Shown here: positions 1 to 36,420 of the stretch, piece after piece | How positions within the stretch are numbered: the first letter of the stretch is position 1 | How the letters are laid out: each line of letters begins with the position of its first letter | Origin: an uncultured Clostridia bacterium | Lineage (GTDB): Bacteria; Bacillota; Clostridia; Christensenellales; UBA1242 | DNA length: 36,420 nt | Direction: 5' to 3' | Assembly: GCA_944381195.1 (NCBI GenBank) | Contig: CALWKH010000002.1 | Location: 1-36,420, forward strand | The notes under the pieces: generated by a model | Told to the model about the DNA's origin: nothing | Seen by the model: the letters and a program-made list of their open reading frames with translations, nothing else | Databases searched by the model: none | Translations under genes and position numbers: made by a program

Positions 1-90
1 GTGAAAGTGAAAATCATTTCTCTTGACCTTGAAAAAAGCAGAATTGGACTTTCAATCAAACAGGCGCAAGATGAAAACATGGTGGCATAA
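1..90 (+). CDS. 3' end of a CDS entering from upstream; C-terminal S1-type RNA-binding (OB-fold) domain fragment
   Basis: Frame 1 is open from base 1 to TAA at 88-90. It translates to VKVKIISLDLEKSRIGLSIKQAQDENMVA, and the ...V.V.I..hD.EK.RI.LSIKQ pattern is typical of the last strands of S1 domains. The fragment is too short to name the gene. Confidence 0.5.
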   Translation: MKVKIISLDLEKSRIGLSIKQAQDENMVA

Positions 91-132
91 TTTTTGAAAA
101 TTTATGTTTTGAAAAGTATGTTTGATTAAAAG

Positions 133-157
133 ACACATTGAAAGATGTGTTTTTTTG
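133..157 (+). terminator. Intrinsic terminator after the S1-domain CDS
   Basis: Stem ACACAT (133-138) / ATGTGT (145-150), loop TGAAAG, followed by T6 (151-156). Confidence 0.6.
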
Positions 158-302
158 TTTTGTAAATTTGATATTAAATAAGGCTAAAATCTTGGAATAA
201 CTAGTATGTAATTTTAAAAATTATTGTTGTGAGTCTTAAAAGGTTGTTTTAAGAATTTAATTATGTTTGGTTTATTGTTGTGGTTAAGGTAATAATGTGA
301 AA

Positions 303-331
303 TTGACTTTTTGCCCGTTTTGTGATATAAT
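303..331 (+). promoter_or_regulatory. Sigma-A-type promoter for CDS 356-1360
   Basis: TTGACT (303-308), 17-nt spacer, TATAAT (326-331), with a TGTGa extended -10 at 321-325. A G-rich SD lies at 345-350 and the ATG at 356. Confidence 0.7.
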
Positions 332-355
332 ACATTTGTTATAAGGGGGGTATCA

Positions 356-1360
356 ATGGAAATAAGTGAAAAGTTTGTTGATGATATGAATGATATTGAA
401 AGCAATCTTGCAGAAATTTTTGGTTTTCAAAGGCGTAAATTAAGAATTGAAAAATATGATGAACAGGCTGAATTTGATAGATATATGCAAATACAAATAG
501 AAAAATATAAAAAAGCCTTCCCAAACATCACACAAAAGCAACTTGATGAAATGATAAAGGAAGCCACACCCCTTTTACAGACTGTTATAAAAGAGGAAGC
601 AAATGGTTTAGAAGGGGCTTTTAACCGTGATTTCCCTGATGAAGTTTTTCTGGCTAGCGATAAATTAGAATCAGAAATACATGCAAAAAGAGTTTTAGTG
701 CATGAAAGTTTTCACGCCATGATTTTTGATTATTTAAAAGGTAATTCTGCTGTGCTTAAAACATATGCAAATTCTGGTTATAACGAAAAATTTTGTAAAA
801 ATTTGTTAAGTGAAAACAAACTGCGCCCACTGATTAAAAGCGCATTTGCTGAAACTTTTAAAGATGGTGGTGCAACTGTTTATCAGGGCTTTTCTTTTGA
901 GGAAAACTTTGTGATATATAACACCTTGGCATATATGTTAGAGCAAGAATTGAATACATCTAGTCCAAATGTATCTAACATCAGAGGCTTGATTGATGAA
1001 TACATTTCACAGGTGGTTTTGGTTGCTAGCAAAGAAAAGGCAAATGTAAAAGTGCCATTTAAAGATAAAAAAATCTTTTTCAGAGACTATATTCTTGCAG
1101 TTATGGACGACTTGGAAAACAATCCAGAGAATAAAGATAAATTAAACTTGGTGCAAACTGATTATAAAAGAGAAAAAATTGAACTTGAAACCATCCCTTC
1201 AAAAATTCCAGATATCATTCCTGTTTTGGTTGATAACCGATTAAAATCTTATAAACTTAAACCAACAAACAAGGTGGATATGTGTAAACTTGAAAAATTG
1301 GACAGTGAGTTTTGCAAGGTTATTGATGAAAACAAAAAGCAAACGGTAAATGCTTTTTAG
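356..1360 (+). CDS. Hypothetical cytoplasmic protein with an HExxH motif (possible zinc metallopeptidase-like fold)
   Basis: 334-aa ORF with its own promoter and SD. The only recognisable motif is VLVHESFHAMIF (HExxH). No signal peptide or TM segment is visible. Family not recognised. Confidence 0.7.
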   Translation: MEISEKFVDDMNDIESNLAEIFGFQRRKLRIEKYDEQAEFDRYMQIQIEKYKKAFPNITQKQLDEMIKEATPLLQTVIKEEANGLEGAFNRDFPDEVFLASDKLESEIHAKRVLVHESFHAMIFDYLKGNSAVLKTYANSGYNEKFCKNLLSENKLRPLIKSAFAETFKDGGATVYQGFSFEENFVIYNTLAYMLEQELNTSSPNVSNIRGLIDEYISQVVLVASKEKANVKVPFKDKKIFFRDYILAVMDDLENNPENKDKLNLVQTDYKREKIELETIPSKIPDIIPVLVDNRLKSYKLKPTNKVDMCKLEKLDSEFCKVIDENKKQTVNAF

Positions 1361-1833
1361 GTATAAAAATGTTTTTGCAAAGTGATTAAAAACAAAAAGG
1401 CACTTGTTTGAAAAATTTAAAAATATTTTTGCGCTGTTAATAAATATTTATATTTTTTAAAATACAATAAAGACGCATTAAAAGTTGATAAATTTTGAAA
1501 CTAGCAAAATAAAAAAATTATACTTTTTATTTGTAAAAATTTTTTTATTAGCTTCAAAATTGCTTAACCAAAGATGTGTTTTTTGTTTTTGTTTTTGCTA
1601 TCAAAGAAAATGCTTGCGTTTGGGCGTGTTTTGTGATATGATTTTATCTATCAAAACTTGTGATATTTTAGAAGGATAAATTTTGCGCTTAAAAAGCGTT
1701 TTAATTAAAAAAATGCTGTAAACTGATTGAATTTTTGCGTTTTGTGTGAAAATTTTGACTTGTTTGTGCAAATTTTGTAACATTTGGCTGTTAAAATATC
1801 ATAGTTGTTAAAATAAAATATTAGGTGGAAAAA

Positions 1834-3225
1834 ATGGCAACAGAAATTTCAATGGCAGAACTTGTGGCGCTTTGCAAGAATAGGGGTTTTGTTTTTGCGG
1901 GCAGTCAAATTTATGGCGGGCTTTCAAACACTTGGGACTATGGTCCACTGGGTGTGCTTCTTAAAAACAACATTAAAAATTTATGGTGGAAAGAGTTTAT
2001 TCAAAAAGAACACACAAATGTTGGGCTGGACAGTGCAATTTTGATGAATCCAAAGGTTTGGGTGGCAAGTGGACACTTGTCTAATTTTGCTGACCCTTTG
2101 ATGGATTGCCGTGAGTGTAAATCTCGTGTGCGTGCGGACAAACTGATTGAAGAATGGCTTTTTGAAACGGGCAAGACTTTTGAGGGCAGTGTTGAGGCGA
2201 TGAGTGATGAGGAAAAGGAAAGGTTTATCAAAGAAAATCAAATTCCTTGTCCAACTTGCAAAAAGTGTAATTTCACACCAATCAGAAAGTTTAACCTTAT
2301 GTTTAAGACATTTCAAGGTGTAACCGAAGAGGCAAAGGACCAAATCTATTTGCGTCCAGAGACGGCTGGTGGAATTTTTGTGAACTTTAAAAATGTTCTT
2401 CGAACAACTCGTGGGAAACTTCCGCTTGGAATTGGACAAATTGGAAAGAGTTTTCGAAATGAAATCACGCCTGGGAACTTTATTTTCCGTGTTCGTGAGT
2501 TTGAGCAAATGGAACTTGAATTTTTTTGCGCGCCAGAGGACAGCGAAAAGTGGTTTGATTATTATCGTGCAAAGGCGTTTGATTTTCTTAAAGGTTTGGG
2601 CATTGATGAAAAGCGTTTGCGTTTTAGGGACCACGAAAAAGAGGAACTTTCTTTCTATTCAAAGGCAACAACCGATGTGGAATTTTTGTTTCCTTTTGGT
2701 TGGGGCGAACTTTGGGGAATTGCCAACCGAACAGATTATGATTTGAGTGTGCATCAACAGCACAGTGGCGAAGATTTGAGTTATCTTGACCCATACACAA
2801 ACAAAAAATTTGTTCCATATGTCATTGAGCCGTCTGTTGGAGTTGAGCGTGTGTTTTTATCTGTTCTTTGCAGTGCCTATAATGAAGAAAAGGTTGGTGA
2901 TGACACCCGCATTGTGATGAAATTTAACAAAAGTTTGGCACCGATCAAGGTGGCTGTGCTTCCGCTTTCAAACAAACTGACTGACAAGGCGCAAGAGGTG
3001 TTTTCTGTGCTTGCTGATGATTTTTCGGCTGAGTTTGACACCTCGGGTTCAATTGGAAAACGCTATCGCAGACAGGACGAAATTGGAACGCCATATTGTG
3101 TTACCATTGACTTTGACACCTTGGAAGATAATCAGGTTACTGTGCGTGATAGAGACAGCATGAAGCAAGAGCGTGTGGCAATTGGGGAACTTAAAAAATA
3201 TTTGGAAGAGCATCTTAAAGACTAA
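1834..3225 (+). CDS. glyQS: Glycine--tRNA ligase, single-chain alpha2 (class II) type
   Basis: The translation has the GlyRS N-terminus ([24 protein letters not shown]) and a class II motif-2-like segment ([25 protein letters not shown]). It also has a GVERVFL motif-3 region and an anticodon-binding C-terminus ([20 protein letters not shown]). The AGGTGG SD at 1823-1828 favours ATG 1834 over the GTG 1825 used in the ORF track. Confidence 0.95.
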
Positions 3226-3654
3226 AATTTCAAAGTTGTTCAGTATGTTTTTTAAAAAAGTTTTATGAAAAAATATTTTGAAAGCACAAAATTGTTTTGT
3301 GAAAGATTTGTGTTTTAATGTTTTATAAATGATTTTTTGAAAACATAAAATTGTTTTTGTGAAAAAGATTTTTGAAAAATAGTTTTTGCAAAAAGTTATG
3401 ATAAAACTTGCGTAAAAAATGCTCTGAAAAAAGTCATAATAAAATTTGTATGAATAAAATTCTGTGAAAAGCATATAAAAATTTTTGAAAAGTAGATTTT
3501 TGTTAAAGCTGTGTTTTCACTCAAACAAGACTAGAATGTTTTGGTGCTTTATTGTTAAAATGATTTACAATAATTTGTAATTATTTAATTGAAAAAGTGT
3601 TTGCAAAATTTGAGTTAAAATTTTTGCAATTTTTATGAAAAAATGGTGTAAATA

Positions 3655-3687
3655 TTAAAAAATGATGCGTTTTGCATCATTTTTTTG
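3655..3687. terminator. Bidirectional intrinsic terminator between convergent glyQS and CDS 3759-4529
   Basis: A-run (3655-3661), stem ATGATGC (3662-3668) / GCATCAT (3674-3680), 5-nt loop, T-run (3681-3687). It reads as hairpin plus U-tract on both strands. Confidence 0.6.
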
Positions 3688-3758
3688 TTGTTTTCTGTTA
3701 ATTTTTTATATTTTTAAAATTTATTACATTTTTATTTTCTTTGATAATTTCAGTGTTT

Positions 3759-4529
3759 TTATTCTTCACTTTTTTTGCTTGTTTTTGCTCTTGATTGAAT
3801 TTGCTCTTTTATTTCATCTGCTGATTCTGTTTTTGCTTGTTTTGTTTCTTTTGATTCGGTTTGTTGATTGCTGTGAACTTGTGTTTGTTCTTTTTTATCT
3901 TTTGAAATAATTTTTACAATCATATTTTGAAGTTCTTTTTCATCAATTAAGTTGTTTTCATAAAGGTTTTTAACAGATTCAATCTGTGCGGTGATTTCGT
4001 CTTTTTCTTCTTTTCTTTGCTGGTATTGTGTTACCTCTGGGGTTGGTGGAACATTTTGATAAGCATTATCTTGTGCTTGTGTGTTTTCTGTTTGAACAAA
4101 AGTTTGTTGTTGTGGCACGCTGTCTTTAAGGCAAAGCCCTGTGATAAAGAGTGCAAGGCAAGCAATGGATGTGAGCATTACAAAAACATTGATATATGCA
4201 ATCGCAAAGATAAGTGCAACTCCACTTAGAACAATCAAGCAAATGGATAGAGCAAGCACTGCTTTTTTACTGCCACCGTTTTTGTTGATTGACGTTAAAA
4301 CTATGCTTATGATAAAAGTTGAAATTGCCCAAAGAATGAAAGGAAGCATGATTACAAAAAGTGCAACCACCATTTCTGGTGTTATTGTTTCGCCCGTTAC
4401 TTCGTCAACAAGCCCAATGAGTGATGCAAGATCGCCAATTGTGAGAATTGCAAAAAAAAGATAGATTGCAGAGCAAACAAGGTTCACAATTGCACCAACC
4501 TTTATGGTTGTTTGTTTTGTTGAGGTCAT
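3759..4529 (-). CDS. 4-TM membrane protein with a SHOCT-like C-terminal segment and a K/E/Q-rich tail
   Basis: 256-aa ORF with an AAGGGGA SD and ATG at 4529. About four hydrophobic helices occupy the first 140 aa. The segment ITAQIESVKNLYENNLIDEKELQNMIVKII resembles the SHOCT short C-terminal domain pattern and is followed by a low-complexity charged tail. Confidence 0.75.
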   Translation of the reverse strand: MTSTKQTTIKVGAIVNLVCSAIYLFFAILTIGDLASLIGLVDEVTGETITPEMVVALFVIMLPFILWAISTFIISIVLTSINKNGGSKKAVLALSICLIVLSGVALIFAIAYINVFVMLTSIACLALFITGLCLKDSVPQQQTFVQTENTQAQDNAYQNVPPTPEVTQYQQRKEEKDEITAQIESVKNLYENNLIDEKELQNMIVKIISKDKKEQTQVHSNQQTESKETKQAKTESADEIKEQIQSRAKTSKKSEE

Positions 4530-4562
4530 TAAAAAATCCCCTTTATATCATATTTTTGTTAA

Positions 4563-4592
4563 ATTATAGCGTTTTTACGTGAAAAATGTCAA
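4563..4592 (-). promoter_or_regulatory. Sigma-A-type promoter for CDS 3759-4529
   Basis: On the minus strand: TTGACA (4592-4587), 18-nt spacer, TATAAT (4568-4563). Confidence 0.6.
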
Positions 4593-4601
4593 GAAAAGAA
4601 C

Positions 4602-4628
4602 AAAAAAAGTGAAAATTTTCACTTTTTT
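4602..4628 (-). terminator. Weak AT-rich intrinsic terminator overlapping the stop codon of CDS 4619-5722
   Basis: Palindrome A7-GTGAA-AATT-TTCAC-T6. The short stem is flanked by A and T runs, so it is symmetric on both strands. Confidence 0.4.
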
Positions 4629-5722
4629 GCGTTTTTTGTTGTGGCTTTCACCTTTTTTATTGTTATATTTTTGTTTTTTATTAAAAGATTGCTTTGTAAA
4701 AGGTCTGGCGAGTTTTTGATGTTTGCTATTTTATCTGTTTGATTTTGTTTTTTATTTTTTGAGGTTTTTTTTGCTGGAATTGTTTTTTCTGTGAGTGATG
4801 TTTTTGTTGTGCTATCTGTTTCTTTTCTTTTTTCTTTATTGGTGCTAATTGTTTTTGTAGATGGTGCAAAAGCGGTTTTTTGTGTTTCTTCTTTTATTTC
4901 TGTTTTGTTCTGTGTGGTTGTTTCTGCTTTGTTTTCTGGTTTTTTGTTTGCTGTTTTCTTTTTTGAGTTGTTTGCTTCTTTATTCTCGTCTGTGTTGACG
5001 CTGTTTGCTGATGATTTTGTCTTTTCCGTTTTGTCTGTCCATTTTGAAAACGCTTTTTCTTTTGATGCTTTTACCTTGTGTGATTTTTCCTTGCTCTGTG
5101 TGGTTGTCTGCGTGAATTTGTTGTTGTTTTTTGCTTTCCTTTTTTCTGGTGATTGTTTTTGGTGTTCTTCACTGAAAATATTTTCTTCTGCTGTATTTTG
5201 TTGAATTGGTGAGTTTGTGCTTTCCTCTTTTTCTTTTGGTTTGCTTTTATTTTGCGTGAGTGGTTGATTTAAAACCTTTATTTTTTGTGATTTTGTTTTT
5301 CCTGTCAGTAGAATGGTTTTTGTCTTTTTGTCTTCAATTGGAAAGAGTGCTGCTGTGTAAATAACAGCAAAACAAAGCCCAAGCACAATGCCCGCATAGT
5401 TATAGATTAGGCTTGACACCATGGCAAAGCCAGAATGAAAGGCAATCAAAGAAATAAGCGGTGAAACGGTGTTTACGTCTGTTTGAAGATAGTTTGAGTA
5501 GAGGATGATTGTTGTTGATATCACCACGGTGCAGACAGGCACAAGAGCATAGGACAAAAGGGCAATGAAATAGTAGAAGGTTGAAAAGGTGTTGTCTGGC
5601 TCACCGGAAATGTAGATGTCACCAAAGAAAACAAGAGAAAGTGCCACAATGCAATATAGTGTGACAAGAACGGTGTTTAGAATTGCTGTTATTAAAATTA
5701 GTTTTCTTTTTGTGTCGCTCAC
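4619..5722 (-). CDS. 4-TM membrane protein with a roughly 230-aa K/T/E/N/S-rich low-complexity tail
   Basis: 367-aa ORF with a GTG start at 5722 preceded by a GAGG SD. Four hydrophobic helices lie in the first 130 aa or so. The remainder is a lysine/threonine/glutamate-rich, apparently disordered region. Confidence 0.75.
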   Translation of the reverse strand: MSDTKRKLILITAILNTVLVTLYCIVALSLVFFGDIYISGEPDNTFSTFYYFIALLSYALVPVCTVVISTTIILYSNYLQTDVNTVSPLISLIAFHSGFAMVSSLIYNYAGIVLGLCFAVIYTAALFPIEDKKTKTILLTGKTKSQKIKVLNQPLTQNKSKPKEKEESTNSPIQQNTAEENIFSEEHQKQSPEKRKAKNNNKFTQTTTQSKEKSHKVKASKEKAFSKWTDKTEKTKSSANSVNTDENKEANNSKKKTANKKPENKAETTTQNKTEIKEETQKTAFAPSTKTISTNKEKRKETDSTTKTSLTEKTIPAKKTSKNKKQNQTDKIANIKNSPDLLQSNLLIKNKNITIKKVKATTKNAKK

Positions 5723-5739
5723 TTTTTTACCTCACACAT

Positions 5740-5768
5740 ATTTTAAAAGCCTTAAAAAAAATTGTCAA
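5740..5768 (-). promoter_or_regulatory. Sigma-A-type promoter for CDS 4619-5722
   Basis: On the minus strand: TTGACA (5768-5763), 17-nt spacer, TAAAAT (5745-5740). Confidence 0.55.
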
Positions 5769-6015
5769 GCGCAAATGATGTTTATAGCATATGTATTTTT
5801 GGAATAGTTGATTTTAACTTATATATATGCACAAAGTTATTGCTTTTATTTTAATGCTTGCTGTTTTTATTTTGTAATAATTTATTTTACTTGTTTTATT
5901 CAATTTTTTTCGCAAAATAAAGTGAGCAGTTTATTATTTTTTCCTTGTAAAGTTAATTTAAACTTGGTAACTGGATATTTTACGGACAGGTTAAGAAACA
6001 TGGTTTTTTCCCTTG

Positions 6016-6083
6016 AAACTTTTTTGGAGTCAAGATATGTTAAGGAAATTTTTTGTGGCATAAAAGGCGTAGCCCACAAAAAA
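6016..6083 (+). repeat. Structured intergenic repeat, copy A (degenerate)
   Basis: aaacttttttGGAGTCAAGATATGTTAAGGAAatttTTTGTGGCataaaaggcgtaGCCCACAAAAAA. It shares the T-run, GGAG, doubled GTyAAG motif and terminal GCCCACAAAA hairpin arm with copies B, C, E, F and G. Confidence 0.7.
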
Positions 6084-6153
6084 TGCTTTTAATTGTAGTA
6101 GTGATTTAATAAATAAGAAAGATGAAATTTTTTATATAACTTTATTTTTCTGT

Positions 6154-6214
6154 CAAACTTTTTTAAAGTCAAGACAGGTCAAGGAGGGTTTCTTGCGGGC
6201 GAAAGCCCACAAAA
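6154..6214 (+). repeat. Structured intergenic repeat, copy B
   Basis: caaacttttttaaAGTCAAGACAGGTCAAGGAgggtTTCTTGCGGGCgaaaGCCCACAAAAC. It has two GTCAAG motifs 10 nt apart, hairpin CAAGGA/TTCTTG, and hairpin GCGGGC-N4-GCCCAC. Confidence 0.8.
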
Positions 6215-6242
6215 CGCCCTCTGTTTTAAATATTTTTATATC

Positions 6243-6368
6243 GTGGGCAGAGTTCATAAAACACCCCCAACCTTTATATAAAAATACCGTGTGGGCAGAG
6301 CCCACAGAAAAAAACTATTTATAACGAATTTATAAAAAATATATGGTGTGGGTAAAACGCACAAAAAA
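6243..6368. repeat. Three short GTGGG-N3/4-CCCAC-type hairpin units following copies A and B
   Basis: GTGGGCagagttca (6243-6257, degenerate). GTGGGC-AGA-GCCCAC followed by an A-run (6291-6314). GTGTGGGTaaaaCGCACAAAAAA (6347-6368). Confidence 0.65.
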
Positions 6369-6929
6369 TGCTTGTTTTTAAAAAATTTTCTGGTTTAAAA
6401 TAAGGCATATATTTTAATATATTTGTTTAAATTTTTTTAATTTTGTAATATGTTTTTTGCTGAAATAATGTGGAAAAGTGGAAAATTTTTGTTTATAATT
6501 TTCAGTGTTTTTTAAATGAAAATAATGATTTAAAAAATAAAATTTATAAATAATTCGTTCAAAATTTCAATGCTTTTTTGCACTGCGACTTATTGTTTTT
6601 TTGTTATGTTTTTTCTTTTTAGCATTTTTGAATTTTGCAATAAAAGTTATAAATTTTTGCATTTTGATGCCAAACTTTTTGTGGGTATGTGCGTTTTTTA
6701 GTGTTTGCGTTCTTTTTTTATTATAAAAAATTGTGTCTTATAAAAACAAAAATTATTGCTGGTTTTGTGGCGTGCTCTTTATATTCCATGTTACATATGT
6801 TTTTGTGTGAAAGTTATATTTTAAGTTGTGAATTTTTTTGGCGTAAACATTTTTTACCTTTTTTGCGTGTGATATTGCTCATTTATTTTATATATTTTTG
6901 AAAAAATATATAAATATGCCTCATTTCCT

Positions 6930-6959
6930 TTGACAAAATGGGGTAAAAATTTATATAAT
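6930..6959 (+). promoter_or_regulatory. Sigma-A-type promoter of the giant CDS
   Basis: TTGACA (6930-6935), 18-nt spacer, TATAAT (6954-6959). AGGAG SD at 6999-7003 and ATG at 7013. The leader is only about 45-50 nt, leaving no room for a riboswitch. Confidence 0.65.
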
Positions 6960-7012
6960 TTTGTTATATTATTGCTTTATTTTCACAAGATAAAAAATAG
7001 GAGTTTATTCAA

Positions 7013-7090
7013 ATGAAAACAAATGTCTTAAAAGCCTTTATGCTTATTATGTTCGTGGGGGTGATGAGTGTCTTTGGACTTTCCGCCTGT
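7013..7090 (+). other. Lipoprotein signal peptide (SPase II) of the giant protein
   Basis: MKTNVLKAFMLIMFVGVMSVFGLSAC has a basic N-region, a hydrophobic core and the lipobox L-S-A-C. The invariant Cys is residue 26 (codon 7088-7090). Confidence 0.75.
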
Positions 7091-10000
7091 GCGGGTCCAC
7101 GAGACGGCATGGCAATTGAAATTTCGTCCGACCAAATAATTGTGGATGAAAACGGAAATCGTCATATCACTCTTACCATTGAGTATGATGAACAAGGAAA
7201 TGTTGTTGCTGACAGCGGTCAAGCAACTCTTTCTGCACGGGTTATAAACGGCGACAGTTCTATTGACAGAACTGTTGAGGCTGTTGAAAGTTCAGAAACA
7301 CAACTTTTTGCCACAACAACTTATGACACAGAGACGCAGACAAACACCGTTACTATTAGGGCGGTGAGTGCCACTGCTGAAAGTGATTCGTCTTTTGTTA
7401 CAATCATGAGCAATGAGGACAACAATGTTTTTGAGCGTGTGTATGTTGAAGTGGTTCAAAAGGCAACCAGCATGGACTATGCTGACAGTCTTGATGTCAC
7501 AACTGATGCAAGTGGTGATGTGATTAACAACCTTGCAGTAATTAAAGATGTTCCTTTTGTCTTTGATACCGACAGTTTGTTTGAGTTTGGGACAGTTGGG
7601 ACAGAGAGTGCGGTTACTCCAAATATCGTTTATCAAATTGATTTAACGGGAGAAATCTATCAAAACGGAGATTCTATCACAATTGGCTCGAATCAAGATG
7701 TGAGTCAAATTACAATCACTGCTTTTGACCAAGATGACACAAGCAATACCGCCTTGCAAAAGACCTTTGTTCTTGATGTTTTAAGCAATGTTAGTGAAGA
7801 TGATGTTGTTATCAACCGAACAGACACCGAAACCTTGCAGGCAGACATTTCAAGTTTGACACTTCTAACTAGCCACACTGTTTCTTATAATAACGCAACC
7901 ATTGAAATTGTGGTTGAACAGAATGATGAATTTGATTACTCCTGTGAGTTTGTTAATTCTTCACAAAAAATTTATCTTGAAGTAAATTCACTTTATCCTG
8001 CGCAAAACAATGTGTTTACTTTGCAGGGGATTATGTCTTTGCCTGATGTGATTGAAGTTAACTTTATTGTTTCTTATGCGGGCATTTTGAACTCGCCAGA
8101 AGTTGTGAAAACTTTGGCAATAAATGTTGTTGACTATCCAACAGAAATTTTGATTAATGACACACCTCAGCAATATAGGCGTCTTACAACACTGCCAGCG
8201 TCGCCAGAAGAATATGTTGGTTATTACATTGCTGTTAATGATGACTATGTTTTGGTAACAGATGACAACTATTCAAGCCTTGGCATTGTTGCGGGATATA
8301 CTGTTTGCTATGCTCTTCAAGACTTTGAACTTGTTGTGTTTGATGCATATGAGGGAGAGGCTAATGGGGAAGAACTTGTTGTTGACCTTGGTAGATTTAC
8401 CATGGGATATGGGGAATACACAATTTCTGTTGATGTTGATAATGCAGACACGCAAACATTGACCTTTGCGCAAAATCTTTTAATCAATGGAGAAGCCATG
8501 CTTGTTGACGACACAACGGGCACCATTGAATATCTTGCTCCAACCTTTACAAGTGGTGACACCCTTGTTATTCGCCTTAAAGAAGGCTTTGTTGGTTCGG
8601 GCAGTTTGTCGCTTATCATAACGCCAACAAGTCAAGCGGACACGGATAATTTGCTTACAAGAAATTTACTTTTGCAATTTACAACTGGAATAACAGATAT
8701 TGTTGTGAGTGAAAATCAACTTTCTGCTGACGGCGAACTTTTGCTTGAAGTAAGTGAGGGGCAAACAGCAAACAGCACCAGAGACATTTCTTTCACCGTT
8801 TTGCCAGATGAGGCTTCAATGGCTGGAGCCTATGGAAGTTATGTTTCTGCATCTTCAAGTGATTCAAGTGTGGTTACGGTGAGTGAAGTTACCACAAATC
8901 AGGGTGTTGGAACCTTTACTGTTACCGCACACTCTGCGGGAGAGGCGGTTATAACACTTACTTCTCAAAACGGAGTTACAGAGGAAATTTATGTTTCAGT
9001 TATTGCAACTCTTAACACCTTTACTTTGAGTGCGGAAGAAGACGGGTCAAGTTCAAACACCACAAGCATAAGTTATAAAGATGACGCGATTGATTCAAGC
9101 AAACAAACAGTGGATACCATTGTGATTGAAGAGGGGAAGGCATTTAACCTTATATATGGAATATATCCATCAAACGCAACAATAACTGATATTTCATATT
9201 TTATTGGCTCTTTGGACGAAAACGGAGCAATTATCAGCACGCAAACGCCAATCAGTGAGTCAGATATCATAAACATTCAAGATTTCCAAAGACAAAATGG
9301 ACATGGAAGCAATGACCCAAACAACCATGGGACAGGTGTTGAATATGTTGTTGCGGTGATAAGTTTTGATGGACTCAGTGATGACGGAACACAAATTGTA
9401 ACCAAACAAATAACACAAACATTTGCTGTTGATGTTTATATTCCAATTAAAAGTTTGACAGCGAATGTGACAAGTTTTGAACTTCTTTCTGGTGGTGTGA
9501 GTGGATATTATAACCAGCAACAACAAGAGCAAGAGGTTGAACTGATTGCTTCGCCAGACGGCACAACGGTTACAACAGCAAGTGCGGTTTGGAGCATGTC
9601 GGCGGGTGCATCGTCATATATCACAGTTGAGGCAATTGACGGGTTCAGTGAGGAAGAAAATGGTGTTATCACAGGCTCAAAAGTTTTGATTAGGGCAAGT
9701 AACCAAATTGTTGGTGGAAGTCGTGAAGTTGAGGTTTATGCAACAATTCAAGACAGGGGTAGAGAACTTTCTTGCACCATAACAGTGACTGTTAATCCGC
9801 AAATTCTTGTTAGCACACTTACAATTGGAAACTATGACGAAACAAACGGTTTTTATTTTGAAGAAACACAAGGATTTTCAAGTCTTGACCAAGATGCCGA
9901 AGGAAATGAACTTGACAGGATTGCAACACTTAACAGCACAAGTCAAGAGGACAGTGCTGTTTCACAGGTTGAGTATCTTAACACCAGAATTCAATATTCT

Positions 10001-13000
10001 GGCAGTCAAATTCCAACAAACAGCAATCTTTCGTATTTCCTGTTTGATGCAACTGTTGACCAAGATGGAAATTGGGCTGTTTCAGACGCAAACAGGCAAT
10101 ACACATCGCACAGCACAAGCGTTTGGCTTGGGTATGATTATGCTCAAAGCAAATATTTTGTGACACCACTTGCTTCGGGATATACGATTTTATATATTGT
10201 TCCACAAGACAAACTTTCAAACGAAGAAAGTATTGTTACATATGAAGAACTTCAGGGTATTTCAAATAAACTTGAAGTTCACATCACAGTGGCAGACGGA
10301 TATACAACATATTACAGGCTTTATGATTCTGAGGATATTCTTGATCTTGCTGGCAACAGCAGTGCATGGGACAAGAACTATTATGTTATGAATGACATTG
10401 AAATTCGTGCAACATCAAATTGGACACCAATCGGGAACAGCACGCAGGCATTCACTGGAACAATCACATCATTTTCTGACACTGCAAGCACCATTTACGG
10501 CTTTAACCTCAATCTTGCCGAGGGCGTGCTTGAAGATGATAACACCTATGGAATTTTTGGGGTATTTAATGGAAGGCTTGAAAATGTTAACATTGATATC
10601 ACTAGTTTGAATATCAATTTCCCTGCTGATTTAACAGAATATTACATTGGAAGTCTTGCAGGGCGAGTTTTATCGGGTGCCGTTATTGAAGATGTTACCA
10701 TTCGAACAAGACAAGTGCAACTTGCTTCAAGTGTTCTTGGAATCTTTGCAAACTTCTATGTTGGGACAATTGGACTTAATGAGTCGGGAAATATCAGTAA
10801 TCTTTCAACTGACTTAACGGGTGTTATTGAAAGCACAAACGCAGAAACAATCAATTTGGTGATGGGTGGTGCGATTGGACTTAACAGAGCCACCTTTGCT
10901 GAGATAAGTGGGCTTGCCATTTCTGCGGAAACAAACATCACGGGTGCATATGAAAATAGTTTTTCTTCTTCCTCAGCCTTTGGTGGCGCAATTGGAAGAA
11001 ATGAAAGTGCAATTTCTCTTGTGTCTGCAAACGGAAGCATAATTTTGGGCGAAAGCACTTTGGCAAACGCACTGGGCGGACTTGTTGGTGTGTCGACAGC
11101 GGACATTTCAAATTCGACATCATCAGTCAGTCTTGCAAATGCAATCAATGTTGGAGGAATTGTTGGTGTTGCAACAGCAATCAACCTTTCAAATGTGACC
11201 TATGAAATCTATTCAACAAGCAGAGATATTGCTCTTTCTTCTGCCTTAACTGACCAAACTCAAAACATCTATGTTGGAGGACTTGCTGGACTTATTAACG
11301 GAAGCGCAAGCATTGCATATTCATATGTTATCTCTTTTGACAGCGACAAGGTTATTTCAAGCAGTCAAAATCTTGGTGGCTTGGTTGGAGGAAGTGCTGG
11401 CTCTCTTAACATAAATAATTCATTTTTCAGTGCAAACATTGATGCTCAAACGGCAAGAAATGTTGGTGGACTTGTTGGAACTGCGAGCATTGGCGCAACA
11501 ATTTCAAACACCTTTGTGACTGGAACAATCACAGGTGCAACAACATCAAATGCTGGGCTGTTTGTTGGAACGGTGGGTGCAAATTCTGGAATTACAACTT
11601 CATATAGTGCAATGACCGCAAACATTCAACTTGGTGGAGTGATAAGCGGAAATGTTACATATCGAAACACCATTATTATGCGCTATGGGGCTAATTGGAA
11701 CGAAGTCAGCATTTCTGGAATAACCTATCTTAACAGCACACAGATGTCCACGCAAAGCAACTTCACTGGATTTGACTTCACAAGCACTTGGGCAATTGCA
11801 GATTCTGCAACAAACAGCGGTCACCCAATTTTGTTAAATACTGACGGAAGTTACCTCTATCCAAACATCATAACATCTATTGTTGCAACGGCAAATTCTG
11901 GGCTTGAAAGTTCAAACATATTTAACACTTCTTCAAGCACACAAGTAATCATTGTTCTAAGCGATTTAGCGAACAATCAAATTAGACTTGCAGACATTTT
12001 CAGTTTTCTTGTTTCACCACAGCAAGACATCAGCACAGTGAGAGTGTCAGTATCTGCTGGAACATCAAGCAACGCAATATCAATTTTTGGTGGTTCAATG
12101 CTTGGAAACATCTATATTGAAGTTTTGGGCGTTGGTGTTACAAGTTTGACCATTTCGTCATCAACATCTTCTGCAAGATGTGTGGTTGAAATTGCTGTTG
12201 TTAACGGTTTTGATGATGTATATCTTTATGAAAGCATTGACAAAAAGCAAGAGGCAGATGCTGCAGATGATGAAGATGTGCAAGAAACATTTAACATCAC
12301 GGCGGGTTCAAGTGTTAACATTTTGACTGGCACAACAGAAGAATGGTATGCAGATTTTATTGACGCAAACGGTGACAGTTTGAACGGCAACAATGTTGGT
12401 GGTGGAATGATGTTCCTTTTGGAAGAGGGCTATATTACCATTGGCGATGACGATTTTTCTGAAAGAACATATTCTATTGAGCAAATTTTGAACATTTCAC
12501 TCGCTTTTTCTGGCGATGAACAAACAGTGTTTAGAATTCTCTCTGGTGACAATAACGCAACTGTGACCGAAAGCGCTGGAACATATACCTTTAACGCATT
12601 TGACTCATTCTGGGGTGAAATCGACGCAAACGGCGACTTTACCGCTGGAACGGTCACTGGCGAAAGAACGGTTACAAGAAGTCAAATTATAAGTGCTATG
12701 ACAAGAACGGTGCTTGGTTCGTCAAGTGGACTTATGGATAACGGACTTAACGAAATGAATGCAACAGAACTTGAGGAGCGTGCAAACAGTCTGCTTGATG
12801 TGTTTGCAAGATTTTTTGCAAATTCAAGCGTCTTCACTCAAACAATTGACGAACAAATGCACATTGTATTCTGTGTTGACAACAAGCCATATTTCACAGT
12901 TTCTCAAAGAGAAGGAACAAGCACTAGATTTGTGGTTGTGACAAAGGTGTTTATGAGTGTGGAAAACGACAGTTACATCTCGGTAAGTGGAACAAACAGA

Positions 13001-16000
13001 CATGAACAACTTGAAGTTACTTTGATTCCATATTATGTTGGTGTTTTCAGTGAAGTAAACTATTCATTATTATTTAACAAGAGTTTGACATTCTTTGTTG
13101 TGTGCTATGACGGAATTGAAAATGTTACAACAAATGTTGGTGGAACAGAGGAGAATCCAACCGAGATTGAACTTTCTCAAAACCTTTCATTTACCGTTAC
13201 CATGCAAAGCGACTCGCCATATGACGAGCAGGCAGGTTCACTTATCACAATAACCGACATCGACACGGGCGAAATTGTGGCGCAGAAAAACATTCTTGAT
13301 GACCTTTCAAGTGAGCTTATGGTTATGAACGGCTATGTGTTTGATGTTGACAATCTCACAGCAAGTGACGGAGTTATAACCGAGCAAGTGCTTTTTGGAA
13401 TTGATGACAACTTTAAACAACAATATAAGACTGCAAAGACCTTTGAAATCACTGTGGTGAACAAAATGTTTGTTGAAAACGGCAAGCAGATTGAAAGAAC
13501 TTTCTATGTGAAAATTAACACACAAAGCGTTCAATCAATTGATATTTTGCACTATGCCGATGCAGAACTTGAAGGCGAAAGTCAAACCACACCTGGAAAC
13601 TATTTAACAAACGCTGGTGCAGAGCCAACAAACACCATTATGGCGGGAGAATATGGACTTTTGAGAATTAATGTTTTCCCAAATTATGCAGACTTTGACC
13701 AAATTACAATAACATCTAATGTTGTTGAAAATGATGTGGTATCTTTTGTTCAACGAGTTGCCGAAACAATCAGTGTTAATGGTGCAAACCAAACAAGATA
13801 TTATTACTATGAAGACGGTGTTACATACATTGAAAATGGAATCATTGTGGCACCAGTCTCAAACAGAGATTTAACCTTTGATGGAAACATCTATCTTCAG
13901 ACCTTGATTGCAAAACAAACGACATCAGCCGCAGGTTTTATCATCACAGTTACCATTTCAAAAGATGGTATGCCAGATATTGTTCAAGAATTTAATCTGG
14001 CAGTTGACGCAACGGCAAATCTTATTATCTCTTATGATGCAACATTAAACCCAGAAAGCATTGAACCAGAGGCCTATATTGCTGTTGGAACAGGTGGAAG
14101 TGGCGAGACATATGCTTCAAACAGAAATGAGTTCACAATTACGCAAGTTGGAGTGTTTGATGTTGCTCCAAGTGTGAGCATCATTGATGATGAGACAGGT
14201 GGTAATGTTCAAATTGAAAATGTTGACGGAAGATATTATATTGTTGTTGGTAATGCAGACATTGTTGGGAGACATTTTACCGTTTCTGTTTCTGCGGTGA
14301 AATATGTCAATGGCTATCGAAGAACAATTTCTCGTGCAATGAACTTCACAATTGTTGACTATGTTCTTAAAGACGGCTCTATTGTTATTGATGAGGCACC
14401 AAACAATTCATTCAGTGAGCCTTTTGCTGACAACGCAAACTATAAGCTTACAATCAGAATCGACACCACAAAGATAAACGCAAACACTGCAATTTCTGGT
14501 GTTCAAACAAGAATCAATGCATTGCAAGAAGACTTTAATGACGGAACAATTAACCCTTGGTCTTTGCTTGATTCAAGTGGCAACTTGATTTCAATTGAGC
14601 AGGGTGGCACTTTGGGTGCAAGTTATTACTATGCAGTGACAAACGAACTTTCTGACCCTGTTTATGCTGCTGGAACAGCACCAACGGGGGAACAATTAAG
14701 CGAATATACCGTTATAAACAATGCATTCTATTTGCGCCTTGTTGTTGGCTCGGTTAACCTTGATGACAACGGTTGGTATATCTGTCCAGTTAGACAAAGC
14801 AGTGGCAACAGCATTGTTTTGAATGCTTTTAGTTTCCTATATACTGACAGTGGACTTTTGACAAATGAATTGCCAAGTGATGCGTCAACCTATTTCACAG
14901 TGCCATATCAAAACATTTCAATATCATTTATTCAACTTTCATCAACAGAAGAACCAATTCCAATTAACACCCTTAATGAACTTCTTTCAATGGAAGAGGG
15001 GGAACACTGTCGTTTGATGCAAGACATTGATGCGTCAGGAATATTGTGGACTCCTCTTAATGTTGCAATTTCAAGCCTTGACGGAAACGGACATACCATA
15101 ACAATTGGTCGTTTTGCAACTCTCACTGGAACAGAAACTTTACCAGCAAACTATGGACTTTTTGGAACGGTGAGTGAAAACACTTTGCTTAAAAACATAA
15201 CAGTTAAATATTCTGTTACTACTGAAGACGACGGATTAGACCAAACGGAAAGCACACATCTTAACTTTGGTGGAATTGCGGGAATCAATAACGGAATCAT
15301 TGTTAACTGTGAGGTTAACAGCATAAACAATCTTAACGCTGTAATCACAATCTCATCTCTGCCACTTGAAACAAATGTGTTTAATGTTGGTGGACTTGTT
15401 GGTAAAAACAACGGAGACATCTCTAACAGCCGTGTGGAGAAAATCAGCCTGACTGCTCGTGGAACGGTTGCTGGTTTTGCTGCGGTGAACAATGGTGCCA
15501 TTGCATCAAGTTATGCTGACAATTCAATCATCACAAACACCTCAACAACAAACACTGTTGGAGCAACTGCTGGCTTTGTTGGATATAACAATGCAAATGC
15601 TAGCATTACAACAAGTTATGCTGGCGGAACATATGCAACTCTTTCCACAAATGAAGACGGTGTGAGCAGCTTGAATGTTGATACAAGTGTTGGACTTAAC
15701 GGAAGAACGCAACAAATTGTTGCATCGGTTAACACTGGTGGTTTCCTATATTCAAACGCAGGAAGTGTTACGGACTGCTTTGCTGGTGTTGCACTTTCGG
15801 TTGAAGCGCAAGGTTCATCTTCGGGTGGATTTATGTATGAAAACCTTACTGGTGGAACGGTGACAAGAAGTTATTCTGTTTCATCTTCACCACAAAACAA
15901 CTATGCGCACACACCTTTTGTTGCTCCAAATTCAACTTACAGCGCTCTTAATACTGCTGAAGATGACGCTTTTGAAGATTGTTTCTATTATAACTCTGGA

Positions 16001-19000
16001 TATGGTCAAAATGGAATCAGTCTCACCGAGGCTTTGGGAATAGAGAGACGGACAATTGAGCAGTTTGTCAATGACAATAACGATTCAATTGGAGTGTGGG
16101 ATGCATACAGCATTTCAAGATATTCTTCTGGCGACAGAACTTCTGGGGAAGAATTTACAAGCGTTTGGACATTTTTAAACAGTAACAATGTTTATTTCAA
16201 CTATAACAACTTTAAAGCAAGCACTCAAGCACAAGGCACAACATCAAGACTTTTGGGACCAAGGCTTGTTTCTGCTGACATGATTGCAGTCGAAAGTTGG
16301 GACTTGGTTGGATATGACTTTGACCAAAAAGCATATGTTTATACTCGTGGAGATGTTAGCATTAATGGAACCAACCATGCTGTGACCGACCATTTGACAA
16401 TTGTTAATAATGACATCATTGTCAGCCCACACATCATCACAAGTGCAGAAGACCTTTATGATGCAATGACAGCAGATGCAGATACTCAAAATGATAACGG
16501 CATCATTGATGATTGGTATCGTTTGGCAGCGGACATTGATTTGACTGAACTTGTGGCTTTGGGATATGATATGACAACCATAAACACAGCAACCTTTGCT
16601 GGAAACTTTGAGGGAAATGGCTTTGAAATTTCTGGCATTGATATCTCGGTTAGAACGGGGGAGAGTGCGGGACTTTTTGCAACCATTGATTCACTTAACA
16701 GCAGCACAAATAACTATGCCAGTGTGCAGAACCTTAGTCTTGTTGTGCAAGAACTTGCAGCATCAAGCGTGTCAAAAGTTGGCGCTCTTGCTGGAACAAT
16801 CAACAATGCTGTTCTTGGAAACATTAGCGTCAGTCCAGACTCTAACACTGTTACCATTGTTGGATATAACTTTGTTGGAGGAGTTGCTGGAAAAATTATG
16901 GGAACAAGCAGGGCAAGCAATTTAACAAGTTCAATTTCTGTTACCGCAGTTTTTGGAAACTCGGCAACAAACAGCCTTGTTTATAACGAAGATTTGATGC
17001 GTTTTTATGGTTTGGAAGAAGAAGGATATAATAATGACGAAAATATTTTGTCATATGCTGGTGGAATTTTTGGTGTGGTTGACTTAACACCAATCATTGA
17101 AGATAACTTTATCATTTCAACCGATGAATATGAAGAGTCAAGACTTGCAAACCTGACGGTAACTGGTGAAAGCAAGATTTCTGGAACTACAGTCGGCGGT
17201 GTGATTGGTCTTCTTGGAACATCATCACATGTTACCAACATCAAAAAACTTGCAGAAAATGGCAGTGAACTTAAAGGAAGTAGATATGTTGGTGGAATTA
17301 TTGGTGAGAATCATGGATACATCAACTTTGCACAACTTCTTTATACCGAAGAGGTGCAAGATAGAATTAACTCATCACAATATGTTGGTTCTATTGATAC
17401 CGAAGCAGACTTTGACCTTTTTGTTGGAACAAGCAAAGCAATTGGTGGACTTATTGGAATCAACTTTGGTTTCACAAGTGATATGCAAAGCGGAGTTGTG
17501 GACAACAGTCAAAACAGAGTGGCAGTTAAAAACAGCAACGCTCAAATTGCTGGTGGACTTATTGGTATTTCTGTTGGTGGGGAAATCACAGCATGTTTTG
17601 CTACGGCAAGTGTTCGAAGTGCAACAACTGGAATAACTGGTGGAGCATTTGGTGTGATTGGTGGTGTTGAGAATTTCAGCAGTGATGTTCAAGACCCATT
17701 TGAAGCAATTTCAAACAAAACAGCCTATGAAGGAATGCAATATTCATCTCGTTTTACCATTGTTTCTGACATAGTTGCTCTTAACAACTGGTCATACAGC
17801 GACTATAATATTTTGCTTAACATTCAAGAAAATGGATATCTTGGTGGCTTTGTTGGTGTGATTTACAGTGAAAGAATCAGTGAAGCTCACACAAGCATGA
17901 CAAATGAAGAATATGAAGAGTTGGTAGCCGAAGGTGTGGGAATTTCGGCTAGCAAAGAGGATAATTTTTATGTAAGTACAATCTATAATTCTCAACCACA
18001 AAAAACATCAAACACATCAGATGGAGCAGTTATTTCGGCTATTGGTGGTAGAAGTTCTTCAACAGATTTAAGTGATGTTGCAACAGGACTGACAAGATAT
18101 GAGATGTGGACATACAGTTATGAAAACAACAGCGGAAATGAAGATGTTAATACTCAGGTTGACAGAATGTTTGAAAACTGGCCTGTTTATGACTATGGAG
18201 TATTGATGGATGAAGAAAGTGAAACATTTAAGATTATAAATTATGATAGTTATGGTGTTCCGTTCTATAATCCACAGCAAAACCCAAACAGAATTGAAAT
18301 TTGGACAGTTGAAGATTTCTTGGATATGGAAGACCTTTTAGATGCAAATTATGTTTTAATGGCAGACCTTGATTTCACTGGTGTTGACTATACTCCAATT
18401 GGAACCTCGTCAAGACCATTCACTGGAACATTCACTGGAACACATTATGATGAAGCGACTAATACAAACATAACTCATGTTTTATATAATATTACAATGA
18501 CCACTGATCTAACATATAATACACCAGCGGTTGGAATTTTCGGCTATACATCAGGCGCAACCATTCAAGATGTTGTGATAAATAACATCAACTTCTCATG
18601 GGTGCCTTCGGTGTTCAACTCAACTGCTGCAGCAGGCTTTTTGATTGGTATTGCAGAGGACACAGAGGTTTTAAATGTTCAAATTGTGGAAGATCACAGC
18701 CGTGTTGATGCAACCATAACAGACAATTCATTTAGCATGAATGGAGTAACATACACCATTTCTGGAAACAGCATTTCAGGAAGTGATGGTTCAAGGGCAA
18801 CCATAACAGAAAACTCTTTCACACTTAATAATAAGCACTATCGCCTTGACACAGCAAGAAATGAAATCAGTCAAGTTTGGACAGGTGAAAATGTTTTGCG
18901 TTCAAGCGCAAACGCTGTTGGTGGTTTGATTGGAAATTACAGCCTTAAAAGACAAAGCAGTGCAAACTTGCAAAACAGTTTCATTGAGGCAGATATTGAA

Positions 19001-22000
19001 CTTTCACAGGTAACAGACCAGCGTATTCCAATTGATTATCAAGGTGGAAGTGGCCAATTCATTATTGCTGGATCCACATATACCATTGACTCACAAAATA
19101 ATGTTAGTGATTCAAGTGGATTTAGAATTGGAAATGCTTCTTCACCACTTAGAATTGGTGAATATATTTGTGTTAAAGAAAGCGGAGAAAACTATATGCT
19201 TGTTTCAGCGGCAAGTTTGCCAGAATCTTCTGCTGGTGGATTTATTGGATATGTTGAAACAAACACAAACAATGTTTTAAGCATAATTGGTTCTTATTTC
19301 CAAGGTAACATAACATCCTATCGTGATTCACAACTTAACCTTGGTGGTTTTGCAGGAAAGACTGCAAATACAACATATAATGAAAACTTTGTTGATGCAA
19401 CAATTAACATAAGTTATATTTCCAACCTTCTTTCTGCGGGTGGTTTTGCTGGAACGCTTATCAATTCAAATGTGAACAATGCAACAGCACATGGTGACTT
19501 TAACATAACGGTTGATTCTAACACAATGGATATCTATATTGGTGGTTTTGTGGGCAGAGCGACTGGAAGAATTACAAATGCTGTGACATATGAAAACATT
19601 AACTTTAATACCACTCAAAATTGGACAGCCACAGCAAGTGGAACAGACACTCAAATGGTTGCAGGCTTTGCGGGAAGTTTTGGAACAAACATGGATTCCA
19701 TTGAACTTATTAACATTGCTTCTCTCAGCACAATCAAAAATAACACACTTATGATTAACACTGACGGATTTAGTTTTGAAACACCAACCATAAGTGATGT
19801 AAACGGAACTTTTGCAACAAATGTTTATTTTGATGAATATCTTGCGTTGGCGGGAGACATCAACAATTTCAGCAGACAAAGTTGGGACTTCATTTTGGGC
19901 AATGGTGAGGTTGTCTATAACTATGTTGATGCATCAGATGCTTTCTCTGTTTTGAGCATTGGCAATAACAAATATCCGCGCGTTAACACAAACACAGGGC
20001 TTGTTACTGCACGCTATCAAGAAAAGTTTGATTCAATCTTTACAAACGCTCTTTCTGGAAGCAAGATTAACCCAATTCAAGTTTCTTCGGTAGATGACTT
20101 TAATTCTATGACAGGAGTTGTTGGAAACTGGTATATTCAATCAAACAACCTAAGTAATATTCCATTACATCAAACAAAAACGATGTTGGGCTTCTATAAC
20201 GGTGCAGGCTATACAATCACAGCGCAAAGATATGATTATATCTATGGAAGTGAGCAAAGCCTTATTGACATGGGTGTGTTTACCACAGTTGGTGATAAGG
20301 GTGTTATAAGTGGCGTAAATGTTGACTCAGTTATCTATCTTGGACTTCTTGCAACCGATGAGGGCAGAACAAATATTGGCTTTATTGCATCTGTTGTCAA
20401 TGAGGGCGGAATTGTGTTTGGAAGTGCATCTACAGGTCAAATCACCATTGTGTCAAGTCAGCAGACATCAAACATTATTGGTGGTTTGGTTGCGGTTAAT
20501 GACGGTCAAGTGTTCTCTTGTGCATCTAGCGTTGATATAACAGTTAACACAACAGGAACTGGGGAATATTTTGCTGTTGGAGGAATGGCTGGATATACCG
20601 AGGGTGGACACTCATATTATTCATATAGAGATTCATATTACAGTGGTTCAATCATTAACAACATCACATCAAGCAGTCAAGCGCTTGTTGGTGGAATAAC
20701 GGGAATGGTGGTTGGAGCAACAAGCACCACAGTTCAGGGTGCAAGTCTTTCAACATTTTTCATGCGCAACACCTATTCAGCAGCAAGTATCACGGGTAAC
20801 GGTGGAATGCTTGTTGGAGACATCATGGCAACACAAGAGTTTGTTGTGAATGTTTATTATGTTGACAAGATTAAAAACCCAGTTCAAGCAAAAACAATTG
20901 CAAATTTTGGAATTGGTTTCAATATAACAAATCAAAGAAATAACACACAAAACATCACAAGTGGCTTTGAATACAGCACAGGCTCATATTCAACGCCGAT
21001 GACCGAGGGGCTTTGGTCAAACACTGTTAACTTTAACTTTGGTTTGCCACATTTAAGAACAGAAACAAACTTGGTTGACACAGGAATTGGAACACCAGAA
21101 AAACCATATCTTCTTAACAGTGAAGGACAACTTGCTTGGGCTCTTAACAATGGTGGAACTGCAAATGTTAACTATTATTCTTTGACAAGAAATCTTGACT
21201 ATGGAATTTTGACAAACATTGACAGTTTGATTACCTCGGTTACCTTTAATGGCTATTTGCTTGGAAATGGATATTACATTTCAAACAGCACTGGCGTTTT
21301 GGTTGGTGCAAACAGAGGAGCAATCACTCAGGTTGGTTTTGACGGAACAATCACAGCAAGTGTTTTGGTAACAAACAATAACAGTGGAGTTGTTTCGGAA
21401 ATCTATACCACAAGAAGTGGAGACTCTGGCATTATTGCTTCTGGCACGGGAAGTGTTGTTGACTGTTTGACATATAACTATGCAATAGATAAAAATGGTG
21501 TTGCACGCACAAAAACTTCGGTGCAATATGCAACAACGCTTAATGATGAAAACTTTGACTATATTTCAACTTGGGTATTACAACCAACATCATCAAGTGC
21601 AACGGCAGCACTGACAACAGGTATGCAAAATCTTCGTGTGTTTGTTAACAGTTTGGAAAATGTTGACATCACAGGCATAACAGGAACTGCTGATGACACA
21701 CTTACACAAAACGCAGAAGGCTTTAATGAATATACATTACACATAACAACCAAAGAACAATATGCCGCAATTTTGCAATATATTATTAGAAGCGGTATGA
21801 ACGGCGAAAGTTATATCATAAATCTTGAAGCAGATTTGGATATAACAGGTCTTAAAATGGGTGATCTTGGAGACGGAAAAGACATTACTATTAGCATAAA
21901 TGGAAATAACCACACAATCTATAATGTGATTCTTGATAACAACGCATCAAGTTCATATGCTGGAATCATTGGTGAGTGGTATAGTGGAACAATTAGCGAT

Positions 22001-25000
22001 ATCAAGTTTAACCAAATGAATTTGATGACCACAACGACAGGTGGAATTGTTGCAGGAAGAAATAATGGTGGAGTAATCAGCAACATCACAATTACAAACA
22101 GCATTGTTGGTTCGGCAGTAGAATCAGCAGTTGTTGGAGGAATTGCTGGTTACAACAGTGGAACAATTGAAAAGGTTTCCATGAGTGATATAACTCTTAT
22201 TGCAAACGGTGGAACGGTTGGTGGTGTTGCAGGAAACAGCAGTGGAATCATTACAATCAGTTCGCTTGACTTAGAGGTTCTTCAAGGCACAACTCCACTC
22301 ACAGCAGTGGGTGCAGTTGCTGGAATTACTGAGGGAACAAGTAATAGCATTACTGTTGCTGGAAATGTTAATTTCTTTATTGACAGCCCAGTTAACATTG
22401 GTGGTGGAATTGTTGGAAAAGCATCAAGCGGTGGTGAAATCACAATCAATCAAGGTGCGACTGTAACCTTTGCAAACGCTGGTGGAACAAGTATTGGTGG
22501 AATTGTTGGAAATATCAGCGGAAGCGAAGCAATCAACGTTTACATTCTTGGTCAAAGCACGCTTACAACAACTTCATCAACAAACGTTGGTTCAATCATT
22601 GGTTTGATTGACGGTCAAGCCGAAACAACAATCTATATTGAACAAGGAAACCTTGCGCTAAGTGTTAGCGACAGCGAAAATGTTGGTGGTGTTGTTGGGT
22701 TCAGCCAGACAAGCAGTTTGACAATTCGAACACAAGATTCAACAGACTTCACAGCAGATATCACAATCACCTCTCTTGGTGGCAATGAAAATGTTGGTGG
22801 TGTGATTGGACGAAACACAAACACAGTAACAGGCTTTACAAATACTGGTAGCATTAATATCTCTGTTACAGACACCGATGTTTCAACAGGAGGTTTTGTT
22901 GGACATAACAGCGGAACCATTGAGGTAAATGTTTCTAATGTTACAATTACTGGCAATGCTTCATATGTTGGAGGAATCACCGGCTTTAACACCAGTAACG
23001 CAACAATCAGAGAAACAACATCTAACAACATTAATATTACGGCAGTAGACTATGTTGGAGGAATTGCTGGATATAATGATGCAGAAATTTATCAAGTAAC
23101 AGTTTCAAACCTCACAATTTCTGCAAACAGTTATGTTGGAGGAATTGCTGGTCTTAATGACGGAGATATTGGAAGAGATGGAGAGGACTATCGTATTCAA
23201 CTTAACAACATGAGCCTTTCGGCTTTAAACAGAGTTGGAGCAATCACTTCAATCAATAACAACACAGTTATGAATGTTATGATTTCCGACCAAAGTGGAG
23301 CAATCACTGTTACCTATCAAGGCGGACTTGATAGTGAAGAAAGTGGTGCGGGCTTTATGATGTCGGTTAACAATGGCTATATAAGCGGAATAACAGCAAC
23401 CTTTACGAGCACTGGAACAAGACTTGTTCTAGACAGTGCAATCACACACAACATTGGTGTTATAACGGGAGTTAACGCAAACAGCATAACTGCTTCAAGT
23501 GTTACAGGATTTACCTTGGCACTTAACAGCAATGTAACAGACTCGGGTCTTATTGGACTTAACTTCTCGAATTCACTTGTTGGCGGGGTTACTTCATCAA
23601 ACTTTGTTATAACTGGTGGAAGTGAAAATCTGGGACTTTTGGTTGGACTTAACCAAGGAACAGTCAGTGATTCATTTGTGAACAACTCACAAAACACCAC
23701 ATGGAACTTATCGGGTGTTACAGGTGCGGGTGCGGTTGGAAAGAATGAAAGTGTGATTTCTGGTCTAACAATCTCGAACAACCTTGTTATAACTGGAAAC
23801 GGGCAAAGTGTTGGTGCAGTTGCCGGAATTAACGAAGGCACAATCGGTGGCATTAACGCCGTTAGCAGTGTTTCAATTTCTGGAGATAGTGACATTGGTG
23901 GCTTTGTTGGACACAGCAGTGGCACAATTACTATTGCAAGCAACGCATCAGCAACAGTTACAAGCGTTACTGTGAGCGGTAACACGAATATTGGTGGCTT
24001 CTTTGGGTATAACGAAGGCAGTTTCAGAGGTAATGGTGAAGATAACGTTTCACAAAGCAATGTTTCTGGTGCAAGTAATGTTGGTGGCTTTGTTGGATAT
24101 AATGCAAGCAATTCTTCTATCACAAACGAAGGTATAACTGATGCAAATGTTTCAGGTGGAACGGTATCGGCATCTGCCGTTGGAGATGTTAGACTTGGAG
24201 GTCTTGTTGGATACAATACTTCAATCATCACAACTTCAACCGTTTATGGAACAAATGTCACAAGTTTGGTTGGTGAAGATTATGCAAGCATAACAGGTGG
24301 CTTTGCTGGTGAAAACGCAAGTGGAGCAAGCATCACAAGTCCAACTGTTACCTTCTCAAGCACAAGCAACATTATTGCAGGCGACTATGTTGGTGGAATT
24401 GCTGGACGCAATGGTGGTAGCATCTCAAGTGCAACCGTTTCAATTGACTCTGGAATTGTTACAACCAGCAAGACAATTGAAAGTGCAGGCGACTATGTTG
24501 GTGGAATTGCAGGAATCAACACGGGAACAATAAGTGGAACAACCACAGTTGCAACGGGCAATGTCTTTGATGCCTATGGTATCATGGGTGGAATTGCTGG
24601 TGAAAACTCTGGAACAATCACGGGAACGGTTCGAACAGGTGCAAACCTTGATATGCATATTGTTAGCGGAACAGGTAGTTCTGGAGACCGTAGACACTAT
24701 ATCTTTGGTGGAGTTGTTGGGCGCAACACTGGAAGCATTAGCGCAAGCATAACAATCAGTTCAACAAACATCAACGGTGGAATTATTCTTGGTGGAGTTG
24801 TTGGACTTAATGACGGAGGCAGTCTGCCATCAAGTGCATCTGGTGTTACCTTTGCTAACGATTTAACAATTACATTCTATGGTGCAATTCTTACAACTTC
24901 TGGAGATAATCAATATCTTGTGTTTAACAGCAGTCGTCCATGGTTCAGCGCGCTTTCTTCGATCACAAGCGGACAACTTTATGCTGTTTCATATGGAAAG

Positions 25001-25129
25001 ATAATTGGTTGTCAGGTTTCTGGAAGCACGGGCGCAGCATATTCAACAGCAAGCAGAGTTACCTTTGCGCTTCAAGGTAACACAACAAACATTGTTGACC
25101 CTGCTGCAATTGGTAACTATGGACCATAA
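7013..25129 (+). CDS. Giant (6,038 aa) lipoprotein-anchored surface protein: Ig-like domains plus seven GLUG-type parallel beta-helix cassettes
   Basis: Single uninterrupted 18,117-nt ORF with a promoter, SD and lipobox signal peptide. It carries Big_2-like signatures such as GTFTVTAHSAGEAVITLTSQNGV. Dozens of VGG[LI][AV]G-x-N-x-G-x-I turns match the GLUG motif. Cassette openers (W/Y-TPIG...F-x-G-x-F-x-G-N-G-x-x-I) and cassette caps (FDF..W....P.L) recur. Confidence 0.9.
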   Translation: MKTNVLKAFMLIMFVGVMSVFGLSACAGPRDGMAIEISSDQIIVDENGNRHITLTIEYDEQGNVVADSGQATLSARVINGDSSIDRTVEAVESSETQLFATTTYDTETQTNTVTIRAVSATAESDSSFVTIMSNEDNNVFERVYVEVVQKATSMDYADSLDVTTDASGDVINNLAVIKDVPFVFDTDSLFEFGTVGTESAVTPNIVYQIDLTGEIYQNGDSITIGSNQDVSQITITAFDQDDTSNTALQKTFVLDVLSNVSEDDVVINRTDTETLQADISSLTLLTSHTVSYNNATIEIVVEQNDEFDYSCEFVNSSQKIYLEVNSLYPAQNNVFTLQGIMSLPDVIEVNFIVSYAGILNSPEVVKTLAINVVDYPTEILINDTPQQYRRLTTLPASPEEYVGYYIAVNDDYVLVTDDNYSSLGIVAGYTVCYALQDFELVVFDAYEGEANGEELVVDLGRFTMGYGEYTISVDVDNADTQTLTFAQNLLINGEAMLVDDTTGTIEYLAPTFTSGDTLVIRLKEGFVGSGSLSLIITPTSQADTDNLLTRNLLLQFTTGITDIVVSENQLSADGELLLEVSEGQTANSTRDISFTVLPDEASMAGAYGSYVSASSSDSSVVTVSEVTTNQGVGTFTVTAHSAGEAVITLTSQNGVTEEIYVSVIATLNTFTLSAEEDGSSSNTTSISYKDDAIDSSKQTVDTIVIEEGKAFNLIYGIYPSNATITDISYFIGSLDENGAIISTQTPISESDIINIQDFQRQNGHGSNDPNNHGTGVEYVVAVISFDGLSDDGTQIVTKQITQTFAVDVYIPIKSLTANVTSFELLSGGVSGYYNQQQQEQEVELIASPDGTTVTTASAVWSMSAGASSYITVEAIDGFSEEENGVITGSKVLIRASNQIVGGSREVEVYATIQDRGRELSCTITVTVNPQILVSTLTIGNYDETNGFYFEETQGFSSLDQDAEGNELDRIATLNSTSQEDSAVSQVEYLNTRIQYSGSQIPTNSNLSYFLFDATVDQDGNWAVSDANRQYTSHSTSVWLGYDYAQSKYFVTPLASGYTILYIVPQDKLSNEESIVTYEELQGISNKLEVHITVADGYTTYYRLYDSEDILDLAGNSSAWDKNYYVMNDIEIRATSNWTPIGNSTQAFTGTITSFSDTASTIYGFNLNLAEGVLEDDNTYGIFGVFNGRLENVNIDITSLNINFPADLTEYYIGSLAGRVLSGAVIEDVTIRTRQVQLASSVLGIFANFYVGTIGLNESGNISNLSTDLTGVIESTNAETINLVMGGAIGLNRATFAEISGLAISAETNITGAYENSFSSSSAFGGAIGRNESAISLVSANGSIILGESTLANALGGLVGVSTADISNSTSSVSLANAINVGGIVGVATAINLSNVTYEIYSTSRDIALSSALTDQTQNIYVGGLAGLINGSASIAYSYVISFDSDKVISSSQNLGGLVGGSAGSLNINNSFFSANIDAQTARNVGGLVGTASIGATISNTFVTGTITGATTSNAGLFVGTVGANSGITTSYSAMTANIQLGGVISGNVTYRNTIIMRYGANWNEVSISGITYLNSTQMSTQSNFTGFDFTSTWAIADSATNSGHPILLNTDGSYLYPNIITSIVATANSGLESSNIFNTSSSTQVIIVLSDLANNQIRLADIFSFLVSPQQDISTVRVSVSAGTSSNAISIFGGSMLGNIYIEVLGVGVTSLTISSSTSSARCVVEIAVVNGFDDVYLYESIDKKQEADAADDEDVQETFNITAGSSVNILTGTTEEWYADFIDANGDSLNGNNVGGGMMFLLEEGYITIGDDDFSERTYSIEQILNISLAFSGDEQTVFRILSGDNNATVTESAGTYTFNAFDSFWGEIDANGDFTAGTVTGERTVTRSQIISAMTRTVLGSSSGLMDNGLNEMNATELEERANSLLDVFARFFANSSVFTQTIDEQMHIVFCVDNKPYFTVSQREGTSTRFVVVTKVFMSVENDSYISVSGTNRHEQLEVTLIPYYVGVFSEVNYSLLFNKSLTFFVVCYDGIENVTTNVGGTEENPTEIELSQNLSFTVTMQSDSPYDEQAGSLITITDIDTGEIVAQKNILDDLSSELMVMNGYVFDVDNLTASDGVITEQVLFGIDDNFKQQYKTAKTFEITVVNKMFVENGKQIERTFYVKINTQSVQSIDILHYADAELEGESQTTPGNYLTNAGAEPTNTIMAGEYGLLRINVFPNYADFDQITITSNVVENDVVSFVQRVAETISVNGANQTRYYYYEDGVTYIENGIIVAPVSNRDLTFDGNIYLQTLIAKQTTSAAGFIITVTISKDGMPDIVQEFNLAVDATANLIISYDATLNPESIEPEAYIAVGTGGSGETYASNRNEFTITQVGVFDVAPSVSIIDDETGGNVQIENVDGRYYIVVGNADIVGRHFTVSVSAVKYVNGYRRTISRAMNFTIVDYVLKDGSIVIDEAPNNSFSEPFADNANYKLTIRIDTTKINANTAISGVQTRINALQEDFNDGTINPWSLLDSSGNLISIEQGGTLGASYYYAVTNELSDPVYAAGTAPTGEQLSEYTVINNAFYLRLVVGSVNLDDNGWYICPVRQSSGNSIVLNAFSFLYTDSGLLTNELPSDASTYFTVPYQNISISFIQLSSTEEPIPINTLNELLSMEEGEHCRLMQDIDASGILWTPLNVAISSLDGNGHTITIGRFATLTGTETLPANYGLFGTVSENTLLKNITVKYSVTTEDDGLDQTESTHLNFGGIAGINNGIIVNCEVNSINNLNAVITISSLPLETNVFNVGGLVGKNNGDISNSRVEKISLTARGTVAGFAAVNNGAIASSYADNSIITNTSTTNTVGATAGFVGYNNANASITTSYAGGTYATLSTNEDGVSSLNVDTSVGLNGRTQQIVASVNTGGFLYSNAGSVTDCFAGVALSVEAQGSSSGGFMYENLTGGTVTRSYSVSSSPQNNYAHTPFVAPNSTYSALNTAEDDAFEDCFYYNSGYGQNGISLTEALGIERRTIEQFVNDNNDSIGVWDAYSISRYSSGDRTSGEEFTSVWTFLNSNNVYFNYNNFKASTQAQGTTSRLLGPRLVSADMIAVESWDLVGYDFDQKAYVYTRGDVSINGTNHAVTDHLTIVNNDIIVSPHIITSAEDLYDAMTADADTQNDNGIIDDWYRLAADIDLTELVALGYDMTTINTATFAGNFEGNGFEISGIDISVRTGESAGLFATIDSLNSSTNNYASVQNLSLVVQELAASSVSKVGALAGTINNAVLGNISVSPDSNTVTIVGYNFVGGVAGKIMGTSRASNLTSSISVTAVFGNSATNSLVYNEDLMRFYGLEEEGYNNDENILSYAGGIFGVVDLTPIIEDNFIISTDEYEESRLANLTVTGESKISGTTVGGVIGLLGTSSHVTNIKKLAENGSELKGSRYVGGIIGENHGYINFAQLLYTEEVQDRINSSQYVGSIDTEADFDLFVGTSKAIGGLIGINFGFTSDMQSGVVDNSQNRVAVKNSNAQIAGGLIGISVGGEITACFATASVRSATTGITGGAFGVIGGVENFSSDVQDPFEAISNKTAYEGMQYSSRFTIVSDIVALNNWSYSDYNILLNIQENGYLGGFVGVIYSERISEAHTSMTNEEYEELVAEGVGISASKEDNFYVSTIYNSQPQKTSNTSDGAVISAIGGRSSSTDLSDVATGLTRYEMWTYSYENNSGNEDVNTQVDRMFENWPVYDYGVLMDEESETFKIINYDSYGVPFYNPQQNPNRIEIWTVEDFLDMEDLLDANYVLMADLDFTGVDYTPIGTSSRPFTGTFTGTHYDEATNTNITHVLYNITMTTDLTYNTPAVGIFGYTSGATIQDVVINNINFSWVPSVFNSTAAAGFLIGIAEDTEVLNVQIVEDHSRVDATITDNSFSMNGVTYTISGNSISGSDGSRATITENSFTLNNKHYRLDTARNEISQVWTGENVLRSSANAVGGLIGNYSLKRQSSANLQNSFIEADIELSQVTDQRIPIDYQGGSGQFIIAGSTYTIDSQNNVSDSSGFRIGNASSPLRIGEYICVKESGENYMLVSAASLPESSAGGFIGYVETNTNNVLSIIGSYFQGNITSYRDSQLNLGGFAGKTANTTYNENFVDATINISYISNLLSAGGFAGTLINSNVNNATAHGDFNITVDSNTMDIYIGGFVGRATGRITNAVTYENINFNTTQNWTATASGTDTQMVAGFAGSFGTNMDSIELINIASLSTIKNNTLMINTDGFSFETPTISDVNGTFATNVYFDEYLALAGDINNFSRQSWDFILGNGEVVYNYVDASDAFSVLSIGNNKYPRVNTNTGLVTARYQEKFDSIFTNALSGSKINPIQVSSVDDFNSMTGVVGNWYIQSNNLSNIPLHQTKTMLGFYNGAGYTITAQRYDYIYGSEQSLIDMGVFTTVGDKGVISGVNVDSVIYLGLLATDEGRTNIGFIASVVNEGGIVFGSASTGQITIVSSQQTSNIIGGLVAVNDGQVFSCASSVDITVNTTGTGEYFAVGGMAGYTEGGHSYYSYRDSYYSGSIINNITSSSQALVGGITGMVVGATSTTVQGASLSTFFMRNTYSAASITGNGGMLVGDIMATQEFVVNVYYVDKIKNPVQAKTIANFGIGFNITNQRNNTQNITSGFEYSTGSYSTPMTEGLWSNTVNFNFGLPHLRTETNLVDTGIGTPEKPYLLNSEGQLAWALNNGGTANVNYYSLTRNLDYGILTNIDSLITSVTFNGYLLGNGYYISNSTGVLVGANRGAITQVGFDGTITASVLVTNNNSGVVSEIYTTRSGDSGIIASGTGSVVDCLTYNYAIDKNGVARTKTSVQYATTLNDENFDYISTWVLQPTSSSATAALTTGMQNLRVFVNSLENVDITGITGTADDTLTQNAEGFNEYTLHITTKEQYAAILQYIIRSGMNGESYIINLEADLDITGLKMGDLGDGKDITISINGNNHTIYNVILDNNASSSYAGIIGEWYSGTISDIKFNQMNLMTTTTGGIVAGRNNGGVISNITITNSIVGSAVESAVVGGIAGYNSGTIEKVSMSDITLIANGGTVGGVAGNSSGIITISSLDLEVLQGTTPLTAVGAVAGITEGTSNSITVAGNVNFFIDSPVNIGGGIVGKASSGGEITINQGATVTFANAGGTSIGGIVGNISGSEAINVYILGQSTLTTTSSTNVGSIIGLIDGQAETTIYIEQGNLALSVSDSENVGGVVGFSQTSSLTIRTQDSTDFTADITITSLGGNENVGGVIGRNTNTVTGFTNTGSINISVTDTDVSTGGFVGHNSGTIEVNVSNVTITGNASYVGGITGFNTSNATIRETTSNNINITAVDYVGGIAGYNDAEIYQVTVSNLTISANSYVGGIAGLNDGDIGRDGEDYRIQLNNMSLSALNRVGAITSINNNTVMNVMISDQSGAITVTYQGGLDSEESGAGFMMSVNNGYISGITATFTSTGTRLVLDSAITHNIGVITGVNANSITASSVTGFTLALNSNVTDSGLIGLNFSNSLVGGVTSSNFVITGGSENLGLLVGLNQGTVSDSFVNNSQNTTWNLSGVTGAGAVGKNESVISGLTISNNLVITGNGQSVGAVAGINEGTIGGINAVSSVSISGDSDIGGFVGHSSGTITIASNASATVTSVTVSGNTNIGGFFGYNEGSFRGNGEDNVSQSNVSGASNVGGFVGYNASNSSITNEGITDANVSGGTVSASAVGDVRLGGLVGYNTSIITTSTVYGTNVTSLVGEDYASITGGFAGENASGASITSPTVTFSSTSNIIAGDYVGGIAGRNGGSISSATVSIDSGIVTTSKTIESAGDYVGGIAGINTGTISGTTTVATGNVFDAYGIMGGIAGENSGTITGTVRTGANLDMHIVSGTGSSGDRRHYIFGGVVGRNTGSISASITISSTNINGGIILGGVVGLNDGGSLPSSASGVTFANDLTITFYGAILTTSGDNQYLVFNSSRPWFSALSSITSGQLYAVSYGKIIGCQVSGSTGAAYSTASRVTFALQGNTTNIVDPAAIGNYGP
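7091..10300 (+). other. N-terminal stalk of the giant protein: multiple Ig-like (Big_2-like) beta-sandwich modules
   Basis: The region is rich in T/V/S/I alternating strands. The clearest Big_2-like unit is at about 8790-9010 (ISFTVLPDEAS...SSSDSSVVTVSE...GTFTVTAHSAGEAVITLTSQNGVTEEIYVSVI). Similar strand endings occur at about 7350-7410 and 9715-9800. Boundaries are approximate. Confidence 0.55.
10306..11838 (+). other. Beta-helix cassette 1 of the giant protein
   Basis: Opener YYRLYDSEDILDL...NWTPIGNSTQAFTGTI (W1137 at 10421), followed by GLUG-type turns (MGGAIGLN, FGGAIGRN, LGGLVGVS, VGGIVGVA, VGGLAGLI, LGGLVGGS, VGGLVGTA). Cap FDFTSTWAIADSATNSGHPILLN ends at about 11838. Confidence 0.6.
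14948..16270 (+). other. Beta-helix cassette 2 of the giant protein
   Basis: Opener EEPIPINTLNELLSM...ILWTPLNVAISSLDGNGHTITI (W2679 at 15047), turns FGGIAGINNGIIVNC and VGGLVGKNNGDISNS, and a cap region FTSVWTFLN...LGPRLV. Confidence 0.6.
16424..18280 (+). other. Beta-helix cassette 3 of the giant protein
   Basis: Opener SPHIITSAEDLYDAM...ATFAGNFEGNGFEISGI (about 16590-16640), turns VGGVAGKI, YAGGIFGV, VGGVIGLL, YVGGIIGENHGYI, IGGLIGINFG and AGGLIGIS, and a cap-like ENWPVYDYG...GVPFYNP. Confidence 0.55.
18290..19990 (+). other. Beta-helix cassette 4 of the giant protein (contains a 29-aa tandem duplication insert)
   Basis: Opener RIEIWTVEDFLDMEDLLDANYVLMADLDFTGVDYTPIGTSSRPFTGTFTG (PIG at 18395-18403), turns VGGLIGNY, AGGFIGYV, LGGFAGKT, AGGFAGTL and IGGFVGRA, and cap SWDFILG...NKYPRVN. 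Confidence 0.6.
20069..21063 (+). other. Beta-helix cassette 5 of the giant protein
   Basis: Opener NPIQVSSVDDFNSM...GFYNGAGYTITA (G4397 at 20201), turns IIGGLVAVNDGQV, VGGMAGYT and VGGITGMV, and cap LWSNTVNFNFGLPHLRTE. Confidence 0.55.
21083..21590 (+). other. Beta-helix cassette 6 of the giant protein (short)
   Basis: Opener GTPEKPYLLNSEGQLAWAL...FNGYLLGNGYYISN (G4751 at 21263) and cap ENFDYISTWVLQP. Confidence 0.5.
21731..25129 (+). repeat. Beta-helix cassette 7: roughly 1,130-aa near-continuous array of GLUG-type turns to the C-terminus
   Basis: Opener YTLHITTKEQYAAIL...ISINGNNHTIYNV (G4964 at 21902). Several dozen 20-28-aa units of the type VGGIAGYNSGTIEKVSMSDITL follow. There is no LPXTG, SLH or choline-binding anchor, and no TM segment at the end (...IVDPAAIGNYGP). 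Confidence 0.7.
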
Positions 25130-25194
25130 GATTTTGTGAAAAATTTTAAAAAATTTTTAAGATTTATTTGTTAAATCTGAAAAACTCTATCATT

Positions 25195-25235
25195 AAACAG
25201 CATCTTGAAAGTGTTTAACTTTTGGGGTGCTGTTT
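25195..25235 (+). terminator. Possible terminator of the giant CDS (weak)
   Basis: AAACAGCA (25195-25202) pairs with TGCTGTTT (25228-25235) around a 25-nt loop that contains its own AAAGT/ACTTT hairpin. The downstream tract is only moderately T-rich. Confidence 0.3.
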
Positions 25236-25322
25236 ATTATTAAAGGAAAAAACCAACATTCTGGTGGTTTGGTGAAAGTTTTTATTGAATTTTTCCCTTT
25301 TGTTGTCAAAGCGTTTGTTATA

Positions 25323-25351
25323 TTGAAATTTGTTTGAAAATATGTTATACT
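25323..25351 (+). promoter_or_regulatory. Sigma-A-type promoter for CDS 25361-26242
   Basis: TTGAAA (25323-25328), 17-nt spacer with TGt extended -10 (25343-25345), TATACT (25346-25351). The predicted start of transcription falls within a few nt of ATG 25361. Confidence 0.6.
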
Positions 25352-25360
25352 CGTGTTGAT

Positions 25361-26242
25361 ATGAAAAATATGTTGGATAATCTTGGCATTGAAAAATCAA
25401 AAGAGGAAATCATTTTTGCATCAAAGGGATGCGAATATGTCGATTATTTATGCTCAAAAAAGGTACTTGAAAAATTGGAAATATCCTATGCCGAAGAAAA
25501 TGGTATTTCAAGAAAAGAAGTCAAAACCGAGTTTATAAATCATGGCAATGATATGATGGTTTATGTCATCAAAACTCCAAACGATATTCAAACGGTGTTG
25601 ATTGGTCTTCCAACACTTGAATTTGGAAAACTCAAAAAAGAGGCAGACCTTTTATATCACTTTCATCAAATTGATACATCTGTTATTTCGCCAATAAAAT
25701 ATGAAGCTTTAGAGGCAGGACGATTTAAGCGCGAATTGATGCTTACACCATATATCTATCAAGCACGATGCATCTCAAACTTTGAGGGCAAATTTGGACT
25801 TTATATTCCAGAGCCAAAATATAGGTTTGTCCCTACAAACGATAATCAAACATCAATGATAAAAACCTGTATAATTGCAAAATTGATTTCAAGTTTTGAT
25901 TTGCAAAACAATATGGGCATAAGCAAAATTCAAATTACTGGTGGAGATTTTATTTTGCAAAAAGGGTGGGAAAAGCAAAAGCCGACTTTTGAAAACACCA
26001 TGAGCAATTTAAAACTTATTTCAGCCCGAGATAGTATAAATTGTTCTTTGCAGGAATATGTTGATTTAATAAAACAAGAATTTCCTTTGATAACCAAACA
26101 TCCAGATGACTATAAGGCAAACAATCGCTTTCTTTTGAACACTTGCAGTGAAATTCCTTTTACAAATCAAGAAATTGGCAAAGGTATTGAACTTGGCATG
26201 AAAGCAAAAAGGAAACAAGAAAACCGCGAAATAACATTGTGA
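25361..26242 (+). CDS. Hypothetical cytoplasmic protein (293 aa), family not recognised
   Basis: The ORF-track start (TTG 25334) lies inside the promoter, so the first in-frame ATG downstream of the -10 is 25361 (MKNMLDNLGIEK...). There is no SD, signal peptide or TM segment, and I recognise no motif. Confidence 0.65.
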   Translation: MKNMLDNLGIEKSKEEIIFASKGCEYVDYLCSKKVLEKLEISYAEENGISRKEVKTEFINHGNDMMVYVIKTPNDIQTVLIGLPTLEFGKLKKEADLLYHFHQIDTSVISPIKYEALEAGRFKRELMLTPYIYQARCISNFEGKFGLYIPEPKYRFVPTNDNQTSMIKTCIIAKLISSFDLQNNMGISKIQITGGDFILQKGWEKQKPTFENTMSNLKLISARDSINCSLQEYVDLIKQEFPLITKHPDDYKANNRFLLNTCSEIPFTNQEIGKGIELGMKAKRKQENREITL

Positions 26243-26326
26243 AATCTTTATAAAAAACAGATGCAATTTTTAGCAAATTTTTAGGTTTAGTTTTTTTGAA
26301 AATAATTTTTAGTCTGTTTTTAAATT

Positions 26327-26437
26327 GATTTATGTTCATATTTATATTTATATTTTTACTTTGATTTATATTTACATTTAAATTTGTGTTTACATTTATA
26401 TTTACATTATATTTATACTTTTTGTTTATATTTACTT
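26327..26437. repeat. Degenerate TTTAYA tract with three 30-bp phased units
   Basis: The head TTTATATTTAC(A) occurs at 26365, 26395 and 26425, an exact 30-bp period. Looser TTTATA/TTTACA hexamers run from about 26327. Confidence 0.55.
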
Positions 26438-26440
26438 TTA

Positions 26441-26470
26441 AAAATGCGTTTTAAATTTAAAACGCATTTT
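26441..26470. terminator. Bidirectional intrinsic terminator between convergent CDS 25361-26242 and the yyaC-like CDS
   Basis: Near-perfect palindrome AAAATGCGTTTTAAA/TTTAAAACGCATTTT, with U-tracts on both strands. It overlaps the last four codons of the minus-strand CDS. Confidence 0.6.
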
Positions 26471-26984
26471 CTCTTGTTTTTTCTTTTTTGAGAGGAAAGG
26501 TTAGGGCATCGGCAATGGTCTTTGCAAGTTTGTCTACCATTGCCATTTTGGTGATAATCAAATTGTTAAACTCATTAAAAGTGCTACAAACACCAAACAG
26601 AAAAAAGTCGGCACTTATATCAAGTTTTTTCAGCCGTGGGTTAAGTGGTTTATAGTTTTCGGCAAAGACAATTTTGCCCAGTCTTGATTTTGTTGGCGAA
26701 ACACTGGCGTCAATGATTAAAAGTTTTTGTGCAGGGTGAGTTTTTTTGATGAACTCATATGCTTCTTTAATGTTTGACGCATCAATGTTTGCTTGCAAAC
26801 AACCATAGACAAAGTTTGGATAGCCATTTTTCACAAGATAACTTCCACAAAGTGGTCCCATGCAATCTTCAATTACTCTGTCATTTCCAAGGCATAAAAC
26901 AACGGGGAAGTCTTGCAATGCAGAAAATATTTCTGATGAAATTTTATCTGTTGGTGTTCCAAAAGCAGACCAAAATGCGTTCAT
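26457..26984 (-). CDS. yyaC: YyaC-like putative sporulation protease (DUF1256 / GPR-related family)
   Basis: 175-aa ORF with an AAAGGAG SD. VVLCLGNDRVIEDCMGPLCGSYL resembles, from memory, the CIGTDRSTGDxLGPLVG signature of Bacillus YyaC. Size and overall layout fit that family. Confidence 0.65.
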   Translation of the reverse strand: MNAFWSAFGTPTDKISSEIFSALQDFPVVLCLGNDRVIEDCMGPLCGSYLVKNGYPNFVYGCLQANIDASNIKEAYEFIKKTHPAQKLLIIDASVSPTKSRLGKIVFAENYKPLNPRLKKLDISADFFLFGVCSTFNEFNNLIITKMAMVDKLAKTIADALTFPLKKEKTRENAF

Positions 26985-27161
26985 TATTTTCTCCTTTTAC
27001 AAAATTATTCTCACAAAAAAGAAAAAAATAACAAAAAATTTAATTTTAATCAACTATTTAAACTAAAATGAAAAATGTGGAAAAAATTGTCACATTTTTT
27101 AAATTGGAGAAATAATTATATAAATGTATTTTTTATGTTTGTAATTTGGGGGTTAGTATAA

Positions 27162-27228
27162 TTTTTTTTGTGGGCTGACGCCCGCAAGGAGTGAAACTCC
27201 TTGACCTATCTTGACACAAAATAAACTT
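27162..27228 (-). repeat. Structured intergenic repeat, copy C (inverted orientation)
   Basis: The reverse complement reads ttttgtGTCAAGATAGGTCAAGGAGtttcaCTCCTTGCGGGCgtcaGCCCACAAAAAAAA. Confidence 0.85.
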
Positions 27229-27304
27229 AGTGGACAAAAGTAATATGTAAACTATAACCAAGTTCACTTTTTGTTTTTAATTATATAAATTTTTATATCA
27301 AGAC

Positions 27305-27330
27305 TTTTTTGTGGGTTTCCCACAGAAAAA
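27305..27330. repeat. Short hairpin unit D (T6-GTGGG-TTT-CCCAC-AGA5)
   Basis: ttttttGTGGGtttCCCACagaaaaa forms a hairpin of about 12 bp once the flanking T/A runs are included. Confidence 0.65.
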
Positions 27331-27398
27331 GGTTTTAAAACAATGTTTTTACACAAGCAGAAAAATATTAAAAAGTTTGTTGGTCATTTTTTTACTCA

Positions 27399-27464
27399 CT
27401 TAACTTTTTTGGAGCCATAAATCAGGTCAAGGAAATTTGTTCCTTGCGGGCGTCAGCCCACACA
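27399..27464 (+). repeat. Structured intergenic repeat, copy E
   Basis: cttaacttttttGGAGCCATAAATCAGGTCAAGGAAatttgTTCCTTGCGGGCgtcaGCCCACACA. Confidence 0.85.
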
Positions 27465-27523
27465 TAAATTCTTTTCTTTTATCAAACATTTTTTCTTTAT
27501 TTTTACGCTTGTTTTTTTTTGCT

Positions 27524-27532
27524 TGTTATGAT
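27524..27532 (+). promoter_or_regulatory. Extended -10 element upstream of cvpA
   Basis: TGtTATGAT at 27524-27532. The -35 is poor (TTACGC about 18 nt upstream). AAGGGGGA SD at 27544-27551 and ATG at 27561. Confidence 0.4.
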
Positions 27533-27560
27533 ATTCTTTTTTCAAGGGGGAACGCCATAG

Positions 27561-28232
27561 ATGCCTTGGTTGGATATTTTAATCATTTTCATATTGGTGC
27601 TTTGTGCTCTTATTGGACTGATTAGGGGCTTTTTGCGAAGTATCATTTCGCTTTGTTCAACACTGGTAACTTTGGTGCTTGCAATTTGGCTTGCAAAACC
27701 ACTCAGTGGCGTGATTGATGGTTGGTTTGGTCTCAGCGGAGCAATTGCGTCATCATTAGAACCAACATTTTTGAACTTTTTTGCAACAAATGACACTTCG
27801 TCTGGTTGGGTTGCGCAACTGATTTCTATTTTCTTGGGCTCTGGATATATGGAGTCAAGTCCACCAGCCGAACAAATTGCAGTTGACTTTTCATCTGCGG
27901 TTGGCAGTGTTATCACCATAATTATATGTGCTGTGGTCCTTTATATTTTAATCAGAGTTTTGCTTTGGGTGCTTTCAAGACTGTTTCGAAAAATCACACG
28001 CAACAGAACAATTGGTGCTGTTGACCGCATTTTAGGAACGGTGATTGGCGTTGCAAAAGGGTTTTTATATATCTTCATAGCCCTTGGCATAATTTTCCTG
28101 CTTGGCAGTTTTATAACTCCACTTGGTGCTTGGGTGGACAACATGATTGGGCAAAACACAATTACAAACGCTTTCTACGGCTGGACATCAGATTTCATGC
28201 AAAACACCTTGCTTCCATTCTTCTTTGGATAG
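27561..28232 (+). CDS. cvpA: CvpA (colicin V production / DedE) family membrane protein
   Basis: 223-aa polytopic membrane protein. The N-terminus MPWLDILIIFILVLCALIGLIRGFLRSIISL matches the CvpA-family start (D-hydrophobic helix-G-x-x-RGF). Confidence 0.8.
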   Translation: MPWLDILIIFILVLCALIGLIRGFLRSIISLCSTLVTLVLAIWLAKPLSGVIDGWFGLSGAIASSLEPTFLNFFATNDTSSGWVAQLISIFLGSGYMESSPPAEQIAVDFSSAVGSVITIIICAVVLYILIRVLLWVLSRLFRKITRNRTIGAVDRILGTVIGVAKGFLYIFIALGIIFLLGSFITPLGAWVDNMIGQNTITNAFYGWTSDFMQNTLLPFFFG

Positions 28233-28261
28233 CAATGGTAAATCATTTTTCACAAAATTTC

Positions 28262-28285
28262 AAAAAGGCGCAAAGCCTTTTTTTG
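28262..28285 (+). terminator. Intrinsic terminator after cvpA
   Basis: AAAAAGGC-GCAAA-GCCTTTTT followed by TTTG. Confidence 0.65.
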
Positions 28286-28355
28286 TTTAAAGTTTAGTCG
28301 CTTAAAATTGTTAAATGTGAAGCGAAGATTTGTATTTTATTAAATATATTATTTT

Positions 28356-28420
28356 AAAAATCTTGAAAATTCTTAATTAAAAAACTTCAAAATTCTTATT
28401 GAAAAACTTGAAATTTTTTT
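28356..28420. repeat. Three tandem units of about 23 bp, about 480 bp upstream of spo0A
   Basis: aaaaatcttgaaaattcttaatt / aaaaaacttcaaaattcttattg / aaaaacttgaaattttttt. Confidence 0.5.
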
Positions 28421-28746
28421 CATTTAAAAATCAAATAAAATTATGTTAACTTTTCTAAAAAAATTGTCATTTAATTTTTGATTTTTAATTATAGGTTGTT
28501 TATAAAATTTTTGTTAATTTTTTTGTTGCGGTATTTTAGTTTTTAAAGAAAACAAAACTGTTTATGATATCAATATAATTTAACAGATTTTTTATAAAAA
28601 TGCATTTTCTTGTTAAAATTTGCAAGAAAGATATAAAAAATGTTGGGCAAAGCCACAAAAACAAAGTTCGTGAAAAACAAACATCAAACAATAAAATCTG
28701 CATAAAAATTGAACATTTATGCCTTTTAATTTATTAAAATATTCCC

Positions 28747-28753
28747 TTCGACA
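28747..28753 (-). promoter_or_regulatory. Candidate Spo0A box (TGTCGAA on the minus strand) upstream of spo0A
   Basis: TTCGACA at 28747-28753 is the reverse complement of the canonical 0A box TGTCGAA. It lies about 145 nt upstream of the spo0A start, consistent with the autoregulation known in Bacillus and Clostridium. It is a single 7-mer, so a chance match is possible. Confidence 0.35.
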
Positions 28754-28894
28754 AGAATTGATAAAGTTAGAAATTTTTGGTTATTTTTCCCAAAATTTTT
28801 CCCGTGCGAAAATATGCCAAAACAAAAATCATTATGCTAAGATTAAAACACAAAGCCAACGAGGCATATTAAAAAATTTGGAGGATATTATAAA

Positions 28895-29689
28895 ATGGAA
28901 AAGATAAAACTTATCATAATTGACGACAGTCAGCAAATGAAAACCATGGCAAGAGAGCATTTCTCTGAGCATGAGAAAATTGAACTTATAAAGGAAATCA
29001 ATGACGGACAAAATGCCGTGCAAGAGGTAAAAGAGGCTTGTCCTGATGTTGTTCTTCTTGACCTGGTGCTACCGAACAAAGACGGCTATGCTGTTTTGGA
29101 GGAGTTAACCGAACTTGAAAAAGTTCCAAAAATTATCATTTGCACCGCCCTTTCAAGTGCAAATTTTGTGCACAAGGCAATGCAAATGGGTGCAAACTAT
29201 TTTCTTGTTAAGCCTTGCAGTGAAGGCGACCTTGACCGTGTGATTTTTGAGCAAACCGAAACTTCTCCGTTAAGCAACAAACAACAGGCAAAGGTTCAAG
29301 CGGTTATGGAGCAATATGGCAATGTGGGAAGAATTACGCACAAAAACATGGACGAGCGCATTTCAAACATTTTTATCACAGTTGGAATTCCCGCACATAT
29401 CAAGGGGTATCAATTTTTGCGTGAGGCAATCAAAATGACAATTGATACGCCAGACATCATCAACAGCATAACCAAGAAACTCTATCCAAACATTGCAGAG
29501 CGTTTTTCAACCAGTCCAAGCAAAGTTGAGCGTGCAATCAGACACGCAATTGAAGTTGCGTGGAACAGGGGTAAAATTGAAAACATCAATTCTGTTTTTG
29601 GACTGCCTGTTTATGATGCAAACGAAAAGCCAACAAATGGTGAATTTATCGCCTTGGTGGCTGATAAGATGCTGATTGAGTCTGCTTGA
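28895..29689 (+). CDS. spo0A: Stage 0 sporulation response regulator Spo0A
   Basis: The receiver domain has KLIIIDDSQQ and DVVLLDLVLPNKDG (phospho-acceptor Asp). The Spo0A-specific C-terminal DNA-binding domain has ISNIFITVGIPAHIKGYQFLREAI and SKVERAIRHAIEVAWNRG. GGAGGA SD at 28880-28885. Confidence 0.95.
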   Translation: MEKIKLIIIDDSQQMKTMAREHFSEHEKIELIKEINDGQNAVQEVKEACPDVVLLDLVLPNKDGYAVLEELTELEKVPKIIICTALSSANFVHKAMQMGANYFLVKPCSEGDLDRVIFEQTETSPLSNKQQAKVQAVMEQYGNVGRITHKNMDERISNIFITVGIPAHIKGYQFLREAIKMTIDTPDIINSITKKLYPNIAERFSTSPSKVERAIRHAIEVAWNRGKIENINSVFGLPVYDANEKPTNGEFIALVADKMLIESA

Positions 29690-29715
29690 AGGTGCCAGTT
29701 GGGCGCCTTTTTTTG
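29690..29715 (+). terminator. Intrinsic terminator after spo0A
   Basis: AGGTGCC-AGTT-GGGCGCCT (one G-U pair) followed by T6. Confidence 0.7.
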
Positions 29716-29875
29716 TTAAAAAATTATGTTTAAAAATTTAAAAATTATGCAACATATTTTTTATGAAATAACCAAAAAAGGTGTTATTTTAATGCGAAAT
29801 GCTGTTAAAAACGCTAAATTTTTTGAAAAAACTTGTAAATTTAGCAAAAAAATTCAAAAAAAGCCTCTTTTTTAG

Positions 29876-29904
29876 TGGACTTTTATAATTTATTAAACTA
29901 TAAT
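29876..29904 (+). promoter_or_regulatory. Sigma-A-type promoter for the zinc-ribbon/acidic protein gene
   Basis: TGGACT (29876-29881), 17-nt spacer, TATAAT (29899-29904). GGAGG SD at 29923-29927. Confidence 0.5.
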
Positions 29905-29936
29905 AAAGCAGATTTAATTTTTGGAGGTATTTAACT

Positions 29937-30509
29937 GTGGAAAACAAACAAGAAGGAATGCAATATATTCGTTGTCCACGCTGTGAACTTAACTTCATTT
30001 TAAAGAAGGATAAACTTTGTTCTGTTTGCAAGCGAGAAATAGAGTCAGCATATAAAAATGATGAAGATGATGGAGATATTGACCTTGGTGTTGATTTTGA
30101 AATCTGTCCGATTTGCAAGACAAACTATATCAGAGAGGACGAGGATATGTGCGCTTCTTGCCAAAAGGAACGAGAACTTGACCGTGCCCTTAATGGTGGT
30201 GATTTGCCCCCAGAAGAAGAGGATTTTGACAACTATGAAAACGACACCTTGAAAGATGATGATGAGTTTGGCGACATGATGGGCATTTCAGACGAAGATG
30301 ACCTTGGTGCTGACCTTGACGACCTTGATATTGACATTGGCATTGATGACGATGTTGATTTTGATGATGACGAACTTGATGATTTGGACGAAGATTTTGA
30401 CGATGATGATGACGATGATGATGACGAGGAAGACGACTTTGACGATGACCTTGACGACCTTGATGACGAAGATGACGATGATGAAGAGGACAACAAGAAA
30501 AAGAAATAG
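29937..30509 (+). CDS. Duplicated zinc-ribbon protein with a roughly 100-aa poly-Asp/Glu tail
   Basis: 190-aa ORF with a GTG start 9 nt after GGAGG. It has two copies of a CPxC-x11-CxxC module (C13/C16/C28/C31 and C57/C60/C72/C75). An almost pure D/E/L/F tail follows and ends in KKKK. ATG 29958 is an alternative start. Confidence 0.8.
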   Translation: MENKQEGMQYIRCPRCELNFILKKDKLCSVCKREIESAYKNDEDDGDIDLGVDFEICPICKTNYIREDEDMCASCQKERELDRALNGGDLPPEEEDFDNYENDTLKDDDEFGDMMGISDEDDLGADLDDLDIDIGIDDDVDFDDDELDDLDEDFDDDDDDDDDEEDDFDDDLDDLDDEDDDDEEDNKKKK

Positions 30510-30703
30510 TCTTTGTTAGTTTTTAAATTGACTTAAAAAAAGTGATAAAATTTTTGTTGCTTTTTTGGATAGTTTTAATAAAATCTTTGACAATTTTTTG
30601 AAGGTCTTTAAGTTTGATTTTGATTTAAGATTTAAAATTCGAGAGTTAAAAGTTTGTTTGATAAGTAACCATTGATTTTCAAAATTTTGTGTATAATAAA
30701 GTA

Positions 30704-30785
30704 GAATCTGCAGGGCTGATGGTGTGGGTTATTGTGAACCTGTTACTATTGGTAACTTGATTAGTTCAAGTTGTAGATTTTTTTG
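30704..30785 (+). ncRNA. Candidate structured small RNA (four-way junction closed by the terminator-like helix)
   Basis: TATAAT at 30692-30697, with no good -35. AATCTGCA (30705-30712) pairs with TGTAGATT (30772-30779) and is followed by a T-run. Inside are GGTT/AACC (30727-30740), GTTAC/GTAAC (30742-30756) and TTGA/TCAA (30757-30769) hairpins. It does not fit a canonical tRNA. Confidence 0.35.
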
Positions 30786-30840
30786 TTTTTAAAAATATTT
30801 TGCAGCGATTGGTGCAAAGTGCGTTAACAAAAATTGTTTT

Positions 30841-31090
30841 GATTTTTCATCTTGCAAGCACATCTTTTTGTTTTTTCCTGTTGTAAGAATTTTTTGTTTT
30901 GATTTTTTCTGGCAGGCAATTTTTTATTTTAATTTGATTTTTCCGTCTTGCAAAATTTCTGTTAAATTTTATTTTGGTTGCTTTTTAAAATCTTTTGTTT
31001 TAATTTTTATTTTTTCTTTAAAAGCATTTTTTGTTTTAAATTTATTTTTTCCGTCTTGCAAAATTTCTTTTTAAATTTTATTTGGCTTGC
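30841..31090 (+). repeat. Three direct repeats upstream of polA
   Basis: GATTTTTCATCTTGCAAG at 30841, GATTTTTCCGTCTTGCAAAATTTCT at 30936 and ATTTTTTCCGTCTTGCAAAATTTCT at 31044. A 23-nt exact match links 30938-30960 and 31046-31068. Flanks are similar for about 50 nt, and the spacings are 95 and 108 bp. Confidence 0.6.
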
Positions 31091-31171
31091 TTTGCAAATT
31101 TTTTATTTTAATTGCTTTTCTGTTTTGCTTTAAGTATTTTTGTTTTGGCTTGATTTTTGCTAGCTTTTAAG

Positions 31172-31200
31172 TTGTAAAAATTTAACAATTAGTTTATAAT
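31172..31200 (+). promoter_or_regulatory. Sigma-A-type promoter for polA
   Basis: TTGTAA (31172-31177), 17-nt spacer, TATAAT (31195-31200). AAGGAG SD at 31207-31212. Confidence 0.6.
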
Positions 31201-31218
31201 TAACAAAAGGAGTTTTTT

Positions 31219-33714
31219 ATGAACAAAATTTTTATCATTGATGGAAACAGTTTGATTAACCGTGCATACTATGCGCTTCCACCACTTGCCACAAAAAGCG
31301 GGGAGGTGTATAACGCAGTTTTTGGTTTTGTTAACATTGTGATTAAACTTATCACTGAAAACAATCCAACGCATTTGGTTGTTGCATTTGATGCGGGCAA
31401 AAAAACTTTTAGAAATGACCTTTTTGAAGGCTATAAGGCAACGCGCAAGAAAATGCCAGACGAACTGGCAAGTCAACTTGCTCCACTTAAAGATTTGCTT
31501 CACAAAATGAACATCAAAACAATTGAAAAACTGGGAATTGAGGCTGACGACATTATTGGCACTTTGGTTAAGAATTTAAACTATCCGTCAGTTGTTGTAA
31601 CGGGTGACCGTGACTGCTTGCAACTGATTGACTCAAATTGCGAAGTTTGGCTCACTAAACACGGAATTTCAAGCATTATAAGTTATAACGAGCGCCAACT
31701 TAAAGAAGATATGGGGCTTTCTCCATTGCAAATTATTGACCTTAAAAGTTTAATGGGCGACAGCAGTGATAACATTCCTGGTGTTGCGGGAATTGGGGAA
31801 AAAACTGCAAAAGACTTGCTTGCAAAATATCAAACCTTGCAGGGTGTTTATGATAACATTGATAATGTCACTGGCAAAACAAAGGAAAAACTTTTGGCGG
31901 ACAAAGACATGGCTTTTTTAAGTTATCGCCTTGCCACCATTGATACGCAAGCAAAGTTTGATTTTTCGCTTGACGAAATGAAAGTTGTTATGCCTTTTTC
32001 GCAGGAAGTTTTTGAAACCTTTAAGAAATATGAATTTAATTCCCTCCTTAAGCGTCAAGACCTTTTTGGCGAAGTGAAAGAAAAAGCAGAGCAGGTTTTG
32101 GTGCAAACAGAGGACATTGAAGATATAGAAAAACTTCACGAACTTTGCAAAGAAAAAGCAGTGGCATTTTTGGAAGATGAAAGCGGAGTTTTTGTGGCGT
32201 TTGAGAAAGACAAACAGTTTTTATATCACGGAAAGTTGGAAGATTTGAAACCACTTTTTCTAGATGAAAGCATAAAAAAAGTTTTCCACAAAAGTAAACC
32301 ACTTTTCCACAAACTTGACGGGCAAATTGATGACAATTTTTATGATGTGAGCATTGCTGTTTATCTTATCAACAGCAGTGCAAAAACAGACGACTTGGGC
32401 AGTATTTTGAATTTTCTTAACATCAATCAAACAGAAAGCGCATCGTCTCTTTTGTGTGCCTTTAAAACTTCGTGGAAAAAGTTGTTGGAACTTAATCTTG
32501 GAAATCTTTATTTCATGTTGGAATTGCCACTTGTGCGTGTGCTTTATCAAATGGAAAAAGACGGCGTTTGCGTTGACGAAAAGGTTTTGAACGAATTAAG
32601 TGAAAAATTTACGCAAGAGATTTTTGAAATCAAAAAGCAAATTTTCTATCTTGCAGACGAGGACTTCAATCTTAATTCGCCAAAACAACTTGCACACATT
32701 TTGTTTGATAAACTTAAACTTGAAGTGAAGGGCAACAAAAAGCAATCAACCTCGGTTACTGTTTTGGAGGCAATTAGAGGCAAGCATCCAATTGTTGAAC
32801 TTTTGCTTCATTATCGCACCATTTCAAAATTGCAATCGACCTACATTGACGGGCTTAGACCATTTATCAAAAATGGAAAAATTCACACCACCTTTAATCA
32901 AACACTCACCGTGACGGGCAGACTTTCCAGTGTTGAACCAAATTTGCAAAACATTCCAATTCGCACAAAAGAGGGCAGAGTTTTGAGAAAGATTTTTACC
33001 GCAAGCGAAGGGTGCGTGCTGATTTCTGCCGACTATTCACAAATTGAACTTCGACTTTTGGCACATTACAGCGGGGACTTCAATCTTTTGGAGGCATACA
33101 GGCAAAACAGAGACATTCACGCAGTGACTGCTTCGCAGATTTTCAACACTCCGCTTGAAAAGGTAACAAGTGAACAGCGCAGAATGGCAAAGGCGGTGAA
33201 CTTTGGAATTATCTATGGCATTTCGCCCTATGGTTTGTCTGTTGGTACGGGCATTTCTGTTGCTGAGGCAAAGAGATATATTGATAAATATTTTGAGATG
33301 TATCCAACAATCAAAAGTTTTCTTAATAAATCGGTGGAGGAGGTAAAGGAAAAGGGCTTTGTTTCATCTTTGTTCGGCAGGCGCAGAAACATCACCGAAG
33401 TTTATTCCACTAACCACAACGTTGCAATGTTTGGCGAGCGTGCGGCAATGAATATGCCACTTCAAGGCACAGCATCTGATATCATCAAACTTGCCATGCT
33501 TCAAATGAGTCAGCACATTGCGGGGCTGAAACTGAAAAGCAAACTTATTTTGCAAATTCATGACGAACTGATTTTTGATGTTCCAGAGGAAGAAAAAGAG
33601 CAGATGATGAAAATTATTAAAAGCACCATGGAAAATGTGGTTAAACTTGATGTGCCTCTTGTGGCAGAAGTATCTGTTGGCAAAAACTGGTTTGAATGTG
33701 ATGAAAAGAAGTAG
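31219..33714 (+). CDS. polA: DNA polymerase I (family A) with N-terminal 5'-nuclease domain
   Basis: 5'-nuclease motifs are IIDGNSLINRAYYA, GDRDCLQL and GVAGIGEKTA. Polymerase motifs are A (DYSQIELRLLAH), B (RRMAKAVNFGIIYG) and C (QIHDELIF). The middle domain lacks an obvious DxE ExoI motif, so the protein probably has no proofreading activity, as in Bacillus or Taq Pol I. Confidence 0.95.
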   Translation: MNKIFIIDGNSLINRAYYALPPLATKSGEVYNAVFGFVNIVIKLITENNPTHLVVAFDAGKKTFRNDLFEGYKATRKKMPDELASQLAPLKDLLHKMNIKTIEKLGIEADDIIGTLVKNLNYPSVVVTGDRDCLQLIDSNCEVWLTKHGISSIISYNERQLKEDMGLSPLQIIDLKSLMGDSSDNIPGVAGIGEKTAKDLLAKYQTLQGVYDNIDNVTGKTKEKLLADKDMAFLSYRLATIDTQAKFDFSLDEMKVVMPFSQEVFETFKKYEFNSLLKRQDLFGEVKEKAEQVLVQTEDIEDIEKLHELCKEKAVAFLEDESGVFVAFEKDKQFLYHGKLEDLKPLFLDESIKKVFHKSKPLFHKLDGQIDDNFYDVSIAVYLINSSAKTDDLGSILNFLNINQTESASSLLCAFKTSWKKLLELNLGNLYFMLELPLVRVLYQMEKDGVCVDEKVLNELSEKFTQEIFEIKKQIFYLADEDFNLNSPKQLAHILFDKLKLEVKGNKKQSTSVTVLEAIRGKHPIVELLLHYRTISKLQSTYIDGLRPFIKNGKIHTTFNQTLTVTGRLSSVEPNLQNIPIRTKEGRVLRKIFTASEGCVLISADYSQIELRLLAHYSGDFNLLEAYRQNRDIHAVTASQIFNTPLEKVTSEQRRMAKAVNFGIIYGISPYGLSVGTGISVAEAKRYIDKYFEMYPTIKSFLNKSVEEVKEKGFVSSLFGRRRNITEVYSTNHNVAMFGERAAMNMPLQGTASDIIKLAMLQMSQHIAGLKLKSKLILQIHDELIFDVPEEEKEQMMKIIKSTMENVVKLDVPLVAEVSVGKNWFECDEKK

Positions 33715-33799
33715 AAAACTGATGTTTTTGTATAATGAATAGGTATTTTGATATTTTTGTTTTTTAATTAGATACATTAAATAAGGAAAAAATAAAAAT

Positions 33800-33823
33800 G
33801 GACTTCAAAACAGTCCCTTTTTA
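33800..33823 (+). terminator. Possible terminator after polA (weak)
   Basis: GGACT-tcaaaac-AGTCC followed by CTTTTTATT. Confidence 0.35.
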
Positions 33824-33901
33824 TTAAAAGCATATTTGGAGCATATTGATAATTTAAGAAATTTATTTGCAAAAGTGTGAGGTGTAAAAAATTTTTGTTT
33901 T

Positions 33902-33968
33902 GAAAGAATGTTTGGAGCCAAGATAGGTCAAGGAAGGTTCCCTGCGGACTTGAGCGGAGCTCAAAAAA
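33902..33968 (+). repeat. Structured intergenic repeat, copy F (3' hairpin replaced)
   Basis: gaaagaatgtttGGAGCCAAGATAGGTCAAGGAAggTTCCCTGcggacTTGAGC-GGA-GCTCAAAAAA. The terminal hairpin is TTGAGC/GCTCAA instead of GCGGGC/GCCCAC. Confidence 0.75.
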
Positions 33969-34041
33969 GGTTTTTTAATTCTGGTAATGCTTTAATAAAG
34001 AAAAAAGATAAAATATTTTTTCTATTGCCATATTCATCTCT

Positions 34042-34113
34042 CAAACTTTTTTGGAGGCATGAATGGGCCAAGGGGACAACTCTTCTTGCGGGCGTCAGCC
34101 CACAAAACACCCC
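34042..34113 (+). repeat. Structured intergenic repeat, copy G
   Basis: caaacttttttGGAGGCATGAATGGGCCAAGGGGacaactCTTCTTGCGGGCgtcaGCCCACAAAACACCCC. Confidence 0.8.
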
Positions 34114-34137
34114 TTCATTGTAAAAAAGTTTTATTGT

Positions 34138-34152
34138 GTGGGTGGAACCCAC
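34138..34152. repeat. Short hairpin unit (GTGGGT-GGA-ACCCAC) following copy G
   Basis: It holds the same position relative to G as GTGGGCagag... (6243) holds relative to B. Confidence 0.6.
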
Positions 34153-34231
34153 ATAAAAAATTAAATTTATTTATAAATATAAAAAATTTTAAAAAAAATT
34201 AAAAAATTTTTGAAAAACTTATTAAAATCGT

Positions 34232-34261
34232 TTGACAAACTTGGTTTTCATATATTATAAT
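34232..34261 (+). promoter_or_regulatory. Sigma-A-type promoter of the candidate sRNA
   Basis: TTGACA (34232-34237), 18-nt spacer, TATAAT (34256-34261). Confidence 0.65.
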
Positions 34262-34267
34262 AATGAA

Positions 34268-34352
34268 TGCACAATGCGAGGTGCTTTTGCACTTCACTGG
34301 CTTGCCAGCATGCCTTGTGCGTTTGAGGGAAGATTTCTTTCCTCTTTTTTTT
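34268..34352 (+). ncRNA. Candidate stand-alone small RNA of about 85 nt: three-way junction plus strong intrinsic terminator
   Basis: The consensus promoter lies immediately upstream. P1 pairs GAATGCACAA (34265-34274) with TTGTGCGTTT (34315-34324). P2 is AGGTGC-TTTT-GCACTT (34279-34294). P3 is CTGGC-TT-GCCAG (34297-34308). The terminator is GAGGGAAG-ATTT-CTTTCCTC (34325-34344) plus T8 (34345-34352). No plus-strand gene follows, because the next gene converges. Confidence 0.55.
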
Positions 34353-34523
34353 GTTCATTTTCTAAAAAGTTAAAGTAATTATAAACATTTAACATTATGG
34401 TGTGCAGTTCATTATTTATTGCTTTGTTTTTATGTTTTAGTTTGCCCCATAATTTTAGACGCTTACAAAAGTAGATTTTAAAAAATTTTATGCTTGTCTA
34501 ACATTGACTTTAATTTGAAAAAC

Positions 34524-34593
34524 AAAAAACTTTATCAGTTTTAAGTGATTTTAAATTTTGTGCTATATCACTTTTTATTTGATAAAGTTTTTT
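34524..34593 (-). terminator. Long imperfect hairpin downstream of the 594-aa CDS (probable terminator)
   Basis: AAAAAACTTTATCA (34524-34537) is the exact complement of TGATAAAGTTTTTT (34580-34593). It encloses a second inverted repeat AAGTGAT/ATCACTT. The outer A/T runs give U-tracts on either strand. Confidence 0.45.
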
Positions 34594-34614
34594 GATTGTA
34601 AATTTAAAAATGGT

Positions 34615-36399
34615 TTAAGATATAGAAACCTCGCTGTCTTTCGAATTGATTGATTTAATTTTTTTGGTTTCTTTTTGTTTTTCAAAGTGATTGATAATAT
34701 CTTCTTGTTCGGTGCTTTCATTTTGATTTTCTGCTGGTGACATTTGCCCGTTTTGGTCTGTCACTATTTCACTTTTAAGAACATCATCATTAAGGCTGAT
34801 GCTTTTATCAAGAATGATGCTTTGGATTGGCACATCTTGTGCCCTTGCAATGTTGATGATAACTCGGGTCTGTTCTTTGGTGAGAGTGAAGTGTCCTGTT
34901 ATGCTGTCTGTAAGAGAGGACAAAAACTCTTGAGGGCTGTCATAGTCTCTATCTTCAAACTTTTTGCCGATGTCAACCTTGATTTCTTTTCCTTTTTCAC
35001 CTGACACGGAATGCAAAATAACCGAATTGTCCGTTTGAATAAAACGCACCTTTGCTGTAACCAAGGCGTTGTCAAGCCAAGTTTTGTCATCAGTCGGGGT
35101 GCTTTCTTGCGCAAACTCTTCATATGTTCCGTCAGGCAGAAGAATGCACCTTGAAAGGTTTTCACTTTTTATAAGATTATATTCGGCAGTTCCAACATCA
35201 AGGTATTTATTGTCTTCAACAAAAGGTATAATCTCATCTGCCATGCCTTTTTTTGTTTTGAAAACAACTTTTGCTGTGCTTCCCAAATTTGTAAACACAG
35301 AATTTTTTGGGAAAACAATTCCGCGATAATGCGATTTTCTTATTCTACTCACAACATCGTCAAAACTTTCTGTTTTGCCGTTTAAAAGTTCTTTTTCACT
35401 TGTGTTACTGTATTTCACAACATCGTCAAACGAAACGCCTTTTTCCTTGTATTCATGCCAAAGTTTTTCATCTTCTTTTTCAAATGCAGTCTTTTTTGCG
35501 TTTTCAATCTCTGGCTGTAAAAATGTTTTGATGTCCTCAGCGTCGGGCAGGGGGATAAACCTGTTTTGTGCGTGTTGCTTTTTTGAACCTGTTACGCCAA
35601 GTGCAAGTGCAAGCGCCATGATGCGAGAAATGGTTTCAGCACGAGGGTTGTCATTCATCCAATCGGTTGTGCGCAAAAGATATTCAAGGTTGCCATGCTC
35701 AAAAAGTGCAGGTGTTGTCAGCCTGCTTTTGACACCAAGCACGCTGTCTGTGAAAAGATTGAGGGTGTTTTTATATGCTTTTAACTCACCAACGCCGACA
35801 TAGTGTTGGGGGTCATCCTGAAAAAAATCTTTTTTGTAGGAAAAGTCAAATATTTCGTCATTAAGTGATTTCACAAAAAAACTGGTGTAAAGATTGTTCG
35901 ACTTGTCAAAAGGTGCATAGCCAATCACAAAAATTTGTTTGAGTGCTGTTCTGATTTCGTCCTCTTGATATCCAAGGTCATGTTGCATGGTGTCTGCAAG
36001 GTGAGTGATTGTTTCGTTTACAACATCTTGCCCATAGCAGTGAATAAGAATGTTTATGTCTCTTAAATTCTCGCACGCCTTTTTAACTGGCAAACGCTCG
36101 CCGTTTTTGTCTGTTACTCGTGGGATAAAAACTTTTTTTGCAAGTTCTTCAATCTCTTTTTTGTTCATTCGTCCAACAATGGTGTGCTCACTTGCACCAT
36201 AGCGCACCGAAAAGGTGTCGATGTATTCATCTTCTTCTTTCACTCCAAGAAGCCTAAAAGACATCTTCGCCAAAAAGTTTGCAAACTGATTGCTGGTTGT
36301 TCCATCTCCGCCAAAGCAAAGAAGAATTGGTTTGTCAGTTGGAATGTCACTTAGCTCGACATTTTCCCAGCCAAATTTGTTTTTTTCTGTTTTTGGCAC
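34615..36399 (-). CDS. Hypothetical cytoplasmic protein (at least 594 aa), family not recognised; N-terminal part possibly alpha/beta-hydrolase-like
   Basis: Long ORF with ordinary composition. The first in-frame start is GTG at 36399, but the frame stays open to the window edge (36420), so the true start may lie outside the window. PILLCFGGDGTTS and ILIHCYGQD are placed like the oxyanion-loop strand and nucleophile elbow of alpha/beta hydrolases. That reading is speculative. Confidence 0.75.
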   Translation of the reverse strand: MPKTEKNKFGWENVELSDIPTDKPILLCFGGDGTTSNQFANFLAKMSFRLLGVKEEDEYIDTFSVRYGASEHTIVGRMNKKEIEELAKKVFIPRVTDKNGERLPVKKACENLRDINILIHCYGQDVVNETITHLADTMQHDLGYQEDEIRTALKQIFVIGYAPFDKSNNLYTSFFVKSLNDEIFDFSYKKDFFQDDPQHYVGVGELKAYKNTLNLFTDSVLGVKSRLTTPALFEHGNLEYLLRTTDWMNDNPRAETISRIMALALALGVTGSKKQHAQNRFIPLPDAEDIKTFLQPEIENAKKTAFEKEDEKLWHEYKEKGVSFDDVVKYSNTSEKELLNGKTESFDDVVSRIRKSHYRGIVFPKNSVFTNLGSTAKVVFKTKKGMADEIIPFVEDNKYLDVGTAEYNLIKSENLSRCILLPDGTYEEFAQESTPTDDKTWLDNALVTAKVRFIQTDNSVILHSVSGEKGKEIKVDIGKKFEDRDYDSPQEFLSSLTDSITGHFTLTKEQTRVIINIARAQDVPIQSIILDKSISLNDDVLKSEIVTDQNGQMSPAENQNESTEQEDIINHFEKQKETKKIKSINSKDSEVSIS

Positions 36400-36420
36400 T
36401 CGTTTTCCAAAACCCCATTT

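Follow-up and report, generated by a model that had tools for sequence, protein, structure and literature searches.

Results

Repeat units in the intergenic DNA of the window

The stretch of DNA analysed here (the window, 36,420 nucleotides from an uncultured Clostridia bacterium) contains about 6.3 kb of intergenic DNA, which holds six copies of a hairpin-forming repeat. Copies A and B lie in cluster 1 (5860..6370, plus strand), copies C (minus strand) and E (plus strand) lie in the spacer between a yyaC-like gene and cvpA, and copies F and G form cluster 3 (33896..34200, plus strand), 3' of polA in a convergent spacer. A sequence-only reading of the window had placed these six copies and their orientations correctly and had taken them for a selected element. 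The analysis confirmed a genuine repeat family of one uncultured rumen/gut Clostridia species, beyond AT-rich noise, with motif counts far above those of shuffled sequences. The string CTTGCGGGC-N4-GCCCACA has four exact occurrences in the window (0.07 expected from shuffles), the core TCCTTGCGGGC has four with at most one mismatch (0.15 expected), and GTCAAG-N4-GTCAAGG has four with at most two mismatches (0.62 expected). The strict palindrome G[CT]GGG[CT]-N3-4-[GA]CCC[AG]C was found six times and in none of 200 shuffles. All six of these palindromes are intergenic, as had been claimed for the copies, and contigs of other strains carry additional ones. Several reading frames run open through repeat units.

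The 65-75-nt unit first described proved to be part of a larger, modular structure. A head of about 45 nt, consisting of a T-run, GGAG, GTCAAG-N4-GTCAAGG, hairpin 1 and the core, precedes one to four modules, each made of a GC-rich palindrome, GYGGGY-N3-4-RCCCAC, and an A-rich tail of about 33 nt. The sequence CACCCC, previously read as the end of the unit, belongs to this repeated tail module. The double GTCAAG with its 10-nt period is exact in B and C only; A and F each have one mismatch, and no match was found in E and G. This head-(palindrome-tail)n architecture goes beyond the earlier reading, as do the strain polymorphism and the C-E inversion described below.

Cluster 1 is a 511-nt block comprising a leader of about 150 nt, head A, a spacer, head B and more palindrome-tail modules. 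Head A (6008..6086, plus strand; covariance-model score 48.6 bits) has a degenerate core in which TTTGTGGCA replaces CCTTGCGGGC. Head B (6147..6216, plus strand; 72.1 bits) includes GTCAAGACAGGTCAAGG at 6168-6184, hairpin 1 (6180-6185 paired with 6190-6195), the core TTCTTGCGGGC at 6190-6200 and a palindrome at 6195-6210. Three extra palindrome-tail modules lie 3' of it on the same strand (6246..6362), with the palindromes gtgggcagagttcat (6246-6260, degenerate), GTGGGCagaGCCCAC (6291-6305) and GTGGGTaaaaCGCAC (6348-6362); in all, four palindromes, one of them degenerate, follow head B. The tail after B, CTCTGTTTTAAATATTTTTATA, was found again behind a palindrome in strain contig L124.

Cluster 3 is a 305-nt block of head F, a spacer, head G, a tail, a second palindrome and an AT-rich end. 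Head F (33896..33972, plus strand; 55.8 bits) has the degenerate core CCCTGCGGAC and, as had been noticed, the replacement hairpin TTGAGC-gga-GCTCAA. The region of head G (34035..34155, plus strand) contains a core at 34083-34093, a palindrome at 34088-34103, the tail CACCCCTTCATTGTAAAAAAGTTTTATTG and a second palindrome, GTGGGTggaACCCAC, at 34138-34152. The outer sequences of G, AAACTTTTTT and AAAAAAGTTT, are 10-nt AT-rich inverted ends able to close a hairpin of about 90 nt.

In agreement with the BIME-like clustering seen earlier, A..B and F..G are colinear composites of about 300 nt with 75% column identity. A-B and F-G are direct pairs with a spacing of 139-140 nt, and the sole inverted pair, C/E, is 216 nt apart. 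One head of each direct pair has a decayed core, and both cores of the inverted pair are intact. A further stretch at 28643-28659, proposed as a remnant of the family, is a doubtful member, as it is conserved in the sister species and has no palindrome there. A fourth locus was found at degV in strain contig L266, where a head is followed by a direct array of 3.1 copies of a 50-nt module (96% matches). These tandem modules are 93-95% identical to positions 34113-34155 of the window, about 45 kb apart.

Distribution of the family

The covariance model found heads only in the source species, seven in about 50 kb, and none in about 400 kb of its relatives. With this model and nhmmer, the seven copies score at least 48 bits and everything in the relatives at most 21 bits. 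Units are missing at the orthologous sites and spacers of sister and related species. Rfam returned no described non-coding RNA family: there was no match at gathering thresholds, and none with an E-value up to 5 overlaps a unit.

The DNA-searchable collections that we scanned, which did not include the source genome, gave a similar picture. Two specific patterns run on 185,579 species-representative genomes produced chance matches only, one of them inside a coding sequence and none of them streptococcal, and a loose first pattern produced, among the matches listed, apparently chance GC-rich ones. One scan of JGI metagenomes yielded ten chance matches on GC-rich contigs, a scan of IMG/VR yielded nothing beyond chance matches, and BLAST with the 305-nt block found no match in plasmids and phages. 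A search for paralogous loci by means of a lineage-specific 594-aa protein recovered its ortholog, a neighbouring paralog and one short contig only.

Gain and loss of blocks between strains

Strain contigs that are 97-99.9% identical were compared for presence and absence of the units. Cluster 1 is wholly missing in contig L266, where the junction reads ttttaatgctt directly followed by gtttttaaaaaa; it is carried by L287, and contig L288 terminates exactly at 5860. Cluster 3 is missing in strains L123 and L124, L128 and L130 retain G only, and contig L144 of the sister species has the empty arrangement at the site downstream of polA. The C-E region is deleted entirely in L279 and cut down to one palindrome in L284, and in most strains, e.g. 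L124 and L128, it has an extra palindrome module. Contigs frequently terminate exactly at repeat units, as is expected of repeated or heterogeneous sequence. Blocks are gained and lost whole between strains, and modules have multiplied in tandem and have been copied from one locus to another.

The ends of three polymorphic blocks could be read from the empty sites. Direct repeats flank all three and are of unequal length: 8 bp at cluster 1 (AATGCTTG), 7-8 bp (ATATAAA), and 13 bp at cluster 3 (TAAAAAATTTTTG). When only about 8 bp are considered (AATGCTTG, AYATAAA(t/r) and AATTTTTG, the last inside the 13-bp match), a common 8-bp duplication is possible. These observations bear on whether the family is a classical MITE as defined previously (PMC3049150, PMC10969869), with a DDE transposase, terminal inverted repeats and a target-site duplication of fixed length. 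Like MITEs, which are 50-500 bp, AT-rich, non-coding and highly base-paired, the blocks are AT-rich and 300-500 nt long (305 and 511 nt for the two clusters), their units fold, and no open reading frame with a family match was found in the polymorphic blocks. The repeats of about 8 bp at each block, the empty site in the sister species and the inverted ends of unit G point the same way. However, by direct reading none of the three blocks has terminal inverted repeats, inverted ends being confined to unit G, and there is no known or visible insertion sequence whose ends match. DNA of 33% G+C, moreover, commonly contains repeats of 7-13 nt, which are also marks of slippage deletions, and because the direct repeats are unequal, slipped-strand deletion or microhomology-mediated insertion fits them as well as transposition does. 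We consider a classical MITE quite improbable.

Hairpin pairing and possible strand-specific folding

The earlier statement that hairpin 1 keeps its pairing while its sequence changes holds in that 96% of base-pair cells remain paired; double-sided changes are confined to the apical pair, and the remaining changes turn G-C into G-U. As an argument, covariation across the units is weak, since the observed score, with double changes at one pair, was equalled in 31 of 500 shuffles. Hairpin 1 has mispairs in 12 cells; read on the sense strand, every one of them is G-U and none A-C, a pattern that hints at strand-specific folding of either RNA or single-stranded DNA.

That the units are copies of a structured RNA had been among the first suggestions; it would be a small RNA or a cis-regulatory leader whose hairpins are selected as RNA. 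Besides the conserved pairing of hairpin 1 with its one-sided mispairs, the folding of B and G as RNA, which is better than that of shuffles, speaks for it (z-scores of -4.6 and -2.2), as do the direction of C and E, each towards its neighbouring gene, and the GGA that a reading of the sequence places in several hairpin loops. Yet Rfam is silent even at the permissive E-values given above, the pairs lack convincing covariation, and on the sense strand a C-A mismatch interrupts the terminal palindrome. Neither a promoter nor a terminator is found consistently around the units, and A-runs, not T-runs, follow the hairpins, which are therefore terminators on neither strand. F and G lie in the convergent spacer behind polA, sister and related species have no units in the orthologous spacers, and units are dispensable inside the species. 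A function as RNA is thus highly improbable. Small RNA genes in particular were rejected on the missing promoter and terminator frame and the A-runs, and a CsrA-type sponge was rejected as well, with GGA counts not convincingly above composition and no transcription unit. Integron attC, dif/Xer and ECF-promoter readings were ruled out by direct sequence reading.

The same one-sided mispairing, accepting G-T but not A-C on one strand, is expected of a single-stranded DNA substrate. Such a substrate would suit REP-like palindromes, or subterminal hairpins of an IS200/IS605-type element (PATE), mobilised by a Y1/HUH transposase (RAYT/TnpA) encoded elsewhere. REPs are said, after Nunvar 2010, to start with GT[AG]G, and the palindromes of our family begin with GTGG on one strand. 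They also share other traits with REPs and BIMEs, whose palindromes are about 20-40 nt long and are thought to fold in single-stranded DNA: they are short, GC-rich, imperfect, extragenic and repeated, and they occur in clusters and ordered tandem arrays, as do REPINs, REPs being recombination hot spots (PMC3337134). The absence of terminal inverted repeats from the blocks fits as well. IS200/IS605 elements and PATEs insert on the 3' side of one fixed sequence of four or five nucleotides and do so without duplicating it. No such target is common to the left flanks of the three blocks (AATGCTTG, ATATAAA and AATTTTTG), and the direct repeats at the blocks are not a product of peel-and-paste transposition; the earlier suggestion of an IS200/IS605-type end remnant finds no support on these two points. 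REPINs are tight inverted doublets found mostly in Proteobacteria. They go with a single-copy RAYT (Y1/HUH) gene that has the same palindromes at its sides, and the scanned open reading frames of the window contain no such domain. Here, close inverted doublets that form one long hairpin are not the rule: A-B, F-G and the degV array are direct, C and E are far apart, and the palindromes, unlike those of REPINs, are preceded by a non-palindromic head of about 45 nt. Mobilisation by a Y1/HUH transposase is in our view unlikely, and of the options first raised, a REP/BIME-like or MITE-like element still describes the family best.

An invertible segment between the yyaC-like gene and cvpA

Heads C and E form the arms of an inverted repeat. 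Head C, the left arm (27162..27228, minus strand; 81.6 bits), has its palindrome at 27170-27185, its core at 27180-27190 and hairpin 1 at 27185-27203. In head E, the right arm (27399..27466, plus strand; 70.1 bits), hairpin 1 pairs 27428-27434 with 27440-27446, and the core (27441-27451) and palindrome (27446-27461) follow. The inverted arms, 27163-27207 and 27424-27468, are 45 nt long and 84% complementary, and CCTTGCGGGCGTCAGCCCACA (21 nt) is identical in both. Between the heads lies a segment of about 270 bp (27182..27452) with a short perfect palindrome, TGTGGG-ttt-CCCACA, at its middle (27310..27324) and a T-run and an A-run at the sides of the palindrome; its stem is constant and its loop is ttt or ttc depending on the strain.

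In contig L273 this segment aligns in reverse, with 99.6% identity over 271 nt. The flipped state occurs in three assemblies from two projects (L273, L274 and L282, the last spanning both junctions) and the unflipped state in eight (the window, L122, L123, L124, L128, L131, L275 and L281), a comparison between assemblies and not inside one clonal population. Flipped and unflipped segments differ at 0-1 positions, the internal sequence of flipped L282 is identical to that of unflipped L123 and L131, and at least two flank haplotypes carry the flip. An assembly artefact was rejected: the same flip appears in three assemblies from two projects, and the identical part of the arms, 21-26 nt, is shorter than the final k-mer that we presume the assemblers used.

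The junctions of L273 locate the exchange. In this contig the loop of the outer palindrome matches the C locus and the loop of hairpin 1 matches E, and the exchange thus fell inside the 11-nt GCCCGCAAGGA, which is the most conserved part of the family. The inverted heads C and E exchange inside the core and thereby flip the 270-bp segment, and palindromes and core are sites of DNA breakage and rejoining.

The locus resembles invertons, segments between inverted repeats of 10-40 nt as defined previously (PMC11892184), in having a short intergenic segment, flanking inverted repeats, both orientations among assemblies, and a repeat motif common to other loci of the same genome. Its counterparts in gut bacteria include the RecV-dependent switches of C. 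difficile and the Mpi/Tsr invertible promoters of Bacteroides; RecV and Mpi each serve several invertons. The Clostridia locus differs from these in that it has no nearby invertase and no clear internal promoter, its arms are long and bear hairpins, and its repeat family also occurs in direct pairs and tandem arrays and with insertions and deletions.

An 11-nt core would not suffice for homologous recombination of the RecA type, and recurrent inversion with exchange in it suggests a dedicated recombinase; on that indication the family could be functional instead of parasitic. The heads would then be recognition sites of a trans-encoded site-specific recombinase, and C/E would be a programmed switch for phase variation in the divergent region of the yyaC-like gene and cvpA. 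Exchange is predicted in the core between two palindromic binding arms, and other heads, such as the one upstream of a giant surface-protein gene, might be further or former sites. The natural occurrence of both orientations, with a near-identical interior and on two or more flank haplotypes, agrees with this, as does the restriction of the L273 exchange to the most conserved 11 nt. The arms are near the upper end of the inverton range (PMC11892184), assemblies break at them, and the intact cores of the inverted pair beside one decayed core in each direct pair also fit selection on recombination sites. Against it, the segment contains a single sigma-70-like match, a weak one (9 of 12, TTAAAA-18-TATAGT), whose direction switches with the flip, and sequence reading places cvpA's own promoter, TGnTATGAT, outside the segment. 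The flanking genes are not typically phase-variable, heads are mostly direct or solitary, and the deletions and duplications at the C-E palindromes are not explained by a conservative recombinase. As the earlier reading had it for transposases, the scanned open reading frames of the window yielded no transposase or recombinase domain, and strain-specific ones, including a 220-aa frame of L124, yielded no recombinase domain. We consider a programmed switch of this kind unlikely.

Two open reading frames of 302 and 334 aa were considered as recombinase candidates and are without a recombinase domain.

A wider version, which we consider unlikely, makes all heads dispersed att-like sites of one trans-acting recombinase that recognises DNA folded into twin hairpins and carries out strand exchange in the 11-nt core TCCTTGCGGGC. 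If true, intergenic segments would flip genome-wide, with excision or amplification elsewhere, including upstream of the 6038-aa surface protein, and the decay of the cores in A and F would be a scar left by selection against deletions that join sites in direct orientation.

Discussion

The family acts at the DNA level and entered the AT-rich intergenic DNA of one species. On the strength of about 50 kb of that species, we judge it somewhat better than an even chance that these are new, lineage-specific, small modular non-coding interspersed repeats of a BOX- or BIME-like kind, whose palindromes are recombination hot spots, one pair of which forms an inverton, and which are mainly selfish or neutral. 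Where the DNA is single-stranded or supercoiled, the palindromes would extrude into hairpins, and these might be processed by template switching during replication or by an enzyme encoded in trans. Candidates for such an enzyme would be a site-specific recombinase and an HUH/Y1 transposase that recognises hairpins, both absent from the window, and effects on nearby genes would probably be incidental. Several observations sit less easily with such repeats: the scanned open reading frames supply no enzyme for the supposed mobilisation in trans, the polymorphic blocks have no terminal inverted repeats and are flanked by unequal direct repeats, and the G-U-only mispairs of hairpin 1 hint at strand-specific folding, possibly of RNA.

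Among known systems, the BOX elements of Streptococcus pneumoniae and S. suis (boxA-boxB(n)-boxC) come close in design. BOX has a modular head, a tandem module and a tail, and its length varies between strains (PMC3049150). A small interspersed repeat of Firmicutes, it lies between genes, often in clusters, and is strongly base-paired; its internal module of about 45-50 nt occurs in variable tandem copies, its length and presence differ between strains, and the enzyme that mobilises it is uncertain (PMC3049150). The Clostridia family likewise has an end module, the head, and a tandem internal module of varying number, the one to four palindrome-tail modules. The likeness is one of architecture. 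BOX elements end in inverted repeats and are flanked by target-site duplications; the Clostridia blocks are without inverted ends, and the Clostridia module, unlike that of BOX, is a GC-rich perfect palindrome with an A-rich tail, and an inverted pair of units flips the DNA between them. The MIRUs of mycobacteria, interspersed minisatellites of 40-100-nt units that sit inside operons and may carry small overlapping open reading frames, are similar as dispersed intergenic units with strain-variable tandem copy number. To our knowledge, MIRUs are not built around GC-rich palindromes, and they are not known to mediate inversions.

The repeats described here have no detectable relative in any collection searched and come from a poorly known, uncultured Christensenellales-like lineage. 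The ends of contigs at the units are a reason for the fragmented metagenome assemblies of the source species. The units can be used as strain-typing markers, and they are a warning for annotators because several frames stay open across them. Within a few kilobases, one small repeat family gives rise to blocks present in some strains and absent from others, to tandem arrays, to deletions and to a 270-bp inversion that recurs, and if a dedicated enzyme exists, the 11-nt core between two hairpins would be a new recombination site.

Results

The repeat is a modular intergenic element

The six repeat heads named in the sequence-only reading were confirmed with their coordinates and strands and are far above chance. 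A and B lie in cluster 1 (5860-6370), C (27162-27228, minus strand) and E (27399-27466, plus strand) form an inverted pair between a yyaC-like gene and cvpA, and F and G lie in cluster 3 (33896-34200) downstream of polA. In the window, CTTGCGGGC-N4-GCCCACA has four exact matches (0.07 expected), the core TCCTTGCGGGC has four with at most one mismatch (0.15 expected), and the double half-site GTCAAG-N4-GTCAAGG has four with at most two mismatches (0.62 expected). The strict palindrome G[CT]GGG[CT]-N3-4-[GA]CCC[AG]C occurs six times, always in the intergenic DNA that makes up ~6.3 kb of the 36.4-kb window, and never in 200 shuffles.

The 65-75-nt unit originally described is real but is only part of a larger modular element, seen as the composites A..B and F..G, which are colinear over about 300 nt with 75% column identity. 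At all loci compared, a head of ~45 nt (yTCAAAC-T6-GGAG, two GTCAAG half-sites, hairpin 1 and the core) is followed by one to four modules, each consisting of a GC-rich palindrome and a ~33-nt A-rich tail. Among the tails, two types are found repeatedly, ..CACCCCTTCATTGTAAAAAAGTTTTATTG.. and ..CTCTGTTTTAAATATTTTTATA.. The double GTCAAG motif, described as two copies 10 nt apart, is exact in B and C only. The short GTGGG-N3-CCCAC hairpins noticed near the clusters are present and are palindrome-tail modules of the family, as is the second palindrome of G, where the outer AAACTTTTTT and AAAAAAGTTT are able to close a ~90-nt hairpin. The supposed degenerate remnant at 28643-28659 is part of a stretch conserved without the palindrome in the sister species. 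Upstream of spo0A, the long spacer holds about three copies of a 23-nt unit, TTAAAAAACTTGAAAATTCTTAA, at 28353-28430.

The family was found in the host species only

The family, which had not been recognized from the sequence alone, has no match among described RNA families in Rfam (none at gathering thresholds, and none overlapping a unit with E-values relaxed to 5). Specific pattern scans of 185,579 species-representative genomes, JGI metagenomes and IMG/VR found no family member, and BLAST with the 305-nt block of cluster 3 found no match in plasmids and phages. A head HMM and a covariance model built from 11 head sequences were searched against 483 kb, roughly 400 kb of it from relatives. 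Strong matches (48-82 bits) were found in the host species only, namely the six window heads plus one more on strain contig L266, downstream of degV, whereas nothing above 21 bits was found in the relatives' loci, which include syntenic regions of species with 65-95% identical proteins. The host species thus has seven heads at four loci in about 50 kb, and its neighbours have none.

Strains differ precisely at the repeats

Same-species contigs from other samples have genes 97-99.9% identical to those of the window, and the differences fall precisely at the repeats. The site downstream of polA has three alleles: the terminator with F and G (window, L122, L129); the terminator alone, ...gtaaaaaattttt/aaaaaactt... 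(L123, L124); and G alone, lacking both F and the polA terminator (L125, L128, L130). G is likewise present at this site in L127, across a scaffold gap. The 305-nt block (33896-34200) is bounded by a 13-bp direct repeat, TAAAAAATTTTTG, and contig L144 of the sister species shows the site empty, which makes the block a gain of the host lineage. Similarly, L266 lacks the 511-nt cluster 1 block (5860-6370), with the junction ...ttttaatgctt/gtttttaaaaaa, and in the window the 8-bp repeat AATGCTTG stands on both sides of that block; the cluster 1 junction is also the exact end of one contig. At the degV locus of L266 the head is followed by 3.1 copies of a 50-nt palindrome-tail module (96% matches). 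Window 34113-34155, about 45 kb away, matches this module with 93-95% identity, and modules have therefore been exchanged or copied between loci.

Many contigs and scaffold gaps of the host species (L273-L278, L288, L127, L287) end exactly at heads or palindromes, so the family is a main cause of fragmentation of the host assembly. In the spacer upstream of polA, a 108-nt unit is present in about 2.2 copies (30919-31158), and this stretch varies in length among strain contigs. An AT-rich ATTTAT-based array of 17.8 copies adjoins the DUF1256 gene (26286-26440). At the array site, L124 carries an 809-nt insertion (L124 3307-4116), whose 220-aa ORF has no Pfam match.

The C-E segment occurs in both orientations

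The C-E spacer has at least five structural alleles among strains. In most strains a further palindrome module sits beside C; in L124, L128 and L281 a 125-nt replacement brings another palindrome after E; L284 is deleted for all the DNA between the C and E palindromes; the deletion in L279 removes the entire stretch between two ATATAAA copies; and in L273, L274 and L282 the C-E segment is reversed. The reverse strand of window 27452-27182 aligns to L273 with 99.6% identity over 271 nt while the flank of L273 aligns forward, and both junctions of the flipped state are visible in L282. Assemblers would be expected to use k-mers longer than 21-26 nt, the length of the identical stretch of the inverted arms; an assembly artefact is therefore unlikely, the three flipped contigs coming moreover from three samples and two sequencing projects.

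In L273 the outer palindrome loop is of the C-locus type (tctgcctttc) and hairpin 1 next to it is E-type, which places the exchange inside the 11-nt GCCCGCAAGGA, the reverse complement of TCCTTGCGGGC, the family's most conserved motif. Flank haplotypes carrying the flipped state number at least two; the one with gaag/tgac loops is also found unflipped in L124, and the internal sequence of flipped L282 is identical to that of unflipped L123 and L131. The flip is accordingly recent, and probably recurrent.

The exchange window of merely 11 nt, the recurrence of the flip and the pattern of core decay, in which each direct pair (A-B, F-G) has one decayed core and both cores of the inverted pair are intact, lead us to keep a dedicated site-specific recombinase acting on the heads as a serious alternative. 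It is the main rival to our reading of the family as a DNA repeat, though a less probable one. The C/E pair agrees with the descriptive definition of an inverton, inverted repeats with both orientations (PMC11892184), the orientations here being compared between contigs; however, no invertase is encoded near the pair, and the invertible segment (27182-27452) has no clear promoter. The segment holds only one weak promoter-like site (9/12), the direction of which changes with the flip, and by inspection of the sequence cvpA has an extended -10 promoter of its own outside it.

Pairing is conserved in hairpin 1

Hairpin 1 had been said to keep its pairing while its sequence changes. Pairing holds in 96% of cells and drops to 51-66% once the partner is shifted by 1-3 columns, but double-sided change is confined to the apical pair, and the covariation score was reached by 31 of 500 shuffles. 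All 12 non-Watson-Crick pairs are G-U on the sense strand and none is A-C, a hint that one particular strand folds; in the terminal palindrome of the heads the asymmetry is reversed, with C-A on the sense strand and G-U on the antisense. Folded as RNA, B and G outperform their shuffles, and A, E and F do not. Overall, these tests support conserved pairing and fall short of statistical proof of a selected RNA structure. Every palindrome is T-rich before and A-rich after, and is therefore an intrinsic terminator on neither strand; promoter and terminator scans of the units gave no consistent signal of either kind.

The host and other window genes

The window encodes Spo0A, a DUF1256 (YyaC-like) protein, CvpA, PolA, a class II aminoacyl-tRNA synthetase and a 6038-aa repeat protein. 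A fragmentary MAG labelled uncultured Christensenella sp. has a PolA 91-95% identical to the one encoded here, rumen Clostridia MAGs have PolA proteins of 64-65% identity to it, and the exact window proteins were found on ENA and Logan metagenome contigs only. The host thus represents an uncultured lineage of Clostridia that forms spores, is AT-rich (about 33-36% G+C) and has unusually long intergenic regions. The 6038-aa ORF (7013-25129), which starts about 650-1150 nt downstream of cluster 1, has a lipoprotein-like signal peptide (..FGLSAC) and at least 19 diverged VGG(I/L)(A/V)G..N.G.I repeat copies, and so presumably encodes a giant surface protein. An ORF of 334 aa (356-1360), which has an HExxH motif and matches no Pfam family, is also in L223 and is missing from the L266 gene table (compared region L266 4681-5627). 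A 190-aa protein (29937-30509), kept in the sister species, joins an N-terminal zinc-ribbon to a long Asp/Glu-rich tail from GAT/GAC repeats. A putative small RNA gene of ~90 nt without an Rfam match lies at 34232-34352 (L144 1556-1680); its sigma-70 promoter (TTGACA-18-TATAAT, 12/12), body and strong terminator (GAGGGAAGAtttcTTTCCTC then T8) are all kept in the sister species.

Discussion

In our reading the family is a new small interspersed DNA repeat and not a structured RNA, because its units are dispensable within the species, absent from the orthologous spacers of relatives, unframed by transcription signals and rearranged at the DNA level. Of the options first offered, a REP/BIME/MITE-like element was right in kind, and a multicopy structured RNA is unsupported. 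What is observed is that blocks are gained and lost, modules amplify in tandem and are copied from locus to locus, and a segment inverts with the exchange in the core. The palindromes may extrude as a hairpin or cruciform, which a trans-encoded enzyme or template switching during replication would then process.

Among the closest analogues are REP/BIME clusters and tandem REPIN arrays (PMC3337134). The BOX elements of streptococci, with a modular head, a variable tandem module and a tail, and with length varying between strains (PMC3049150), are also close, sharing both the head-module-tail plan and the strain length variation. The polymorphic blocks have no terminal inverted repeats, which speaks against a classical MITE, and the doublet form of REPINs is not the rule here. 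The direct repeats that flank the blocks, candidate target-site duplications, differ in length (8, 7-8 and 13 bp); with these present and no common target sequence, IS200/IS605-type insertion does not fit. What lifts the interest of the family is its natural inversion, together with an unusually rich set of rearrangement alleles.

Follow-up and report, generated by a model that had tools for sequence, protein, structure and literature searches.

A giant putative lipoprotein with seven GLUG cassettes of predicted β-helix fold from a small group of uncultured Christensenellales of the gut

Giant repetitive surface proteins of 10,000–30,000 aa are known from Clostridia of the mammalian gut (West-Roberts et al., bioRxiv 10.1101/2023.11.21.568195). 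They are built from RCC1, Listeria-Bacteroides repeats, YG repeats, dockerins, and LRR, and neither GLUG motifs nor lipoproteins are mentioned in that study. Lactic acid bacteria possess surface proteins of 3,000–8,000 aa with a β-solenoid, among them Giant1–5 of Apilactobacillus kunkeei (PMC12863079). In Giant1–5, as in the SRRPs (for example, that of L. reuteri, PDB 5NXK), there is one N-terminal solenoid, a helical or Ser-rich stalk, and a C-terminal wall anchor or SH3b. On a smaller scale, the N-terminal β-helix of the solved Streptococcus pneumoniae IgA1 protease (6XJA/6XJB) is a non-catalytic domain for gating and substrate positioning, catalysis being carried out by other domains (PMC7695701). 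This helix and that of BACOVA_03286 (3N6Z) begin with an opener of the form Y-x-L-x-x-D-I-D ... PIG ... F-x-G-x-F-x-G-N-G-h-x-I ... GLFG and continue in VGG[LI][AV]G-x-N-x-G rungs. The “GLUG motif” by which such helices are recognized in Pfam (PF07581) is mentioned in two papers of the literature searched, in passing in each.

The protein described here is an extreme case of a familiar kind, namely the giant modular Gram-positive surface proteins and the β-helix cassettes, and does not constitute a new class. It is encoded in a 36,420-nucleotide stretch of DNA from an uncultured Clostridia bacterium (contig CALWKH010000002.1, positions 1–36,420), hereafter the window, by an ORF at 7013–25129 on the forward strand, on which all features given below are also located. 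As the original prediction held, this 18.1-kb ORF is uninterrupted: it comprises 6,038 codons plus a stop codon, contains no internal stop, and has strain variants and orthologs of similar length. The product (~638 kDa) is very acidic (pI ~4.05), with a high content of Ser, Thr, Gly, and Asn. The expression signals that had been predicted were also found in the sequence: a putative sigma-70-type promoter, TTGACA-18 nt-TATAAT, lies at 6930–6959, matches the consensus at 12 of 12 positions, and is the top scorer in a scan of 5600–7200, and a Shine-Dalgarno sequence, AGGAG, is located at 6999–7003, 9 nt 5′ of the ATG. In the 1.3-kb upstream spacer, where an invertible promoter and repeats allowing phase variation were sought, only AT-rich, low-identity repeats are present, and TRF detected no slippage-prone tandem repeats in the coding sequence. 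The window contains no Rfam match and no tRNA.

A reading frame of this size recovered from short-read metagenome assemblies, in which repetitive genes are prone to collapse, could in principle result from misassembly, or be a pseudogene in decay that happens still to be open. The comparison with other assemblies leaves this explanation a negligible probability. An ENA metagenome assembly contains the same contig (L001; 99.95% identical), and in two other samples the frame is kept, at the same length, over the 3′ 6.2 kb (L002; 62 nucleotide differences from the window) and the 3′ 2.2 kb (L003; 14 differences). Two strain variants, P0003 and P0011, are encoded in full (6,039 aa) on contigs of other assemblies, 42.7 and 59.9 kb in length; relative to the window protein, they have 76–77 substitutions and one additional in-frame residue. 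Thus, at least three independent full-length assemblies agree in length to one codon, and collinear orthologs of ~6,000 aa each exist. The DNA repeats inside the ORF are GLUG-core motifs only, of 34–49 nt and 60–80% identity, without meaningful tandem repeats; because they are so short (~49 nt at most) and so dissimilar, they could not mislead an assembler, and repeat collapse is no concern. The dN/dS of the giant gene is 0.46 against L002 and 0.33 against L003, compared with 0.09 and 0.03, respectively, for polA, which indicates purifying selection that is relaxed relative to polA, and values below 1 are at odds with decay. Given the strain variants, the in-frame copies, the lack of long repeats, and the dN/dS below 1, misassembly and pseudogene status are effectively excluded, and the ORF is shown to be a real, constrained gene.

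The N-terminus (MKTNVLKAFMLIMFVGVMSVFGLSAC) agrees with the PROSITE lipoprotein rule PS51257, which describes a Cys at positions 15–35 that follows a hydrophobic core, with K or R within the first seven residues. The signal peptide (7013–7090) carries the lipobox L-S-A-C within GVMSVFGLSAC, the Cys being residue 26 (codon 7088–7090), with K2 and K7 upstream. The motif is conserved as LGFSAC-x-x-PRDG in all three full-length orthologs (P0004–P0006), and it is on this conserved lipobox that export and lipidation are postulated. The signal peptide is the sole strongly hydrophobic segment in the whole protein. Motif scans and Pfam searches of protein tiles found no LPxT[GA], SLH, CW_binding, or C-terminal hydrophobic segment, and LPxT[GA] does not occur in the three orthologs either. 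Both predictions, of a lipobox at Cys26 and of the lack of any other anchor (LPXTG, SLH, choline-binding-type repeats, or a second membrane segment), therefore stand. The protein is thus probably an exported lipoprotein, tethered by lipid via its N-terminus; lgt and lsp are not among the genes within the window.

The cassettes were delimited with an external HMM, for which 158 cassette N-termini were taken from 106 unrelated GLUG proteins and which was run against the giant protein. The opener part of this HMM has exactly seven matches (at aa 1099, 2644, 3138, 3760, 4348, 4686, and 4898; iE values between 3e-26 and 1e-7), the remaining matches covering the rung part only. These are the seven places at which the original prediction had put the cassettes, to within a few codons. 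Cassette 1 (10307–11839; aa 1099–1609; opener iE 5e-17) is separated by the middle region from cassette 2, which with its cap and linker occupies 14942–16423 (aa 2644–3137; 3e-26). Cassettes 3 (16424–18289; aa 3138–3759; 4e-26), 4 (18290–20053; aa 3760–4347; 7e-18), and 5 (20054–21067; aa 4348–4685; 2e-17) follow directly. Cassette 4 contains inserts with hairpin-like F-x-L-x-G-x-x-Y-T-I repeats at aa 3907, 3936, and 4016. The short cassette 6 (21068–21703; aa 4686–4897; 1e-7) has its FDY..W cap at aa 4848, and cassette 7 (21704–25126; aa 4898–6038; 6e-24) is a long, regular GLUG solenoid in which the opener is followed by eight rung-only matches. The predicted FDF..W cap closing each cassette is less uniform than had been proposed, since it is present literally in two of the seven cassettes and in looser forms elsewhere. 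Pairs of cassettes are 26–36% identical, and they appear to be old paralogs without recent duplications.

Scanned as two halves of ~3,100 aa, the protein gave no GLUG match in Pfam or NCBIfam and, as the sole signal, Big_2 below threshold; this reflects length or bias, as tiles of 720 aa recovered GLUG. With a gathering threshold of 20.5 bits, PF07581 is above threshold on five tiles, with four to eight stretches each: cassette 1 scores 35.4 bits (six stretches), cassette 3 26.3 bits, cassette 4 39 bits, and cassette 7 25.9 and 29.2 bits (seven to eight stretches). The proposal that the cassettes would be recognized by Pfam thus held for cassettes 1, 3, 4, and 7, but not for cassette 2, which is sub-threshold (15.6 bits), or for cassettes 5 and 6, which have no Pfam GLUG match; NCBIfam gave no match on the tiles. 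The AlphaFold2 (AF2) model of cassette 1 (aa 1098–1720) has a mean pLDDT of 58.5, with values mostly of 75–95 over the first ~140 aa and roughly 55–90 up to ~240 aa, and its confident part is made of short strands. The top Foldseek match of this model is the IgA1 protease β-helix 6xja (probability 0.96, with a weak E value of 0.02), and the best matches comprise 6xja, 7uvl, and 7uvk (IgA1 proteases of S. pneumoniae and Gemella) and 3n6z (BACOVA_03286). A fucoidan lyase, the L. reuteri SRRP, PfbA, tailspikes, and polygalacturonases occupy the next ranks; all are right-handed β-helices, and the matches are weak throughout (TM at most 0.33, best E 0.02). The opener and the rungs are the same as in the IgA1 protease and BACOVA_03286, which together with the above-threshold PF07581 matches and 6xja as the top, though weak, fold match fits the predicted kinship to the helices of IgA1/Zmp proteases. 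As far as computation reaches, the cassettes would be GLUG-type β-helix modules.

This kinship raises the question of whether the protein is a relative of the IgA1/Zmp-type metalloproteases, or else a contact-dependent toxin-delivery protein. GLUG helices are common to M26 proteases, some relatives of the cassettes carry PF05342, and the C-terminus differs among the orthologs. PF05342 we take to be the N-terminal region of M26. However, unlike the IgA1 protease, the giant protein has neither the M26 region nor HExxH, G5, or LPXTG, and it has seven cassettes in place of one. HExxH is missing from its three orthologs as well, GDSGG does not occur in the protein, and scans with Pfam and NCBIfam revealed no peptidase or other enzyme family, in agreement with the prediction that catalytic motifs are absent. 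The IgA1 protease helix gates an active site (PMC7695701), whereas the giant protein has no active site to gate. With regard to toxin delivery, no toxin or immunity module is recognizable, and a 293-aa downstream ORF, considered as a conserved partner gene, was rejected because it is absent beside the orthologous genes in L009, L011, and L012. Since the catalytic motif is absent, a protease or toxin is largely refuted by the sequence and must be regarded as very improbable.

The fold matches also bear on whether the cassettes themselves could be β-helix carbohydrate-active enzymes (lyases, hydrolases, or depolymerases), which would make the protein a cell-bound degrader of polysaccharides. Foldseek lists the N-domain of the fucoidan lyase FdlA, tailspike depolymerases, polygalacturonases, and alginate lyases, and dockerins occur on some of the GLUG-cassette relatives. 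These matches, however, reflect the β-helix in general (E ≥0.06, TM ≤0.26), and the helix of the IgA1 protease, which is non-catalytic, outranks them; scans of the tiles at E values up to 10 gave no CAZy-type family in Pfam and none in NCBIfam. In addition, the helix is non-catalytic in the one solved GLUG-bearing enzyme (PMC7695701). An enzymatic role of the cassettes is accordingly improbable.

The remainder of the protein consists of two regions without GLUG. The N-terminal one (7091–10306; aa 27–1098) is β-rich and is presumed to form a stalk of unique modules. The original prediction had described it as a series of Ig-like modules, to which a single match lends slight support: the sole Pfam signal in aa 27–1098 is Big_2 at aa 609–655 (nt 8837–8977), with 21.6 bits against a cut-off of 22.8. 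Profile-profile alignment with hhalign revealed no internal repeats among the non-GLUG modules, all of which are mutually different. The middle region (11840–14941; aa 1610–2643) has no match in Pfam, in NCBIfam, or among PDB sequences; phmmer and profile searches of PDB sequences likewise gave no relevant match. An AF2 model of aa 2130–2660 (mean pLDDT 64, mostly 70–94 for aa ~2140–2460) contains three tandem β-sandwich domains at 13430–14392 (aa ~2140–2460), for which Foldseek retrieved nectin-1 D1–D3 (E 7e-6), protocadherins, and PAD Ig domains, with E values of ~1e-5. Taken as a whole, this model and that of cassette 1 are of moderate confidence. The conserved middle thus models as three tandem Ig/cadherin-like β-sandwiches, and the ~1,000-aa, β-rich spacer that had been predicted between cassettes 1 and 2 takes, over this conserved part, the form of tandem β-sandwiches in the model. 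The most conserved 100 aa of the whole protein (aa 2201–2300; 61%) lie within it.

The gene resides in the core chromosome of a spore-former. It sits upstream of spo0A, and the flanking genes encode a class II aminoacyl-tRNA synthetase, DUF1256 (YyaC-like), CvpA, Spo0A, and PolA; SecE, NusG, and ribosomal proteins L11 and L1 are encoded farther downstream in L001. Among the GTDB species representatives, the nearest Spo0A sequences belong to MAGs labelled uncultured Christensenella (94% and 77% identity), and remoter matches come from Clostridia MAGs of ruminant, mouse, and human guts; the taxonomy of the Spo0A relatives is Christensenellales. Such a gene is present in only three of the 59 species loci that extend 5 kb or more upstream of spo0A, namely those of the closest relatives. 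These are L009 (Christensenella sp. UBA7584) and L011 and L012, which are MAGs from roe deer and reindeer, and in all three the giant ORF lies upstream of DUF1256-cvpA-spo0A-polA. The GLUG ORFs of L011 and L012 are more distant and measure at least 2,688 and at least 2,772 aa, these lengths being lower bounds because the ORFs run off the ends of the loci.

An exhaustive HMMER search with aa 1611–2645 against 1.84 billion representative proteins gave eight matches in all: the protein itself, relatives of 6,152, 6,225, and 5,699 aa, one protein of 1,497 aa, and three of 181–505 aa. The C-terminus of the 6,225-aa relative (P0005) is the same as that of the giant ORF in L009. The full-length orthologs share 38–42% identity with the window protein over the middle region, which occupies the same position in each. 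The four full-length proteins are collinear, with a mean identity of 39%, and all have the lipobox and seven openers; as for gene length and cassette number, whose comparison in related genomes had been proposed, the three orthologs measure 5,699–6,225 aa and have the same seven openers. Conservation peaks at aa 2200–3900 (50–61%) and is lowest in the C-terminal solenoid, with 23–34% identity and 20–33% gaps beyond aa 5600. The N-terminal 1,100 aa had no match among proteins of up to 1,211 aa, a search that giant proteins lay outside of, and no relative of the N-terminal region was found in the contigs of the GTDB species representatives; cassette 1 gave two weak matches among proteins of up to 1,211 aa. 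On these sequence comparisons, the family is limited to a few related, uncultured Christensenellales of the gut.

The middle region of ~1,000 aa occurs in this clade alone and is found in none of the retrieved modular GLUG-cassette proteins, which are of up to ~1,200 aa owing to a length limit of the search. The cassette, by contrast, is not peculiar to the family. A profile search with the cassette retrieved at least 514 homologous proteins (E values down to 1e-105), in which it is combined with SLH, dockerin, Flg_new, a T9SS tail, Big_2/Big_3, fn3, CHAP, or PF05342. From these combinations, the GLUG cassette is, at the level of sequence, a widespread extracellular building block. The giant protein resembles these modular surface proteins in its homologous cassettes and extracellular context, and tandem arrays are common there, one to three cassettes being usual; among 106 unrelated GLUG proteins of up to 1,211 aa, 34 have two openers and nine have three. 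A lipobox occurs in 11 of 120 unrelated GLUG-cassette proteins, although most modular GLUG-cassette proteins are anchored by SLH, dockerin, a T9SS tail, or Flg_new, unlike the giant protein. The size, the stacked cassettes, and the mode of anchoring had been put forward as unusual; with tandem openers in 43 of 106 proteins, the 11 lipoboxes, and giant surface proteins already described, this was overstated. The particular feature is that seven cassettes, a predicted N-terminal lipid as the sole anchor, and ~2,100 aa of clade-specific modules of β-sandwich type occur together and have been retained as a whole within a small lineage of uncultured bacteria.

The protein shares with A. kunkeei Giant1–5 a presumed place on the surface, a size within the 3,000–8,000-aa scale, a predicted β-solenoid as the presumed binding element, and rapid evolution (PMC12863079), and with the L. 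reuteri SRRP a predicted β-solenoid, the SRRP being among the cassette fold matches. However, the polarity is reversed relative to Giant1–5 and the SRRPs, in that the putative lipid anchor is N-terminal and the solenoids, seven of them with β-sandwich spacers, are distal. Like the giants of gut Clostridia, it comes from a gut metagenome and has a long, repetitive extracellular build with a presumed binding role (10.1101/2023.11.21.568195), the repeats being of other types in that case.

A feasible model is that the protein forms a giant, lipid-tethered, segmented surface fiber with a role in adhesion or surface contact, and this reading is probable. The signal peptide would direct Sec export, Cys26 would be modified with diacylglycerol, and signal peptidase II would cleave before it, so that the N-terminus would anchor the chain in the outer leaflet of the cytoplasmic membrane, as the motif suggests. 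The ~1,070 aa of unique β-rich modules may serve as a stalk through the wall. Beyond it, seven right-handed parallel GLUG β-helix cassettes, each with an N-terminal cap, would form a rigid, segmented fiber, the series being broken after cassette 1 by ~1,000 aa of β-sandwich domains. The extended geometry is deduced from the module types, and a rough estimate of the fiber length is ~150 nm, assuming ~3,800 aa of solenoid at ~28 aa and 0.48 nm per rung, and ~21 sandwiches of ~4 nm each. The distal C-terminal solenoid would be the most exposed part, and it is the fastest evolving. No enzymatic domain is recognized. The most likely function would be in adhesion or surface contact, the partners being glycans, host material, or other microbes. 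For the fiber or adhesin that had been proposed, the architecture is borne out, whereas the adhesive function is still inferred, no binding domain having been recognized in Pfam or NCBIfam; an interaction role is suggested by the extracellular partners of the homologous cassettes, by the adhesins SRRP and PfbA among the fold matches, and by the fast-evolving distal end.

The same architecture could instead serve as a non-adhesive coat or spacer, either a protective layer resembling an S-layer or glycocalyx or a shed scaffold of the biofilm matrix. The very acidic composition rich in Ser, Thr, Gly, and Asn, the conserved chromosomal position amid housekeeping genes, the better conservation of the internal aa 2200–3900 than of the tip, and the lack of a recognizable adhesive domain in Pfam and NCBIfam are all in keeping with such a coat. 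On the other hand, a single lipid anchor per molecule without a self-assembly domain (such as SLH) is unlike known S-layers, the variable distal end and the elevated dN/dS suit an interaction surface under diversifying pressure, and the adhesins SRRP and PfbA are among the related β-helix folds. A coat is therefore rather unlikely. Returning to the surface-contact fiber, the fact that its conserved part is internal (aa 2200–3900) is not explained by a simple stalk with a sticky tip, and a specific role of this part is possible. It is tempting to speculate, although this is doubtful, that the protein is the principal appendage of the lineage, a lipid-rooted ~150-nm fiber with a conserved core and a variable tip for specific cell–cell attachment, for example to syntrophic partners or host mucus. 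If this were true, it would represent a distinct class of Gram-positive fiber adhesins, based on an N-terminal lipid and serial solenoids.

For structural work, the protein is a clear case of GLUG β-helix cassettes arranged in series, backed by independent assemblies, and it does not point to a new mechanism. The Christensenellales are heritable, health-associated gut bacteria, most of which are uncultured, and to our knowledge essentially nothing has been established about their surface biology. A conserved surface protein of ~640 kDa, to which 18 kb of a small genome is devoted, is probably a major determinant of the contacts that the cell makes through its surface.

The giant gene stands out from its surroundings in base composition: its GC content is 37-42% (7000-25000), whereas that of the genes and spacers on either side is 29-35%. 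Given that related species carry the gene in synteny, its elevated GC content is more likely to reflect the Gly/Ala/Ser/Thr-rich composition of the encoded protein than recent transfer.

On its 5′ side, the giant ORF is separated by an AT-rich spacer of 1.29 kb (5723-7012; approximately 29% GC) from a divergent gene on the minus strand (4619-5722), the 367-aa product of which comprises a hydrophobic, multi-helix-like N-terminal region of approximately 130 aa followed by a long Lys/Thr/Asn/Glu-rich tail, and has no match in Pfam. No convincing coding ORF was found in the spacer, and an Rfam scan of the entire window, including the spacer, returned no match. The spacer contains a 41-nt direct repeat, the copies of which (6006-6046 and 6145-6185) share 78% identity; its minus strand has a terminator-like hairpin (6306-6290). 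No convincing inverted repeats were identified on either side of the giant-ORF promoter.

On the 3′ side, an ORF of 293 aa without Pfam matches (25361-26242) begins 230 nt past the giant gene. No terminator-like site was found between the two, the first one downstream of the giant gene being located at 26441-26470, beyond the 293-aa ORF. This ORF is kept in the strains represented by L001-L003, which carry the same locus in other metagenome assemblies, and is missing from the corresponding position in the orthologous loci of related species (L009, L011, and L012); because of this absence, a functional partnership with the giant gene is improbable. Further downstream, the region past polA (33780-36420) differs among strains: alignments break between approximately 33.8 and 34.2 kb, and identity is 96-97%, compared with approximately 99% elsewhere. 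In place of the single 594-aa ORF on the minus strand close to the window end, loci L004-L006 contain two genes (625 and 585 aa), neither of which has a Pfam match.

The 120 listed matches of the homologous-protein search are all of 1,211 aa or less, and the search never recovered the 6,038-aa protein of the window itself; thus, its negative results are uninformative with regard to giant relatives, which were recovered by the exhaustive representative search. Separately, a contig binned as "Alistipes finegoldii" (L023; CAVEBU010000006.1) contains a Clostridia-type spo0A sharing 61% identity with the spo0A of the window, and is probably mis-binned in this MAG.

Within the giant protein, the fourth beta-helix (cassette 4) has three short repeats (18731-19110; aa 3907-4035) as insertions between its rungs. 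The repeats take the form F-(S/T/I)-(L/M/I)-x-G-x-x-Y-(T/R)-(I/L), as in NSFSMNGVTYTISGNSI, NSFTLNNKHYRLD, and GQFIIAGSTYTIDSQNNV, and similar motifs are carried by orthologues of the giant protein. These repeats may form a protruding hairpin array and may represent a candidate binding insertion.

What the first reader, a model, noticed from the sequence alone, without database searches (positions are those of the whole stretch)
34232..34352. Orphan small RNA candidate with consensus promoter, three-way junction and strong terminator
TTGACA-18-TATAAT is followed by about 85 nt that fold into a 10-bp closing helix and two short GC-containing hairpins (AGGTGC-TTTT-GCACTT and CTGGC-TT-GCCAG). Next comes the best intrinsic terminator in the window, an 8-bp stem plus T8. 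Its local GC content is clearly above that of the surrounding spacer. No plus-strand gene lies downstream, since the next gene converges. It is therefore unlikely to be a cis-acting leader or riboswitch. It does not match any riboswitch, SRP, 6S, tmRNA or RNase P core that I can recall. A trans-acting sRNA or a protein-binding RNA is the simplest reading.
Basis: partly seen in the sequence, partly recalled or inferred. Interest (0 to 1): 0.6.

Follow-up and report, generated by a model that had tools for sequence, protein, structure and literature searches.

The report
New structured small RNA gene family
This is a real, self-contained gene for a small folded RNA of about 85 bases that belongs to a previously undescribed family in tiny-genome gut Clostridia, and in about half of its relatives it sits tail-to-tail with a toxin-like gene pair, which hints at an RNA antidote or regulator.

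Summary
TTGACA-18-TATAAT lies at 34232-34261. About 85 nt follow and fold into a three-way junction (z = -5.5), then an 8-bp terminator with T8. The next gene converges. Rfam gives no match.

The RNA is not a singleton. Covariance models built here found 17 full-length units in 14 genomes of one family of ~1 Mb genomes; the matching public record titles read uncultured Christensenella sp. and uncultured Clostridia. Each unit has its own -35/-10 promoter and terminator, and each folds on its own into the same architecture. The P2 hairpin varies. The P3 hairpin (GUCGG-CWUNGUU-CCGAC) is conserved. 27 of 31 pairs show changes on both sides.

The window's copy is a divergent member with a shorter P3. 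The sister species G008 has it, also downstream of polA; the unit is 86-96% identical while the flanks are 40-46%.

In 6 of the 14 genomes the RNA converges on, and overlaps the 3' end of, a two-gene operon. That operon encodes a small basic protein and a ~124-aa basic protein whose model resembles Kid/MazF/CcdB toxins (Z 6.2-7.4, middling). The window's genome lacks that cassette, so its copy is solo.

Best reading: a new sRNA family with an antitoxin-like or regulatory role. Neither expression nor function could be tested.

The parts
34232..34237 (+). -35 hexamer TTGACA
   Evidence: Scan scores 12/12. TTGAC[AT] is kept in 16 of 17 family units.
34256..34261 (+). -10 hexamer TATAAT. The start of the RNA is inferred about 6-8 nt downstream (34267-34269) and has not been mapped.
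   Evidence: In the homologues the GCAC/GAAC of P1 begins 7-8 nt after the -10 hexamer. The start site itself is inference.
34265..34274 (+). P1 5' strand (GAAUGCACAA). The family-wide core is GCAC at 34269-34272.
   Evidence: MFE fold. The core pairs covary, C-G to A-U in 7 of 17 units.
34276..34277 (+). P1b 5' strand (GC), which closes the three-way junction.
   Evidence: G-C in 16 of 16 units; the second pair shows C-G, U-A, A-U and U-G.
34278..34295 (+). P2 hairpin (GAGGUGC-UUUU-GCACUUC). It varies in sequence and length across the family.
   Evidence: All 7 modelled P2 pairs show changes on both sides.
34297..34308 (+). P3 hairpin (CUGG-CUUG-CCAG). It is the divergent, shortened form of the family's conserved GUCGG-CWUNGUU-CCGAC.
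   Evidence: The canonical P3 motif occurs in 10 of 401 family genomes with 0 control hits.
34312..34313 (+). P1b 3' strand (GC)
34315..34324 (+). P1 3' strand (UUGUGCGUUU)
34325..34352 (+). Intrinsic terminator: 8-bp stem GAGGGAAG/CUUUCCUC, loop AUUU, then T8.
   Evidence: All 8 stem pairs covary across the family and 100% of cells are paired.

Best explanation
The locus is a real, independently transcribed gene for a structured RNA of about 85 nt. A consensus sigma-A-type promoter starts transcription at or just before P1. The RNA folds into P1, a 3x3 internal loop, P1b, and a three-way junction that carries a variable hairpin (P2) and a family-typical hairpin (P3). A strong intrinsic terminator ends it. 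It is a divergent, solo member of a previously undescribed sRNA family, found so far only in one family of ~1 Mb uncultured gut Clostridia.

In about half of the relatives the same RNA gene lies tail-to-tail with a two-gene operon and overlaps its 3' end. The operon encodes a small basic protein and a ~124-aa basic protein with a Kid/MazF/CcdB-like predicted fold. The most likely role of the family is therefore an RNA antagonist (antitoxin-like) or regulator of that cassette. It would act as a folded RNA recognised in trans, through P3 and the junction, rather than only as a cis-antisense. The reason is that solo copies keep promoter, fold and terminator and can be multiplied in tandem.

In this genome the cassette is not found. 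The copy here would therefore act in trans on an unknown partner, or as stand-alone 'immunity'.

Shown: the promoter and terminator consensus, the fold, conservation against the flanks, covariation, and the gene linkage in relatives. Inferred: transcription, the start site, any binding, and the toxin nature of the protein.
For: Anatomy.

Conservation island between G000 and G008: promoter 87%, junction RNA 86% and terminator 96% identical, against 40% and 46% in the flanks. Of the 7 differences, 5 fall in unpaired or loop positions.

Family: a model built from G000 and G008 alone found G096 at 39.3 bits. Iterated models found 17 full-length units in 14 genomes. Each unit has its own -35/-10 (16 of 17 with TTGAC) and its own terminator. 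All 10 units folded singly give the same architecture as their MFE.

Covariation on 17 units: 86.9% of cells are paired, 27 of 31 pairs change on both sides, and 0 of 500 shuffles reach this. Slid controls give 39-55% paired. RNAalifold independently predicts the same helices, and 21 of its 25 pairs have compensatory changes.

Not coding: the distance from P1 to P3 is 31, 28, 32, 26 and 25 nt in five units, so no reading frame is kept.

Cassette link: the 122-aa protein was found in 8 of 401 family genomes. In G096, G083, G374, G427 and G544 the RNA converges on it with a 3' overlap. In G460 the contig end cuts the RNA. G163 has a fragment of the protein at its contig end. The protein's conserved C-terminal KKGRK and its stop codon are encoded antisense to the RNA's terminator.

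Fold of the protein model (pLDDT 73.8): the top 10 of 48,161 chains are all Kid/MazF/CcdB (Z 6.2-7.4), and the type III toxin CptN ranks 11th at Z 5.3. The top Foldseek rows are also MazF.

Solo and tandem copies: three units in a row in G068 and two in G402.
Against: No expression data exist. No RNA run holds the stretch.

The window's genome (91% complete) has no match to the cassette protein or to its profile. G008, G047, G123 and G394 also lack it. For 7 of the 14 genomes, including this one, the proposed partner is therefore missing.

The window's P3, the family's most conserved element, is divergent.

Two of the G000/G008 differences break pairs rather than compensate: G-C to A·A at the base of P2, and U·G to U·U in outer P1.

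The fold match of the protein is middling. Z is below 8, the Foldseek E-values are 0.7-5, and there is no hit in Pfam, NCBIfam, PHROGs, PADLOC or PDB sequences. 'Toxin' is therefore a lead, not a finding.

A conserved small ORF lies upstream of the toxin-like gene. It could be a protein antitoxin, which would leave the RNA another role.

The alignments used for pair counts were fitted to the model's structure, and the sequences are related, so the shuffle controls overstate the support.
Confidence: 0.45

Rival explanations
1. An ordinary trans-acting, base-pairing sRNA. It would regulate chromosomal mRNAs through an exposed loop or linker and have nothing to do with the toxin-like cassette. 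The tail-to-tail arrangement would only reflect where a promoter-plus-terminator unit can sit without harm.
For: It is a stand-alone unit with a strong promoter and terminator. Half of the family members are solo and lie among core genes: polA in G000 and G008, and trx/nifS in G394. Six different non-cassette contexts are also convergent, as expected if such spacers simply tolerate the unit.
Against: No conserved single-stranded seed of the usual kind is visible. The only strongly conserved loop is C-W-U-N-G-U-U, which has a free position in the middle. BLAST of the unit against its own genome shows no extended complementarity elsewhere; the best matches are 15-27 nt, in the promoter or the T-tail. 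The cassette protein and the RNA co-occur far more often than chance: 4 genomes carry both the protein and the exact P3 motif, against 0.2 expected from 10 and 8 in 401. Kin are not independent.
Confidence: 0.25
2. A cis-antisense (type I-like) antitoxin. The RNA would act only by pairing with the 3' end of the convergent toxin-like mRNA, as SR4, SR6 and RatA do in Bacillus. The window's copy would be a decaying remnant left after loss of the toxin gene.
For: In the cassettes the RNA overlaps the 3' end of the coding region by 17-23 nt. No terminator for the operon was seen before the RNA gene in G427, so the mRNA may read through the whole RNA gene in antisense. Published type I pairs of Firmicutes overlap at their 3' ends (PMC5848175, abstract in the search listing).
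Against: Solo copies keep a consensus promoter, the fold and the terminator, and are conserved against their flanks. They occur as tandem arrays. No remnant of the protein gene lies beside the solo units. The protein is about 124 aa and basic, not the small hydrophobic peptide usual for type I toxins (PMC6563280, abstract in the listing). The RNA does not pair with the toxin-like gene's ribosome-binding region better than with shuffled sequence; the fraction of shuffles at least as good is 0.40-0.80 in 5 cassettes.
Confidence: 0.12
3. A selfish or neutral promoter-hairpin-terminator unit, such as a scar of a mobile element, with no RNA-level function.
For: The distribution is sporadic: 2 of 13 genomes of the genus and about 3% of the family. 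The contexts vary. Mobile-element genes lie nearby in some genomes: a serine recombinase and HTH genes in G047, and a P-loop ATPase cluster in G471. The window's copy lies next to a dispersed repeat.
Against: Compensatory changes keep four helices across 17 units. There are no flanking inverted or direct repeats shared by the units. No copies were found in phage, plasmid or IMG/VR collections. There is a single copy per genome in most cases.
Confidence: 0.1
4. A cis-acting leader, riboswitch or attenuator, or a small protein-coding gene.
For: The junction sits directly against a terminator, as in riboswitch expression platforms. In G394 the next gene (nifS) is co-directional, about 400 nt away.
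Against: There is no co-directional gene in the window, nor in 12 of the 13 contexts that can be judged. There is no Rfam riboswitch match. The reading frames are not conserved: a 2-nt indel separates G000 from G008, and spacings differ by non-multiples of 3.
Confidence: 0.03

Closest known systems
Type III toxin-antitoxin RNA antitoxins (ToxI, CptI, antiQ) with ToxN/CptN/AbiQ toxins
   Same: A highly expressed, folded RNA with its own promoter and terminator is genetically tied to a basic protein with a Kid/MazF-like fold. CptN is the first hit outside Kid/MazF/CcdB for the cassette protein (Z 5.3). Some genomes carry the RNA in tandem copies.
   Different: Type III loci are defined by a tandem array of short repeats upstream of the toxin gene and co-directional with it, separated from it by a terminator (PMC3401426, passages read). 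Here the RNA is a single ~60-nt three-way junction. It is convergent with the protein gene and overlaps its 3' end. Each tandem copy has its own promoter and terminator. A small basic ORF precedes the toxin-like gene. The window's genome has no such protein.
Type I antitoxin sRNAs of Firmicutes that overlap the toxin mRNA at the 3' end (SR4/bsrG, SR6/yonT, RatA/txpA)
   Same: The RNA is about 100 nt, is convergent with the protein gene, and overlaps its 3' end (PMC5848175, abstract only).
   Different: Type I toxins are usually small hydrophobic peptides (PMC6563280, abstract only). The partner here is about 124 aa and basic. Solo and tandem copies persist without any cis target. There is no Rfam match to RatA or other antitoxin RNAs.
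Multicopy stand-alone regulatory sRNAs of Firmicutes (for example the LhrC and csRNA families; recalled, not tested)
   Same: These are short, terminator-ended RNAs with strong promoters, sometimes arranged in tandem.
   Different: Those families carry conserved C-rich or anti-Shine-Dalgarno loops. This family has none. Its conserved parts are a junction and one hairpin. The comparison rests on recall and on the absence of Rfam matches.

Membership tests
Any Rfam 15 family | Covariance-model match at or near the family's gathering score | tested here: not met
   There are 0 matches at gathering score in the window. At E<=10 over 33700-34650 only rows far below gathering appear (best 20 bits against 90+). 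Six homologue loci give only tRNAs and chance microRNA rows.
Bacterial SRP (4.5S) RNA | Match to RF00169 or RF01854, and being the genome's only SRP RNA | tested here: not met
   The window's genome gives no match to either model. However, 40 of 40 relatives have a separate RF00169 gene, 39 of them above the cut-off. That includes G008, which also carries this RNA. The missing SRP RNA in G000 is best explained by an assembly gap (91% complete, 97 contigs).
Type III TA antitoxin RNA | Tandem array of short nucleotide repeats upstream of the toxin gene and co-directional with it | tested here: not met
   The window has a single unit. In the cassettes the RNA is convergent with the protein gene. 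The defining features were taken from PMC3401426.
Type III TA antitoxin RNA | Partner toxin with a Kid/MazF-like endoribonuclease fold | tested here: inconclusive
   The cassette protein's model gives Kid, MazF and CcdB as its top 10 rows (Z 6.2-7.4) and CptN at Z 5.3. Z below 8 is middling, and there is no sequence-family hit. No such protein was found in the window's genome.
Type III TA antitoxin RNA | The RNA is processed by the toxin and forms an inhibitory complex with it | not testable with these tools
   This needs co-expression and biochemistry.
Type I TA antitoxin RNA | Antisense overlap with the toxin mRNA | tested here: inconclusive
   It is met in the cassettes of relatives, with a 17-23-nt overlap of the coding 3' end. 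It is not met in the window, where the convergent gene ends 262 nt away.
Type I TA antitoxin RNA | The toxin is a small, usually hydrophobic peptide | tested here: not met
   The partner is 122-128 aa and rich in Lys and Arg. No hydrophobic small ORF is conserved on either strand between G000 and G008.
Riboswitch or cis-acting leader | A co-directional gene downstream that the element controls | tested here: not met
   The window's next gene is convergent. Only 1 of 13 contexts that can be judged is co-directional.
RNA anti-CRISPR (repeat mimic) | Sequence and structure mimic of the host's CRISPR repeat | tested here: not met
   In G068 three units lie beside a type III cas operon. The array's 29-nt repeat (20 copies) does not resemble P3 or any other part of the RNA. 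The concept of RNA anti-CRISPRs is recalled, not read here.

The most novel reading that the evidence does not exclude
The family would be the RNA component of a new kind of toxin-antitoxin or defence module. A single-copy three-way-junction RNA, transcribed tail-to-tail with a MazF-fold toxin operon, would neutralise the basic protein(s) by direct binding. This is type III logic with a new RNA architecture and gene order. The invariant ACA at the P1/internal-loop boundary might serve as a pseudo-substrate. Solo and tandem copies, like the one in this window, would be stand-alone 'immunity' RNAs kept to disarm incoming copies of the cassette.
Probability: 0.2. Interest if true: 0.75.

Novelty: new variant of a known kind. 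Interest (0 to 1): 0.6.

Why it matters
Structured sRNAs are almost unknown in the uncultured, ~1 Mb-genome Clostridia that are common in animal guts. Here a new family can be defined from sequence alone, with promoter, fold, covariation and terminator. Its recurrent tail-to-tail link to an unannotated MazF-fold gene pair gives a concrete, testable hypothesis. RNA-neutralised toxins are so far known only as types I, III and a few others, each with a fixed gene layout. A convergent, single-unit, three-way-junction RNA partner would widen that picture, and solo copies would be an example of orphan RNA 'immunity'. If the RNA turns out to be an ordinary regulator, it is still a clean new Rfam-type family with a covariance model ready to use.

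Tried and rejected
**SRP RNA.** I considered it because neither SRP model hit the genome. I rejected it because all 40 relatives have a normal SRP gene elsewhere.

**6S RNA and tRNA/tmRNA.** RF00013 gives no match in the genome. ARAGORN finds no tRNA or tmRNA.

**Strict promoter-plus-core pattern scans.**
- Genome contigs gave 4 stretches. Two are the G008-like and G096-like contigs; two are chance.
- Metagenome contigs gave 6 stretches. Five were low-scoring under the model (13-21 bits, palindromic TGCA repeats); the sixth (L069) gave no match at E<=1.
- Viral contigs gave 0 stretches.
- The pattern later proved too strict, because the P1 core covaries.

**Order-level searches.** Model searches over 151 genomes each gave no convincing hit outside the family. 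All hits were at or below 31.6 bits and were short or terminator-driven. I looked at the alignments of G031 and G238; the others I judged by length and score only.

**Weak family-level rows.** The rows (20-30 bits) were treated as non-members. Four were inspected and aligned poorly.

**Phage, plasmid and viral collections.** The cassette protein and a canonical unit found nothing in the phage collection, and the protein found nothing in the plasmid collection. The P3 motif occurs in 8 IMG/VR contigs, about the number expected by chance on my own estimate, and none passes the model. The protein profile found none in IMG/VR.

**Expression.** No RNA holder was listed. The 20 runs that hold the stretch are DNA metagenomes, mostly labelled chicken gut.

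**Trans pairing.** The RNA does not pair with the toxin-like gene's ribosome-binding region better than with shuffled sequence.

**Coding potential.** Rejected; the frames differ between G000 and G008.

**Synteny downstream of polA.** It is not conserved in five other species of the genus, so no insertion boundaries could be drawn.

**The 594-aa convergent neighbour.** It has no family in Pfam, PHROGs, NCBIfam or PADLOC. The protein atlas gives only weak hydrolase-like leads.

**Earlier notes of this scan.** There are none for this place, this sequence or these words.

**Literature.** 'Christensenellales' with 'noncoding RNA' finds 0 papers. I did not search the literature by motif sequence.

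Full report
**What is in the window.** polA ends at 33714 and a 594-aa gene of unknown family runs on the minus strand (34615-36399). Between them lies a 900-bp AT-rich spacer. At 34232-34261 the scan finds TTGACA-18-TATAAT, 12 of 12. It is one of three perfect sites in the whole window. The 91 nt that follow fold with an MFE of -38.7 kcal/mol into these parts:
- a 10-bp P1;
- a 2-bp extension (P1b);
- hairpin P2 (GAGGUGC-UUUU-GCACUUC);
- hairpin P3 (CUGG-CUUG-CCAG);
- directly after P1, an 8-bp terminator hairpin followed by T8.

The z-score against 200 dinucleotide shuffles is -5.51, and none folds as well. Local GC is 0.40 against 0.12-0.27 in the spacer. The one arguable point is 'best terminator in the window', because the spo0A terminator at 29688 ranks above it in the scan. 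From the spacing to the -10 hexamer I infer that the RNA starts near 34267-34269. The outer three or four pairs of P1 may then not be part of the RNA.

**Known families.** Rfam gives nothing at gathering score in the window and only chance-level rows at E<=10. ARAGORN finds no tRNA or tmRNA. Neither SRP model hit the genome, so I tested whether this could be a divergent SRP RNA. It is not. All 40 relatives searched have a normal small SRP RNA elsewhere (39 above the cut-off), including G008, which also has this RNA. The genome is 91% complete in 97 contigs, so its SRP gene is probably unassembled.

**Organism.** The genome is about 1.0 Mb. The window encodes Spo0A. The public contigs that match the two closest homologue loci are titled 'uncultured Christensenella sp.' and 'uncultured Clostridia bacterium'. 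The runs that hold the stretch are DNA metagenomes, mostly labelled chicken gut. Six runs from two studies hold half or more of the sampled words.

**Relatives.** BLAST over 41 relatives found one true match, in G008. It is 90% identical and also lies downstream of polA. Promoter, junction RNA and terminator are 87%, 86% and 96% identical, while the flanks are 40% and 46%. The unit is therefore a conservation island. In G000 an extra ~290 bp upstream (33880-34170) is a dispersed repeat with 13 matches in the genome.

A covariance model of G000 plus G008 found a divergent homologue in another genus (G096, 39.3 bits). It has different P2 and P3 sequences that still pair, and its own TTGACT-17-TATAAT promoter. 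Two rounds of rebuilding (models R2 and R3) found more homologues in the following searches:
- the genus: 2 of 13 genomes with a full-length match;
- relatives of G096;
- 151 genomes of the family;
- an exact P3-motif pattern in 401 genomes of the family: 10 genomes, 12 sites, 0 hits with the reversed control;
- the neighbourhoods of a linked protein.

Together these gave 17 full-length units in 14 genomes. There is also a 3' fragment at a contig end (G460) and a weak match with an exact P3 motif (G471, 22.6 bits). No convincing match was found in 146 genomes of other families of the order, in phage or plasmid collections, or in IMG/VR.

**The family's anatomy.**
- Every unit has its own promoter (TTGAC[AT] in 16 of 17, with a -10 hexamer 16-18 nt later) and its own terminator.
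- All ten units folded singly give the same MFE architecture. It consists of P1 (4-7 bp, core GMAC/GUKC), a 3x3 internal loop, P1b (2-4 bp), a junction with a variable P2 and a conserved P3 (GUCGG-CWUNGUU-CCGAC), a short linker, and the terminator.
- On the 17-unit alignment 86.9% of cells pair and 27 of 31 pairs show changes on both sides. None of 500 column shuffles reaches these values, and sliding the partners by 1-3 columns drops pairing to 39-55%.
- The alignment was fitted to the model and the sequences are kin, so these controls flatter the structure. RNAalifold nevertheless predicts the same helices on its own, with compensatory changes in 21 of 25 pairs.
- The distance from P1 to P3 is 31, 28, 32, 26 and 25 nt in five units, and G000 and G008 differ by a 2-nt indel. 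No reading frame is conserved.
- The window's RNA is a divergent member. Its P1, P1b and junction letters match the G096/G394 type, but its P3 is shortened to CUGG-CUUG-CCAG.

**Neighbours.** There is no universal neighbour. In G096, G083, G374, G427 and G544, however, the RNA gene converges on a ~124-aa basic protein gene and overlaps its 3' end by 17-23 nt. In G460 the RNA is cut by the contig end, and in G163 the protein is. The protein's conserved C-terminal KKGRK and its stop codon are encoded antisense to the RNA's terminator.

With one protein as query, the family was found in 8 of 401 genomes. Six of these carry the convergent RNA. One (G418) has a 34%-identical homologue with the RNA 800 nt downstream on the same strand. 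One distant homologue (G437) and a second copy in G418 have no RNA nearby.

The protein has no Pfam, PHROGs, NCBIfam, PADLOC or PDB-sequence match. About 47 clusters of it exist in public data, none named. An AlphaFold model from a 27-sequence alignment (pLDDT 73.8, pTM 0.70) gives MazF as its top Foldseek rows, with weak E-values of 0.7-5. In an all-against-representatives search, Kid, MazF and CcdB fill the top ten rows (Z 6.2-7.4, rmsd 2.5-3.3 Å, 78-91 residues). The type III toxin CptN is at rank 11 (Z 5.3) and AbiQ at rank 46 (Z 4.2). The tool's own note says that Z below 8 can be a common arrangement, so the fold assignment is a consistent lead, not proof.

A small basic ORF sits directly upstream in the same operon. 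It is 87 aa in G096, G460 and G544, and 42-47 aa in G083, G374 and G427, with a shared motif. It forms another unnamed family of 51 clusters.

**Solo copies.** G000, G008, G047, G123, G394, G402 and G068 have the RNA without the cassette.
- The protein query finds nothing convincing in G000, G008, G047, G123 or G394, and only a 13-bit row in G068.
- The protein profile finds nothing in G000.
- Six-frame profile searches find no gene remnant beside the solo units.
- G068 carries three units in a row and G402 two, each with its own promoter and terminator.
- In 12 of the 13 contexts that can be judged, the gene after the terminator converges on the RNA. G394 is the exception.

**How it most likely works.** The sequence shows a strongly promoted, cleanly terminated, structurally constrained RNA. 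The linkage suggests that the family's ancestral or principal job concerns the MazF-fold cassette. Two mechanisms are on offer.

The first is a purely cis-antisense, type I-like action. The 3' overlap fits it. It fits poorly with the many solo and tandem copies that keep promoter and fold, with the size and charge of the protein, and with the lack of extra complementarity to the ribosome-binding region.

The second is a type III-like action, in which the folded RNA binds and neutralises the basic protein(s). It fits the conserved junction and P3, the basic charge of both proteins, the MazF-like fold shared with type III toxins, and the multiplied copies. The gene layout, however, fails the defining type III features: a repeat array upstream of the toxin, co-directional with it and separated by a terminator (PMC3401426, passages).

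I therefore describe the RNA as working like an RNA antitoxin or regulator and do not file it in either type. For the window's own copy the partner is missing, and its divergent P3 may mean a changed partner. It could act in trans on something else. That is the main rival reading, an ordinary regulatory sRNA.

**Novelty.** I did not search the literature by sequence, and supplements were not consulted.

**Verdict.** The finding is real and is a member of a new sRNA family. Its function is unproven. The toxin-cassette link is the best lead, at about 45% for an antitoxin-like or cassette-related role and about 90% for 'a real structured RNA gene family'.

Noticed in passing
window 33880-34170: A GC-richer block between polA and the sRNA promoter is a dispersed repeat. 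It has 13 matches in the window's genome; the best is at window 6023-6247, 70% identical over 232 nt. It is absent from the shorter polA-to-sRNA spacer of G008. By eye, a similar GC-rich stretch lies near the sRNA in G047 (L072 about 400-560, opposite strand).
   Followed up: partly
window 7013-25129 (+): A single open reading frame of 6038 aa. A perfect 12/12 promoter-like site at 6930-6959 precedes it.
   Followed up: no
whole genome G000: No SRP RNA (RF00169, RF01854) and no 6S RNA match in the window's genome. All 40 relatives searched have an SRP RNA, so the likely cause is an assembly gap (91% complete, 97 contigs).
   Followed up: partly
L002 1793-1983 (G008, downstream of its sRNA): A tandem repeat of period 72 nt with 2.7 copies and 94% matches lies in the spacer after the G008 copy of the sRNA, near the contig end.
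   Followed up: no
L146 1240-1310 (G427); same element in L111 (G083) and L125 (G374): A conserved long hairpin followed by a U-run lies in the leader of the cassette operon (ACUGGUGUCGAAAGG...CCAGUUUUUAUUUUU), just upstream of the small basic ORF. It could be an attenuator or a second small RNA.
   Followed up: no
L072 about 243-360 and 770-850 (G047): A second promoter-plus-hairpin unit (TTGACT-17-TATAAT, then about 90 nt ending in a T-run) occurs twice in direct orientation, flanking a GC-rich segment next to the sRNA. This was seen by eye only.
   Followed up: no
L143 18130-19412 and L114 76-7357 (G068): A CRISPR array of 20 repeats (29-nt repeat, spacing 64-67) and a cas10/csm-like operon. 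The three tandem sRNA units of G068 lie just upstream of cas10 on the other strand, next to tRNA genes. The cas names are read from motifs in the translations, not from a family search.
   Followed up: partly
window 28895-29689 (+): A Spo0A gene (receiver domain plus Spo0A_C) in a ~1 Mb genome. In G402 the sRNA pair also lies within about 1.3 kb of a Spo0A fragment, which is probably coincidence.
   Followed up: no
G000:C32:11560-11682 (L159): A fragment matching the C-terminal part of a canonical PemK/MazF toxin (PF02452, 32 bits) at the end of another contig of the same genome. It is unrelated in sequence to the cassette protein.
   Followed up: no
window 34615-36399 (-): The convergent 594-aa neighbour has no match in Pfam, PHROGs, NCBIfam or PADLOC. 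The protein atlas gives only weak leads to lipase or alpha/beta-hydrolase-like clusters.
   Followed up: partly
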